64,000 nt of DNA, taken from positions 97,958 to 161,957 of the forward strand of contig NW_019217902.1 in NCBI RefSeq assembly GCF_002571385.2, in the 5' to 3' direction. A program made the position numbers and the translations under genes. Shown piece after piece: positions 1 to 64,000 of the stretch. The stretch is from Stylophora pistillata. Taxonomy: Eukaryota. The notes under the pieces were generated by a model. That model was not told where the DNA came from and did not search any database. It was given only the letters and a program-made list of their open reading frames with translations. Numbering within the stretch: position 1 is the stretch's first letter; each line of letters begins with the position of its first letter.

Positions 1-1
1 G

Positions 2-171
2 GAAGTGACAAGAATATCACTGAGGCCTTCTCTCAACCACGTTTTTGTTCTTACCACACTTTGACCTCATCTGTGATTATTACATAAGACATTAAGAAGT
101 GACAAGAATATCACTGACGCCTTCTCTCAACCACGTTTTTGTTCTTACCACACTTTGACCTCATCTGTGAT
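2..171. repeat. Direct duplication of ~75 bp, period 94
   Basis: gaagtgacaagaatatcactga...ctcatctgtgat occurs at 2 and 96. Confidence 0.85.
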
Positions 172-244
172 CAATTACTGAACAGATGCGTGGCAACACT
201 GACATGGAATCTATTTAACAAACGGTAAACACCACAGCGTACAC

Positions 245-373
245 TATTGAGTTATGGCTGCACGCGGTAGGTTGCTAAGCACGAAAGAAGCGTAAGAGTC
301 GCGCGAGGCGCTGAGAGCGACTCTAGCTTTTTGAGTGCTTAGCAAACCTCCCACGTGCATCCATAACTCAATA
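245..373. mobile_element. Short palindromic MITE-like element
   Basis: tattgagttatggctgcacg...ttgctaagcac pairs with gtgcttagcaa...cgtgcatccataactcaata. Confidence 0.7.
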
Positions 374-461
374 AAAAATCTTCTAGCCACAAGTGAGCCC
401 TAAATCTGCGTTCGATTTCGTATTTCTTATCAATTAAATTTGTTGCATTTTATTGATGTAG

Positions 462-1007
462 AACAACCAGTGGATCTTGTCTTTGCTCTGGGAGGAGCAG
501 GCTCCATCACCTCGGGCACTTTCCAGAAACAGAAGGACTTTGTTAAGCAGTTCCTGGATACATATGGTACCTCTGCTCCTGGTGTACATGTGGCCATTAT
601 TGACTACGCCACAGGCCAAATACTGGCCGACTTTCAGAACTTCGACACAGACAACCTGAAAGACAAGGTCGACAGGCTGCGATTGACACGCGGGGGACGA
701 GTTCAAAGTGCTTTAACGGGCGCAAATAACCAGTTTTTTAAGAATCCTAAGCTGATTAGATCTTATGCAATTAAAGCACTGATTGTTTTGACTGGAGAGA
801 GAACTAATGAAAGAGACGTAACGTTGCGTAATGCAGCGTCACCTTTGAAAAACCAAGGGATTAAGTTTGTAGCAGTGGCCGTCGGCGAGAACCCCGATAA
901 AAGGAAGCTGTTGATCTTTGCTTCTGGAGAAGAATATATTTTTGATTTCGACGACAATAAAGAACTGCCAGCATTGGTGCCAAAAGTATATGAAGTGATT
1001 ATAAAAG
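462..1007 (+). CDS. Exon 1: VWA domain 1 (MIDAS-degenerate)
   Basis: tgtag|AACAACCA acceptor, AAAG|gttggt donor, phase 1-1; EQPVDLVFALGGAGS...VYEVIIK. Confidence 0.85.
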
Positions 1008-4000
1008 GTTGGTTTCAACGACGGTTTGCATTATTCGGTAATTTTCCGTTACCCACTTTTCTTATTGCCGTTAACTGTCGCGTATAAGCCCCCACTTGTA
1101 AGCTCCCCCCGGACTAGGGGCAAATTTACCCGTAACCGAAAAAAAATACATCCGATTATAAACCCCCTCACCCCGATATGCGCGCCCCTTTTGCTCATCT
1201 TGTTTTAAGTATTAGGAGCTCTTCTGTTAATTAGACATTAAAATTTTGATCAGAGGAGAGCAAAGGTGAACTTCAAGGGAAAAGTCTGAACTTCCGTTTC
1301 ATTACGTTCCAATTTTGTTGTCAGATATAATTCTGTTTCAAATGTAATAAAATGAATTCGATTTATTGTTAAGCTTACTAGAAAAACCGGTAAATTCAAA
1401 ACGTATTTCATAAGCATTGTTTTAACTCGATTCGAAGCACTTTTTCTATCCCGGTAGTAAACCCCTCGGATAGAAGCCCTTCAATTATTAAAAGCCCTCC
1501 TTAAACTCTTTAGAAGCCTAAGGCTTGTAAGGGGCAGTCTATGGTATGTTGACAAAGAAATCACGGTGGTGAAATCTAACTGCACTGACATTGCGCTTGT
1601 TCGTGTCTTTCTGTAGATCCGTGCGAGAACAAGGTATGCCAGCACTATGCTCAGTGTGTTTCGTATGCAGATGGCAGGACCCAGTGCGCGTGCGATGAAA
1701 AGTGCGCCAAAATTGAAGATCCTGTATGTGGAACTGATGGTCAGGATTATGCTAACGAGTGTGTTTTGAAGGCGACAGCTTGTCGCCAGAGCAAAGCTGT
1801 GGCAGTGGCTGACAAGAGACCTTGCGGAGGTGAGACAATTGTACCTTTTACTTTTGGTGCTATCATGTAACCCATAAGTGCAAGTCAGCAATATATCTAG
1901 CCCCCCGTATCTTTGATCCCCAAGTGTCTAAACCCTCCCCCCCTGGTATCGCGAATCCCCCTCTTGTTTCTTGAGCCCCTTAAGTTTTAGGATCCCCCTT
2001 ATTTCGAACTCCCGATTTCGAACCCCAGGTATTGCCGCGACCTGCTAGTTTCTCAAACTCCGTAGTATCTCGAGCCCCGCATATAGTGAACTTCATGTCT
2101 CGTAGGCGTGGTCAGTTAATTAAATATGTCACGAAGAGAAACTGTAGCATTTCCCAATTCAGCATCTGACAGCACTGAGGCTTTATGCCCTGTGGAGTGA
2201 ACGGCTAAAATGAGGCATTACAGGATACAAGTTATACAAGAAACTCATAACCGACTTCGACGCTATGTACGTCTGGTTATATTATGTAACTGTCCACGGG
2301 ATAACATATTGGTCTTAATCTAGTAGAGATTCCTACTGAAATATTTGAACAGCGACTTATGGTACTTTCGTCTTACTTTTTAGCCTGTGTTCACGCTATG
2401 GACATCGGTGTAGTTTTGGATTCCTCTCGAAGTGTTGGTTGGACAAATTACGAGACCCTCAAACGCTCCCTTGCCAAACTGATCGACTACTTCCACGTTT
2501 CTAAAGACGGCACTCACTTTGGCCTTCTTCACTACAATCAGGACGCGTTCATGGACTTCGATTTTGCCAATTCTGCCTTGCATAACCCGCAGCCGCTGAA
2601 GGAGAAGATCTTGTCAGTAAAATACGATCCTGGGCGTACGCGCACAGACAAAGCAATCAAGATGGCAAACGAGAGACTGTTTACAGAAGAAGGCGGAGCG
2701 AGAAAGGGCGTGCCCAAGCTTCTGATTGTGATCACAGATGGAAAAACCAGTGATGATTCAGCTCCCTACTCGACAGTTTTGGCTCCATTAAAGGTCTGCT
2801 GAATTTGTTGCTAGAAGGGCTTTCTGATTTTGGACCGAAAAAAACCAAATCCAAAAAGCTGCTAGTAGAGCAATTTCAAATTGAGTCTCTAAAGTAACCC
2901 CAGATTGCATTGGTTTTGCTTTACTTCGCTCTGTGATTGGTACAGAAAACGTGCGCCTCTCTCAGCCAATCAGATACAAAGCTACGACCGATCTCAACTT
3001 GGTCGTCTGCATATTCCCGCGCTTTAGGCAGATTGTTTGTCGATACTTTGATTTCTCATTGGCTCATAAACGTATTATCCTTTCTTCTGATTGGCCGTTG
3101 TGACCCATTTGGTTTTGGTTTTACGGGACTCAACTTGACCAAGAGCTTTCTTCCTTTTTTTTGACAGTTTCGACTGCTGGCAGCCATCTTTTTCAAAACT
3201 TAGATATCGTCTTAAGGTCTTTACTGGGATATTGAAGTTCAGGCTTACAAAGCGATAGCATTCAATCTCGTAGAGTCTTGTCATTTCAGCACGCAAAGTC
3301 GCTGTGTTAAAAGGGTTCTCATTATCATTTATTTACTTTTAATCTATTCTTCATTTAATCTTACTTTTCTTTACGCTGATTAGCAATGAAAGTATTTTAT
3401 GATTGTGCTTTCAAAAGATTCTTGCGAAAAATCAAAAGGCGGTCGATTGCAAGTTTATCAGACCCGGGTATATCATATGACTGGCTCGCGCTAATATTGG
3501 ATAAAAATAGCGAGATAGTCGACAGAGCTGAATAATGAAATGCTACGTCAGAGGGTATGCGGTCAACAACGCGGGCTCAAGTGTCCTAGGTCTAAAATTT
3601 AGCGAAATTAGAGGAAAATGATAAGGGCTGACTTTTAAAACCGAGGAACTCTGTTTTCGTCGAAGGCATTTTCCTATTTCCAGAGGTTTTAAGGAGAAGA
3701 TTAATTTTAAAAATTTTTAGGGGATGTACCAAATTTTTGGAGGTTGTTCTGTAAAAGAAAAGCGGCAAGGAAAACGACGCGTCGAAGCAACAGAATAGGA
3801 AACCAACCATGCGAACGACTCAAAATCCGTGTTTCCGCGGCAAAACCTAGCGCATGCGTATACGTCATTCAGCTCTGCTGAGATAGTCTATGTTAACTCT
3901 TTGATCCTTAAGAGTGACTAGCATCTAATTTCTCTTTACAATATCACCCCTGAATCACACATTAAGGTCAGGAGAATAAAGGAAATGAGCACCAACTTAA

Positions 4001-7000
4001 GAAGTTCTCGATTGTTAAACAAATTCTCCTTGTCAGCACCTCGGGAAATGTATGAAAAACAGTATGGAGAATATGCATACTGATGTTAAGGTGTAAAGAG
4101 TTAGTTTAGGTCACTGAATATGAGTGTCATTTCCATTGTAGACCAAAGGAGTGCAGGTTATGGCTGTTGGTGTAGGGGCTGGAGCTGATGAGAGTGAACT
4201 GCGGACTATTGCCATGGGGAATTCTGCAAACGTTCTGAAGATGGGTTCATTTGGACAGCTTGTCGGAAGTTTGAGAACAGTAACCGAGAATTTATGTCAA
4301 GGTATGGATTTTTTCTTTTTTGAACTTTATTTTTTATTTAGACACGGTAAATCTATCAGATAAAATAATAATATTATTACAATCTATTATTACAATTACA
4401 ATCTACTTTAATTTATGTAAACATGATCTAAAATGTAAAAGTGAAATAGAAAAAAATAAAGAAATTCTGCTTTACATAGATGCCGTGTGCGTTTTGTCGA
4501 TTCAGACGAAGAAATTGCGACAACCATTTCGAAAGGATGAATCTTGTTTGAAAGACTTGCATAGGAAAACAATAGGCACTCGGGAATTTTGTGCGACCGC
4601 AATAACAAAAGCAACAAGAAACTGGCCATTACTAACACCATAACAGTGAGAACAAAAGTACCAATAAGATCAAGAGACAAACTAATAAGAAAACAGAAAT
4701 CGAGCCTAAAAAAGAAAAAGGCATTGGTTACTGAGTTTGTAACGGTTTTGTGACTGTCTTCTTCGAGCTGGATTTATTCCTGGTTTCAGAAAAAATTCTT
4801 GGTCCTCAGCTAGCAAGACATTCTGTGAAGGCCATCGCAGTTCTAAGATGCATCTGTTGTAAAACTAGTGTAACTGTGAAGCTTTACATAAATTCTGTAA
4901 CTTTCAAAAAAAGGGGGGTTTTCCCCTGGTCTCATTTTGAAAGGGTTGGGTCGGAGTGTCCTATTCGACTATTAATTGAGGTTATCACTGAAGTGACATG
5001 GTTTAGTGCACACTACAAGCGTCTCCTTTTTTTCGTCGAAGTCTGTCGCGCCGGTCAAAAAAAAAAAAAAAGGAAAGTCACTGCTGCGCAGAACTAAGGG
5101 AGTGGGCGCTGAAGTCTGGCGCGCTAATATTGGTTTTTGGTTTCGCCAATTTTTTTTTTAAATTGCTTGACGGATTTTGCCGAAAAGGAAGGACTGCTTG
5201 TAGTATAGGCCTTGTGGTGTTTCAATAACGACAACAAACACACTCACTAGTGTCGCTTTTCTCAATCTCCTTAGGCATTGAACCTTTGAACTTAGTGTTT
5301 GCCATCAATGCAAACGGACAAAATTCTAAGAATTACTTCGGCCTCATGACCGACACAATCAACTCAATCATCGACTCTTACGGACAGCGAAAAATCAGAT
5401 ATGGTCTCATTGTCTATGGCAGCAAAGCGGTGCCGCGAATCCAATTGACAGAGATCTTTAATAGCAAAGAGCAACTAAAAAACTACGTGAAAATGGTACA
5501 GCGGAGTCAAGGTGGGGCTGACTTAGCAGCCGCTCTCGAGAGCGCAAAGGTCATGTTTAGCGGTGAGATACCGGAACGTCGCAATGTGTTGGTGGTTCTG
5601 ACCGATAGCAAAGCGACAGGGGACAGAGCCAAAATTCAACCACTTGCAGATGAATTGCATGAGATGCGGGTCAAGGTTATAACTGTGGCTATGGGGAAGG
5701 AGTCAGACAAGAGTGAATTACGGCCTTTATCGCCCATGAAAGATAACAGTCTTAAGGAAGACCCCAAAGAGAGCCCTAAACAACTTGGTAACAGGATCAT
5801 GATAGAAGCTATTAAAGGTGAGCAACTTGCTTAAGGAAACTTTTTGCTCTTAATCTGTCCACGGGGGTAGACTGTTTTCAAGGTATCCCTGTAATTACAT
5901 GACGCCAAATGCAATTAAGGTAAGGTCAAAATGAAGTCACTGCAGTGGGGCTGCTAAGAAGGTTTGCAAGGGAATTGTGCTTCTGGGCTTTTGCTCAGTT
6001 TGCTTTACTGCTTTGTCAGTTTTGTCTCCTTCACCTATCCCTTACCCCTACCCCACTACAAGTTAGCTTGTGTCCACTCCACACACCAATATTTTGGTGT
6101 TGTGTTGACAGGTGTGCGAATCGGTTGCCATGGTTACCCCGTTGTTGCCAAGGAGATTACTGCCTTCTCCTGTCGAGGGAACCTACCCTCCTTTGCTATT
6201 GATGATGCGATTAAACCTGGATATCTTTTGCCTGAGGAACTGTATTACTAGGGGTTAACCCAGGGGTTTGAAATGACAGGACTCCTTTCTAGTTTAACCT
6301 CGCAAAATGAATTTTCTTCTGTCTTTTAATTATGATCAGAAATGAAGTATGTGCCTTTGGTGGACCTTGGCTTCGCTTTGAGTGTCTCTTCTTCAGATGC
6401 CAGTAAGAACTTCGACAAGATGAAATCCGTCATCGATTCCATTATTGACCAGTACAGCATCATCCGAATCAGATATGCGGTGGAAGTGTTTGGTAACGAC
6501 ACCAATACTGCCCTTGAATTTCATCAGAGTTTTACCAAAGGAAATGATTTGAAACGGTATCTTACTACAGTCATCCCTGTTTCCGGGGGGTCACGTTTAG
6601 ACATAGGACTAAAGGAGGGGGGAGACCTGTTTGAATCGGAAGGCACTCGTCCAAATGCACACAAAGTCCTTGTCGTTATCACCGACAAAAAATCGACAGG
6701 AGATGATCAGGCAGCAGAAACCGCCGCTAAAGAACTTCTAGAGCAGGGTATCAAAGTCATTGCCATCGGGTTGGGCAGCGAAAGCGACATAACGGAGCTT
6801 AAGTATATAGCAACAGATGTACGCCATGTTATCCCGGCCAAGATCACGGATGACTCAGATGAATTGAGTATGGAGGTCATGACTCTTGCTTTCAAAGGTA
6901 ATGTGTCCGGGGTCAATTGTTTTGGAAAGAATGGACAAGGTGTTAACAGTTCGATATTTTACTCCCAAGCTTTTCTTTTGTAAATCAGAATCAGAGTAAC

Positions 7001-10000
7001 TTCGCTTCACTGCAGACAGTTACGTATTAAAGACCATACTTACTGTCTGTCTCTATCTCCGTATATCTGTCTGTCTATCTGTCTGTCTGGTTATCAACCT
7101 ATCTATCTGTCCATCTGTTTGCCTATCTATTTTTTTTCTGTCTGTCTGTTTGTCTTTCTGCCTATTCGTCTGTCGGTCAGCCCGTTTGTTTTTTTTTTGG
7201 TTAGCTTTGACTCTCAATCATGCGGTTGGACTAAGACAGATAGACAGGGAGACAGACAGAAAACAGATAGGTAGACAGATAAGCAGACAGACAGACAGAC
7301 AGATAGGCAGATAGATAAGCAGACAGACAGACAGACAGGCAGATAGATAAGCAGACAGACAGACAGACAGATAGGCAGATAGATAAGCAGACAGATAGAC
7401 AGACAGGCAGATAGATAAGCAGACAGACAGACAGACAGATAGGCAGATAGATAAGCAGACAGACAGACAGACAGATAGGCAGATAGATAAGCAGACAGAT
7501 AGACAGACAGGCAGATAGATAAGGAGACAGACAGACAGGCAGGCAGATAGATAGCTAGAAATAAAGATAGACAGACAGACAAGATGATTTGGTTTTATCA
7601 GCTGAATTGATAATGCTAATTTGCCTCCGATAAGGGTTTCTAAAGCTAGACAGATAGACAGACAGACAAATAGAGAGCTGGACAGGAAGATAGATGGTAT
7701 GGTAGAAAGATTGGCGGAGAGACTACCAGAGTGTTCTTTTTTATCGAGGTGTAAGTTCAAAACCAAATGGGAGACTAGTAAGAAGAAAACTACAACTGCA
7801 TGGTTTTACTTGCTTTAAAAAGCTTTTATTAGTGCTCGGAAAGTTAAAGATTTTCATATTCTATGTTAATTTCTCTTCAAAGAAATCCCAAATGTACCGA
7901 CCTTGGACGTGGCCTTCGCCATAAGCGCCACAGCCATGGATGCAGATACTAACTTCAAACTGATGAAAGACACCATCACAGCCTTTGCTGATATGTACGG
8001 CATGTCAAAGATTAACTATGCAGTCGTGGCTTACGGCGAAAAACCAACCAAGTGGTTTGACTTTCAAAGCCAACCATCCGATTTTGATGCTCTCAAGCGG
8101 ATAGTTGTCGCAATCACCCGAGAGACAGGGATAGTGGCATTGGACAAGAGCTTAGAAGAAGCAAGGAGACTTTTTGATGCAGCCAGACCGCAGGCTCGCA
8201 AGGTAGAAACATGTGACACAAAGAACAGTATCCTGTTCCTTTCGCGCATATTATATTTTAAGGAAACGTGCGCGTAGTTTTTGTCGCCGTACGGTAGGCT
8301 CACGGGAATCACTATCAAAACATTCTCGTCTGGAGTTTATTATTATTGCTATTTTTTTCGCAGAGGGGTTGGGGGCCTTGCCCTCTTAGGGATCAAAATT
8401 TGGTTGAAAGCCACCAATAAGAAACAGTTTCGTCTATGCCAAGATTGGAAGATTAACTAATCGGTTAAACTTCAGAATGAAGATGTGTGCTTGTACTTGT
8501 GTGTATGACGTCGCAGACTTAAGGTACTTGTACCCTAGGTAACGGTCTTTTTAAGGGATCTGGGAAATTGTTGATGCTCTCCTCTAAACCGCGATAATCT
8601 TTCTTTCCCACCTTACGTTTGAGACGTCATACACCTGAAGTCTGGCGAGAATTGAGTCTAATGCACTTTGTACCATGAAGAGGATGAGAATGGGATGGGT
8701 GTGTCAACGACTAATTCATTGATTGTAACAATGGAACACTTAAGGTTACCTGTTTGTTTTTCTGTCAGGTCCTGGTTGTAATCACGGACAGAAAATCTGG
8801 CTCAACAGTTGGTGACATCAGGACAGCAGCCCAGCCCCTGAAGCATATTGGGGTAACAGTGATTCCGGTGGCGATCGGTGCAGATGCCGATACGAAAGAA
8901 TTGGAAATTATAACTCCTGACAAAGAAAACATCATACAGCCAAAAGATGGAACCTCGGCGACTGAATTGGCCAGGATGATCATGGAGATGATCCGCACAG
9001 GTAACAGCAGATAGTTTATTAAATTAAGAACGCTTTCGATCGATTTTATTCCGCACAACGGTGAATCAGTACAAATGCAAACATTCAAAAACAACTTGAA
9101 CATAAGTGCATGTAAACGGCCGAAGCACGAGCGAATGTGAGTTACCAATCACGATTGGTTTTAGTTTTGCATCTGATTAATTGAGAGGATGGAGCGATAT
9201 TCCCGACCAAACTAAAGAGGACCAACTTCATCCTATTCTCCTACGCAACCGTTCTTTGGTATGTAACGCAACGCTCTCCCTACTTGTTCGCGTGACATAC
9301 CATATTTATCCGCGATGGTCTGAGTCTCCTTTCCAGCTGTTGTTTGGACTGTCGCGAAACTCGCCCTTCCCCCCGAATAGTAATGGAGGTAGAGGGAGGA
9401 ATCGTTGCATTGCATTCTAAAGAAAGGGCTCGGGCGTGCCTTGGAAGTTAAAGAATGACGGAAACCATAGGCCCCTTCTCCCTCCCCCTCTTAGATCTCT
9501 CCGACCCTCCTGTCCCTACCCTTTTGAGAACATCGTCTCAAAGCATGGATTTAGATCGTAATTATCAAGTCAAACCATGGCGTATGTTAATTTTTTTATT
9601 GTTTAGTTCAAGCTATTCCTGAGGTTGATCTTGGTTTTGCGCTGAGTGCAGCCAGTACACTCTATAACGAAACATTTCAGCTGATGAAGGATGTCATAAA
9701 CTACATCATCGTCACCTATGGCACCCAGAAAATACACTATAGCGTCATTGTGTACAGTGACACTGCATCAATAGAAATCAAGTTTGGGCAGACACCTCCG
9801 TCTCCACAGCAACTCAAGACTGCAATAGAAAACCTCGATATTGGCTCAGGGACACCAGACTTAGCAGCCGCGCTGGAGAAAGCGGCAGAGATGTTTGATG
9901 ACGATACAAGGAGACCTTTAACTCGTAAAGTTCTCGTGATTATGGCAGATAGTATTTCTGGGTCTGCTGTCGATGACGTTAAAGCAGCAGTCAAGCCTCT

Positions 10001-13000
10001 TGTGGATATGGATGTTTTGATTATACCTGTTGTGGTCGGTGAGGAAGGAGATCCTGATGAGCTTGATAACACGACACCTGACAAGAGGAATGTTATTGAG
10101 ACTGGAAAAGAAATGGATCCTGAGGTGATAGGAGAGAAGATCATGGACAAGATTCGAGGTAGAAAAGACATGTATTGTTTCCTTAGATCCATTAGAAGAA
10201 CGCGCACGCGATTAGGAAAGAGGAAGAACAACTGCCGGCCATCCACCGTATCAACAAGGAATACGTTGTCAACTGCAGGTGTTAAGTCGTTTGGTACCAT
10301 ACGCATTTAGTTCCTTGAATGTGCGTCCCCGGTAGAATATCACATCTAGCGGTGAAGGGCTAAAATAAGTCTTCAATGGGCAGCATTTTCGTTCAGCCTT
10401 TCTTTTCCTTCATTTTTTTTTCAGATTTTTTTCTGACCATCCTTTCTTCTTCCATTCCTTTTCCCTCATTCCCCCTCCTCTCCTCCCTCCTTCCCCCTCC
10501 CTCCTTCTCCCCCCTCCCCCCACTCAAAAAAAGATAATAATGATTGATGAACCCTTTTACTCTCGAGATTTGAAATCTAAATCTACTTCTGGGTGACAAA
10601 GCATTTCTTTGTAGATGATAACTGAAAATTTTGCGTTATAATCAAACAGTATCTCCTAGTTTGGTGTATCGTGATAGCACTCTTTAGTAGGATAGACTCA
10701 TTATAGACTCTTTTGTTTTGGACAACTGCTTTCCTATGTATTGTCGGAAGTAGATTACTGGCGCAATGCGCAAATGAACTACGCCAAGAACATTTTTGAT
10801 CATTGTGTGCATAGACAAGTGTGGGTTTGGCTCCTAAGCTTAATTGTGAATTTACTATGCTTAAGAGAGAGTTGTTAAATGTAAAATTTTTAGTTGCCTC
10901 TTTGATGGAAACATTGTTAAATTGTTTTGACAGATGGGCCTTCAGTCTCAGAGGTTGACCTCGCCTTCGCTATTAGCGCCACCGCATCAGACGCGGATGA
11001 GACATTCAGGCGTATCAAAGAAACAACAAAGTATATTGTGAATAAATATGGAACGGACAAGATTCATCATGGTCTGTTGGTGTTCGGCAATGTACCCAGC
11101 CGTACAAGGGACTTCAGGCGAGAGGCCCTCACCAGAGAAGAAATGATACAACTTCTAGATTCTGTACCAAGGAGTTCAACAGGTGACATGTTAAAAAATG
11201 AAGACGCATTAGCGTGCTGATGTGTTGGATCATAGACATCTTGTATGCCCCAGGGTCTTAACCCCCTGGGATCTTGAACTCTTGCTATTTTAAACCCCTT
11301 GGTACCTCGAACCCCCCGGCAGTTTGAACCCCCCTAGGATCTCGAACTTCGGGTCTTTTTAACCCCCTGGGATCTCGACCGCGATGAATTTTTAACCTCC
11401 CATCCCCACCTATTGTATCTGACTTATTTTAAACAACGTTCTCCGTAAATGAGAGCGTGGTACTACAAATTCCATATGATTTGCATCGTTGAAACACTTA
11501 CTTTTTTTTCTGGGCGATTTGTCTATTATTTTGCATTTACGCATCGTAAAGGTATACTTTTCTCGTCTCTACTCAGGGCCTGACCTTCAGAAAGCTTTAG
11601 AGGAATCAGTGAAGTTATTCGAAGGACATGGAGCTCGACCAACAGCTCGGAAAATTCTGGTCGTGATAATGGATAAGAGGTCTGGTGTCGACGAAACAAA
11701 GTTGCGCGAGATTTCGAATACTTTGTATTTGCGGTTTATTGATGTTATCCCTGTTGCTATGGGAATGGAGGCTGACAAGAGAGAATTGACATTGGTTACA
11801 TCAGATAACAGTAGTCTAATTGAGGTTCGAAAAGTATTTAAACCAGACAAACTTGGAGAAGCAATAATGTGGAAGATTTTCAAAGGTATGCCAGGGCTTG
11901 TTTGCGTTTTGATGCAAACAGTCACGTGGATGTTAGTTTGGACTTCGATCCAATTTTTAATTTTTTTTGTCTGTACCGGTGAAAATATGGGCTATTTTTT
12001 GGGGGGTTCACCAAGTATTTCAATTAAAACTGGGTGAAATTCCTGTCGCGAATTAGCTATTTCTCACGATTTTGTCTTGGGCATTGTTTGAAGGCCACTG
12101 AGCACTCGCTGAAAATAAGAGTAATTGTGATATTTATTTACGGTCAGCGGTTATGGGTGAAAGCGACTTCATTTGGGTAGTTGTGAGATTTTGTGACACC
12201 ATCCAAGACACCCGATGTATATGGACTAAATAGATGGCCAAGCACATCAACGAGTTCTCCAAAGCTCAGCAGTAAAGCATCGGCGTACAAATCCGAAGGT
12301 CTGGGGTTTGAATCTTAGTTGGAGATTTAGAATTTCCTTTTCCCCACGCTTTTGAAAAAAAGTCTGTACTCGAGCAAAGAGGCCCACCAAGCCCATCCCG
12401 GTTTCCTTATGAAGCAACTACGAGTATTACTGCTCTCCCCTGAGTGGGGTGCTAGTCCATCACAAGGCGATCCCCTGCCCCCCCTCCCCCAGCATTTCAT
12501 CAGGCTTCCCTGACAATTTTCCAATACCAACTTATACACCAGGGTGGAGAGAGGCACTGACGAAGTCTGACAGGTCTCGAGGCGGAGTTCGGCGCACTAA
12601 CCAAAAGGTCACCGCGACTCCCTTTGAAAAAAAAACAAAACAACAACAACAAAAGCAAAAGTAATCGTAAATATTTTTTCCATTTCAGTACGCATTGTAC
12701 CGGACGTGGACGTGATTTTTGCTGTGAGCGCCACCGCAAGAAACGCAGCGCAAACTTTGCGCACGATGAAAGATACTCTGAAGTATGTGCTTAATGTTTA
12801 TGGCGTGGGAAGCATTCGTTATGCTATGCTGTCATTCGGTAGGGATGCTACTGTCATGGAAAGATTCAACAGCGAGGACCCGTCTGTGGAGAATCTTCTA
12901 CGACTCGTGCAAAGTTTGCCTGCAAGTCAAGGGCTTCCTGTTTTTGAGCGAGCTCTGAGAACGGCCAAAAATATTTTTGAAGGGGCGGATGTCCGGCCGA

Positions 13001-16000
13001 ATGCTATGAAGGTAACAACGAGTGTTTTGTTTGCCTCAGTGTGATCTTACTTTGCTTTCGTTAACCCTTTGACCCCTAAATGTGAAAAGCGTCTAATTTC
13101 TTCTTGCAATACCACAGTTTAATCGTATTTAAGGTAATGAGAAAAAAGGAAATGATCGTCAACTTAAGAAGCTCTTGACTGTTAAACAAATTCTCCCTGT
13201 CGACACCTAAGGAAATGTTTAGAGAACAGTATGGAGAATATGCATGCCGATGTTAGGGCGTAGAGGATTAAGAAGCTTGCAGAACTCGGAAGTCTTCAAT
13301 CTGGGATTTTTTCCTTGAAACAACGTGCACTTTTTGTGTGAGTATTTTCAAACCAAAACCAGAGAAATTTCAATACCAAGTCAAAAGGTCTGGATAGCAA
13401 CAGATATGTCACGAATTTAAGAAAATATACTTTCCTGGTAATTGCAGACATTGTTTTGTTGTTTTTTGTAGACTGACCTGACAGAGCTGAATAATGAAAT
13501 GCTTACCTCAGTGGGTAGGCGGTCAACAATGCGGGCTCATGTGTTCTAGGTCTAAATTTAGCGAAATTAGCGGAAAATATTAAGGGCTGACTTTTAAAAC
13601 CAAGGAACTCTGTTTTCTTTGAAGGCATTTTCCTATTTCCAGAGGTTTTAAGGAGAAAATTGATTTTTAAAATTTTTAGGGGGTGTACCAAGTTTTTGGA
13701 GGTTGTTCTGTAAAAGAAAAGCGGCAAGGAAAACGACGCCTCAAGTAACAGAATAGGAAATCAACCATGCGAACGACTCAAAATCCGTGTTTCCGCGGCA
13801 AAACCTAGCGCATGCGTATACGTTATTCAGCTCTGTCGACTGCCATACCTTTGCGAAAAGTGAGTGACGAGGTTACAATCAGTTTTAGGTTTGCATCTAA
13901 GTCGACTCGAATTTTATAAGAGAGTCACATCGCGCAATTAAGCAATCCACCAAAAAGCGCTTCTGAGACTGGGCGTGACCTTAAGCGTGACATGAAAGCG
14001 TGACTTTAAGCGTGACATGATGTACTTTTCCCGCCGATTGAATTACTCTTATTTTTTAGGTTGTGGTGGTGATCACTGATGGTCGTTCTAGGTCCACAGA
14101 TGAACAACTTAGGACAGCGGCGAAACCATTGGAAGATAAAGGCATTCACGTCATAGCTGTTGGTATTGGAAGTGTGCCAGACTCTAAACAGCTGGAGAAG
14201 ATAACTCAGAGGGAGGGTGACGTCATAACAGGACCTTCGGATGCCAATCCAGCCTCTTTGGGAAACAGAATCATGGAAAAAGCTTTTGAGCGTGAGGAAA
14301 TAACACTTTTTTCATTATGCATGAGATAAGACTTCTTACAAATACTGTTAAAAATGATCATGATCAGATTTCCCCTGCAGGGTATAAAGAACCCTCTGTA
14401 ATTGCCAACAAAGCGGTCAATTTTCCTATTCAGATGATGTTTCCGCTGCGATTCGATTTGTGCACGATCCTTAAATTTTCGTCTTTATATATTTAGCTGT
14501 GTCGGTACCTATACCAGACATCGACCTTGTGGTTGCCATGTGTCCAGTATCTTCAACCTCAGACCAGACTTTTAAACTCATGAAGGATGCTGTGAAATCC
14601 ATGGTGGACAAGTACGGAACTTCTAAAATCCATTACGGTATCGTCCTCTATGGACGATCAGCCGAAAGACTCTTTGAATTTTCAAATAAGATGGTGTCTG
14701 AAGCTGATTTGAAGCAGTATGTCGATAATCTGCCCAAACCGAAAGGTAATATTCTCTAAATTTGATTAAATAACTCAGACTCTACGCGCGTTCTGATTCG
14801 TAATCAAAGTGACGAACTTGTGGATATACTGCGATTAATATTTAATAATTATTCACCGAAGTGGAGGTGACTAGTGGTGGATATTAAAAAAAAAAAATAA
14901 ATCCACATTAGCTATGGACACAGGTGAATAGTTGTTTTTTAGAATAGACTAAAGCAGTGAAATGATATAGCATAAAAAGATGATTTAACACGTTTTTTAC
15001 TGCAACTGAATAATACTTGCTAATCACTTCCGAATCAGTGAATCAGCGCGCGTGAAAAGCACTTTCAACCTGCGTGGTATATATTAATAAAGGATATTCA
15101 GAGTGCGAGTAGCCATTTAGAGCGTGCCCTCAACGCTATCCACTGTTTTAGTACATACTAATATTGTTTATTTCGTCGAGTCAAATCTTTAGAAAGTGTG
15201 GTCTGATCTCTGATTCTTATGGTTAAACGCCTGAAGTTTGCTGTAAGTTATGATAATTGAAATCGAGTAGTGACAGCGTTGGACTCTTAATCCGGTGGTC
15301 CCGGGTTCGAGTTCCGCTTTGTCCACTTGCAAGATTTGTTTCTCAATAGCCCTGACCTCATTTCCCCGACCGCGATTGTTGATATCAAACTGGTTGTCCC
15401 CTGCCAGTTGGGATTTTCAAATTTGTTTCGTTTGATTTACGTTTTTTCTCTGAGGTTCTTTGAGTGTATGTTGTTATCATCTTTGATTAAAAGAAAACGA
15501 CAGGCTTACCAGTTATTGCGTCATTCACACGCAGAACGAAAAAAACCACAGGGTTACCAGTTGTGTCGTTCCCGTAAAGTGACTTTTTTTGGATCTCTTA
15601 ACGTTTTGCAGGCGTTCCTCCACTCGCACTTGTCAAAGCCCTGAACGACACCAAAGAGATGTTTGACGGAGCAGGCGCACGGAAGAATGCCAAAAAGGTT
15701 CTAGTCGTGTTCACAGACATGAGTTCGGGTGCCGACGAAAATGCATTAAGGTCTGCTGCCACTGTTCTAGAAAATGAAGAAGTAGAAGTCATCGCCGTAT
15801 CCATTGGAGTGGAAACTGATCCTCAAGAGTTAGCTTACATTACACCGCACACAGGGAATATCATTGATTCACCAACTGATGAAAATCCTGACAAGCTTTC
15901 AACAGATATCCTGAGGCTCATCTTTACAGGTTAGTTTTGTTTTGCAATTTTAATAAATAATTAAGCACAGCAATGATCCTCGCTGGCGAGCAGCAGTTTT

Positions 16001-19000
16001 AGAAATTGCAGAAAAGAAGCCTAGAAAAAAATTTAGGGTTCAAGGGGATTCGAACCCAGGCCTCCTGGATACTAGGAGGCATGGGTGGATTAGTTTTGTA
16101 TTGCGAAACTTTTTCACCAAGAATGCCTATGACTTTAAACTCGCAAGTTTCCTTAGGCACGGGAAAGGTGCAAGTTACCATTCTTCAGAATTTAGCTTTG
16201 AATCTGACCGGTTGAGAGAATTTGATTTTATTAATTGGGTTGTTGATGTACATTTGCCACAGTAACGAGTTTCTAAAGCTATTGTTTCGAGCATGAAGGG
16301 TTAATGTTCGAAACTTCAGCTGTAGAAACACTTTATGGTTTCCAATTAACATTATCAACTCAGTTTCTAAATGATCTCGTTGTACCCCCAACGACGCAGC
16401 ATCACATTTTCCTTAGAAATTTCGAGAGTAGCGACAAAGTTTGATAAACCAAATCCACCGTAATACCGAATTACTTTCGAGATAAAAAACTTCCCGAGTG
16501 ACGATGGAAACCCAGTTTACAAATCCTTCCACGAAATTTTGATCAGATCGTAACGATCTGATTCAGACTAACCAAATCTGCAAAACTTTACATTCTCATA
16601 CATAGATCCCCCACCGGTCTCAACGGAAATTGACGTTGCCTTTGTGCTGAGTGCCGACTCCTCAAACAACAGACAGACATTCAGGTTAATGAAGGACACA
16701 ATAGCCTGGATAATCAGCAAATATGGAACAGAAAAGTTGCGTTATGCTTTCATTGTGCTTGGCGCCAGTGCGAAAACAGAACTCGACTTTGATAGTAGCG
16801 CCAGAACTCCAAATAAACTCATAGAATTTGTTAAGCTTCTTCGTATGCAACCTGGAAGATCCAACGTCATTGGGGCTCTGGAGAAGGCCGAAGAAGTGTT
16901 TGACTCTGAGAATGCAAGACCAAATGCATGCAAAGTGGTGGTGATAATGACTGACAAAGCGTTTGGAAGCAGCTCACCTGAGATCAGTAAAGCTGCCACA
17001 CCTCTTGATGCGGAAGGAATAAAAGTTGTTCCTGTAGCTGTGGGGTATGAAGACGACTCATCCCAATTGGAGATGACTAATCCAGATAGTCTTGTCATCG
17101 AGGTACCCCGGTCTGTAAAACCAAAAATATTAGGAAAACGACTTATGGAACACGTTACCAGATGTAAGTTGACACGTAAAAGATTTAGAAGTAATTAGAA
17201 CGCTGTTCTTCTGAGGGGCATATAACTGAAAATATGATACTACCAGTAAGTAAAAAGGCCAACCGGCTCAAACGTTCGCAATTTAAAGAACAGATGTGAT
17301 CTTGAATTAAGCAACCACCCAACGATTGGTATCTGATGGGTTGGAAAGGTGGTATGAGCTTCCTAGACAACAGTATATTGTAAAGAAAAACCAGAGTAAC
17401 GCCGCATTAGAGGAGTTTCCGACTGAATGTCGGTAAACCAAAACCGAAATAATCGCAACAGCCCAATCAGAAGAAAAGAAAAATACCTTTATTAGGAGCC
17501 AATGAAAACCCAAAACAAAACACAGTTTCACTCTGGTCTAAATCTACCGTTTTGAATTCGCCGAAAAGAGAAAGAAAAAGGACTCGCTCATTCGCGGGCC
17601 GATATAATTTTGCTGAAGTCAGTATCAATGCTGAGCGCTGGTAGTTGTTATATATCACATACAATGTGATTATTTGGTCATCAGTCAGTTATAAAGTGAA
17701 TCTTCCCAAGATTGGGATACTCTGGTCGATATGTAAAACGCATTAAAAAGTGGTAAACTATGATATTAGTATGAATGCAAAATAGAACCGCGATAAATAG
17801 GAAAAAAAGGTATTTCATTCGGATGATGTCTCTATGTTATTCTAAGATTTTTATGAGGATGCGTGACGTCTCTACAGCAATTAGGCGTAAGATTCGAGTG
17901 TCGTAAATTAAACCAAAGCTATTACAACAGCCCATAATAAGAAGGGAAGTATCACCAGGAGCCAATGGGAACTCGAATTAAAAACAAGCAAACTGCTCGA
18001 AGCGCGGGAAAAGGCGATTAAGTGAGTGTCGCGAGTTCCATGGATCAGTCACATAACGAAATAATGCAAAATTAAAGCAATCCGGGATTTCTTTCGACGC
18101 TCAATTGAAAACTGCTCTAAATGACGAATAGTGACTTATTGTGTTGTTTTTATTTGGCAGGCAAGTTCCCGCCAGTTGATATTGCCTTTGCTCTCAGTGC
18201 TACAGGATTATCAAAAGAGAAAATTTTCAAACTCATGAAGGATACACTGAAGAGTGTTGCTGACAAGTACGGTACAGGCAGCTTAAGATACAGCTTCATT
18301 GTATTCTCGAACACGTCCAATCTCATTGTACGATTCAGCGAAAAGTATTCCACCATCGACGAACTGAAGGCCTCTGTCGAAGCTTTGCCCTCCGCCACGG
18401 GAGGGGTATCTTTCCTAGAGGTCATCGAATCTGCCAAGGAGGCATTCAGAGACAGTGGCGTTCGTAAGGGTGCTACTCATGTCCTTGTCATTTTGACGGA
18501 CGGAACGTCTGGTGAAGATGAAGTGGAGATAGGAGAAAAAGCAGTGTATTTGGAAGAGTCTGAAATCATTGTTATTCCTGTTGGTGTCGGAGATGAAGTT
18601 GACAGTAACGAGTTGGGCGTCCTTACGAGCAAAGAGGAAAATGTGATTCTTATTGATGAAGATGAACAACCTAAACGTTTGATGGAATTGATTATCGCGA
18701 GAGTTCTTGGTATGACATTGAAAAATTTTGTTTCAATTTTGAATTATTACCTTGCACCCTTAATGTTATTGTGTGTTGGGCTCAGTGCACTGGACTCCGG
18801 CTCGAGACTTTCGGGTTTGAGACTTGACCGGATCACTGTGTTGTGTTCTTAGAGTATAGATTTAACCTATCTTTAACCTTGGTGGTTTAATAATTTGTTT
18901 ATTCTACCGAAGACCGTGACTTATTAATTTTGCGTTTGTGCTCCAGTTAACCCATTAGCACCCGCTGTTGTCATGGACCGAAATATTGCTGGTTGTACGT

Positions 19001-22000
19001 TCGCGCTTACACCTAGCTTTGGACGGTTTCTCTCTCTTAGAGCTGGATCATGTTCCTTGTGCATAAAGCCTGTTTGCGTTTTCCATCGTTTAAGGCTTGC
19101 TTAAGTTGTCTCGCACTTTCAGCTGGCTGGTAACGTTTTCGTGCACTTGTAACAGGTTTCACATTTTCCCTACTTGCAACATGTTTTTTTTATTTTCTAG
19201 CTCTCAAGCTGTTGAGTGTCTTGCTACGTTTGCATCCGGTTCAAAGCTTTCCTCCCACAAAACCATGTTTTCCTCAACTTAACGCTTTGTTTGCAACTAA
19301 TGTTGAAGTTAACTTTTTTCAGTTTCGCTAATTTTACTTCTACAGCAGTAGTGCTGCTCTTTTAACTCTTTGCACCCTAGAATAGAATATATATATATAG
19401 AATTTGTTTCACAATCAAGAGCTTTTTCAGTTGAGATCATTTCCCTTATTTTCGTGACCTAAATTTTTTTATTCGGGGTGGATTTGTGAGGCGAAACTAT
19501 ATGCTACTCACCTTAAGGACAACAATCGCGTTTGGGCTTCTGTTGCCATATTTCCAGTCGTTATAGAATTACATATTTTAACCAATGACTTCTTTGTTCT
19601 GTTTAGAATCACTAAGACCACCACCTGTTGATCTTGCGTTCGCTTTGAGCGCAACCTCTTTCCAGTCGAACGCTTCCTATCCACTGATGAAGGAAGTGAT
19701 AAATTCTATCATACAACAATATGGCACAAAGGACATCCATTTCAGCTTTATCATCTACGGCTCTGAGGCATCTACCAAGTATAGCTTCACGAGAGAGCCA
19801 GAGGATCCCGACGATTTACGAAGATTCGTAACAGATATGCCGGACATCACTCCCCCGACATCACCTCATGTTGCCCTTGAAGCAGCTGCTAAAGCTTTCG
19901 AGGGATCTGGCGTGCGTGCCAATTCTTCCAAGGTACTCGTTTTGATGACAGACATAAAGGGGGATTCATCCGAGAAAGAGATTGAGTCAACCTTTGCACC
20001 ATTGAAACGACAGAAAGTGAAAGTTATAGCCGTGGGGATTGGGTCAGAAGTGGATACAGATGAACTGGTTAATATTACAGGCGATAACAACAACGTCATC
20101 ACTGTTCCCGTCGATACAGACAAGACACCTTTGACCAATGAACTGATGGAAATAGTTTTTCGGCCAGGTTTGGATATAACCTTCCTTCGATTTATAATCG
20201 GTGGGGAACCACCGGCATGAATACAGCAATAATATTGATAATAATATTGGGCAATTTAGCAGTGAAAATTCCACGAGGTGGCTCTTCTTGTGCACTGTTT
20301 CCCGATCGGAGCAAGGTTAAGGACCCATAACAAACTCAGCGCACATGTGACACCAGTTCGGGGTGTTGAACCCGGGTTGTAGGAGGCGAGCCTTTCACCA
20401 CTGCGTCATCCCCACTCGTTTGATCTGCTTACCAGTAGGCTTTAATATTTATATGTTTTTTTTTTATTCATCTTAGGTTTGCCGGAGGTACCTAAAATTG
20501 ATGTTTTGTTCGCCATAAGTGCAGTATCGTCCTCAACTGATGTAGTGTTCCAATCGACGAAAGAGGCGATTATTTCTATTGTGAATAAGTACGGTACGGG
20601 TAACTTGCAGTATGGTGTGATCCTTTTTGGAAGTTATGCCTCGTCATTTATAGACTTGTCCTCCTACTCCACAAGCGATGAGTTGAAAGACTTGGTCACA
20701 AAGCTCCCTATTTTGAAAGGAGGTCCCGCCTTAGACGAAGCTCTCAAGCGCGCTGGAAAAATGTTTACATCGTCAATTGCGCGCAAAGATGCACACCAAA
20801 TCTTGGTCGTGATCACAGACAAAAAGGCTTCTTCCAATCTTAATAATGTTATTTCTGAAGCGAATAAGCTTCAAGATTTAGGCGTGACAGTCATTTCCGT
20901 CGGAGTAGGCAGCGAGGTTGATGAAAACGAACTCCAAGAGATTACACCTGATGTGAGCGATGTCATCATAATTTCCAAAGTTATTGATTCCGACGATCTC
21001 AGAAGGAAAGTTATGGAAAAGATTTTAAAAGGTATTTTTACTTCTGTCCTTGTGTTGATGTCTCCGATTTAGGGCAAAAGAGTTGAACGTGTTAAGTGCA
21101 AGAAAATTTAATCTCGATGCAGAAGATTCGAGAATCCGCGCACCTCTCTCGTTTCCTGGAGTGACAATAAATAATTTTTTTCCATACAATATCGATATAT
21201 TTTCGAGCAGAGAGGTAAGGAGAAGAAACAAAAGATTTCAATCCCCACATTTTCACCCCAAAGACCAATTCGCAAAGGTAAAAATTTAAGAATGGCGTGA
21301 CCTACTTTACCCCTTATCTTGCTCATAATGATGTGTTTCGTATTCTTATCCGTAAGATTTTTGTCTCTTTAAATTTTTTTCCGTAACTTTTTTAGAACGT
21401 ACCAGGGCACCTGAAGTCGACGTAGTGTTCGCTCTAACAGCTACAACAGGGGACCCCGATGACGCGTTTCAGCGCATGAAGGATGCTGTTAAAATCGTAA
21501 CAGACACTTACGGAATACATCGGCTCCAATACAGCCTTATTGTGTATGGAAGCCAACCTAGTGAGGAATTTGATTTCAAAACTAGTTTTCCCTCTCGATC
21601 AAGCATTAAAGACTTCGTTGAAAATTCCCGAAGAGTTTCAAGCCGCCCTGGAACCAAACGGGCCTTGGACAAGGCTTTGCAAATCATCAAAGATTCAAGT
21701 TTACGTCCGCCGGTCAAAAAGGTTGTTGTCCTTTTGACAGATGGTGTCACCGATCTGAATCCGTCGGCTGTTGATGGGGCAGTTCAGGCCATGGAGAAGA
21801 ATGGAATCCCTGTTTTAATATTTGCTTTGGTTAACAATCCTAAAACTGACTTTGAAGTTTCAAAAACCGTCGACCCAGCAGATCTCGCTAAAAAGGTTAT
21901 GGAGAAGGTCTTTGATGGTAAGTGCGTTTGACCAATGTATTGAACGGAAGTTTCATACCATACAAAAGTAATAAAAACGTCTTCTTTGTGAACACATGAT

Positions 22001-25000
22001 AAGCGCCAGATAAGCACAGCCCTGCTGTATAGGTTATGGGGTTTGTAAGACTTACCATAGGAGCGCTTTTCATTTAAGTGTCGGAAAATAAGACCCAAAG
22101 AAATCACATCAGCCAATAAAAGCACAGTGAAATATCACTAGGAGCCAATGCGAGATCAAAGAATAAGCAAACTGGCGCAAGGGCGGGACGACGCGAGTGA
22201 CCAAGCTGCGCTTTGTTCTAGGTAAGTACCTGATTGGACGAGAGAGTGTTGCGACATTTTTAGACCAGTCACTGCGCAAAGTAAAAAAATACAGGCTAAT
22301 ATCGGAGTACTTTCGACACTCAATTTAAAGTTGCTCTCAAGCCCTAGATGTCTCTTTTTTTTTCCAGTTGTGGTGGAACCACCAGAGATGGATCTTTGTT
22401 TTGCTGTTAGTGCTACAGCTGCCCGTTCTGAGAAGACTTTCAACCTCATGAAAAAATCTATCATTGATGTGGTGGACACGTATGGTATAGGCAAGGTTCG
22501 CTATAGTGTGGTGTTATTTGGATCCGTGGCCAGACTGGTTGTGAGATTTAGTGATGGTACTACGGACCCCATTAGGCTGAAAGGTGCCATAGATTCATTG
22601 GTACCAAGTAGTGGAGCCCCGGCGTTAGATGAGGCGTTGGAACGAACTTTGGAATCTTTTGGAGATGGTGAGGACCGTCCGAATGCCAGAAAGGTCCTTA
22701 TTGTCATGTTGGACAACGAATCAGGACTGCAGTTGAGTGACATTGTGTCGAAGGCGAGAGATTTGGAGAAGATGAACATTCGTGTGATTGCTGTGGGCAT
22801 AGGAGACAGCACAAACAAGGAGGAACTGGAAACAATGGCTTCAGATAACAGGGATGTTCTGCCTGTACCAACGTCTAAGCAACCAAGCATGCTTTCCAAA
22901 GATATCATGGTGTTGGTTTTAACAAGTAAGTGGCTTGGACGTTTGAGTTGACTGGAACAGTGTCGCAGGGCACACATAGTTGCAGCTTTTGACTTTAATA
23001 CTTATTATTTTACCATTTATTTACCATTACTAACCTCAAGTTAATACTACTTTACTTATATCTCACTGACGATGATTCTCAGCGTTTCATTTCCAAAAGA
23101 AAACATTAGGTTTGCTGCCTGTCCTTCTGTTCCTCTCTCCGTCTGTCTGTCTCTCCGTCTGTTGGTCTCTCCGTCTGTCTGTCTCTCCTTCGGTTCCTCT
23201 CTCTGTCTGTCGGTCTCTGCGTCCGTCCGTCCGTCCGCCCGTCCCTCCGTCCGTCCGTCCTTCCGTCCGTCCGTCCCTCCGTCCGTCCGTCCGTCCCTCC
23301 CTCCGTCCGTCCCTCCCTCCATCCGTCCCTCCGTCCGTCCGTCCCTCCGTCCGTCCGTCCCTCCGTCCGTCCGTCCCTCCGTCCGTCCGTCCGTCCGCCC
23401 GTCCCTCCGTCCGTCCGTCCTTCCGTCCGTCCGTCCCTCCGTCCGTCCGTCCGTCCCTCCCTCCGTCCGTCCCTCCCTCCATCCGTCCCTCCGTCCGTCC
23501 GTCCCTCCGTCCGTCCGTCCCTCCGTCCGTCCGTCCCTCCGTCTGTCCGTCTCTCCGTCTGTCTGTCTCTCCTTCTGTTCCTCTCTACGTCTGTCTGTCT
23601 CTCCTTCTGTCTGTCTCCGTCTGTCCTTGAAAATGTCTGATGTCTGTCGTTGTGTATGTCACAACCATAATAATTTTTTACCCAGTCAAACACATGATAT
23701 TCAGTAAAAGTCTATATGACACATTCTAGAGACAGGTTATACCATTTTGTTTACTGTAAATTTCACTGATCCTCTTAAGTTTGCTAAATTTGAAACGATA
23801 CTAAAACATGAATTTGACTGTCGACTCAACGTTTAGATCGTCCTCTGAATGTTCCGAAGTTAGATTTGGTGCTTGCCGTCTCAGCGACTGGCACATATAC
23901 AAGTGAAACGTTCCAGTTAATGACGGATGCCATCGACTCACTGCTCCAGAAATACGACTCAAGTAACATCCGTTACGGCCTGATTGTTTACGGTGATGAC
24001 GCTTCGATCGTAGTCCATCTGAGAAACGCCACTTATGCTGACCAGGTTCGAGGAGTGTTGAAAACGATTGAGCAACCGTCGGGTGCATCGTCCCTCGACA
24101 AAGCTCTGGAAGTAGCTGCTGATATGTTCACTGATGCTGGAGATCGGCAGGGTGCGGACAGGGTCTTGGTGGTCCTGACAGACAAGAGCTCAGGTCTCGA
24201 CGAAGACGTCGTGGCAGGCAGTGTCATGCTTCTTGAGCAGATGGCAGTGAAAATTATCCCCGTGGCTGTCGGGGATGAGGTCAACCTAGTGGAATTTGTG
24301 ATTGTGACCAATAAGGGCAACATAATAGAATCTGAGAAAGACAAAGATCCGGAGGAATTAAGTGAAGAGATCATGGAAAGAGTGATAAGTAAGTGCACTT
24401 TGAATGTCTCTGTCAAAGGGTTTTTCGATATAGTGTTAACGAGTAACTGAACCCAAATTGATAACAGCATGCAGTAGCGAAAATGGCAGATTTGACGAAT
24501 TTTCGTCAAAATCGTCCAATCCACCAAGCTGATTTCACTTGGACTAAAAATCGTCAATTCCGCTAAGCTGATATCGTTTTGACGAATTTGACTAAAATTC
24601 GCCAAAATCATCAAATCTGTGAACTTTCACTCGGTGTGACGAAATTTCGTTAAATCTGCCGTTTTCGTTACTGCGTGCATCTCTGGACATAAGAGGAGAT
24701 ATGAGGAGGTATGAGTGAATCTCCGATTTACTTTTGACACTCGATTTATTACTTCTCTATTGTGCAATGTGATGCCACTGTTGGCGATTTTCCTCACGAC
24801 GTTTTTGTTGTTTCTATTTTTTTGCTCATTAGATGGAACCCTAAGGATACCAGAAACCAACCTGGTTTTTGCAATCTCCGCCACAGGACTCGAAGCTGAG
24901 GAAACATATTCTTTTATAAAAGATACCATCAAGTCCATTATTGAGAACTATGGAACGGAGAGACTGGAATTTAGTGTCATTGTGTACGGTGATTATGCTT

Positions 25001-28000
25001 CACCACAAGTCCGTTTTGGTGACATTTTTGATTCAGATGCCGAGTTAGTAGAAGCTGTTGGCAGTATGCCTCGGATATCAGGAACCCCTTCACTTGAGAA
25101 TGCTTTGGAAGCAGCAGATGATCAGTTTAAAAGTCCGTACATACGATTCAATGCAGCTAAGGTAAAATGGTTACCAGTGAAACTAACAAAGCTGTTGATT
25201 TGAAATAAGTTGATAACAGACAAATGTAGAGATCGACTCCTTAGATTTAACTTTTAGGTTGAAAGTTATACTTTTTGTCATTTAATTTTATTGCGCTCAA
25301 TTTAGCTCTTGATTGGCGAGTGTATGGTTGACGAAAAAACAATGGATTTTTTTCTTTATTTCTGGAGCTCGCCAAAGAGGTACATCTTTGTTTTTTCACA
25401 AACGGGTCACTTAACTTGACCTTCGTCCCTTTCCTAAAGCATACTATGATAGAGCATAATACCCCAGCTGGGATTCCTTACAGTAAAATGACATTTCTCT
25501 CGTAGGTGTTAGTTGTCATCACAGACAAGTCATCTGGTAAGACCCCTCAAGATATTAGAGCAGCGGTTGTGCCTCTAGAAACAGCTGGAGTTCGTGTGAT
25601 CGCAGTGTCTGTCGGGACAGAAGTAAACTCTACTAAGGAGAAGGCAGTATCGACTGATGGGGAAGTTATAAAAACTGATAATGAAAAAAACCCTATTCAC
25701 GTGGGAAAGGAGATCATTGACAAAATCGCCAAGGGTAAGTCTGGGTGGTGTATGTTTTTTTTTTTTTTTATTATCACAAGGTCTTATCCTTTAAGATCTT
25801 TCAGGATCTGACAGCTTTAAATGATGGCTATTTTTGAGAATTTGATGAGATGCAGTTGAGCGAACCACTCAAATTAAACTATGAATGTTTCAAGTGAAAT
25901 TTAATCTATGATCATCTCCCAAAATCAATGTTCGTAGTATTTTCAATCATGGTCAATTATGGCATAAAATGGCGTTTTTATCGTATTCTTTCATATACCT
26001 CTTCTCTGAACCTGTAATGAGCGCTAACATGTTTTAAGCGGTGACCCCGCCCTTCCTTGTGGGTGACCGCTCAATACAGATTCGACTGTATTACTGCACT
26101 ATCCGCATGGCCAGTAGGCCCTTTTACAGTTGTGGGCTTGGTGGCCAAGCCTTTGAACAGGAGTGAGGCTAAGGGTGACCCTGTTGTGATAGAGACCTGT
26201 ATCTAGTTAGCATGATAACAAAGTAATTTGCATTTGAAAAGCAGCAACATCTCTGTCATAACAAGGTCACCCTTAGCCTCACTCCTGTTCAAAGGTTTGG
26301 CCACCAAGCCTACAACTGTAAAAAGGACTATTGGTCCGTTATTTGACTCTAAGGATTCTTAACCCATTCAATCCCAAGATCTCATCGGTGATTCTCCTTA
26401 CTGTCTGACATACAGTTCTTATGATGTTGGTTTGGAGAATTTTCTATCGGATCAACCTAAAATCCCCTAACTTATATTTTTCTTTAATCTCATCACTTGT
26501 CTGCTTGATATTGTATTGATATTGTAAGGAAGAATTCTGTCTTGGTCACTCATGGGAATTAAAAGGTTTACAGTGTTATGGTCACATGACTGTGTATTTT
26601 GTAAAGGAGATGGTTGCTTCGTTTTCAATCTGATTGCAGCCTTGCTTATCTTCACTATGAGAAAAGGACGTTGATATTTGTGGGCCTGTTGACACATTTT
26701 GTATGTTCTAACTTTGAACAGGTAAATCTCCAATTCCTGAACTTGAACTTGGGTTCGCTATCGCTGCTGGCTCATTGTATGCCGACGAAACATTCAGGCT
26801 TATGAAAGACACAATTTCAGCGATCATCCGTGAATACGGCTTGGGAAAAATCAAGTATGCGCTGGTTGTCTTTGGGGACACTGCAACTATCAAGATTCGG
26901 TTCAACGGTTTTACTGACGTTAATAATCTTCTACGGTTCCTCAGTGCTACTCCCAAAAAACGGAGCGGCGCTGCTGTGGATGAGGCACTTAAAGAGGCCG
27001 AAAAACTGTTCTCGTCGGCCAGTGTACGACCCCATGCGAGAAAGGTGTTAGTTGTCATCACAGATCTACAGTCAGGAAAATTAACGTCCGACGTTCGCGA
27101 GGCAGCAAGACCACTACAAGATAAGGGAATCAAAATTGTGGCTGTAGCAATCGGTAAAGAAGTTGACCCGAAGGAGTTTGAGATATTTACCTCAAGGGAA
27201 AACATAATTGAGGAGGAAAGAAGCGCAAAACCTGATGATCTGAAGGTCGAAATTATGTCTGCTGTCTTCAGAGGTGGGTCATCACAAATTGCTATTTTTA
27301 CCACAGTTGGCAGTGTCGTCGCATTCTGATTTGCCGACTTGCCGTTGTCGATAAGAGTACCGAGAACGCTGCTTGCGTCAACGTGTTACGATCGTGGTTA
27401 TTTAACGTCGATATTTTTGCAAAAAAAAAAACAAACAAAGAAAGAAACAAATCGACAGGTCTTTACTTTTATCGACAACGATATTCGTGAACATTGTGGT
27501 CACGCTTCTTGGGGACTTACTCGGGTGTGCCTCGCGAGTACGCAATATGTTTACCACGTTGATGACGAATATCAAGGTCAATGAGAGTACAAACAACGCT
27601 AAACCACTGTCGATTTTTTAAATCCACAGAGCTGTAAATCGTCCCAACGAAAAATTCTTGGAAAGTTTTATTTTTCAATTTGACAACTTCGCTTATGTTG
27701 TATAGAGAACGGGGCTCGTATTGATAGAAGTGTGAGTAGCCATTTGGCATAGAAAATTAGCGAGGTTCTGAGGTTTTAGAATGAACTGAAATTTAATCTA
27801 CAATAAATAGCTCGTCGAAAACTAAATGCTGTTAAATATAATTATACTCTTTTAAATTAGATGCGCAAAAGTTTAAGTGGTTCATTCTTGCCTTAACCCG
27901 TTATGTTCTCCACATTGTTCTCTAGTTATTTCCTTTGGTAACGAAAAGGAAAATTTCCTTGATAATCAAGGACTTTTGAATCTCTTTTCTCCTCGTGACC

Positions 28001-31000
28001 TTTATGTTTGATTTAAGGGTGACTCAGCGAGGCGAAATTAGTAGCCAATTAGGTTAATTCGGTATTGACCATTGAACAAGGACGGCATGTTTTTGTCGTA
28101 AGTGCACTGCTTTAACTTAATGAATTGAGTGATGAATGTATTTTTATGTCTCTTTGTTCTAAAGTTTCACCCTCGTTTCCCAAACTGGACCTTGTGTTCG
28201 CTGTAAGAGCAAATTCCGAAGATGCCGATGCTACATTTTCCCTCATGAAGGCCACAATCAGAAAAATCATGAATGACTTTAGGTATGGTGATGGGAACAT
28301 TCAATATGGCATCCTTGTATATGGAGCAACTGCAGGGACTACGCTACAACTTGGAGACTCATCTTTCAAGGACATCCTAGACCTCCGGAAATACATTAAA
28401 AACTTACCAAAACGAGCCAGTGATCCTCAAATTGACAAAGCACTGCAAGAAGCTTTGAAAATTTTTCAAGGACCAAATGCTCGCCGTGATGCCAAACGAG
28501 TGCTTGTTGTTTTGACTGATAAGAAGTCGACTTCCAGTCCAACGTTGATCAAGTCAAGTGCACGACTAATGGAGGAGAACAAAATCCGAGTGATCCCAGT
28601 GGGTATTGGAAATGAAACAGATCGCAGTGAGTTAAAAAGCATCACTTTTAACAAGGGAGATGTTATAGAAGTAGATAAAGAAGAGGAGTCTTGGAGATTG
28701 GCTCGAGTATTGATAATCAAGATTTTAACAGGTATGTGAGGGCTACGATTTGTAATAGAGCGGTTTTCAATAAACGGTCGAAAGTAGCTTGGGATTGCTT
28801 TGGTTTTGCCTTATTTCGTTGTGTGATTGGTCCAGAAATACTTCCGACACTTCCTCAGCAAATCAGATTCAAAACAAAACCAACTGCGTGTTAGTCACAC
28901 GCGTTTTCCCGCGCTTGGGACAGTGTGCCTGCTTCAACTTTGTTATCTCATTGGTGAAATTTTACTTTGTTCTTATTGGCTGTTGTGATGCATGACTATC
29001 GCTTTGGTTTTATGTCACCCAATCGAGGTACACCTTGAAGTAAACAAAGTACATTCGTTTTTCTGTGGGAGTCCTGCATTCAGGAATTTCGTGGTTAAAA
29101 GGAGAAGACTGTTACTGACACATTATTTTCAACCTGTTAAGCGATCTGGGGGTTATTCGGGGGTGGTGTCTATCAAAGGTTCATCATACTTTATGAACAA
29201 GGAAACGTCATTAGCAAATCTGAAACTTACAGTGTCTGGATTTAGTAGAAAGCATAGCTTATAATTAAAAACTGGTTTGCTTTAGGTCGACATCCTAAGA
29301 TTGTTGTTTTCTTGACCAGTGAACCAGTGAAGTCATGTAAAACATAGCCCATGCAATCCGAACTACATTCTTTATAGCTGACATTTTTGTTTTGCGAATT
29401 ACCTGTGAGATTCCATTATCACTTTTGGTGTTAACATTTGGGACTAGTATCAATATCTGAGCCAATGCGCACCCCACCCCTCCCCTAACCCAACAACAGT
29501 CAAATGGGAACACGTTAGGGCTCAAATACTGACTAACATTTCATTTCAGAACCAACAAGAATAGGAAAACTCGACCTTGCATTCGCCATTGGTGCTGCGT
29601 CACGAGACGCCAAAAACGTTTTGCAACACATGAAGGAAATCATCAAAAGCATAGCAGATATGTATGGCACTGACCTCATCCACTATGGGGTCATTACTTA
29701 TGACTCGGAGGCTACTATTGAGCTACGCTTTGGCAACAAAATGGACTCAGCTGATAATCTGAAAGTCTTTATCGATTCATTACGAGCACCAAATGGTGGG
29801 CCTGCCATCGACAAAGCATTAGAAGCGGCTAAAGTTCTCTTTGGAGGCGAAGATGTGCGTTATGACGCACAAAAAGTTCTCGTGGTGATGGTGGATAAGC
29901 GATCCAGTGGCAACGAAGTCACTGCCTCGAAAACAGCGGCGGAGCTCAAAGAGACTGGAGTTAATATTATCACAGTTGCTGTTGGACGCGAAACTGACAA
30001 GGGGAACCTGAAAAATATCTCGACAACTCCCGATAACGTGATCAACACTACTAGCACTGGCAAACCTGATGAAGTTGGCAAGGAAATCGTGGATAAAACA
30101 GGTATAACGATAGTTATCCTTTGTTGAAAGTGTCAAAGAGAGTTACAAACATTTATCTTTGAATAAAGCCTTTTTAATATACCATAAGTAAGGCGAATCA
30201 TACCAACATTTCTTTCTTTGAATAAGATACTTCGTGATTAGAGTTGTTGTTTCTATGAAGAGAAACGTAGTAAAGTGACAGCTGTTTTGAGAAAGGTTGT
30301 CGGAAAAAAGGAGAAGTGCACGCGACAATCTCGAAAGGTAAACGTGGTATCCAATAATCATTGAATTAAATAAGTCAAATAAACAAATAAATACGTTCAT
30401 CAAACCCGCTGTGTCCTGTTCGTGCAGTGACATTTTCTCAGATTTTCCATGAAATCCTGCAGTCATGGAGCTATAATGTGGGTTTCTTGTTCACTTTTAC
30501 GTTTTTTTTTCCGACCACATTTCCCTGAACAGCTATTGACAGAGTTGAAATTTCAGTCACAAAGATCTTAATTAAACTGGCATTGTCAATGGACCGTCTT
30601 CTACAGCTTTCAATATTTTCTCAATAATTTTCACACATCACACTTAATTTAAAACAAGAACCTTTTTTTTGTGATATTACTTATTAACCCAAGTTACAAA
30701 GATTACAGCCGAGTATTTTTGTGAGGTAAGTTGGCGGAAGCTTAGACACTAATACAACTCAGTTAAAGTTGCCTTTGTCTTTGTTTCAGACCCATTAAAG
30801 GTGACAAAGATCGATATAGGCTTTGCTCTGAGCGCCACGTCCCGTGATGCATCAGTGACGATCAAACTTATGCAGGAATCCATCAAGTCCATTATAGACA
30901 CCTATGGAACAACCAACCTGCACTACAGTGTTATGACGTTTGACGAGCGGCCGCAGGTTTTGCTTCGTTTTGCGAACAAACACTCTTCTGAAGAGTTAAA

Positions 31001-34000
31001 GGAGATTATCGAGGAGTCTGTCATACCCAGTTCTGGTTCGCCAGATTTAGAGAAGGCACTGATTGAGGCAAAGAAGCTGTTCGATGAGGCGGGAGCTAGA
31101 CCAGACGCTAAGAAATTCTTGATAGTGTTCATGGATAACAAGTCAAAGAATAACAGGATTGTTATCGTTGACGCAGTTAAACCGATCATTCCAGAATGTT
31201 GGGTTATACCTGCTGGTGTGGGTGAAGAAGTAGATAAGGAGGAGTTAGAGGTCCTTACTCCTCTGAAGAACACAACAGTAACGGCACCAAAGACAGGAAA
31301 TCCCGATGAAGTGGCAAAGGAAATTATTGATAGAATAAAGCAAAGTAAGTTGCCAGCCGATCAGGATTTTGTACAAGTTTTAATTTTTTTCGAAATTTTT
31401 CTTCATTTTCATCACTTTTTTTCTGAATATACATATCTTATTAACCAAGCGCGAGGGCCGTACTGGGAGAATATCGGTCCGAGGTCTTGATAGNNNNNNN
31501 NNNNNNNNNNNNNNNNNNNNNNNNNNNNNNNNNNNNNNNNNNNNNNNNNNNNNNNNNNNNNNNNNNNNNNNNNNNNNNNNNNNNNNNNNNNNNNNNNNNN
31601 NNNNNNNNNNNNNNNNNNNNNNNNNNNNNNNNNNNNNNNNNNNNNNNNNNNNNNNNNNNNNNNNNNNNNNNNNNNNNNNNNNNNNNNNNNNNNNNNNNNN
31701 NNNNNNNNNNNNNNNNNNNNNNNNNNNNNNNNNNNNNNNNNNNNNNNNNNNNNNNNNNNNNNNNNNNNNNNNNNNNNNNNNNNNNNNNNNNNNNNNNNNN
31801 NNNNNNNNNNNNNNNNNNNNNNNNNNNNNNNNNNNNNNNNNNNNNNNNNNNNNNNNNNNNNNNNNNNNNNNNNNNNNNNNNNNNNNNNNNNNNNNNNNNN
31901 NNNNNNNNNNNNNNNNNNNNNNNNNNNNNNNNNNNNNNNNNNNNNNNNNNNNNNNNNNNNNNNNNNNNNNNNNNNNNNNNNNNNNNNNNNNNNNNNNNNN
32001 NNNNNNNNNNNNNNNNNNNNNNNNNNNNNNNNNNNNNNNNNNNNNNNNNNNNNNNNNNNNNNNNNNNNNNNNNNNNNNNNNNNNNNNNNNNNNNNNNNNN
32101 NNNNNNNNNNNNNNNNNNNNNNNNNNNNNNNNNNNNNNNNNNNNNTTGAACACTTTGGTTTTTCTTGGGAAATGCAGTAGCGTAATGTTAAGTGTGTTGG
32201 ACCCTGGGTCGTGACTTAGACGGGTCATTGTGTTGTGTTCTTGGGCAAAACATTTTACTCTTATAGTGTCTCTCTCCGCCTAAGAGTGTAAATGGCGAAT
32301 TGTCAGGGAAGCCTGATGAAAATGCTGGGGGTAACATTGTGATGGACTGTCATCCCATCCAGAGGGAAGTATTGATACCCCTTGCCGCTTCATGATAAGG
32401 AAACTGGGATAGGCTCCTGCTGAATGGACCATTTGCCGAGTACAGACTTTCTCATTTGCCGACGAATTGCTTAATTTGACGTAAACCGAATAGATGATTT
32501 TACTTTGGTTTTGTTTTTAGTTATCCTCGAACCAACGGTTCCTGAAGTCGACTTGGGTTTTATCATATCTGCTGGTTCGACTGACGCCTCATCGACGTTG
32601 CAACAAATTAAGGAAATCATCAAATCTTTTATCAACAAGTATTCCATATACAGACTTCGTTATGGCATCATCTCAGGTGGAAGCTTGCCAGGCATAGAGC
32701 TCGCCTTACCTGACAGCGTAAAGTCAGGCGTATTACAAAAGGTTGAGGGTCTTCCCAGACCCAAAGGTGCCCCAGACCTGGCCAAGGCGCTGCTTCTTGG
32801 CGTAGAGCTTCTTTCTCCCGCTCGTCCAAGCGCTCAAAAAGTCCTGGTAATAATCACAGACGTCAAGTCGGGAAGCTCTCCACGGGAGTTAAGGCTTGCA
32901 GCACAAGCTGTTGATAATGAAGGAATTCGCGTCTTTGCAGTCACCGTCGGCAAGAAAGTGGATCGTTCCGAGCTAATTACCGGAACAGGATCCGGTAAGA
33001 ACATTATTAATAGCTCCAAAACTGACGAAGGCGGGGAAGTCAGGGAAAAAATCATGAAAAAAATAAGAGAGGGTAAGTGTGGCAGTCTTTTCAATACTTC
33101 GGTAGTAGGAGCTACTCTTGACTTAGAAGATGCACCTTCACGGCTGCGAAGCCTTATAAAGTAACATCTCAGGCCACCTTGTAGTTGAGAATATTGAGCA
33201 TTCTGGTTGATTGCCTCATTTGACAGGAGTGAAACAGATCACTAAAAAATTTTAACATTCTTGTTTAAAAAAAAGAAAATACAAAAAAAATAGGAAATGT
33301 TTGCTGTAATCAAGTTACCTTACATGGATGACACAAATTTAAATTTGGCGACAAGTAATGACCTGTCTGTGTTTTTAATTTGTTTTGGATGTTCACCAGA
33401 AAAACCAATTCAAGATGTTGACGTAGTGTTTGCCATCAGTGCGACGGCAAGCGACTCTCGGCGAACTTTCAGTGCAATGAAAGGAGTGATGAAGTCCATC
33501 TTTAATCAGCTTGGTGTTGAAAGCATCCGGTCAGCGATAATTGTGTACGGAGACCGTGCGTCCTTGCGGCTACGCTTTGACGAAGAAATCACCGACATAG
33601 ACGAATTGAAGCGACGCATTGACAACTTACCGCGGAACAGAGGAACCCCAGACTTGGATAAAGCATTGAAAATGGCACAGGTTGTATTTGCAGGAGCTCG
33701 GCCAAATGCCAAGAAAGTGCTTGTGATCATTACCGATGACAAGTCGGATAGTAAGCCTTGGGTGATTATGGCTGGAGGGAGAGCGCTTGAAGAAGAAGGA
33801 ATCGAAGTTGTAGCGGTTGGAATTGGAAATGAAGTTGATCGCAAACAACTTAAAACCACTACACCACACAAAGACAACATCATCACAGCGGATATAGATG
33901 ATAACTCTGAGGACATTGCAAATAAGATTGTAGCGATTATGATAAGAAGTAAGTGATTTTTATATAAAATATGAGCGAAATGGCGAGGACAAATGAGAAA

Positions 34001-37000
34001 CGTGTTGAATTTTCTGGAAGAGTTTGTTAATTCCTTCATGTTCGGCATGCAGGTAAGTAATTTTACGTGGCTCATGGGTATCGGGTTCTCCATGGCAGGT
34101 TTGTTTATCGTTCAAATAAGTTGTTTCCAAAGAAAGCGGAAGTTTTGTCACTAAACAGGCGTACCAATCTGCGCGCATAAACAATTGAGTTTGGAAAACT
34201 AAAACCACAAAATAACATCGGCAAATCAGAAGACAAAAAAATGTGTCAGTAGTAATTTTAAACAAACGAGCAAATCGCCTGTAAGTAGAAAAGTAAAAAA
34301 GTAAGAGATAAAGTCGCAGTTAATTTCAATTTTGAATTGATTGGTTGAGAGACTGCAGCGGATTTTCGGACCAGTCGCGGAGTAAAGGGAAAGAAACCCA
34401 ATGCAATTCTGGATCAGAGAAATATTTCAGTTTTTTCATCCTGTCATGAGCGTGGTATAAAGAATAAGTTCTGAGTCGTCATGAGGAATCGAACCTCATC
34501 GATCAGATTGCGCGTCTGATTCTCTACCATTGAACTTCAGAGTCTCTGGTTTGCTCACTAGCTAAGCCATTACAAAGCACCAGCTAAGCCACTACGAAGT
34601 TTCTCATGTGACACCCATCCTGTTTACTGCTAGGATCCTGGATCACTTTGGTAATTCATTTAACAAATTTCTCTACGAGAGGAGCAGCTATGGAACAAAA
34701 ACAAAGCAGCTGAAATCTGTTCCTGCAAATTTACGATCGAAGCACTTTCCAATGCTTAAGCACCAAGTTATTGTCACGTAATTAATTTTGTTTATTTGTA
34801 TTCTATAATCCATCATTGTACTTTCCTTAACTAACTTTGCTGTTTTCTTTCCTTATTAGAGAGAATACGTCTTCCAAAGATCGACTTGATGTTTGTGATA
34901 AGTTCGCAATCTACCAAATCGTCTCAAACATTCCCTTACATGAAGGCCATTTTGACTGACGTTATGCAGAATTACAGCACAAATCTAATCCACTTTGCAG
35001 TTGTGTTGTACGGCAATGAACCTTCTGTTGTCCTTCGATTCTCTGACGGATACACGGACCCTGACAAACTCGTAGAAGAGATACGCTCGGCTAGGAACGT
35101 CCCTGGAGGCTCAGCATTAGACAATGCGTTGCAGACAGCTAAAACTATTTTCGCCGAAGACGAGGCTGTTAGGCCGGAAGCGCGGAAAATCTTGGTAATC
35201 ATAACAGACGAGAAGTCATCTGGAAACACGGTGGTTGCTAAGGGTGTCGCTAAGGACTTAATCGACAATCAAGCGTCTATTATAACTGTTGCACTTGGAA
35301 GCGAAGCTGATCGTAAAGAGTTGGAAGAGCTCACTCCTACTGATGGCAACTCCCTGAACACAACAACTGACAAGGATCCTGGAGAGACTGGTGAAGAGAT
35401 CATACGGAAAATAGCTCAACGTACGTGGTTTTTTAAATAATTATTTGAAGGTCCTATTAATTGCCTTAGTTACTCGATGAATTAAGTGGACAGAGGTTGT
35501 TGCGAATTTTTCGAACTGCGTCCCTTTGTTGGGATAAATATACGAGGGGCTAACGTTTCAAAGAAGCCCAGTGGTTAAAATATCAGCTGTCCCAGATTCA
35601 CCTCAGTAATTTATTTACCGTCATCAACTTCTTTTCAATAAATAATCGAAGTTTTCCCTCTCCCCTCATTCCGATGCCGTTTTTCAGCAACTAATAACCT
35701 CAGGCATTGCCTGTTTATTCCCCTCTCTCCAGTTATTCTGCTCCTTAATGCAATGTGATCCTGTGTACGTGGTGTTATTATTTCTCGTGGATACGTGAAA
35801 ATGTAATAGTACGAGCACATCAATCTTTGATAAGATCTAGTTCACCGGAGTTATGGAAGGTACCTTAGTGGGGATGTACTCTTTCTTCTAGGACTATTCT
35901 TGCAATTTTTTAGTTATTTTATATTTTTAGTCACATCGCTGAGTAAGAGAATAGTAATCGTTTATCCCACGATGTGGTCATATGGGATATAGATCGCGAC
36001 GTTTCGACTGCATACGCGTCACCCTTCGTGAGACGAACGATTACATTTCTATTTTAAAGTGTCATTTACCCCGATGATTAACCACAAACTATTTTACGAT
36101 ATCTCAGAGTATTTTTTTTTCTGACAGTTCCAGACCCAATTAACAAAGAGAAGATCGACGTAGTCTTTGCCGTTAGCGCCTCTTCGACGCGGGCAAAGGA
36201 AATATTCCAGTTAATTAAAGACACTTTGTCGTCCATTATTGTTACACATGGCGCTGAGAATATTCACTATACCATTGTGACATACGGATCTCAAATAAGA
36301 CCTTTCGTGAACTTTCAATACGATTTTCGAGACGTGAAGGGCTTGTTGAGGGTACTAAAAAACCTCTCTCCCGAGGGTGGCACACCCGATTTGGACTAGA
36401 CCCTCGAATATGCAAAAAATGCATTGGAGGGGCCAGGCTCTCGCGCAGACGCGAAAAAATTCCTTGTGCTCCTGGTGGACAACAAGTCAGGTAGCACCAA
36501 GGAAGATGTATTGCGATTTGCGGTCTTACTGGAAGGTGGGGGGATAAAGGTGATACCAGTTGGAATAGGAGGTGAAGAAAACCGCGAGGAACTGGAGAAA
36601 ACTACCCCACTGAAGGGAAATGTCATTGAAGTTCCAAAGGAATCCAGACCAGAGAATCTTGGGAGGAAAATTATCGACAAGATCCGAGAAAGTAAGTGTA
36701 CGGATTTTTCTTTCATCGGAAGAAACGTCGGCCTCCTTGAATTGCGCGGCATTTGGCGCTCGGTCATTTCGAAATAAGCCCAGTTATTAAAGGGGGCTAT
36801 TTTGTACGACGAGTATGCTTTTCAATTAAATAAATAAATTGGACTTTATCAGAGGCATCATCACTAAAGGGTCTTCGTCGTCATTGCTTAGAATTAGGGG
36901 TGTGGCCAGTTAAAGAGAGAGGAAAGCTCGGATCCTCCCTCCACACCCAGGGAAGGACAAGAGTTAACAACAAACTCTAGATGTGACGTCATATTAGGGA

Positions 37001-40000
37001 ATTGAACCACAGAAGTCAGGTACAATTTTTAGGCAAGTTATGTTGTCTAAATCGGAGCTTTTTTTCCAACAGATCTGTACCTTCCATTAATCCCAGAGGT
37101 CGATCTGGTGTTTGCAGTCAGCACTGCGTCAGTAAATGCAGAAGAAAACTTCGAGAAAGTAAGAGAAGTTATAAAGGCCATCATTGACACGTACTCCATG
37201 AACAAGCTCCGCTATGGTGTCATTGTATTTGGATCGAGTGCAAGTACAAAGATCAGCTTAATGGATGACTTTTCCAGTGATGAGGGGCTCAAGAGTTTGG
37301 TAAATCTCATTTCTAGAAAGAAAGAACTTCCTGATTTAGATAAGGCTCTAAAGATGGGAAAAGAACTGTTTGATAAAGCACCCGAGCGTCCAAATGCAAG
37401 AAAAGTTCTTGTGGTAATCCTGGATAAAAAATCAACAAGCAAGCTTACCCAGTTAAGGGAAAGTGCGAAAGTGCTGGAGGAAGACAGTATTAGGGTGATA
37501 CCAGTTGCCATTGGAAACGAAGTGGATCGTAATGAACTTGGAGTGATCACACCTGACGAAACCTACATTATCAACGTCATCATTGACGTCGCTGTCATTG
37601 ATTTAAAAGAGAAAATAATCCGCAAAGTGTTTAAAGGTAAGTGCGCTTACTGCGGTTGTATAAAAGTTAGTTAGTTTTACATTGTCTCCCATTTTTGTTT
37701 CATTCGCTGGGGACTTACAGGTAAATTGGACGGGATCAATTTCTGTAGGCTGGAATGCAAGTTTTAAAACGTGTATTTTAGCATTGTAAATTTTTTTTCG
37801 ACACTTAATTGATGTTCAAGTGGATCGTTCTTGAGTGCAAGAGAGTTGTATCACTTGTGTAACGGTCGGTCTGCAAAATACGATTAAACTGAAGCTGAGA
37901 ATGTAAGTTTTGTTTCTCTGTTCGATTATAAAAAAGTTGTTTAAAATCGTGTGAGCATCTAGACTTGCCTTGATTGCCGAATATTCAGTTTCCAGTTCCA
38001 TAGTTCATTTGATGAAGTTTTATTACACTGAACGACTTGAACTCCGATTGCAGTACAACCATCTTTATTTATCCATCCATTTGACCAGCAATATACTCGT
38101 GAAGTGATTTTCTCGATCTTTTTTAATACAATAATTTTTGAATCTTATATCAATCTCAACTGTGCAGTCGAGATGTAGAACGCCAAGTATACTATATCGC
38201 AGCGAAATTAAAAAATTAAGCAGAAGTCACCTTCTGTCATATGATGTTTCTCCAAACGACACGTCATTGGATTGTCCTTTTAACGAATGAATGCATTGGC
38301 CTAGAATTCTACTGAAAGTGTTCTCTTGTCCACTGAAGTCTGTAATTTATTTTTTCAGAGGAGAAAGGTGAGGAACACGACTTTGTCATTGTGGTGTCTG
38401 TTGGTCTTAGAAACATCCCATTCTTCAAGAAAATAGGCATAGAACTTTTGGACAAATATCCAATCAGCAAAACCGCCTACAGCTTCCTAACCTACAACTC
38501 GGTCATAAGAAGAGTCCATACTTTCCAGACGAAGTTTTCTTCCGATAGCCAGGTTAAAGCCGTCATGAAGAACCTACCTGCCAGATTGGGTTCCCGTGCC
38601 AGACTTGATGTGGCCCTTTTGGAAGCACAGAAATTGTTCGCAGAAGGATCTGGAAGCCGGCCCCACGCAAGGAAGGTTGTTGTTGTATACACTGACAGAG
38701 AACAAACCGGAAGTGACTTGGCAGCAGCAGCCAAAATCTCCAAGGAAATGGAACAAGAAGGAGTTCAGATTATTGTTGTTCTTTTGAGCATGAGCAATAT
38801 TCCTCCAATTTGCGAAGTAGTCACTCCAAATAAGATTAGTGTCATTCCGACAAAACCAGAGGAAGGTCCTAAAGAGGGTGTGGACAAGATCGATGAAGTT
38901 CTAAAAGAAGGTATCTTAATTTTATTGATGCGGATCGGAGATTTGTGCTCTGGTAGTGTGAAAAATGTCTGTGTCAAAGGGAGAAATAGGGAGTCACATT
39001 TTTTATCAGTAGATTTTGTCTTGTTCTTAGGCAAGTGATCAACACTTTGTTATGGGAGAGTAGTTATCAGATTTATGATTTAACCAGAAAATGACAGAAT
39101 CCACTTCTCATCGCCATTGTGTGGTGATGCAGAATGAATGAATAAATGAATGAATATTCATTTTACTTCCAAATTAAGACGCCGTCATTGGTACATTTTT
39201 TACATTTTAGGTCTGAAACCGACCCCAGAGATCGAACTATGCTTTGCCTTCAGTGCGACACGCACAAAATCAGGCAGGACATCGCTGTTGATGAAAAATA
39301 CAATTAACAAGATCATCGAAAAGTATGGTGCTGTCAAACTTCACTATTTGGCCGTCGTGTTTGGAACCCAGGCTCAACCTGTAATTAGTTTCCGAGATCA
39401 AAATCTAAGCGACAAAGAACTCATATCTCGCATCAGCCGTATTCGACTTCCTCCTGGAAGCCCTAGACTAGATGTTGCTTTGCGGGAAGCTAAGGAAGCC
39501 TTTGATCGGAGTCCTACGCGGCCCGGGGTAAAGCGAGTGCTAGTTGTGTTGATCGACAACAAGTCAGTTGGTGATGCAGACAACATGAAGAAGCTGCAAG
39601 CTGCAAGAGAGCTGTACGGAGGAGATGTGAGTACAATCATGGTTGCGATTGGCGAAGAAACAGATCTGAATGAGCTGGGAACAGTTATTCCTCGCAAAGA
39701 GGATCTCATTAAAGAGTCCATAGACGTTGATCCAGAAGAACTCGCAAAACAAATAATCGAGAAGACCTTTGGCGGTAAGTAGCTCCACCATTCTAATTTC
39801 TTTACTTAAGAATGGTAAAAAGTAATGACGAGACAGTGAAAGCGCTCTCTTCCCACCGCTGTGGCCAGCTTTCGACTCTTGAACCTGTAGCATCACATGG
39901 GTAGATGTTGAAAATACAGCGATCGAAAGGGAATGAATAAGACATGCTATAATATTGCACTAAATTGAATCAAACATTTTCAATTTTTTTGTCATGATTG

Positions 40001-43000
40001 AAGCACATAAGCTTTCTAAGTTTTTAGGCTGTCCCACGAGATATTCTCGTGTTAATTACCTCAGTTATAATTGATTTCCTTTATATCTGGGAGGATTTTA
40101 TGCTTTTAACTAGAAACTTAACTAGGGCCCAGTTGTTCGAATGTCTTTTAGCGCTAAACTAGGGTTAAATTTCTTAATTTCTCTGTTCAAAGATCTTTTT
40201 GTGAAACGTATTTATTCTTTCTAGAACATTCAATAATCAAATTGCAGGCAAAAAGATTTAAACTGAATTTTCTTTTAAACCTTTTAAATTTCCCACTAAC
40301 CTTGGGTTACCTTAACCAAGGCTTGAACAACCCGACCTTGGGGTTCGCTCTGAACTTCGATCGAATATGATTTATTTTCGGAGAGGGAACTGCACGTGCT
40401 TCATGACGTGCTCCATTGCTTGATTGAAAGTTTCTCCTCAAAATGGTTCAATTAGCTTGCATAGTTGACGATATCCGTCTTTTCGATGTAACGCTATCGT
40501 TTACTTCAACAGTTGCGAAAGAAGAGCGTATTCCTGAAACGGATATTGTTTTTGCAATCACTGCAACCTCTTCAAGGTGGAACAACAACCTTCGACATAC
40601 GAAGGACACAATCACTTCTATTCTGGACACTTTCTCAATGGATCTGATACGGGTCGGTGTCATTATGTTCGGAGAGGAAGGTGAAACTTCCATTTCCATA
40701 CAAAGTAACTTAAATAACTCGCTACAAACTGATGTTGACAGGCTGTTACCTGAGTTTGGAGTGCCAGACCTGAAAAGTGCACTCAGTGTGGCAAGGAATG
40801 TTTTTCAGACAAGCGGGAGAACAAACGCTCGCAAAGTTATAGTGGTGATATCTGACAGACGGTCTAGCAGCAGCCAAGAAGACATCGAAGCCGAGGTAGA
40901 TCGTCTGACTGAAGAAAATATCGTGCTTATCAGTGTTGTAATAGGTAACGAAGCTGACCCTAAAGAACTGAAGAAGTTTACTCCTCACAAAGTGACGAAA
41001 ACCACTCCAGATGAAAATCCGAAAGAACTGGGCAAGAAAATCATCATCTTAATACTGAAAGGTAAAAAGTACCGATTGAATATGTGGACTGAATCGTACA
41101 ATATTGCCACTAAAATGAAAATTGTTGCTACAAATTTTGAAGTTTAGATTTTGTTTGTAGAAGTTAACTTTTACCGTTGTTAGGTGTGGTTGGAATTTAG
41201 TTGCAAGAAGAAACTGAAAAAGAATATTGCGGTATTGACCTGTACCCTCTACCATAACATGCTAATTATCTCCCAATAGAACCAGGTGTAGACCTAGCTT
41301 TTGCCGTCAGCGTTGACCGAGAGAACCTCAAACTTCTCAAGGACACGGTGCAGAAAGTGATCGACAACTACGACGTCGACAGAGTGCATTACGGTCTCAT
41401 CACATTTGGTTCGTCCGCCACGATTAGGATCCGATTCACAGATCAGGTCAAGGACCCGGACGAGATAAAGAAGTCTTTCAGTGAAAATATGTTATCGACA
41501 CGTAGTTCTCCGAATTTAGACGAGGCCCTAGCTAAGGCGGAAATACTGTTCCAAGATTCAAAGCGAGATCAGACGCAAAAGATACTAGTTCTTATAATGG
41601 ATCGGTTATCACCGAGCGATCCTGTCATCGTACAGGTACATGGTACTTGGTTGTACTTGTTTGCTGTAGAGGTGCTCTTTGCTTTGGTTCTGAAGACTGA
41701 TATTTGTTCTAAACTAGCGGTGCACAAATGTTTCCAATTTAACTGTGCTGAAATCGTGATTTATTCTTAAATCTGTTGAATGGAACATATTACAATTGAG
41801 GCTCAGTGATTCTAACTATGACCTGCCACTTTCGATTTCGTGATTAGATGCTTGTGACCGTATGAGCACACGTTTCTCGACTGTGACAACTACTTCTTAT
41901 GGACTGTTTGTTTTGAGAAGCAATTTTACACCTAGCTTGACCGCAAACATTCCTTAGTTTCGTGTCGAAAGGTAAAGAAAAGGACGTGAGAGACGTCTTC
42001 GTTATCGACTGCTATTTCATGCGCGGGGTAGAGCACTCAAACATTTTATTTTATTTTAACCACCTTAGGCTAGAGCTAGAAGACTGGTGGACCAAGGGGT
42101 GACAGTAATCCCTGTTACTATTGGCGATGAAGTGAAGAAAGAACATGTCAAGCCCGTTACAGATGACGAAGATCGTACTGTGCCAGTCCAACCAACTGAC
42201 AAACCAGAGGAAGTGACAGTGGTAATTGTCGTTCAAATAGATGAGGCTATAAAAAGTACGTATTGTGATGCATTTGAGTAATTTTATCGCTTGGCTTGTT
42301 CAGCAGTTGCTTCGTGTTATTCAAGTGCCTATGTGTGTTCCTGGAACAAGGAATCCATAGTGAATGCTACGTTTTAGCATTACGTAAAGAGCGAAGACGG
42401 TTGTCAAATACATACCTCTTCGGGGAAATATCTTCAAAAATTTTCAACTTGAGAGAAGGAAACTCGTACACTTCTCAATTTCGTTTGCTTTATTTAGTCG
42501 ATAATGGAAACTCGTCAGGAAATGTAATTTATCTTTTACGTTTTACACAGGACCTGCACGATTAGTAGACGTCAACCTTGTGTTTGCCATCAGCGCCAGC
42601 TCCATGGATTCGGATAGAACCTTCCTACAGATGCAGGAGATCATGAAATCCGTTGTGGACAATTATCCCACCTCGAATATATTTTACAGTGTTTTGTCTT
42701 TCGGAGATCCTCCTCTCGTTCATTTGGACTTCACCGAACAACTTTCCATCGAGAATATCAAACGAACCATCGACTCCATTGGTCAGACAACAGGTTCAAA
42801 CTCTCTCGATAAAGCTTTGGACAAAACAAGAGATCTTTTTAACGCTGCAGCCACCGAGAGGCCCGGTGCGAAAAATATTCTTGTTGTGATGGTAGACGGT
42901 AAATCTGACAGTGACTTGATCGATGTGAAGGTCTCTTCAAGACTCTTACGGGGCGATGGAGTGAAGGTGATGGTTGTTGGTGTCGGTAATGAGGTGGATC

Positions 43001-46000
43001 AAAAAGAAACAGGAAACATCACATATATTGTGATTCTTACCAATACAACGGATAGACCTGAGGGTGTGGCTACAGAGATTATAAAAAACATTGACAAAGG
43101 TAAGAAGTGAGCAGGTTTGGGGATAATTTTTTTCTTATTAATTAGTTTCCGTGAAAGAAAGATTTCAATGGTTAAGTCAAAGTGTATAAAAGTTTTTCAA
43201 CTATTCATTTGATGTATCTTTACACGTCATATTGTGAAAGCACTTTTGTTAACCCTATTCAAAAGGCGGTGTTATACAGTAAACACCCGCATATAAGAAC
43301 ACATGGATTAAGAACATCAGGCTGAAATTTTGCAAATAAAGCACCATTTTTTTAAGAACAAAATCAGCCTGGAAATATAAAATGTTCTTATAAAGTGGAT
43401 AAGACATTAACATGCCCTTCATGTTAGATGTATTTTCTTGTTCTGTTCACTAGTTAACTAGTAATAAGGCTGATTTTCTTTTGCAGGCTAATCGTTACAA
43501 TAATGTCATGATATTTATTAATTTTCTTTGCCATTAAATATGCTAATTTAATCTCAAGCATTTTTTTTGCATTGTTACAGTTCTGAATTCCAACAACAAA
43601 ATTTAAAAACAATTTAAGAACACCTTAAGGCTGATTTTTCACTAAGCACCCGATAAATAAGAACCTGATCAGCTTGACCTCCAAAATCATGTGTTCTTAT
43701 ATGCGGGTGTTTACTGTATTCGTCTGCGTTTAGTTTATAGAACTGTTAACGATCATAACTGTCTTTGGTAACTACAAGACATTTTTTTCTACGATCCGAG
43801 CTACATATCATGATGGTGGGTACCTGAGACACAATTGAGATCTCACCCCCCTCCCCCCCAAAAAAAATTGCTGTGGGCCAATCCACATTTTAATACGCCG
43901 AATGGAAAGGAATGAAACGACCTTTCTTAAAAACTTCGCACCTGCGATACGCTGAGAATTTTTCAAATGAAACTTTCAACCTCTTACAGGATAAAGATAA
44001 GATTAGATACGATGAATATATGAAGTTCATATATTTTGAAGTGGGGTTATAGATACGTATGATGCACGATCCTCGCTATTGCATAAATAGCGCTCTCTAC
44101 TGCTAGGATCGTGCATCATACGTAAGATAAGATTCAACACAAATATTGTGTTGACTCTTTTTTTTTCTCTTTTTTTTGTTCTCGTCACCATTTTTATTGT
44201 TTCACATCTTTTACACACTGCTCACCAATTTGCGTTTTCCTATGGACCTGCTGACTAGTCTTTTCATTGCAAATTATTATTACTAGAATCCTTGTGGGAT
44301 GTTTTCATTCTTTTTTGTTTCAGATACTCGAGATATTCCCGCAATCGACCTTGCTTTTGCCTTGAGTGCTGCTGCTGTAGACGCCGATGATATCTTCGAC
44401 AAGATGAAGCATGCAGTAGATACTATAATAAAGCTATATGGCATTGAAGAGATTCGGTACGCACTTGTGATATTTGGAGACAAAGCTACCACTGTCACTG
44501 ATTTCGAAAATGACAGCGGGAAAGACGCACTTAGAACGATTGTGCAAAACGTCAGCCGGCCAACGGGTGAACCAGACTTGAAAAAAGCCTTGGAAGAAGT
44601 AGAAAAACTGTTCGAAAACTCTTCGCCCAGGCCTGGAAGCAGAAAAGTGTTGGTGGTTTTTATAGATAAGAAGTCAGCCAATAACCGTGATGACATCAAG
44701 GAGGCAGCTAAACCTCTGATGGAGAAGAATGTCACAATTATACCTGCGACTGTTGGGTCAAAGGTTAATGTCGATGAAATAGAAGTACTGGTTACCAACA
44801 AAGAGTACATCGCCGTCTGTCCAGTTCCTGATCCTGACACTTGGCCAACAATAATTATCGATAAAATTACACAAGGTGGGTCACGGAACAAAAGTTTAAT
44901 CATAGAACTAAACGTTTGTGTTACTTAGTTTCCTGTCTTTCATTGTGCATCACATATTCTTATTTAACCAAAATGACTTTTGTCAGTCCTGTGAGAACTT
45001 TTTGCCCAGTTGTTCGCCTCTTGAGCTGTCGTAAACTAGTTTGCTAGCGATTTGAAACCAGACCCTGATTATGAAAGAAAACAATTTTAACTTTTGTCCT
45101 GGACTATAGAAAGATGTTTGTTTGTCACAAGTTTAACTTGTGTTATCAAAAAGTTTCGTACTTTGGAAAATCGTTATTTTCAATCTATGATCCATATCAT
45201 AAAACTGTTTCGAGATTTCCAATGATACACTGAAATGTGTTACCTTGAGCCATAAATCATAAATTACATCGCAAACGTAGAGACTTTCTGATGAAGCATA
45301 ACCGGTACAACATTTTTAACTGCTTATTGGATAATTGTCTTTTTTGTAGAACTGCCAAAGATTCCTAAGCTCGACCTGGGATTTGCTATCAGCATTGGCT
45401 CCTCGTATGCAGATGCCAACTTGCAAAAGATCAAAGACACCATGAAATCAATAATAGATCGTTACGGAAAAAGTGATATTCGATACAGCTTCATTCTCTT
45501 TGGTGATGAGCCGTCTGAGAGAGTCAGCTTTGGGGAGAGCCAGCGTTTCCCTGTCGCTACTCTCAAGGATAGAGTTGACCGCTTCGCGCGAATCTCTGGT
45601 GCAGCCTTAGACAAAACCCTCGAGGAGGCCAAAGAGATCTTTCAGCGTACGGCGAGACCTGATGCTAAGAAAGTGTTGGTTGTTATCATGGACCAAACAC
45701 AGTCAAGTGGAAAGGAAAGCACAAGAAGGAAGGCAAAAGAGCTACAGGTGTCTGGAGTAAAGGTTGTCCCAGTGGTGCTCGGTGAAGAAGGAAGCAAAGC
45801 GGAAATGGAAGAAATCACCCAACACAAAAATAACCTGGTGGAGATGGAAAAAGATGAGAATGAAGAGAAAGCCGCTGAGAAGATAATGTTCAAAGTACTG
45901 GAAGGTAACTTAAAATGTTCCAAGTTTGCCATTCGCCATCATTTTGACTTGCGTATTTGATTCAACCACATGTCAACTCTGACATTCTGACACTAAGTCC

Positions 46001-49000
46001 CTTTTCCTTCCCTACAAAGAAATTCTTTATCAGCCACACGTGCTATAAGGTAGGCTGATTGAAGGATACAACAATGGCTCGTTTGATTATTAATGTGATC
46101 ACCTTTAATCCATTTTGTGCTTGTTCTTTGTTTGTTCCAGATGTCACCCATGAGGAAGAGATGGTAGACATTGCATTTGCCCTTAGTGCAACAGCATTAA
46201 GCTCGGGCAATAACTTCAGGAAGATGAAATCTCTCGTAGATGAGATCATAAACAGCTAAAGTCCTTTTGCAACTCGTTACAGTGTCATAAAATTTGGGAA
46301 GAACCCAGTGGTTGAACTCGATTTTGGAGACGTGAGTGATCTTGTGGACTTGAGAGAAACCTTGCAGCAAATCACGAGGAATCAGCAGGGAGCTGACCTG
46401 GCCAGGGCTCTTCGAAAAGCTCGGCAGTTGTTCCAGACAGCGGCCACGAGTCGTCCTAATGCTAAAAAGGTCTTGGTGGTGGCCATGGACAAGGTATCAG
46501 ATAGTGATGAGATCGCAGTGAAAGTAGCCGCTAGATCTTTGGCTCGAGAAGGTGTCCGAGTTATCGCTGTCACGTTTGGAAAAGAGGCAGATCCACAAGA
46601 GATTGAAAAGACAACTCTGAACAAGAACAATGTGATCCAAACTGACGATGATGATAGTTCCGAGGATATTGCCGCAGAAGTTGTAGAAAGGGCAAACAAT
46701 GGTAAGAAAAAGGATTGCGTGAACATTTGGTGTTTAGGTAAAAACGAAATGTTTGATTTCAATCAATTCTGCTAGATCCATCAGTTAGTGGAGCACAGGA
46801 ACGCCAACCAACTTTAGAACGGTAACTTTCGCTGTATCTTCACCAACGATTGATTATGAAATAGGATTGTGTCTTGAATTTATTGGATAGATCTATTGCA
46901 CCGATTTGAAATGAAATCAACAGAGGGTAGAGGGGGTTCTAAATAGACCATTGTAAAGGAAAATTTAACCCCCCCCCCATAACGTAACTATACCTCCATT
47001 ACATGGTGCCAAAATCTTTTTGTTTTCTTTATTTTTAACAGATTCTATGCCAATACCAATGGTAGACTTAGGATTTGCCATCAGTGCCACAGACACCGGA
47101 GCCGACCAGACATACGAAAATATGAAAAATGTGGTCAAGCATATTGTTAACTCATATGGGTTAGTTAGCATAAGATATGGAGTCATCCTGTTTGGCGACT
47201 CAGTGACAACATATATTCCTTTCTCGCGAACTTTTCCTGACGAGATGACATTGTTAGCATCCCTGGATTTGCCACAGAGACTCCGTGGAGAGCCTGACTT
47301 GCGGGAGGCCTTAGAGGAAGCAAAGACAATGTTTGACCAAGCGACCCCCCGACCTGGTGCTAGAAAAGTCCTCGCTGTCATCATCGATAACGAGTCTTCC
47401 AATAATAGCAGTGAAATTAAGGAAGCGGCAAAGGTCTTGAAAGATGACGACATTCAAGTCATACCTGTAGGTGTTGGGCCCAATGTCGATGACGAGGAAC
47501 TTGAGATTATAACAGGAAACAAGAAAAACGTCATTAACACAGACAAGGATGCTGATTCGTCAAGCGTGGGTGAAGGAGTCATCATGATGATCCACGAGGG
47601 TGAGAATTCTGCTTAAGTATTGGTTTTACTTGGTCTTACCACAGAGTGTCTTCCATATCCTCTAACCACTCCTTCCGCGATTTTTCCTCTTTTCCCATTC
47701 CTTTGTATCGCCCTCCCAGCCTTTTGGTTCTTTCTTTTTCTCATTATCCTTCTCCTTTTCCAATACCATCTTCTCTTTTTTTGTCCTGCTTCTTCTCTTA
47801 TTTCTCCTTCTTATTTCTTTTCATCCTTGTCTTACTTCCTGTTACTTATACCTTACTTGTCTCCTCTTTGCATTTTTCTTCTCAGGTTCCTCTTTTTCGC
47901 TGCTTCTGTCCGTCGTTGTCCTGCTTCTCCTGTTCGTCTTACATCCTATTCATCTCCTTTCATTATACCCCTTTTTCCTTCTGTTCCTTTTCTTCCTTAA
48001 TTTTCTTTATACGCACCTTCTGTTCTCTTCACCTGCTCCTTTTGCCCTAACTCGACAACGAATGTCTGCTTTATTCCAAGTAGATCTACCCACCATTCCG
48101 GAAACAGACCTCCTATTTGCTCTTAGTGCTAACGCGGTAAAAGACAGAGACAACTTCCAGCAGATGAAAGATATCATCAAGGCCATGATTGATCAGTATG
48201 GGACATCCAGTCTTCGGTATGCTGTTTTAACATTCGGAAACAGACCGATTATAAGAATTTCCTACAATGCAGCTTCCTTGGACGATAAAGCCTTGATGAA
48301 TTTAGTTGATGCGGCTCAAAAACCTTCAGGAGCTTTATTAGATAATGCTCTTGCAGAAGCCAAGAAATTCTTCGAAACGCAAGGCCGCCCTCATGCGAAG
48401 AAGGTGCTTGTGGTGATTTCTGATTTAAAGTCTAGCAGTTCTCTTAGAGACGTTCAGGCACAGGCCAAGTTCTTGGAAGAAGACGACATCAAAGTTATTC
48501 CAGTCGCCCTTGGAAAACAGGCCGACATGAAAGAACTCTCTGCAACCACACCCAACAAAGAGAACCTTGTAGATATCGACGAAGGCGATGATCCTGCTGA
48601 AACTGCCGAGGTTATTTTGCTGAAGATTGTGACAGGTACTCGCACTCTGTGTTTTTGGTAATTACCATCCTTAACACCTTGGGGTTGTAGTCGTAACAAA
48701 CAAATTCTTCGTAAATCGCTACATCACCACTTACCCGTTGCGTCTACACGATATTGGAAATAGGACCGAGTGGCGTCTTATTCTGTTTGTAATTATGCAA
48801 GTGATCAAAGAAATCGCATGATTGCGACACCGATTTTTCAATCACGGATATGACTACAGACACTGGACGACAGACAAATTTGAGAAACGAAATGTTCTAA
48901 CTTATTCAGAAATAAAAGTTAACTGTTGAATTTTATTCACAAGGAAATAAACCAAATAGTCCGTCTATCAGCGCGCACGCATGACGTGAGGGAAAGCGTT

Positions 49001-52000
49001 AACTGCTCTCTTAAGTGTTCCTATAATTTCTCAAAACGCCCTTCCGATAACCAATCACCTTCGAGAATTTTGTTACAGCCTTGAGTATCAAAGGGAATTA
49101 TAAAGCAACCATTTGATTTTCTAGATAGACAAACGTACGCTCTTCAAGTATCACCTTGACAATTCGATCTGTTTTAAAGAATGCAAGTATGGTTCCTGTT
49201 GGAAACTCACTTCTAAAACTTACTGAACTATTATGGTGTTTTATATCCTTTAATTTCCTTTAGATGTTCCCAAGATACCGGAGATGAACTTAGTATTTGC
49301 CGTCAGCGCCAGAGCTGTGGATGACGTGACAAACTTTGAGAGGATGAAGGACATAATCCGGTCAATCGTGCAAAAGTTTGGCTCAAGTCGAATCCACTAC
49401 AGTGTCATCACATATGGCGACCCACCAACCACTGTCCTGCCATTCGATCGTATGCTTCCTTCTGACGAGGATTTAAAACAGTTCATCAGTATGTGCTGCT
49501 AACAAGTTTGATACCCGTACTTTGTAAACGTAACATTTTATTACACGGCTTTTAATTTGCAAAAAAAATTTAACTGATATTACTTCAGGTCCAGTTAGAC
49601 TTTGAAAGCGCCTTGTGTTGTCAACTGTTCCCGGGGTCTTGTTTAGGAGCTTTTTATATTTGTATGAGAGATCGTCTTTCATTGAGTGGCAAATTTAACA
49701 CGAAATTTGGCTCTGTGTCAAAAGTTGCGCCATCTGCACGACCAATCCTAGTTCACTAACATCCCTTTTCGTCTTGTTGTACTGGGAAAAGTAACACTTG
49801 TAGTTATTGGTCGTTCATATAATAAATTGGTTAAGATACTGTATCTTGTGGTTGAAGTCTTGAGTTCTGGATCTCGAGGTAGCAGTTCTAATGTCATGGG
49901 TGAAATTCATTTCATTTTGATCATCGCAGAATCCATTTCCAAGAACAATCGTGGTGCAGCGTTGGTTGATGTGCTGCGGGAGGCCACCAAGCAGTTTGAC
50001 GCTGCAGGTAAAGTCCGCCCTCATGCGAGGAAGGTTCTAGTTGTCATAGCAGACAAGGACTCCGAAAGCAGGGGAGAGGATCTCAAGAAGGAAGTTTTCA
50101 AGCTGCAGCCCGTGGGCATTAAGGTTATTGCTGTTGCTCTCGGGGAAGAGTCTGATAAGGATGAACTTGACATTTTGACGCCTGAAGAGGGTGGAGTCAT
50201 CGAGGCTAACAACACTGACGGCGCCAAGAAAACCGCCCATGCCATCATGGAGAAGGCTCTGAAAGGTAAGTTGCAGTCGAGGTGGGAAAAAGAAAAGTTA
50301 ATATCATTGTCAATGTATTAAGGAGCTTATTTGACGTGGCACACTTCATATTCACATACAGACATATATAGGTTAATTGACCCATAGGGGCTTTTCAGGG
50401 CCAACACCCACCCATCCCACCCAGGGGAGGACATCCACCACACAATAATCTCGTGTGTGGGAAATTAACGTCTCCTACCCCTAACCCTGCAGGAGACGGG
50501 GCCTACGGTTTATTCGTCCTTATCCGAGAAGACTAGAATATCTATCCATTTCTTGATTATAGAAAGGTAGAAAATTCTCCTCACTTATTTTAAGACCATG
50601 AGTATTGGTCTGGCCAGGGCCGGACCAATACTCAAACTGAAACCACGTATTAAAGATTCCCAATATGTGGCTCGTAGCCTAAATGGTAATAATGCCCAAA
50701 ATGGGCACAGGTTAGAATCTCGTCAAAGCCCGAATATTTCAAGCTCCTTTTCTGCAGTTTACTAGTTAAACCTCCTTATTTCACATAAGCGTTCGTTTCT
50801 GTTCACCTGAAAACACTGTCCTCTTCAGAAGCATTTGAATGATTTAATATGTAGTATTTGTGTGTTAGTTTCTTTTTCTTTTTTTTCACTAAGTAGATGC
50901 GTTACCTTTTTGTCATTATAGATTATCCAGAAACACCCAACCTTGATGTCGTCTTTGCTATCAATACGGCGGGTACTGATAGAGTGAAGACTTTTGAGGT
51001 GATGAGAAATGCCCTGAAGAATATTATACAAATGTACGACCCAGATCGCGTACGGTATGGTGTAGTTATATATGGTGACTCCGCAAAGCTCGTTCTCGGA
51101 CTCTCTGAGGATCGTCAAGATGTTGAAAAACTTACCAGGAATATTGACAAGTTGTCGCAACCTTCTGGATTACCAAATCTCGAGAAACTGTTGCAAGAAG
51201 CAAAGAAGGTGTTTGAGCAGGATTCTAGCCGACCTAAAGCGACTAAAGTGCTGGTTGTAGTTACTGATGCTAAATCGTCATCAACGTCCGATGACATAAA
51301 GCAGGCTGCTAAACCGCTGGAGGAAGACGGAGTAACAATGGTTGCAGTAGCTGTAGGTGACGAAGCACACAACAAACAGTTGGAGAAAATGATACCTGAC
51401 AAGCAGACACCTTTGAGTGTTGAGAAAGATGAAGAACCGGATAAAATAGGAGAAAAAATCATGGAGAAGGTGTTGGAAGGTGGGTGTCACTTACTTATCT
51501 AAACCATGAATAACAGAAATTATTCCGTCAATTATGTTTTTGATGAGGTTTAAAGAAATATTCAGATCAAAGCAAAATTTTGATTCAATTTTTGAATAAA
51601 CTTTTATATGATATGGATCAAACCACGAAATAATTTTTTAGGATAGGAAAATATTTATGAGACGTAAATACACCTAAAAAATTAAAGAATTGGTTCGGGA
51701 TGGAGAGGAGTGGCCGACGATAGCTACCTGAACCAATTTCAACTTCATTTTCCAAGAGGAACACATCATGGTATAGCTATTTCATAACTTTCTGTTTTTG
51801 TTTCTTTTCAGCCATCCCTCAGGTACGTGATCTAGATTTGTTGTTTGCCATAAGTGCCCGTGATGCCTTGGATTCACTGGAACACTTCGGGAAAATGAAG
51901 GACATCATCGACTGGGTCATCACCAAATATGGCATCGGTAAAATCCAATACAGCTTCGTCGTGTTCGGAACTTCACCGGCTGTAAGAGTGACCTTTACGC

Positions 52001-55000
52001 GACCTGTGAACGACGAACAACTGAGAGGAATCCTACAACGAACTGAACGAAATCCAGGTGGTGCAAGCGTCATAAATACACTTAATCGAGCTCAAAGGAT
52101 CTTCGATGCTTCTCCTCGACCAAATGCTAAGAGAGTGTTGGTTCTTGTGATGGACAAACGGTCTGACAATCGTCTCGATGACGTCAAATTGTCCGCTGAG
52201 TCTCTTTGGAGGGCTGGTGTCAAAGTGATCCCAGTAGCCTTTGGGCGAGAGGCTGCGCCGGATGAAATCGAGGCTACAACGTCTGAGGAAGACAATTTGA
52301 TTGACGTGAGAGACACCAGCGATACTGATCAAGTCGCGAAGGAGATCATGGAAAAGGTTTTGGAAGGTCAGTGATGTTTATGAGACTCAAACGGACTTAT
52401 TGTATTGCTTTGTGTTAGTCTCTTTCTCGTCATGCAGGGATGGATTTATTCACTTGCAATCGTTAGCATGGCTTTTTATTCTTGACCTTTTCTATTCTGC
52501 AGATTTCAATGTTCCGAAAATGGACATAGCGTTTGCCATCAGCGCCACAGCCCTCCAGTCAGATGCCAACTTCATGAAAATGAAAGACACAGTGAGGGAA
52601 TTTGTGGATAGATTTGGTGTCCATGGTAGGGTGCATTACGCTGTGATGACATTCGGAGATCCCCCTACAAAGGATTTGCAATTTAGCCACAAAATGACAA
52701 GTTCAAGCACTCTTAAGGAGTTGATTGATGGAATCGGTAAGCCATCCAGGGAAGCTGCATTAGATGAAGCTCTTAGTGTGGCTAAGTTGTTGTTCAGCCC
52801 AGGTGAAGGTGGAAGGGAGGATGCAGAGAAGATTCTGATAGTCATGAACGACAGGGAGTCAGACAGCAGCAATAAAGCGGTCGTGAAGTCTTCCAGACAG
52901 CTGAAGACTGCAGGAATCCGTGTCATTGCAGTTCCACTTGGTGACGAGGACAACTTAAATGAAGTGGAGGTGATTGTGTCCATCAGTGAAGATATTATCA
53001 AGCCGAGGACAACAGACAAACCCAGGCACATCTCAAATAAGATTGTCCGAAACATTCTAAACGGTTAGTTGCACCTATATTTATAGTCCTTGTAGACCCC
53101 ACATTTACTTTTCTGCCCAAACAGTAATAAAGGCGCTTGTCGCCAAATTTATGGCCTATCTTCTCAGCGAGTTCTCCGTGAGTTAGTTGACAGAACATTC
53201 GGCCCCGGGATTTGGACGTTTTGAGGAACTCAGGATTTTCCTGTGCTCGGGAAAAATATTCGCCATCTCTGTTTATTAGTATTTATTGTACATATTTGAT
53301 GACAGTATGCTTTCCTGAAGTCACCGTCTCTCTTTCTTGTGTTATTGGATCTTTTAGATGAACTTCGAACTCCCAAAATCGATTTAGGATTTGTTATTAG
53401 TGCCTATGCTGCATCAGCCACGGACACTTTCCAGCGTATGAAGGAGACTATTAACGCCATTGTTGACGAGTATGGGGTCACTGGTAGAATCCGCTACGGG
53501 CTTGTAACGTTTGGCCGAGACGCCACTCGCAAACTGAGCTTTAGCCGAGAGCTTTCTGACATCAACTCTTTAAAAGATATGATAGAGAATACCCCTCGTC
53601 CTTTTGGAGATCCTAACTTACAAAAGGCTTTAGAGGAGGCGAGGAAATTGTTCGAGACTGAACCAAAACGTCCTGATGCCCTGAAAGTTATTGTTGTCAT
53701 AACTGATAAGAAATCCACGAGTCGTCCCGAAGATGTGAAACAGGCGTTCATTCCGCTAGCGGAGGAAGGTGTTAAAATTATCCCCGTAGCGGTTGGTGCA
53801 TCAGCAGACCCCAAAGAACTGGAAAGTGTTACATCCAATCGCGGTTACGTCATCAAGACAGAGAGGGAATTAGATCCAGACGTAACTGCGGAACAGATAA
53901 TGGAGATGGTTTTGAAAGGTATTTCAAATTTTAATAAAGGGTTTGAATCTAGGAGTCATGCTCGAAGGGGGACGTTATGCAGCGGCTGTGAGTAATTCTA
54001 GCTAAGAAGGTTGTTGTCGACAGTGACTGACGTTTAGACATCAGGCCCCAGTTGAGGTGATTCTCATCTCGGCGTGTCATTTGCACTTCCTCTCCTACTC
54101 TGCTATTTAAATTTGTCCCCTGCTTGAACAGCCAGATCTCTGTCCATATAAATATTGCTGTTCTCATTACCTGCAAAATCGTTGAACTCCACGATGCAGA
54201 AGCGATGACGAAGTAAGAAAAAGTCGTTAAGTATTTCACTTTCCTGTCTAAATGAGTGGAATGTTTGGTGTGATTAATATTTTGTTCAAGAGACCGTTAA
54301 GGAAATTGAATAGAGCATATTTCATGGCCACGAGGAGATTCCGAATGTCTCTTCGAGTCAAGGGAAATTTCGTATCCTCAAGCGGCCATGTAATATTCTA
54401 TTTATTACATAAACATCAGTGAAAAACCAAACCATTTCACCTTTGCTGCGAACGGCGCGATTTATAATATAACCGTAGTAACAGTGTTATTTGCACGTGT
54501 GAAGATAGCAAATTTTCGCGCGAGAGCTCAAGTGGTATTTTATTGGTGTTTATATGATAAATGGAATGCATCCCTAATGTATGTTTTTACCTTATTAACT
54601 GAAGATTTGCCAGCTGTGCCTCAAGTGGACCTTGTACTCGCCATCAGCACCATCTCATCAAATGCTAATTCCAATCTCGCTAAAATCAAAGGAGTGGTCC
54701 AGGAGCTGATTGATGCGTACGGTGTTCAGAGGGTCTACTACAGCGTCATACTGTTTGGTCGAGTTCCTAGCATAAGAATACGGTTTACACAACAGTTGGA
54801 TGAAGCTGCCTTGAAGTCAGCCATACAGGGCCTGCAAAGACCTAGTGGACGCTCATCGCTTTCCGCTGCGCTAGAGACGGCCAGAGGCGTGTTTCGGGAC
54901 GGCCGTCCAGACTCCAAGAAGGTTCTATTGCTAGTAATGGATGCAAAATCGGGGAGCAGTATGGGCGACGTGAAAGAGACAGCCAGTAAATTGGAAGAGA

Positions 55001-58000
55001 ATGGTATCAAGGTCATTCCACTGATGTTCGGAGGTCAGGCAGATCCAGATGAAACCTCAGCCACCACCACGAACAAGCAGAATGTTGTAAAAGCAAATGA
55101 AACCAGTGATACAAAAGCTATTGCCGAGGAGATAACGCAGAAAGTTACAGACAGTGAGTAAAAGAATAACAATTGTTTTTATTGGTACGACAAAATTGCG
55201 AAAGCTGGGAAGGGACATCAGGCCAGATCCAGTCAGTCTGAAGTCTGAAATCCCTTTTGGGCTTTCGTAAAGTGCATAAAAAAGCGCTTGTATACATTTG
55301 TCGACAATTCTTGACCTTTTCAGGAACTGTCAAAGGACATTTTTACCGGAATTGGCAGTGATGTTTCGATCTGACTGGCCAATTTGCCGTCGTCGATAAG
55401 AGTTCAGGCAACGCGACAAAATTTAATGTGGACTCACTCGGCTACGACTCAACATTTTGACCACCGTGAGGACAAAGGTCTTGACGTTGTCAAGAGTACA
55501 GAACACGCTTAACCACTGTTAATTTTTTAAATGTCGAGACTTTGACTTAAAGCAAAAACTATTCAAGTTTAAATATACGTCAAGTTTACACTAGAGTAAG
55601 GTCAGGTTGACTCTTACAGCTGAGCTTTGTATTTAGTTCAATACAAATAATGGCAGTACCATGTATTTTGATTTGTTTTTCACGAGGACTTAACTCTTCA
55701 TATCTGAAAGTACCTAATGTTTCCGCTGCTTTTCTCTAGGTGAGCCAGATATTCCACTTGTTGATATGGGATTTGCTATCAGTGCAACAGCAACTAATTC
55801 CAGAGAACATTTCCAGAAATTGCAAGAAGTCATCAAAACCTTCGTTGAGAAGTACGGTTCTCAGAGGATCGCTTACAGTGTTCTGACATTTGGATCGACC
55901 CCAACCATTCGTGTCAGCTTTAATGATGCAGCAAGGGGAGACAAGGTCTTGATGAGCACCATAGACAACATACCACAAAACGTAGCAAGGGCGTCTCTTG
56001 ATAAAGCCCTGCACGGAGCGAAAGAGCTTTTCAAGGATTCCAATGGTGCCCGAAAGAATGCTATGAAAGTCTTAGTGGTCATCACAGACGAGAAGTCAGA
56101 TAGTCTGGAACAGGAAGTGAAGAAAGCAGCACAAAGACTCGACGAAAACGGCATCCGCGTTATTGGCATTGCACTTGGAGATGGAAGCGATGGAGAGCTG
56201 GAGAGGATTACTGATGTTGAGGGTGACGTGCTCAACACAACCGATTCGACCTCACCCGAGAAAATTGTGGAGAAACTAGTAGAGCGAGTCTTAAACAGTA
56301 AGTTCCTTAGTAATTGTTTTTGTTTTGTTTGTTGCACTGGTGAAGTGTAAAAAACCGAAATTTATGGAAACTGCAAATATCCAAAGTAGAGGCGCAATTC
56401 GTTCCTGCACACTTGCACACTAATGCCCAGGTTGTACGTAGCCCATGGGAATTTTCCTTTTCCTCTTTTTTGTTTGTTTAATAATAATAATGATAATAAT
56501 AATAATAATAACAACTTTATTTAAGGAGGGTAACAGATAACAGTAATTCAACTGATGAACTAGTGGCCCTCGATAGACAACTGAAACAATAATTCAGATT
56601 GAACATAACATTATTAAGAATCCTGACTGGCCGGAGGCAAACCAGTTGGCTATTTTAGAAGCAGGGCCGAGGATTTGAACACGGAGCTACCGTGGAACAA
56701 ATCCGAAAGTGGTCAGAGCGGGACTCGAACCCGGGAGCGCCGGATTGCGAGTCCGACACGCTGACCACTCGGCCGCGTTGCCTCCATCATTGTTTATGAA
56801 ATTGGAATTGGAAACAAAACTGGTCTCCCACTGTGAGTCACTTTGGCCTTTTAACGTTTTTCCCCTATTGTATTTTTTGTGGAATAAATCATGTAAGAAG
56901 ACAATTAAAAATAACGAAATACCAAGCTTTTCGATCACGTGCAAGCCTAGTACGTGCGAGATTAGAAGCGTTTGTCGCCCCCTCACCCCCAGACCTTGTG
57001 CAGCCATTTTTTTTTATGCTTGTAGAATAACTAACTAAAGATAGCAATCCATGCGTCATAAATTTAACTAGAGGAAACTGTTGTTTTTGGAAAGAATACC
57101 TGGGGTACATGAAGTTGGTAATGGTACACAAAAGTAAGATGGCAAATACAGTACACACGATACCACCATGTTTTTATCCAATCGTAACTTAACAGTCAAA
57201 TTGTTTGTTTATCGCAGAAACTGCTACGCTTGATGAAATAGACTTGGCATTTGCTATCAGTTCTGCTGCAGCGGGTTCAGACTCAACTTTCCAGCAAATG
57301 AAAGATACTGTACAAGAGATAATGCAGACTTACCAAACCGACAAACTGCGGTATGCTGTGACAGTGTTCGGAGATCGGGTCATTTCTCCTATCAACTTTG
57401 CACTGACTCTTCCAGATGACAAAACGGTACAGTGATTTACGCCATCATTTCAGTACATAATTGTATTGCAAGAATAATAGCTACTCACTGACTAAGTGGG
57501 ATGGGAGGACGGAAAAAAAGTTTTAGCCACAATCAGATCGAGTGCAGCGAGATTCGTGCGTCATTATGGAGAGGCAAATGATTCCTCGTCCAACCTGACC
57601 TAACTCAGTCGACTTTTTTTTTGTTATATGACTTCGCGGTGTCTTTTTCTTTCCTTCATTTTTTGCCTCGCTGCTCACGACGTCGTAAAGCTAATGCCAT
57701 CCTCTATTAACACATTTATTTTTACAACGATAACAGTATTTTCGGAGTCGTTCGGAGGTGAATAGCAGAGGATATTCGGAGTTTGAGTGACCTATCAGAG
57801 CGCTCCTTCAGTGCTATCCACTCTTTTAGTTTATACTTGTAAGACTTACTGCACGTCTCAACGTTTGGACTGCTGGTCTTCATGAGAATACATTGTCGAC
57901 TAGTTAGACATCACCGTATGAAGGTTGATGCTGTTCTGTAATTGGGTGGTTTTCAGTAGCTTTGATTGGAGTATTTGTCCAAATTAACCAGTCACAAAGA

Positions 58001-61000
58001 CAGGACCTGTCCAACTTCTCCACGAATAATAACCACAGACACATGCTTCATAATTTTGTGTTAAAACTTGACGTTTTTTTTCTATCTGTGAAGTTATTGG
58101 TTCTTCTTTCGCACAATCAAGTCCTCTTGCGTACACTTAAAGGAATAGATGAAATCTTCTTGAGTGCAAACTGAAATTAGCTGAATCACTTCGATGTTTT
58201 TACAAGTAGTTTTTTTCAGATTTGAATTACCAAACATTTCCCTGACTTCTCTCGATTTCATGACGAAAATTGACTTTTGAATAACACGACATGAGTATTT
58301 CTTGTATTCTCTCTCAGATAAAAACGTATTTTGACTCCATCTCACGTCCTTCTGGCGAACCCGACCTCGAGCGAGCTTTATCAGAAGCCAGGAAATTATT
58401 CGACCAGGCTTCGCCCCGCCCGAATGCCAAGAAGGTGTTAGTGGTCATCATGGACAAGAAATCTTCTAATAATTATGAGAAGATTGAAGTCGCCCTCAAG
58501 CCTCTTAAGGAAGATGACATCAAAGTTGTGCCGGTTGCCGTCGGTACTGATGCCAGTTTAAATGAACTGAAGAACATTACGTCCGCTGAGGGATATGTGG
58601 TGACAGCAGAGAAGACCACAGATCCTGTGAAGCTTGCAGAGAAGATCATGACCAAAGTGACCATGGGTAAATGATTATTAATCACGTGCAATGTGAATGG
58701 CATGGAATCCAAGATATGACGTACTCTACCACTTCCTATCTCTTCACTTTAGGAAAAATATCTTCAAATTCACCTTTTTTCTTGAATAGGAAAAACCTCG
58801 AATTTGTAAAAGTTCTCCTGGCTAGCTAGTTTTACTTTTATAACAATTATAACACACTTCTTTGCATCATTTGGGATAAAGTTACAAACCACAGTTAATT
58901 TTGCTGCGTGAACAAGGAGCCGATTCTTCCTAACTACTGTTAAAACGTGGCCTTCTCTCCCAAGCCTCACGTGGCCTTCTCTCCCAAGCCTCACGTGGCC
59001 TTCTCTCCCAAGCCTCAACATAATCGAGGCTGATGTGGATGGAAGACTAAGAAACGTGCAACCTGATGTGTAGGGGGAAGGGAGTTGGTGGGTGAGTAGG
59101 ACGAGATCGCGAATGACCTTGCTGAGGCTTCTGGGCCCATCTTGCTTCATCTCACAAAGTGGATGCGTTAACAGCAGAAAAGTGTGAACCATCAATGCAC
59201 TACGTCTATCCGTTTACAAAACTAACAAAAGATGTTTCTTTTTTTTTTCTTAGAAATATTGGACGTACCTGAGACTGACATTATTTTTGCAATCAGCGCC
59301 ACTGCACAGGTGGATTACATAGAAAACTTCCGTCAGATGAAAGAGATCATCATTGCCATGATTGACAAGTACGGCAGAGGAGACCTTAAGTACTCGGTCA
59401 TAGTCTACGGAGATATACCGCGGCCCGAACTTCGCTTAAGCAACATCTTTGACTCGGACGAAAACTTAATGAGTTTTATCCGTTTAATTCGTAATAGTCG
59501 TGGAGCATCACTTTCTAAAGCCCTAACACTCTCGAACCAGGTAGAGTAGAGAAGACATTATATTTTTATGTGACTTGTTTGCCTTTTAGTCAAACAATGA
59601 AAGTTAGTACACTACAATCAAACTAGAAAGAGCAATTTTTGGTTGAGTTTCGTAAGTAGTTTGCCATTGTCTGGGTTTGCGACTGGCCTAGGAAACTTGC
59701 GTTACCCTAACATTTTGTCGGACACAATTTACAGCCGTTCTGAGTTTGCGCAGGAGATTCTGTTGAATTACGTGTCGCAAAGCATCACGGGGCTGTTTTG
59801 GTACTGCAATTATATCCTTTCTCATTGGCTCGCTGTATTTCAATCTTGGTTTTGATTTGTTGGGGTGATTAGTTTTGGTTTGGTCTTAAAAAATTTACAA
59901 AGAATCTATCTGTTGAGGGTAACGTCAGATTATGTAAATTCCGTGAAAACGGTCAGAAATGTCACTGAACCACCCTAAGATTGGAAGTTTTCGATCTTTG
60001 AAGGGTGAGTATGGGACTTTGAAAGGGACCTAGAAAATATAAGATTAAATTATTTGGAGCCCAGATCGGTTTTTTTGTATTTTGGTTTCTTCTATCGAGT
60101 CTTTCGCGATGAATCATTGTAGCTGAAAGTCTGTCACACAGTAACTTATTTTGTTCCTCTCTGAAGGAGTTCGTTTCATTGGGACGTTCAAACGCCAGAA
60201 AGATTTTGGTTGTAATCACAGACAAGAGATCCACGAGTGATATCAGTGACGTCAGTAAAGAAGCCAGAATCCTGGAGCAGGAAGACGTCAGAGTTATACC
60301 AGTGGCACTTGGAAACGAGGCCAACGAAAACGAGTTGCAGAAGATCACGCCGTGGTTGGATGATTTAATAGAGACTGATAAGGATAGCAATCCATACAAG
60401 GTGGCAAAGGTGATTCTGAAGATTGGGTTGAAAGGTTGGTGGAATGTCATTTTTACATTCGGTGATTTGCATCCGGAGTAACGGTCTGACGTGCAGGTTC
60501 TCATAAATTGTAGCAAATAACGTAATTTTACCATCGATTTATACCACAAATGACATTTCTGGTGAGAAAAAAACTGTTATTAGACGGTGAACTTGATAGT
60601 AATGCGTCAGAGCTATCACCTGCATCCGTTGCAACGACCAGGCGCAACAAAAATCGATCGCATCTGTTTATCTTTTTGTTAATCAACGTTCGTAAGACAT
60701 TTGTTTCTTGTTGAGCAATGTTAAATGTACAGACGTCAGGTTGTGGAGTGTTAACCCCTCGACCCCTAAGAGTGACCAGCATCTAAATTCTCCTTACAGT
60801 ATCACCCCTGAGTCACACATTATATTTTCCTTGTCAACGCGTTAGGAAATGTTTAGAGAACAGTATGGAGAATATGCTTACTGATGTTAGGTGGAGAAGG
60901 GTTAAATTAACATTTAATGATCTCCCCAATTCATAAGAAGTCCAATGTTTGTGGAATGTTTGTAGAAAACTCATTTTATTTCACATTTTGTAGTTATCAA

Positions 61001-63895
61001 TCAACTTTCGTGCTTCGTTTCGAGCTCTTACTGTTTTCTTTTATCTGCAGACAAGCCAAAACTTCCAGAATTGGATCTAGCCTTCGCTATTAGCGCTACA
61101 GCTCTAAAAGCCGGTGACAACCTCAAGAAAACGAACGAAATAATCAAGGATATTGTCAGCAAGTATGGAATCAATAAAATGCACTACAGTCTGGGTACAT
61201 TTGGAAGCACACTGAACGTCATTATCAAGTTCAGCCGACACGTAAACAGCAATGCTCAGTTCATGGGCCTGGTGGACACTGTCCGCGAAGTTCCAGGAAG
61301 CTCTGACTTGGCTAAAGCTCTGGAAGAGTCCCCAGCCATGTTCACAGAGGAGAATGGAGGGCGACCGAATGCCAAAAAGATTTTAGTCGTGATTATTGAT
61401 AACAAGTCAGACAGTTCTAGTGATGACACTGAAGATGCCGCGGCTGTGGCGAGGGAAGCTGGCATCCGAGTGATCCCAGTTGGGCTTGATAGAGCGGACA
61501 AAGGGGAGCTGGAGAAGACGACAGCTGTAGAGGAGGATGTGCTAACACCATCAGACAGCGACTCGGCTCAAAACATTGCGAAGGATATTATAAGAAGGGC
61601 ACTGAATGGTAAGAAAACCGTGTGATCTCTGTTGACGGAGTGCCACGTGTAAGGTTGTAGTGGGAATCCAGTTACTTAGAGTCCAAGTTCATTGTTATAT
61701 TTTTCTTATCTTTCAGAGACAGCATCGGTTCCTCTTTTAGATTTGGGCTTTGCAATCAGCGCTTCAGCCCAGGATGCAGAAAAAACGTTTACTCTGATGA
61801 AAGAAGCCATAGACTCCATCGCTACACGTTACGAGGCCAGCAAAATACGCTATGCTCTACTCACCTTCGGCAGCACAGTCAATAAAGAGGTGAGTTTCAC
61901 TAAAGATTCGCCCAACCCAGAAGAACTACGAAAGGCTTTAGAAGGGGCCAGTAACCTGAGTGGTGCACCAGACTTGAAGAAGGCTCTCGAGGAGGCAAAG
62001 ATGATGTTTAAACAGGCTACCCCTCGACCCGGAGCTAAGAAGGTTCTCATAGTAATAATGGATAAAAAGTCAGCCAGTGATTCCGGTGATGTCAAGAAGG
62101 CAGCTAAGCTGTTAGAAGATGTGAATGTCAAAGTGGTCCCTGTTGCAGTGGGTTCCGAAGTCAGTCTATCTGAACTTGAAAAAACAACAACTAATAAGAA
62201 ATTCATCGTCATTGCTGGAAAAGATGAAGATCCAGAGAGACTTGGAGAAGAAATAATCAGAAAAGCTATAAAGAGTGAGTGTTTTGTTGGCCTAAACGCG
62301 TGTTACTTGGCTAAGGCTTCTATGTTGTATGCGTCTTCTCTTGCTAATATTTAGAATTACTGACTGATGTTTCCTAGCTGTAGTAGCTGTTGGGATTGTT
62401 TATGCGCTTGAGTCTTTGTTGCGACCTGTTGACAACCCCAGGATGAATTCTATTGTACGTAAAACTTAAACTAATCTTTAAAAGTGTTGTCACTATCTAC
62501 GTATAAAGTGGAACACATTGAAAGTATCTTTCCGGGTGAATATTAAAACGGAAGCCATCTTTGATTTCTAACAGATCTTCCAGCGGTCCCGATGGTTAAC
62601 CTGATCTTCGCGATCAGCGGTCTCTCCTCTAATGCAAACGAGAAGTTCCAAAAGATGAAAGACCTCATCAAAACGATGGTGGATGAATATGGCAAGGAAA
62701 GGATTCACTACAGTCTAATTGTGTTTGGAAACGAACCTTCAGTTGAGCTGAGATTCTCCAGGACCTTCGATAGTGATGCTGAACTTAAAGCACATCTTGA
62801 TCTTAAGGCTAGAGCCACGGACGGAGCTGCTTTGGATAAGGCCCTGAAGAAAGCTGCTGAGTTGTTTGGGGAATATGACCGGGAGGGCGCTAAGAACGTA
62901 CTGGTGGTGATAAAGGACAAGAGGTCTACCAGTAACAGGAAGGACGTGCAGAGCATGGCTATTCCATTGTGGGAGGGCGACGTCGAGGTGATTCCAATTG
63001 CGTTTGGTAGTCAGGCTGATAAGGGGGAGCTGGAGTTGATTACGCTTCACAAGGAAAACTTGATATTAGCATATATAACGAACAAGACGGTGAACGTTGC
63101 TCAGAGAATCATGGACAAAATGATGAAAGGTAAAGTAACGACATCAAAGCGGTTGATTTGTCATCTTAGGAAAATGCAATAATGTTACTGTTAATGAAAA
63201 TCACGTTAGTAGCTGCTGATGAGTTTAATCAGCTTTGATACATCAGGGTTGCTGCCAGAAGAGGCGTTTTCTTTGGAGTCAAACCTCTCGCGGCTTTGTC
63301 CCTCAACTCAAAGGTTTTTGTTTTAATTCAAAGCGCTAAAAATCCGCCAGCTAAGTAGAGTAAACTCAGGGCCACACCCCTCACTGCAAATCAGCCGTTA
63401 AAATCCGCAACTTCGTCTTCCAACAGCTAGACACATTTTTCCCTTTTTTACTGCACACATTGATTGACGCTATTATTTGGTGTTTTCTTAGCTATTCCGA
63501 TGGTAGACTTGGCCTTTGCCATCAGTTCCAATGCCGCTGGAAAAGAGGAAACGTTTCAGAAAATCAAAGACGCCATTGACTTTATCATCACCTACTACGG
63601 CAACGATCGCATTCGTTATGCAGTCGTCACATTCGGTTTATCCTCCTACGAGGACGTCGAGTTCCAAGATGGTCGGACTATGGATGAACTCAAACAATTA
63701 ATCGAGCGTCTTCCTCGTGCTATTGGTGTACCAAATCTGAAAGAGGCGCTGGAGACAGCAAAAGGAGTGTTTGATCAGGCATTAGACAGACCAAGGGCCA
63801 AAAAGTTCTTGGTGGTGGTCATGGACTCCAATTCAGGTAACCAGCCAGGAGAGATCCAACAAGCTTCAGAAGCTATAGAAGAGGATGAAATCAAG
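462..63895 (+). CDS. Giant tandem-VWA protein gene, partial: 60 exons, 49 VWA domains + 1 follistatin/Kazal domain. Domains resemble collagen VI/matrilin VWAs; no collagen triple helix, start or terminal stop in the window
   Basis: Successive + strand ORFs repeat the VWA pattern DLxFAIS...YG...I(R/H)Y(S/G)xIxFG...L(D/E)xAL...RPxAxKVLVVxxD...IxVIPVxxG. Each is bounded by polypyrimidine-AG and GT sites with compatible phases at all 59 junctions. Confidence 0.9.
1066..1546. mobile_element. Degenerate MITE with imperfect TIRs
   Basis: tgccgttaactgtcgcgtataagcc versus reverse complement of the end (taccatagactgccccttacaagcc); internal (t)aagccc sub-repeats. Confidence 0.4.
1617..1829 (+). CDS. 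Exon 2: follistatin (FOLN+Kazal) domain
   Basis: ctgtag|ATCC...GGAG|gtgaga, phase 1-1; DPCENKVCQHYAQCVSYADGRTQCACDEKCAKIEDPVCGTDGQDYANECVLKATACRQSKAVAVADKRPCG has 10 Cys and the PVCGTDG-x-x-Y-x-NEC Kazal motif; not in the ORF track. Confidence 0.92.
2384..2793 (+). CDS. Exon 3: VWA domain 2, N part (intact MIDAS DSSRS..T..D)
   Basis: tttag|CCTGT, AAG|gtctgc (phase 1-0); ACVHAMDIGVVLDSSRSVG...GRTRTDKA...VITDG. Confidence 0.9.
2867..3146. mobile_element. Dispersed ~280-bp non-autonomous element; related copies near 17875-18118, 22059-22337, 28756-29025, 59628-59890
   Basis: Shared motifs (agagc..tttcaa, tgtgattgg, ccaatcaga, ttcccgcgc, ctcattggctc) recur in both orientations. Confidence 0.55.
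3523..3877 (+). mobile_element. ~355-bp TIR element, copy 1
   Basis: cagagctgaat...attcagctctg inverted ends; near-identical to 13482-13835. Confidence 0.8.
3893..4104 (+). mobile_element. TTAA-flanked ~210-bp MITE (piggyBac-type ends)
   Basis: ttaactcttt...aaagagttag; same family as 13061-13271 and 60751-60905. Confidence 0.75.
4142..4301 (+). CDS. Exon 4: VWA domain 2, C part
   Basis: tgtag|ACCAAA, CAAG|gtatgg (phase 0-1); TKGVQVMAVGVG...ENLCQ. Confidence 0.88.
5275..5817 (+). CDS. Exon 5: VWA domain 3
   Basis: ttag|GCATT, AAAG|gtgagc, phase 1-1. Confidence 0.88.
6340..6897 (+). CDS. Exon 6: VWA domain 4
   Basis: tcag|AAATG, AAAG|gtaatg, phase 1-1. Confidence 0.88.
7043..7690. repeat. 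Compound microsatellite: (TCTG/TCTA)n, then inverted (GACA/GATA)n with a higher-order unit
   Basis: tctgtctg tract 7043-7175; gcagatagataagcagacagacagacag units 7235-7580. Confidence 0.9.
7883..8202 (+). CDS. Exon 7: VWA domain 5, N part
   Basis: caaag|AAATC, AAG|gtagaa, phase 1-0; ends ARK. Confidence 0.85.
8769..9000 (+). CDS. Exon 8: VWA domain 5, C part
   Basis: tcag|GTCCTG, ACAG|gtaaca, phase 0-1; starts VLVVITD. Confidence 0.87.
9607..10158 (+). CDS. Exon 9: VWA domain 6
   Basis: ttag|TTCAA, CGAG|gtagaa, phase 1-1. Confidence 0.87.
10395..10525. repeat. Polypyrimidine low-complexity tract
   Basis: Almost pure C/T run. Confidence 0.7.
10934..11182 (+). CDS. Exon 10: VWA domain 7, N part
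   Basis: acag|ATGGG, ACAG|gtgaca, phase 1-1. Confidence 0.85.
11577..11885 (+). CDS. Exon 11: VWA domain 7, C part
   Basis: tcag|GGCCT, AAAG|gtatgc, phase 1-1; GPDLQKAL... Confidence 0.85.
12360..12560 (-). mobile_element. SINE fragment (same family as 32170-32450)
   Basis: Reverse complement matches gtgcctctctccac...aattgtcagggaagcctgatgaaatgctgggg...gagtacagactt. Confidence 0.7.
12689..13011 (+). CDS. Exon 12: VWA domain 8, N part
   Basis: ttcag|TACGC, AAG|gtaaca, phase 1-0; ends NAMK. Confidence 0.87.
13061..13271 (+). mobile_element. TTAA-flanked ~210-bp MITE
   Basis: ttaacccttt...cagtatggagaatatgcat...gaggattaa. Confidence 0.75.
13482..13835 (+). mobile_element. ~355-bp TIR element, copy 2
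   Basis: cagagctgaataa...ttattcagctctg; colinear with 3523-3877. Confidence 0.8.
14060..14291 (+). CDS. Exon 13: VWA domain 8, C part
   Basis: ttag|GTTGTG, GAGC|gtgagg, phase 0-1. Confidence 0.85.
14497..14745 (+). CDS. Exon 14: VWA domain 9, N part
   Basis: ttag|CTGTG, AAAG|gtaata, phase 1-1. Confidence 0.85.
15264..15440 (+). mobile_element. Degenerate tRNA-derived SINE (family of 56480-56785)
   Basis: B-box cccgggttcgagttcc followed by aactggttgtcccctgccagttgggatt. Confidence 0.6.
15612..15929 (+). CDS. Exon 15: VWA domain 9, C part
   Basis: gcag|GCGTT, ACAG|gttagt, phase 1-1. Confidence 0.85.
16606..17163 (+). CDS. Exon 16: VWA domain 10
   Basis: atag|ATCCC, AGAT|gtaagt, phase 1-1. 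Confidence 0.87.
18161..18709 (+). CDS. Exon 17: VWA domain 11
   Basis: gcag|GCAAG, CTTG|gtatga, phase 1-1. Confidence 0.87.
19607..20167 (+). CDS. Exon 18: VWA domain 12
   Basis: ttag|AATCA, CCAG|gtttgg, phase 1-1. Confidence 0.86.
20477..21031 (+). CDS. Exon 19: VWA domain 13
   Basis: ttag|GTTTG, AAAG|gtattt, phase 1-1. Confidence 0.87.
21396..21917 (+). CDS. Exon 20: VWA domain 14 (short, C-terminal in-frame deletion)
   Basis: ttag|AACGT, GATG|gtaagt, phase 1-1; 522 nt. Confidence 0.86.
22368..22925 (+). CDS. Exon 21: VWA domain 15
   Basis: ccag|TTGTG, ACAA|gtaagt, phase 1-1. Confidence 0.88.
23120..23630. repeat. (CCGT/CCCT)n microsatellite flanked by (TCTG)n-rich units
   Basis: ccgtccgtccgtccctccgtccgt... 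over ~500 bp. Confidence 0.95.
23837..24388 (+). CDS. Exon 22: VWA domain 16
   Basis: ttag|ATCGT, ATAA|gtaagt, phase 1-1. Confidence 0.86.
24467..24678. mobile_element. Palindromic MITE
   Basis: gcatgcagtagcgaaaatggcagatttgacgaattttcgtca pairs with tgacgaaatttcgttaaatctgccgttttcgttactgcgtgc. Confidence 0.75.
24833..25161 (+). CDS. Exon 23: VWA domain 17, N part
   Basis: ttag|ATGGA, AAG|gtaaaa, phase 1-0; ends NAAK. Confidence 0.86.
25506..25734 (+). CDS. Exon 24: VWA domain 17, C part
   Basis: gtag|GTGTTA, AAGG|gtaagt, phase 0-1. Confidence 0.87.
26115..26330. mobile_element. Hairpin MITE with ~80-bp TIRs
   Basis: cttttacagttgtgggcttggtggccaagcctttgaacaggagtgaggctaagggtgacc pairs with ggtcacccttagcctcactcctgttcaaaggtttggccaccaagcctacaactgtaaaa; TA at both ends. 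Confidence 0.85.
26359..26570. mobile_element. TTAA-type MITE, related subfamily
   Basis: ttaacccattcaatccca...tgggaattaaaaggttta imperfect TIRs, ~210 bp. Confidence 0.55.
26722..27273 (+). CDS. Exon 25: VWA domain 18
   Basis: acag|GTAAA, AGAG|gtgggt, phase 1-1. Confidence 0.86.
28165..28731 (+). CDS. Exon 26: VWA domain 19
   Basis: aaag|TTTCA, ACAG|gtatgt, phase 1-1. Confidence 0.86.
29550..30101 (+). CDS. Exon 27: VWA domain 20
   Basis: branch-point-like gactaac upstream, tcag|AACCA, ACAG|gtataa, phase 1-1. Confidence 0.87.
30790..31344 (+). CDS. Exon 28: VWA domain 21
   Basis: tcag|ACCCA, CAAA|gtaagt, phase 1-1. Confidence 0.88.
31494..32145. other. Assembly gap (652 N) inside an intron
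   Basis: Run of N. Confidence 1.
32170..32450 (+). mobile_element. SINE-like element with degenerate tRNA-like head; short 5' relic also at ~18780-18850
   Basis: cattgtgttgtgttcttgggcaaaacattttactc...aattgtcagggaagcctgatgaaaatgctggggg...gagtacagacttt. Confidence 0.65.
32521..33072 (+). CDS. Exon 29: VWA domain 22
   Basis: ttag|TTATC, GAGG|gtaagt, phase 1-1. Confidence 0.88.
33400..33948 (+). CDS. Exon 30: VWA domain 23
   Basis: ccag|AAAAA, AGAA|gtaagt, phase 1-1. Confidence 0.88.
34860..35420 (+). CDS. Exon 31: VWA domain 24
   Basis: ttag|AGAGA, CAAC|gtacgt, phase 1-1. Confidence 0.86.
36128..36691 (+). pseudogene. Exon 32: VWA domain 25 with in-frame TAG at 36397-36399 (pseudo-exon, null allele or base error)
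   Basis: acag|TTCCA, GAAA|gtaagt intact; reads ...GGTPDLD*TLEYAKNA..., where sibling domains have PDLDKAL; frame continues normally. Confidence 0.8.
37073..37636 (+). CDS. Exon 33: VWA domain 26
   Basis: acag|ATCTG, AAAG|gtaagt, phase 1-1. Confidence 0.88.
38359..38910 (+). CDS. Exon 34: VWA domain 27 (divergent)
   Basis: tcag|AGGAG, GAAG|gtatct, phase 1-1. Confidence 0.84.
39211..39774 (+). CDS. Exon 35: VWA domain 28
   Basis: ttag|GTCTG, GGCG|gtaagt, phase 1-1. Confidence 0.88.
40123..40338. mobile_element. Degenerate MITE
   Basis: gggccagttgttcgaa...ttgaacaacccgacc imperfect inverted ends. Confidence 0.45.
40513..41061 (+). CDS. Exon 36: VWA domain 29
   Basis: acag|TTGCG, AAAG|gtaaaa, phase 1-1. 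Confidence 0.87.
41280..41635 (+). CDS. Exon 37: VWA domain 30, N part
   Basis: atag|AACCA, CAG|gtacat, phase 1-0. Confidence 0.84.
42069..42255 (+). CDS. Exon 38: VWA domain 30, C part
   Basis: ttag|GCTAGA, AAAA|gtacgt, phase 0-1; ARARRLVDQGVTVIPV... Confidence 0.82.
42551..43099 (+). CDS. Exon 39: VWA domain 31
   Basis: acag|GACCT, AAAG|gtaaga, phase 1-1. Confidence 0.88.
43277..43716. mobile_element. Tc1/mariner-superfamily (pogo/Tigger-like) MITE, 440 bp
   Basis: Perfect 29-bp TIR cagtaaacacccgcatataagaacacatg with TA target-site duplication on both sides. Confidence 0.92.
44324..44875 (+). CDS. Exon 40: VWA domain 32
   Basis: tcag|ATACT, CAAG|gtgggt, phase 1-1. Confidence 0.88.
45350..45904 (+). 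CDS. Exon 41: VWA domain 33
   Basis: gtag|AACTG, GAAG|gtaact, phase 1-1. Confidence 0.88.
46141..46701 (+). pseudogene. Exon 42: VWA domain 34 with in-frame TAA at 46257-46259 (pseudo-exon, null allele or base error)
   Basis: ccag|ATGTC, AATG|gtaaga intact; reads ...DEIINS*SPFATRYSVIKFG..., with the stop at the conserved Tyr; frame continues. Confidence 0.8.
47042..47599 (+). CDS. Exon 43: VWA domain 35
   Basis: acag|ATTCT, GAGG|gtgaga, phase 1-1. Confidence 0.88.
47640..48050. repeat. CT-rich low-complexity intron tract
   Basis: ~400 bp strongly pyrimidine-biased. Confidence 0.8.
48081..48635 (+). CDS. Exon 44: VWA domain 36
   Basis: caag|TAG|AT tandem acceptor (48081 or 48084), ACAG|gtactc, phase 1-1. 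Confidence 0.85.
49264..49488 (+). CDS. Exon 45: VWA domain 37, N part
   Basis: ttag|ATGTT, ATCA|gtatgt, phase 1-1. Confidence 0.85.
49930..50265 (+). CDS. Exon 46: VWA domain 37, C part
   Basis: gcag|AATCC, AAAG|gtaagt, phase 1-1. Confidence 0.85.
50922..51479 (+). CDS. Exon 47: VWA domain 38
   Basis: atag|ATTAT, GAAG|gtgggt, phase 1-1. Confidence 0.87.
51812..52366 (+). CDS. Exon 48: VWA domain 39
   Basis: tcag|CCATC, GAAG|gtcagt, phase 1-1. Confidence 0.88.
52503..53063 (+). CDS. Exon 49: VWA domain 40
   Basis: gcag|ATTTC, AACG|gttagt, phase 1-1. Confidence 0.88.
53358..53918 (+). CDS. Exon 50: VWA domain 41
   Basis: ttag|ATGAA, AAAG|gtattt, phase 1-1. Confidence 0.88.
54605..55153 (+). 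CDS. Exon 51: VWA domain 42
   Basis: gaag|ATTTG (weaker acceptor), GACA|gtgagt, phase 1-1. Confidence 0.84.
55740..56297 (+). CDS. Exon 52: VWA domain 43
   Basis: ctag|GTGAG, AACA|gtaagt, phase 1-1. Confidence 0.88.
56480..56785 (-). mobile_element. Full-length tRNA-derived SINE with (ATT)n tail
   Basis: Minus strand: ggaggcaacgcggccgagtggtcagcg (A-box-like)...cccgggttcgagtccc (B-box), ~200-bp body, then (att)n tail seen as (aat)n at 56480-56510. Confidence 0.8.
57218..57426 (+). CDS. Exon 53: VWA domain 44, N part
   Basis: gcag|AAACT, ACG|gtacag, phase 1-0. Confidence 0.82.
58318..58666 (+). CDS. Exon 54: VWA domain 44, C part
   Basis: tcag|ATAAAA, ATGG|gtaaat, phase 0-1. Confidence 0.85.
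58945..59016. repeat. Perfect 24-bp tandem repeat x3
   Basis: acgtggccttctctcccaagcctc three times with no spacers. Confidence 0.95.
59254..59540 (+). CDS. Exon 55: VWA domain 45, N part
   Basis: ttag|AAATA, CAG|gtagag, phase 1-0. Confidence 0.86.
60167..60434 (+). CDS. Exon 56: VWA domain 45, C part
   Basis: gaag|GAGTTC, AAAG|gttggt, phase 0-1. Confidence 0.83.
60751..60905 (+). mobile_element. TTAA-flanked MITE, internally deleted copy
   Basis: ttaacccct...gaacagtatggagaatatgc...aagggttaa. Confidence 0.75.
61051..61608 (+). CDS. Exon 57: VWA domain 46
   Basis: gcag|ACAAG, AATG|gtaaga, phase 1-1. Confidence 0.88.
61717..62274 (+). CDS. Exon 58: VWA domain 47
   Basis: tcag|AGACA, AAGA|gtgagt, phase 1-1. 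Confidence 0.88.
62575..63129 (+). CDS. Exon 59: VWA domain 48
   Basis: acag|ATCTT, AAAG|gtaaag, phase 1-1. Confidence 0.88.
63492..63895 (+). CDS. Exon 60: VWA domain 49, N part (continues beyond window)
   Basis: ttag|CTATT, AAG|gtgggt, phase 1-0. Confidence 0.84.
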
Positions 63896-64000
63896 GTGGG
63901 TCAGCTTGGTTTGTAAATTTTGAAATTATGTGCTGGTACGAATTAATTTAAGGACGTAAGTGTCGTGATCTCTCTTCTTGTGATCTCTTAACAACTGTCA

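What the first reader, a model, noticed from the sequence alone, without database searches (positions are those of the whole stretch)
462..63895. Giant gene with at least 49 tandem VWA domains (about 9,100 aa in this window alone, open at both ends)
Seen: 60 frame-compatible exons totalling ~27.3 kb encode 49 mutually divergent VWA domains joined by short linkers. No Gly-X-Y repeat, signal peptide, TM segment, start or terminal stop lies in the window. Known: collagen VI alpha-3, among the most VWA-rich well-characterised proteins, has 12 VWA domains; matrilins have 1-2 and VWF has 3. Inference: this is not a collagen VI orthologue but a titin-scale VWA-array protein, probably extracellular given the follistatin domain. 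Candidate roles are a mesoglea/skeletal-matrix/adhesion filament or a diversified recognition molecule. Automated annotation would probably label or fragment it as 'collagen alpha-3(VI)-like'.
Basis: partly seen in the sequence, partly recalled or inferred. Interest (0 to 1): 0.88.

Follow-up and report, generated by a model that had tools for sequence, protein, structure and literature searches.

The report
Giant coral matrix gene, 62+ VWA domains
The window is the middle of one transcribed coral gene of at least 146 kb that encodes a secreted protein of about 14,700 residues or more, built from at least 62 cysteine-free VWA domains, 38 follistatin/Kazal modules and two GON domains; no described protein has this architecture.

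Summary
The window holds 49 VWA domains (PF00092), all on the + strand. They lie in 60 phase-compatible exons (59 VWA pieces and one follistatin/Kazal exon), about 27.2 kb or 9,065 codons.

The N gap lies between a phase-1 donor (31344) and a phase-1 acceptor (32521), so it does not disturb the frame.

PolyA RNA contigs from two studies (19.9 and 17.6 kb) join VWA22 to VWA28 at the predicted GT..AG sites. Together they imply at least 32 kb of continuous mRNA. One contig reappears in VWA43 within 9 nt of the predicted position.

The TAG in VWA25 reads AAG in both RNA contigs. The TAA in VWA34 replaces a near-invariant Tyr codon and was not tested at the letter.

The gene runs far beyond the window:
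- Upstream is a signal-peptide exon, conserved in 14 coral assemblies, then FS-GON-FS-VWA-FS-FS.
- Downstream are 12 more VWA, a second GON, about 28 FS, two EGF and a MIDAS-bearing VWA.

No Gly-X-Y run occurs, so it is not a collagen. Domains are about 30% identical to each other but 52-76% identical to colinear orthologues in another coral.

The most likely function is a giant extracellular beads-on-a-string matrix linker. That function is inferred, not shown. Sub-findings of this window were noted earlier in the scan.

The parts
462..1007 (+). VWA1, single exon, phase 1-1
   Evidence: Pfam VWA E 1.3e-21; local HMM 183 bits; splice sites
1617..1829 (+). Follistatin/Kazal (FS) module, single exon, phase 1-1
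   Evidence: Kazal_2 E 3.8e-10; local FS HMM 73 bits
2384..4301 (+). VWA2, exons 2384-2793 and 4142-4301; the only in-window domain that keeps DxSxS (MIDAS)
   Evidence: Pfam VWA E 8e-26; alignment
5275..5817 (+). VWA3
6340..6897 (+). VWA4
7883..9000 (+). VWA5, exons 7883-8202 and 8769-9000 (phase 0 intron)
9607..10171 (+). VWA6 (donor 10158 or 10171; both are compatible with an acceptor of VWA7)
10977..11885 (+). VWA7, two exons (first acceptor 10934 or 10977; second exon 11577-11885)
   Evidence: orthologue in L027, 60-76% id
12689..14291 (+). VWA8, exons 12689-13011 and 14060-14291
14497..15929 (+). VWA9, exons 14497-14745 and 15612-15929
16606..17163 (+). VWA10
   Evidence: RNA runs hold about 0.42 of the words of 16500-22950
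18161..18709 (+). VWA11
19607..20167 (+). VWA12; folded with AlphaFold2, pLDDT 95, classical VWA fold
20477..21031 (+). VWA13
21396..21917 (+). VWA14 (short unit, also short in the orthologue)
22368..22925 (+). VWA15
23137..23626 (.). (CGTC)n / 16-nt simple tandem repeat in the intron between VWA15 and VWA16. It explains the stop-free frames and the spurious Pfam 'PT repeat' hit.
23864..24388 (+). VWA16
24833..25734 (+). VWA17, exons 24833-25161 and 25506-25734; same intron position in the orthologue
26722..27273 (+). VWA18
28165..28731 (+). VWA19
29550..30101 (+). VWA20
30790..31344 (+). VWA21, ends at a phase-1 donor 150 nt before the N gap
31494..32145 (.). Assembly gap (652 N) inside the intron between VWA21 and VWA22. 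Flanking splice phases match (1/1). Not filled.
32521..33072 (+). VWA22. Its last 30 nt are the letters that precede VWA23 in both RNA contigs.
   Evidence: (loose ends)
33400..33948 (+). VWA23, RNA-verified exon
   Evidence: joint 33948|34860, GT..AG, two studies
34860..35420 (+). VWA24, RNA-verified exon
   Evidence: joints 33948|34860 and 35420|36128
36128..36691 (+). VWA25, one RNA-verified exon. The assembly has an in-frame TAG at 36397-36399; both RNA contigs read A at 36397 (AAG, Lys).
37073..37636 (+). VWA26, RNA-verified exon
   Evidence: joints 36691|37073 and 37636|38359
38359..38910 (+). VWA27 (divergent N-terminal third), RNA-verified exon
39211..39774 (+). VWA28, acceptor RNA-verified
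   Evidence: joint 38910|39211
40513..41061 (+). VWA29
   Evidence: included in the X2 contig by length
41280..42255 (+). VWA30, exons 41280-41635 and 42069-42255
42551..43099 (+). VWA31
44324..44875 (+). VWA32
45350..45904 (+). VWA33
46141..46701 (+). VWA34, one exon with an in-frame TAA at 46257-46259, at the column of the near-invariant Tyr. The exon is included in the X2 RNA contig by length. The letter in RNA was not seen.
47042..47599 (+). VWA35
48084..48635 (+). VWA36
49264..50265 (+). VWA37, exons 49264-49488 and 49930-50265
50922..51479 (+). VWA38
51812..52366 (+). VWA39
52503..53063 (+). VWA40
53358..53918 (+). VWA41
54605..55153 (+). VWA42 (acceptor 54605 or 54614; the 9-nt offset of the RNA contig would fit 54605)
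55740..56297 (+). VWA43. Window 56099-56128 is read in the X2 RNA contig directly after record position 14508.
57218..58666 (+). VWA44, exons 57218-57426 and 58318-58666
59254..60434 (+). VWA45, exons 59254-59540 and 60167-60434
61051..61608 (+). VWA46
61717..62274 (+). VWA47
62584..63129 (+). VWA48
63492..63895 (+). VWA49, first exon (HMM 1-137). Its second exon lies just past the window end, at 64320-64503.

Best explanation
The window is the central part of a single protein-coding gene of a scleractinian coral. The gene spans at least 146 kb, from window -12,256 to about +134,000.

The modelled coding sequence is about 44 kb, or about 14,700 residues. This does not count what three assembly gaps may hide.

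Domain order:
1. Signal peptide.
2. A conserved N-terminal domain of about 110 aa, possibly NtA/NTR-like.
3. FS, GON, FS, VWA, FS, FS.
4. VWA1, FS, then VWA2 through about VWA57, back to back.
5. FS, VWA x2, FS x3, VWA, GON, VWA.
6. About 28 FS, then 2 EGF and a MIDAS-bearing VWA.

Shown here: the exons are spliced into one long polyA mRNA, the domain order is conserved one-to-one in another coral, and each exon equals one domain with phase 1-1 borders.

Inferred: the product is secreted. The VWA units are linker-less, almost free of Cys and Trp, and lack MIDAS. They would form a beads-on-a-string filament a few hundred nm long. It would act as a multivalent, metal-independent protein binder and cross-linker, most likely of collagen, as VWF A3, PTMP1 and the collagen VI alpha3 N-domains are. 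The site would be the mesoglea or basement membrane.

Also inferred: the FS/Kazal tail would serve as an agrin-like rod for ligand, protease or glycan binding, and the GON domains may help ER export.
For: **Domain content.**

**One strand and phase-compatible exons.** All 123 domain pieces lie on one strand and are phase-compatible. Introns have a median of 569 nt, and only 335 nt separate the last array VWA from the first tail FS.

**RNA.**
- PolyA contigs of 19,892 nt (X2) and 17,578 nt (X4), from two studies, give five exact GT..AG joints.
- A further junction, VWA22 to VWA23, comes from the loose-end letters.
- X2 re-enters the window at 56099, within 9 nt of the position predicted by summing exons VWA28 to VWA43.
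- X4 carries 15,212 nt upstream of 33399. About 14,940 nt are modelled back to exon 1.
- Stranded raw reads show the RNA is + strand.

**Expression breadth.** Twelve RNA runs hold 0.34-0.44 of the words of another stretch of the gene.

**5' end.** Exon 1 has a signal-peptide-like start and a strong phase-1 donor. It has 14 coral homologues at 58-84% identity that diverge exactly at the donor. In another coral it is followed by the same FS-GON-FS-VWA-FS-FS order.

**Conservation.** VWA7 to VWA19 are colinear 1:1 with a second coral at 52-76% identity, against 48% or less to any paralogous domain.

**Fold.** AlphaFold2 pLDDT is 95. The nearest structures are PTMP1, VWF A3, integrin I domains and collagen VI alpha3 N5. 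In a profile search of PDB sequences, collagen VI alpha3 is first.

**Composition.** There are 10 Cys in 9,004 aa, the pI is 5.3, and units are 171-195 aa long, mostly 180-188.
Against: - Two in-frame stops stand in the assembly. The TAG is absent from RNA of other genotypes. The TAA was not checked at the letter.
- Continuity outside 33.0-39.25 kb and around 56.1 kb rests on contig lengths and splice phases, not on aligned reads.
- Continuity of the FS tail, and the 3' end, rest on splice phases and short introns only.
- Three N gaps (0.65, 7.8 and 3.5 kb) interrupt the locus.
- De Bruijn contigs can be chimeric, and a contig is not a single molecule.
- No protein-level, localisation or binding data exist, so the function is inference from domain homology.
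- The NtA-like reading of the N-terminal domain failed Pfam and PDB sequence searches, and its model is of low confidence.
Confidence: 0.8

Rival explanations
1. The locus is a tandem cluster of several separate, shorter VWA genes that only look continuous.
For: Automated gene callers on related assemblies report each exon as its own small 'protein'. Three assembly gaps could hide gene borders.
Against: There is no signal-peptide, start or terminal exon between domains. Every border is a phase-1 splice site with short introns. RNA contigs of 17.6 and 19.9 kb run through many domains. The only signal-peptide exon found is 12 kb upstream and is conserved there in other corals.
Confidence: 0.04
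2. The gene is a decaying or non-functional array. The in-frame stops truncate the protein or send the mRNA to nonsense-mediated decay, and the transcript is noise.
For: TAG at 36397 and TAA at 46257 stand in the assembly. Depth in raw-read RNA runs is low.
Against: There are only 2 stops in about 9,065 codons. The TAG reads AAG in two RNA data sets. The TAA is one base away from the near-invariant Tyr codon. Each domain has a 52-76% identical orthologue in the same order in another coral, although paralogous domains share only about 30%. Exon 1 is 58-84% conserved. The k-mer depth is 75 in one polyA library.
Confidence: 0.06
3. The symmetric phase 1-1 exons are a cassette array that is alternatively spliced into many shorter isoforms. 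On this reading it is a diversified recognition molecule, not one giant filament.
For: All domain exons are symmetric, so skipping any of them keeps the frame. Domains are individually distinct.
Against: In two independent polyA data sets the six laid exons are all included, with no skipping joints. The X2 contig includes all exons from VWA28 to VWA43 within 9 nt of the prediction. Contigs drop rare variants, so minor isoforms are not excluded.
Confidence: 0.08
4. The gene is a collagen VI alpha3-type chain whose triple helix lies outside the window.
For: Collagen VI alpha3 is the best match in the PDB sequence search, with 9 stretches and E 1.5e-104.
Against: No run of six or more Gly-X-Y triplets occurs in any frame from -13 kb to +142 kb. 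The flanks hold FS/Kazal, GON and EGF modules instead.
Confidence: 0.02

Closest known systems
Collagen VI alpha3 chain, N-terminal VWA array (N10-N1)
   Same: Tandem extracellular VWA domains, mostly without a working MIDAS. One domain per phase 1-1 exon. It is the best PDB sequence match, and the N5 domain is among the structural neighbours.
   Different: Collagen VI alpha3 has 10 N-terminal VWA against 62 or more here. Here there is no triple helix and no C1-C2, FN3 or Kunitz tail. The units here are almost Cys-free and linker-less, and the last helix ends at residue 184 of 186. FS, GON and EGF modules are present instead.
Nematostella vectensis uncharacterized proteins LOC5520454 (XP_048580141) and A7RKC9 (3,546 aa)
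   Same: The closest named relatives of the VWA subtype, with the same MIDAS-less 'FAISAT' motif and back-to-back units.
   Different: Only 14 VWA, in two blocks of 7. By my reading of the printed sequence they end in EGF, a discoidin-like domain, a transmembrane segment and a cytoplasmic tail. They show no FS or GON hits. They are paralogue-level relatives at about 29% identity. No paper mentions them.
Agrin, N-terminal half, and octocoral 'agrin-like' skeletal matrix proteins (PMC7853314)
   Same: Long arrays of follistatin-N plus Kazal modules, one per exon, and a secreted matrix protein. The N-terminal domain has an ESM-feature look-alike in the agrin NtA cluster (score 0.92, 172 shared features).
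   Different: Pfam NtA does not match the exon or anything in this genome. No LamG, SEA or LE modules were found. Agrin has no VWA or GON domains.
Mussel byssus PTMP1 and von Willebrand factor A3 domain
   Same: Top structural neighbours of VWA12. From general knowledge, both bind collagen, and VWF A3 does so without a metal ion.
   Different: They carry two domains and one domain respectively, not an array. About 20-23% identity.
Branchiostoma LOC144905190 (6,024 aa)
   Same: The largest multi-VWA protein returned by the 1.84-billion-protein search, with 21 VWA.
   Different: By my reading of its sequence, its VWA domains keep MIDAS, are interleaved with Sushi and EGF modules, follow a CUB domain and end in a transmembrane segment. 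It has about a third as many VWA domains.
ADAMTS9 / GON-1 C-terminal GON domain
   Same: Two strong GON domains, E 1e-58 and 3e-53. The GON domain is reported to promote ER-to-Golgi transport (PMC3338439).
   Different: No metalloprotease, disintegrin or TSP1 modules here. GON is embedded between FS and VWA modules.

Membership tests
VWA domain superfamily (PF00092) | Sequence match above the Pfam gathering score | tested here: met
   all 32 single-exon in-window domains match, best E 7e-28.
VWA domain superfamily (PF00092) | Rossmann-like alpha/beta fold | tested here: met
   AlphaFold2 pLDDT 95. TM-score 0.75-0.86 to VWF A3, integrin I domains, PTMP1 and collagen VI N5.
VWA domain superfamily (PF00092) | MIDAS motif DxSxS...T...D (defines the metal-dependent subgroup, not the fold) | tested here: not met
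   The DxSxS column reads A/I-S-A-x in 48 of 49 in-window domains. Only VWA2 keeps it.
Collagen VI alpha chains | Collagenous Gly-X-Y triple-helical domain | tested here: not met
   No run of six or more Gly-X-Y triplets in six frames from -13 kb to +142 kb.
Collagen VI alpha chains | N-terminal VWA array related to alpha3 N-domains | tested here: met
   9han_C is the top PDB hit, 9 stretches, E 1.5e-104.
Agrin | NtA laminin-binding domain (PF03146) after the signal peptide | tested here: inconclusive
   No Pfam hit at E<=1. No PF03146 hit in the genome, although the control genomes did not ring either. No PDB sequence hit. The model has pLDDT 46 and no fold match. The ESM look-alike at rank 2 is an NtA cluster, and NTR/TIMP clusters follow.
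Agrin | Array of follistatin-like (FOLN + Kazal) modules | tested here: met
   38 FS hits in the locus. Kazal_2 E 1e-8 to 1e-14.
Agrin | C-terminal SEA, EGF and three LamG modules | tested here: not met
   Only two EGF and a VWA follow the FS tail. ORFs up to +142 kb gave no LamG or SEA hits. Short exons could have been missed.
ADAMTS9/20 (GON-ADAMTS) | GON domain | tested here: met
   PF08685, 199 and 181 bits. These are the two best GON matches in the genome.
ADAMTS9/20 (GON-ADAMTS) | Reprolysin metalloprotease, disintegrin and TSP1 repeats | not tested
   None appeared among the ORFs scanned in the locus, but there was no dedicated search.

The most novel reading that the evidence does not exclude
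The chain of 62 or more disulfide-free, linker-less VWA domains is an extracellular mechanical spring, a 'titin of the mesoglea'. Its N-terminus would be anchored in the basal lamina by an NtA/NTR-like domain. Under load the domains would unfold one by one, as the disulfide-free VWF A2 domain does. Each unfolding would release about 65 nm of chain, several micrometres in all. This would let coral tissue stretch and retract over the skeleton without tearing. The GON domains would be built-in export aids for a protein of about 1.6 MDa.
Probability: 0.15. Interest if true: 0.9.

Novelty: new variant of a known kind. Interest (0 to 1): 0.68.

Why it matters
If the model holds, this is the most VWA-rich protein on record in the sources searched. 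It has 62 or more VWA domains. Collagen VI alpha3 has 12, and the largest hit among 1.84 billion protein representatives has 21. It would also be one of the largest animal proteins, comparable to MUC16.

The gene is conserved domain by domain across stony corals, so it is likely a structural component of coral tissue that current annotations split or miss. Skeletal, mucus and mesoglea proteomes searched against fragmented gene models would under-report it.

The near-absence of cysteine in 9,000 extracellular residues is unusual for matrix VWA domains. It makes a concrete, testable mechanical hypothesis possible.

The locus also gives a natural series of 62 divergent but orthologously conserved VWA domains for studying how domain arrays evolve without concerted evolution.

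Tried and rejected
1. **'PT disordered repeat' ORF 23045-23704 as a mucin-like linker exon: rejected.** It is a (CGTC)n microsatellite that is open in several frames on both strands.

2. **NtA identity of the N-terminal domain: left as a lead only.** Pfam, a PDB profile search, a genome-wide PF03146 search and an AlphaFold2 model with Foldseek (pLDDT 46) gave no support. Only the ESM-feature look-alike and the strand/helix pattern agree.

3. **Nematostella-type C-terminus (EGF, discoidin, transmembrane segment) in this locus: not found.** tblastn found only a weak EGF match.

4. **3' end: not found.** ORFs from 134 to 142 kb have no Pfam match. A different gene family starts by about 142-150 kb.

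6. **A 66-nt 'intron' that would remove the TAA in VWA34: rejected.** My splice program proposed it. It would delete about 20 core positions of the domain, and the RNA contig length fits the full exon.

7. **Steps not taken.**
Searches were made exon by exon, by reference. Only the two halves of split domains were joined inside local scripts, with X at the stops, for the HMM alignment and identity matrix.
- No complex prediction was run.
- The N gaps were not filled or looked up.
Full report
**1. Observation**

The window (G000 contig C119:97958-161957, + strand; genome 397.6 Mb in 5,513 contigs) is about 42% G+C and has one N run, 31494-32145. It holds 49 open stretches of 150 aa or more on the + strand and 18 on the minus strand.

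Pfam PF00092 (VWA) matched 15 of the 20 + strand stretches sent, 13 of them above the gathering score. I built a 182-position HMM from ten of these and searched all six-frame open stretches. It returned 61 pieces, every one on the + strand. They assemble into 49 domains:
- 35 lie in one open stretch.
- 11 are split by an intron.
- 2 are split by an in-frame stop.
- The last is cut by the window end.

All 32 single-exon domains that I aligned (A2) match PF00092 individually.

A phase-aware splice model gives 60 exons in the window: 59 VWA pieces and one follistatin/Kazal exon at 1617-1829 (Kazal_2 E 3.8e-10). They total 27,194 nt, or about 9,065 codons.

Almost every domain begins at a phase-1 acceptor about 14 nt before the HMM start and ends at a phase-1 donor at the HMM end. 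Internal introns have matching phases.

The domains are mutually divergent, with mean 30% and maximum 44% identity. The array is therefore neither an assembly duplication nor a recent amplification.

**2. The assembly gap**

VWA21 ends at a phase-1 donor (31344) 150 nt before the gap. VWA22 begins at a phase-1 acceptor (32521) 376 nt after it. The gap is therefore in an intron, or hides only whole symmetric exons, and the frame is kept by splice phase whatever its true length.

RNA contigs that begin upstream of the gap continue through VWA22 into VWA23. Whether an extra exon is hidden cannot be decided from the contig lengths.

**3. One transcript**

Twelve RNA runs hold 0.34-0.44 of the sampled words of 16500-22950, close to its exonic share of 0.51. 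DNA-like runs hold 0.83-0.87.

I laid two polyA contig sets and two raw-read runs on 33300-39250. The results were:
- One X2 contig (19,892 nt) and one X4 contig (17,578 nt), from different studies, cover exactly the predicted exons.
- They join the exons by GT..AG joints at 33948|34860, 35420|36128, 36691|37073, 37636|38359 and 38910|39211.
- All five predicted donors and three of five top-ranked acceptors were exact. The other two acceptors were the second-ranked in-phase sites.
- The 30 letters that precede 33399 in both contigs are the end of the VWA22 exon (33042-33071), which gives a sixth junction.

The X2 contig also made a 34-nt chance match, followed by letters that are exactly window 56099-56128, inside VWA43. 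Summing the model exons from VWA28 to that point predicts record position 14,466. The observed position is 14,475. The 9-nt difference equals the distance between the two candidate acceptors of VWA42. So all exons of VWA28 to VWA43, including VWA34, are in that contig.

X4 carries 15,212 nt upstream of 33399. The model sums to about 14,940 nt back to and including exon 1. X2 carries 14,031 nt downstream of 39250, which reaches the VWA exon at about +70.6 kb. Together this is at least 32 kb of continuous mRNA covering the whole window.

Stranded raw reads put the RNA on the + strand.

Caveats: only the laid stretch and the two loose ends were seen base by base, and contigs are not single molecules.

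**4. The in-frame stops**

At 36397 the assembly has T (TAG), but both RNA contigs read A (AAG, Lys) at k-mer depths of 75 and 24. This is an allele of the sequenced individual or an assembly error.

The TAA at 46257-46259 sits at the column of the near-invariant Tyr of the family, one base away from TAT/TAC. The exon is included in the mRNA by length.

**5. The gene beyond the window**

I fetched the contig from its start to +204 kb and scanned it with local VWA, FS and GON HMMs. All hits are again on the + strand. The layout in window coordinates is:

| Position | Feature |
|---|---|
| -8975 | FS |
| -7954 | GON |
| -6398 | FS |
| -5445 / -4232 | VWA (split) |
| -2192, -1607 | FS, FS |
| 462 to 63895 | the window's array |
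| up to 99803 | 12 more VWA, interrupted by N gaps at 71443-79213 and 88253-91706 |
| 84326, 93584, 94146, 95091 | FS |
| 97121 | second GON |
| 100139-121786 | about 28 FS |
| 124866-125312, 128804-129220 | two EGF-containing ORFs |
| 129998 / 133712 | MIDAS-bearing VWA |

Pfam confirms Kazal (E 1e-7 to 1e-14) and GON (E 1e-58 and 3e-53).

A phase-compatible path exists through all 123 pieces. Only 335 nt separate the last array VWA from the first tail FS.

Nothing of these families lies between the contig start and -8975. From about +142 kb another gene family begins.

**6. The 5' end**

An ORF at -12268 to -11810 starts with MEWIFLRILVVFCILRTVCYA, continues for about 110 residues and ends at a CAG|GTACGA phase-1 donor at -11857. 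Fourteen homologues at 58-84% identity, from other coral assemblies, share the start and diverge exactly after the donor.

In one of those assemblies the exon is followed on the same strand by FS-GON-FS-VWA-FS-FS, as here. The signal-peptide reading is by eye; no predictor was available.

The domain has no Pfam or PDB sequence match, and its model is poor (pLDDT 46; five strands and a C-terminal helix). ESM-feature look-alikes include an agrin NtA cluster (rank 2, 172 shared features) and NTR/TIMP clusters. PF03146 finds nothing in this genome. NtA-like is a lead, not a finding.

**7. Size and composition**

The modelled coding sequence is 44,125 nt, or about 14,700 aa. This excludes the EGF/VWA tail and whatever the gaps hide.

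The 49 in-window domains contain 10 Cys and about 0.1% Trp in 9,004 residues. Their pI is 5.3, they carry 42 N-glycosylation sequons, and their unit lengths are 171-195 aa, mostly 180-188. DxSxS is lost in all but VWA2.

**8. Conservation**

The ENA contigs that carry P0003 (61% identical to VWA12) show the same array. Their domains map in order, one to one, onto VWA7 to VWA19 at 52-76% identity, against 48% or less to any other domain of this gene. The short VWA14 and the intron of VWA17 are also shared. Each domain therefore has an identity of its own that has been kept since the two corals diverged.

**9. Relatives**

A scan of 1.84 billion protein representatives with VWA12 found no protein of comparable architecture. 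The results were:
- The best named hit is Nematostella 'uncharacterized protein LOC5520454'. Its cluster mate A7RKC9 has 14 VWA of the same subtype and, by my reading of the sequence, an EGF, a discoidin-like domain and a transmembrane segment.
- The largest multi-VWA hit is an amphioxus protein with 21 VWA, which I read as interleaved with Sushi and EGF modules.
- About 100 hits are single-exon fragments from coral assemblies, which shows how gene callers shred this gene.
- No product of this locus itself was in that library.

In the PDB, collagen VI alpha3 is first by profile, with 9 stretches and E 1.5e-104. PTMP1, VWF A3, integrin I domains and collagen VI N5 are the structural neighbours of the confident VWA12 model.

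Within this genome the subtype is confined to this gene, plus a small cluster on contig C58 and one hit on C102. Other, lower-scoring VWA arrays lie on C669, C244, C360 and C78.

**10. Interpretation**

Shown here: one long spliced polyA transcript, the domain content, the conservation, and the absence of collagen sequence.

Inferred from the families:
- The product is secreted.
- It is a bead chain a few hundred nm long.
- It binds proteins without a metal ion. Collagen is the most likely ligand because PTMP1, VWF A3 and the collagen VI N-domains are the nearest relatives.
- The FS/Kazal tail is like the agrin-like matrix proteins reported from octocoral skeletons (PMC7853314).
- The GON domains may assist ER export (PMC3338439).

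The near-total lack of cysteine suggests, more speculatively, that the domains could unfold under load.

Literature searches found no description of such a protein.

Noticed in passing
window 209-373: A palindromic, MITE-like repeat of about 165 bp. It has dozens of copies at 92-95% identity on many contigs, and each copy matches on both strands.
   Followed up: no
window 1-218 and G000:C119:97257-97474 (window -700 to -483): An exact 218-bp duplicate lies about 700 bp upstream, across a 19-N gap (window -289 to -271). It looks like a scaffolding or gap-closure duplication artefact in the intron before VWA1.
   Followed up: no
window 44324-71108: There is a weak period-3 signal among VWA domains. 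Mean identity at offsets 3, 6 and 9 is 0.36-0.365, against 0.32-0.35 at other offsets. It is not visible over the whole array.
   Followed up: partly
G000:C58:474432-501531 and C102:281718-282242: A second, much smaller cluster of the same MIDAS-less VWA subtype (at least 7 domains, on both strands). It may be the counterpart of the Nematostella 14-VWA transmembrane protein.
   Followed up: no
G000 contigs C669 (66-142 kb), C244 (2-123 kb), C360 (147-218 kb), C78 (484-538 kb): Further large arrays of VWA exons of other subtypes (65-117 bits to the profile). This coral carries several multi-VWA giant genes (compare notes s1-776283 and s1-776251).
   Followed up: no
window +149,882 to +197,348 (G000:C119:247839-295305): Tandem paralogues with very long intron-less ORFs (1,730, 723+269+672 and 1,467 aa) that start with '...WTAELDKKEHKNWVMVGCALNITKNG'. 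A different gene family lies directly downstream of the giant gene. Not identified.
   Followed up: no
L032:13881-17654 (-): In a more distant coral, the first intron of the orthologous gene holds a 1,257-aa ORF with a DNA_pol_B_2 domain (Polinton/Maverick-type element).
   Followed up: no
whole genome: The genome has about eight GON-domain loci. The two best-scoring are the two inside this gene, so GON is not confined to ADAMTS-type proteins in this coral.
   Followed up: partly
window 106839-107051 (downstream flank): One FS module is split into two pieces 18 nt apart (HMM 1-31 and 36-75). This may be an in-frame stop or a frameshift like those in VWA25 and VWA34. Not examined.
   Followed up: no

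What the first reader, a model, noticed from the sequence alone, without database searches (positions are those of the whole stretch)
44324..63895. Period-3 super-repeat of VWA subtypes (A-B-B), titin-like higher-order organisation
Seen: three characters co-vary with period 3. Type A (VWA32, 35, 38, 41, 44, 47, and 49 where visible) has G-x-P-[DN]-L before the central helix, mostly T-[FY] before MK/MR/IK, and x-V-G in the late strand (e.g. IPVAVG). Type B (33-34, 36-37, 39-40, 42-43, 45-46, 48) has GA[AS]L-like sequence without Pro, mostly [NH]-[FL], and L/F before the G (IPVALG/IPVAFG; VGLD in 46). The order is ABB x5, then AB, A. Inference: the array grew by repeated three-domain block duplication and kept register, as titin Ig/Fn3 super-repeats do. 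That suggests a periodic filament or ruler, and is some evidence that domain order matters, against free exon shuffling.
Basis: partly seen in the sequence, partly recalled or inferred. Interest (0 to 1): 0.76.

Follow-up and report, generated by a model that had tools for sequence, protein, structure and literature searches.

The report
Three-domain VWA super-repeat in coral
A giant coral matrix-protein gene strings together about 60 VWA adhesion domains, and in its last third two subtypes alternate in a strict A-B-B rhythm that other corals keep unchanged, so the order is old and maintained, though what it does is unknown.

Summary
Three alignment columns split domains 32-53 perfectly into A (32, 35, 38, 41, 44, 47, 49, 52) and B (the rest). 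The order is ABB x5, AB, ABB, AB, and it continues beyond the window.

Identity at lags 3, 6, 9... is 38.2% against 33.8% at other lags (0 of 5000 order shuffles reach this). The signal survives removal of the motif columns. It is absent from domains 1-31.

RNA contigs from three studies splice exons 32-37 in order, through symmetric exons of 552-561 nt.

In contigs of other corals (60-78% protein identity, introns unalignable), all 19 loci with orthologue chains (of 29 fetched) keep the exact domain order, including the AB|A irregularity. The three class columns never switch class (0 of 161 cells).

The two B positions (B1, B2) differ weakly but significantly (51 of 10000 shuffles). Duplication of a three-exon block is therefore well supported and pre-dates these coral lineages.

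Literature searches found no VWA super-repeat. Other notes of this scan cover the same gene, not other DNA.

The parts
44324..44875 (+). d32, type A (exon)
   Evidence: HMM 2-185 at 44332-44877; I/P/V at cols 22/83/143; exon ends from RNA joints, 552 nt
45350..45904 (+). d33, type B1 (exon)
   Evidence: HMM 1-185; N/A/L; RNA joints GT..AG, 555 nt
46141..46701 (+). d34, type B2 (exon; the assembly has TAA at 46257-46259)
   Evidence: Two HMM pieces in one frame; N/A/F; 561-nt exon in RNA contigs, which read C for A at 46259
47042..47599 (+). d35, type A (exon)
   Evidence: HMM 2-185; T/P/V; 558 nt by RNA joints
48084..48635 (+). d36, type B1 (exon)
   Evidence: HMM 2-185; N/A/L, one-residue shorter loop; 552 nt by RNA joints
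49264..50267 (+). d37, type B2 (two exons, 49264-49488 and 49930 to about 50267)
   Evidence: HMM 1-74 and the rest; intron 49489-49929 shown by RNA joint; relative L010 is split at the same HMM position
50930..51481 (+). d38, type A
   Evidence: HMM 2-185; T/P/V
51820..52368 (+). d39, type B1
   Evidence: HMM 2-185; H/A/F
52508..53065 (+). d40, type B2
   Evidence: HMM 2-185; N/A/L
53366..53920 (+). d41, type A
   Evidence: HMM 2-185; T/P/V; orthologue series at 98-60% identity
54613..55149 (+). d42, type B1
   Evidence: HMM 2-183; N/S/F
55748..56296 (+). d43, type B2
   Evidence: HMM 2-184; H/A/L
57229..58668 (+). d44, type A (two exons, 57229-57426 and 58312-58668)
   Evidence: HMM 3-68 and 67-185; T/P/V; same split in relatives L012 and L036
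59262..60436 (+). d45, type B1 (two exons, 59262-59540 and 60179-60436)
   Evidence: HMM 2-94 and 100-185; N/A/L; same split in L012 and L036
61059..61610 (+). d46, type B2
   Evidence: HMM 2-185; N/S/L, strand reads VGL-D
61725..62273 (+). d47, type A
   Evidence: HMM 2-184; T/P/V
62583..63131 (+). d48, type B1 (no B2 follows it)
   Evidence: HMM 2-185; K/A/F; d47-d48-d49 adjacency kept in L016, L023 and L026
63491..63898 (+). d49, type A, first exon (second exon lies 317-463 nt past the window end)
   Evidence: HMM 2-138, rest at 64317-64463 in window numbering; T/P/I

Best explanation
This is the C-terminal third of a VWA array of about 62 domains in a very large, expressed extracellular-matrix gene of a stony coral. 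Each domain is normally one symmetric, phase-1 exon.

From d32 to at least d54 the array is a true higher-order repeat of three positions, A-B1-B2. It was made by repeated tandem duplication of a three-exon block (at least seven copies), and one B2 was lost or never made after d48.

A keeps the state that most upstream domains have: Thr at col 22, Pro at col 83, Val/Ile at col 143. B is a derived subtype: Asn/His/Lys, Ala/Ser, Leu/Phe. Column 83 aligns with the Thr of the G-x-T loop of MIDAS-bearing VWA domains, so the two subtypes differ on the face that VWA domains normally use to bind ligands. That face has lost its metal site here.

The expansion happened before the coral lineages sampled here diverged. 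Since then no domain has been gained, lost or moved, and the class-defining residues have been held by class-specific purifying selection.

Shown:
- the pattern, its statistics and its continuation outside the window;
- expression and splicing of d32-d37;
- collinearity and class conservation in relatives.

Inferred:
- block duplication as the origin;
- B as the derived state;
- the two subtypes offering different binding or packing surfaces every third domain along a beads-on-a-string arm like the N-terminal arm of collagen VI alpha3.
For: Domains and classes:
- Segmentation and numbering.
- Three perfectly discriminating columns, 10 of 185 columns at p<0.01.
- BLOSUM clustering recovers the classes unsupervised.

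Periodicity:
- Lag-3k identity 38.2 vs 33.8%, 0 of 5000 shuffles; without motif columns 36.8 vs 33.4%, 0 of 5000; no period 3 in d1-17, d8-24 or d15-31.
- Of periods 2-7, only 3 and 6 stand out, and only in windows covering d29-47.
- Downstream of the window d50 and d51 are B, d52 is A, d53 is B.

Transitional or ancestral state:
- The A state is the majority in d3-31: T 17 of 29, P 15 of 29, V/I 23 of 29.

Expression:
- RNA contigs of 6.9, 12.7 and 24.2 kb from three studies join exons d32-d37 in order through GT..AG introns; exons are 552, 555, 561, 558 and 552 nt.

Relatives:
- 19 of 29 metagenome loci carry orthologue chains, and all 19 are strictly consecutive. Examples: L010 d31-41, L012 d40-48, L016/L023/L026 d47-48-49, L029/L031 d50-57.
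- Only exons align to the window at DNA level (66-80%), so the divergence is deep.
- Class columns: 0 switches in 161 orthologue cells. Their orthologue identity is 0.93-0.96 against a column mean of 0.69 (ranks 13-24 of 185).

B1 versus B2:
- 51 of 10000 shuffles on averaged matrices, 130 of 10000 using relatives only.
- AU tests: A clade p=0.48, B clade p=0.56, B1+B2 clades p=0.30; scrambled sets rejected at p=0.006 and p=0.036.

MIDAS face:
- Column 83 aligns with Thr of GQT in both PTMP1 domains.
- The first MIDAS position is Asp in only 4 of 62 domains, and DxSxS is present in 1 of 62.
Against: - The similarity excess is small (about 4 points), and deep nodes of the trees are unresolved.
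- In one search, A needs 2 changes and B1 and B2 need 3 each. d52 falls away from the other A domains, d51 pairs with d57, and d37 groups with d53.
- Identity-based clustering does not recover the classes cleanly, and not at all without the motif columns.
- B1 versus B2 is weaker without the motif columns (369 of 10000) and was 238 of 10000 on window rows alone.
- Distance matrices of A, B1 and B2 across triplets are not correlated (Mantel 12305 of 40320, 166 of 720, 357 of 720), so no shared duplication history is visible.
- d49-57 alone show no significant period 3 (568 of 3000). d55-57 carry mixed states.
- The AU searches were stopped after about 40 iterations, and only one scrambled control of each kind was run.
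- No structural or binding evidence exists for different surfaces.
Confidence: 0.72

Rival explanations
1. Titin-like ruler. The A-B1-B2 triplet is a structural unit with conserved inter-domain interfaces. The eight or so triplets form a rod with a fixed three-domain period that measures or spaces a partner.
For: - Strict conservation of number, order and even the one irregularity across deeply diverged corals.
- Class-specific selection on three residues.
- Exon lengths of 552-561 nt leave only short linkers between domains.
- All three positions evolve at the same rate: 0.698, 0.681 and 0.691 identity to orthologues.
Against:
- The class residues sit near the degenerate MIDAS face, not at the termini where neighbouring domains meet (inferred from the PTMP1 alignment).
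- The same conservation of order holds in d5-14 and d20-29, which have no super-repeat. Order conservation is therefore not specific to the periodic part.
- The period is broken once (d47-48-49) and fades after d54.
Confidence: 0.15
2. The classes come from convergence or gene conversion, not common descent. Every third domain was independently pushed to the A or B state, or B copies homogenised each other.
For: - Deep tree nodes are weak.
- Much of the signal sits in a few columns.
- Clustering without the motif columns fails.
Against: - Period 3 remains at 0 of 5000 shuffles after removing all 32 motif columns.
- Within-class identity is only 36-39%, so there has been no recent conversion.
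- Each domain has its own orthologue with SH-aLRT 95-100.
- Scrambled groupings are rejected by the AU test while the true ones are not.
Confidence: 0.08
3. Chance pattern, or an artefact of reading motifs by eye.
For: The classes were defined after looking at the data.
Against: - Unsupervised BLOSUM clustering gives the same classes.
- 0 of 5000 order shuffles reach the observed excess.
- P=0.000125 for the spacing of A.
Confidence: 0.01

Closest known systems
Titin A-band super-repeats (7- and 11-domain Ig/Fn3 patterns; recalled from general knowledge, no paper read for it here)
   Same: A fixed order of domain subtypes is repeated in tandem. Domains at the same position of different repeats are more alike than neighbours. 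The pattern is conserved between species.
   Different: The domain family differs (VWA, not Ig/Fn3). The protein is extracellular, not sarcomeric. The period is 3. Same-position similarity is far lower (about 38%). No partner filament whose period it could match is known.
Collagen VI alpha3 N-terminal VWA array (N10-N1)
   Same: Both are tandem VWA domains without a conserved MIDAS motif, arranged as beads on a string (PMC3919171, passages read). Collagen VI alpha3 is one of only two solved-structure sequence matches (9han, E=6e-11). One VWA per symmetric exon is shown here by RNA; for collagen VI this is recalled, not checked.
   Different: The coral array has about 62 domains rather than 10. 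No Gly-X-Y run of 6 or more triplets occurs in 154 kb of + strand. No subtype super-repeat is described for collagen VI in the passages read. The coral exons leave a shorter tail after the last helix than the 19-residue extension of N5.
Mussel proximal thread matrix protein 1 (PTMP1, PDB 4cn8)
   Same: It is the best solved-structure match by sequence (E=2.1e-19, both of its VWA domains align). Both are invertebrate extracellular tandem VWA proteins.
   Different: PTMP1 has two domains with D-x-S-x-S and G-x-T intact in the alignment shown. The coral domains have Ser in place of the first Asp (46 of 62) and Pro or Ala/Ser in place of the Thr.
Agrin and coral agrin-like proteins
   Same: The array is flanked on the same strand by Kazal/follistatin-type exons (30 cysteine patterns), two GON domains and a laminin-G exon. 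Agrin-like proteins with Foln/Kazal series are reported in the Corallium rubrum skeleton (PMC7853314, passages read).
   Different: No agrin described in the passages read carries a VWA array. No NtA domain was detected. Whether the flanks and the array are one transcript was not tested.

Membership tests
VWA domain (Pfam PF00092) | Match to PF00092 above its gathering score | tested here: met
   6 of 6 exons tested score 64.9-78.0 bits against a cut-off of 23.8
MIDAS-bearing VWA / integrin I-type domain | D-x-S-x-S metal site in the beta1-alpha1 loop | tested here: not met
   Complete motif in 1 of 62 domains (d2). The first position is Asp in 4 and Ser in 46
Super-repeat of domain subtypes (titin kind) | A fixed order of subtypes repeated in tandem at least three times | tested here: met
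   ABB x5, AB, ABB, then A52-B53 and, after a masked stretch, B54. Spacing P=0.000125
Super-repeat of domain subtypes (titin kind) | Same-position domains more alike than neighbours, for every position | tested here: met
   Within A 0.386 vs A-B 0.320-0.334. Lag-3k excess reached by 0 of 5000 shuffles. B1 vs B2 is weaker: 51 of 10000
Super-repeat of domain subtypes (titin kind) | Pattern conserved between species | tested here: met
   19 of 19 orthologue chains are collinear; 0 of 161 class switches
Super-repeat of domain subtypes (titin kind) | Period matches a structural period of the molecule or a partner | not testable with these tools
Collagen VI alpha3-type chain | Collagenous Gly-X-Y domain in the same gene | tested here: not met
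   No run of 6 or more Gly-X-Y triplets on the + strand of the 154 kb examined. Three masked stretches were not read
Collagen VI alpha3-type chain | One VWA domain per symmetric exon, MIDAS mostly absent | tested here: met
   Exons of 552, 555, 561, 558 and 552 nt joined in RNA; MIDAS count
Agrin | Kazal/follistatin series plus C-terminal laminin-G | tested here: inconclusive
   Kazal_1/2 and Laminin_G_1 hits in flanking exons, but linkage to the VWA array in one mRNA is not shown
Agrin | N-terminal NtA domain | tested here: not met
   The signal-peptide-like first ORF (L006:7732-8190) has no Pfam family at E<=0.01

The most novel reading that the evidence does not exclude
The A-B1-B2 triplet is a folded three-domain module with conserved interfaces. 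Its eight or so tandem copies make a periodic rod in the coral matrix that presents an ancestral-type binding face every third domain. This would be an extracellular ruler or multivalent scaffold built from VWA domains, with no counterpart outside the Ig/Fn3 muscle giants.
Probability: 0.15. Interest if true: 0.8.

Novelty: new variant of a known kind. Interest (0 to 1): 0.5.

Why it matters
Higher-order repeats of domain subtypes are the signature of molecular rulers such as titin and nebulin. They are not described for VWA arrays in the papers I could search.

Here the pattern is statistically solid, expressed, and frozen across deeply diverged corals. This happens although every exon is symmetric and could be added, dropped or skipped without breaking the frame.

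That gives a clean natural case for asking whether domain order in giant matrix proteins is functional. It also singles out three residues on the old metal-binding face as the place to test what distinguishes the two subtypes.

Finally, it flags a very large coral matrix gene for which no source in the protein collections gives a name.

Tried and rejected
Congruence of duplication histories. Mantel tests between the A, B1 and B2 distance matrices were not significant, so the order of block duplications is not recoverable.

Trees.
- The careful treekit tree did not finish, so the quick tree was used.
- The treekit clade test did not finish.
- Four 91-row IQ-TREE searches timed out.
- Fast-mode searches were so poorly optimised (a double constraint scored better than a single one) that I discarded them.
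- The AU tests reported come from a 54-row set: d32-54, their orthologues, and d6, d10, d18 and d26 with theirs. The searches were stopped at about 40 iterations.
- Rows d14, d27 and d30 were dropped from the tree for very long branches. d0-2 and d58-61 were not included.

Clustering. Identity-based average linkage did not reproduce the classes.

Other periods. Periods 2, 4, 5 and 7 showed nothing after allowing for 60 tests.

C-terminal architecture. The EGF, F5/8-C and membrane part of the best long relative, P0048, has no match on this contig, so P0048 is not a model for this gene's end.

Relatives.
- The word search found only single-exon ORF "proteins" without names.
- The whole-library search found no full-length giant model.
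- A single-protein scan of metagenome contigs found none.
- Ten of the 29 loci held only paralogue-level matches (<55%) and were not counted as chains.

Supplementary files of PMC7853314 (coral agrin-like sequences) could not be seen and might bear on whether parts of this gene are already in a skeletal proteome.
Full report
WHAT THE WINDOW IS

The window is G000:C119:97958-161957 of a 397.6-Mb eukaryotic assembly. Public RNA runs that hold the stretch are labelled with one organism or "coral metagenome". Another agent's note in this scan names Stylophora pistillata; I did not verify that.

The + strand carries ORFs of about 200 residues every 1-1.4 kb. All six that I tested are VWA domains (PF00092, 64.9-78 bits).

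A profile HMM built from the array finds 62 domains on the contig:
- one upstream of the window (d0);
- d50-d61 downstream.

Three masked N stretches interrupt this region, and I left them alone. The canonical metal site is gone: the first MIDAS position is Asp in 4 of 62 domains and Ser in 46.

THE OBSERVATION

Over d32-d53, alignment columns 22, 83 and 143 split 8 A domains (32, 35, 38, 41, 44, 47, 49, 52) from 14 B domains without exception. Each column passes a family-wise permutation threshold. Ten of 185 columns have p<0.01 where 1.85 are expected.

The order is ABB x5, AB, ABB, AB.

The predicted i,i+3 diagonal exists:
- 37.4, 37.0, 38.0 and 36.4% identity at lags 3, 6, 9 and 12, against 32.7-35.2% at other lags.
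- Pooled, 38.2 vs 33.8%. None of 5000 shuffles of domain order reaches this. The same holds after removing the 32 columns around the three motifs (36.8 vs 33.4%).
- Domains 1-31 show no period 3.
- Among periods 2-7, only 3 and 6 stand out, and only in windows covering d29-47.
- Placing 8 A at random among 23 positions gives six or more gaps of exactly three with P=0.000125.

Clustering on BLOSUM scores recovers the classes without using the motifs. Clustering on raw identity misplaces d33, d36 and d42. Without the motif columns it fails.

TREES

The domains are only 30-44% identical, so deep nodes are weak.
- Quick ML tree of the 62 domains: 7 of 8 A form one group (SH-aLRT 90) with d38 next to it, and the B domains lie elsewhere.
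- With 39 orthologues added: every window domain that has an orthologue in the set pairs with it (SH-aLRT 95-100). Only d32, 35, 44, 47 and 49 form a supported A group (90). d38 and d41 are nearby, and d52 is elsewhere.

AU tests used a 54-row set, with searches stopped early:
- A as one clade is not rejected (delta lnL 2.1, p=0.48).
- B as one clade is not rejected (delta lnL 0.08, p=0.56).
- B1 and B2 each as a clade is not rejected (delta lnL 9.6, p=0.30).
- A scrambled mixed set is rejected (delta lnL 54.3, p=0.006).
- A scrambled B1'/B2' split is rejected (delta lnL 27.2, p=0.036).

IS IT A THREE-POSITION REPEAT, OR ONLY A VERSUS B?

- On window rows alone, B1 and B2 differ weakly (238 of 10000 shuffles).
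- With each domain averaged over its orthologues and d54 added, within-minus-between identity is 0.0136. This is reached by 51 of 10000 shuffles.
- Using relatives only: 130 of 10000. Without motif columns: 369 of 10000.
- Mantel tests for a shared history of A, B1 and B2 across triplets are not significant.

I read this as a real but faint third level. It fits a B-to-B1/B2 split shortly before a rapid amplification of the triplet.

THE GENE IS REAL AND THE EXONS ARE USED IN ORDER

RNA contigs from three studies (6.9, 12.7 and 24.2 kb) join d32, 33, 34, 35, 36 and both halves of d37 through GT..AG introns. The piece before d32 is the end of d31.

The exons are 552, 555, 561, 558 and 552 nt, all multiples of three. 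Any of them could therefore be duplicated, lost or skipped in frame.

The TAA inside d34 in the assembly reads TAC in all three RNA contig sets.

OTHER SPECIES

The word search with the d41 exon found a graded series of single-exon ORFs at 98-60% identity, none named. The whole-library search found 1499 relatives but no full-length giant model.

Assigning the representatives to window domains shows one-to-one orthologues for 28 domains: best 53-88% against second-best at most 46%. The class characters are kept.

A scan of metagenome contigs with an alignment of d41 orthologues returned 29 loci.

Nineteen of these carry orthologue chains, and all nineteen are strictly consecutive in the window's order:
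- L010: d31-41.
- L012: d40-48.
- L016, L023 and L026: d47-48-49, so the AB|A irregularity is old.
- L029 and L031: d50-57, with the d53 and d54 orthologues adjacent.
- L014: d5-14.
- L034: d20-29.

Further points on these relatives:
- The intron positions inside split domains are shared.
- Only exons align to the window at DNA level (66-80%), so these are distant corals. L010 and L012 are about 90% identical to each other.
- At the three class columns, 0 of 161 orthologue cells switch class. Changes within a class (V/I, A/S, N/H) do occur.
- These columns are 0.93-0.96 identical between orthologues against a column mean of 0.69.
- A, B1 and B2 evolve at the same rate (0.698, 0.681 and 0.691).

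WHAT IT MOST LIKELY IS

The region is an old A-B1-B2 super-repeat made by tandem duplication of a three-exon block, then frozen.

The A state is the majority state of d3-31, so B looks derived. Column 83 aligns with the Thr of G-Q-T in both VWA domains of PTMP1. In metal-binding VWA domains this position supplies the MIDAS threonine (established knowledge). So the subtypes differ on the classical ligand face.

I infer that A and B present different binding or packing surfaces with a three-domain period.

The ruler reading is not excluded but has no direct support. Order is equally conserved in the non-periodic parts of the array.

CONTEXT

On the same strand the array is preceded by:
- a signal-peptide-like ORF with no Pfam hit;
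- Kazal, GON, Kazal, VWA d0, Kazal x2.

It is followed by:
- Kazal exons, VWA d60, GON, VWA d61;
- about 23 more Kazal exons and a laminin-G exon.

There is no Gly-X-Y run in the 154 kb examined. The nearest solved structures by sequence are PTMP1 (2.1e-19) and collagen VI alpha3 (6.1e-11). Collagen VI VWA domains also mostly lack MIDAS and form beads on a string (PMC3919171, passages read).

NOVELTY

Five full-text searches returned no paper on a VWA super-repeat or on this coral gene. From them I read passages of two papers (PMC7853314, PMC3919171). For the rest I saw only listings.

Limits of this work:
- Supplements were closed.
- Joined spliced models were neither searched nor folded.

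Noticed in passing
window 46257-46259: The in-frame TAA inside VWA34 of the assembly reads TAC (A>C at 46259) in RNA contigs of all three RNA contig runs laid. The exon is spliced normally. The stop is therefore an allele or an assembly error, not a feature of the transcripts sampled.
   Followed up: yes
window 36396-36403 (VWA25): The d25 domain is broken by a stop between two HMM pieces in the window. In the relative L034 its orthologue is one open piece (6902-7441, HMM 4-183). No RNA was laid here.
   Followed up: partly
L006:7732-8190, L005, L004, L007, L008 (window numbering -12268 to 123944): The VWA array is embedded in an agrin-like set of exons on the same strand: a signal-peptide-like ORF, 30 Kazal-like cysteine patterns, two GON domains (E=3e-53 and 1e-58) and a laminin-G exon. 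One Kazal pattern lies inside the window at about 1691, between d1 and d2.
   Followed up: partly
window 44250-50249 (RNA run X5): One polyA RNA contig is 24,208 nt long and runs about 19.4 kb past d32 on the upstream side. By length alone that would cover all upstream VWA exons and more. I could not lay it further.
   Followed up: no
L020-L024, L027, L028, L032: These metagenome contigs carry three VWA domains at 33-41% identity to the window's. In L021, L022 and L024 the three domains are back to back with no intron (e.g. L021 358-909, 913-1467, 1474-2019). This is a different gene, or cDNA-like or foreign DNA.
   Followed up: no
G000 contigs C58 (474435-501525), C102, C669, C244, C78: Further clusters of VWA exons lie elsewhere in the genome. 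Two (C58:476906, C102:281682) are as close to d41 (38-40%) as its own A-type neighbours.
   Followed up: no
window d5, d8, d17; downstream d56, d58: Several split domains share an intron at HMM position about 108. In d5, d8 and d56 it is also present in relatives. It may be an ancestral intra-domain intron kept in a few copies.
   Followed up: no
P0048 (1916 aa, from the whole-library search): The best long relative has 7 MIDAS-less VWA domains, then EGF, an F5/8 type C domain, a membrane span and a Gly/Ala/Ser-rich tail. It is a membrane-anchored cousin of the array from an unnamed source.
   Followed up: partly
window d29, d30 and downstream d56, d57: Domains flanking the ABB run carry a mixed state (Asn at col 22 but Pro and Ile at cols 83 and 143). 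d31 is closest overall to B2. These may be half-differentiated triplets at both edges.
   Followed up: partly
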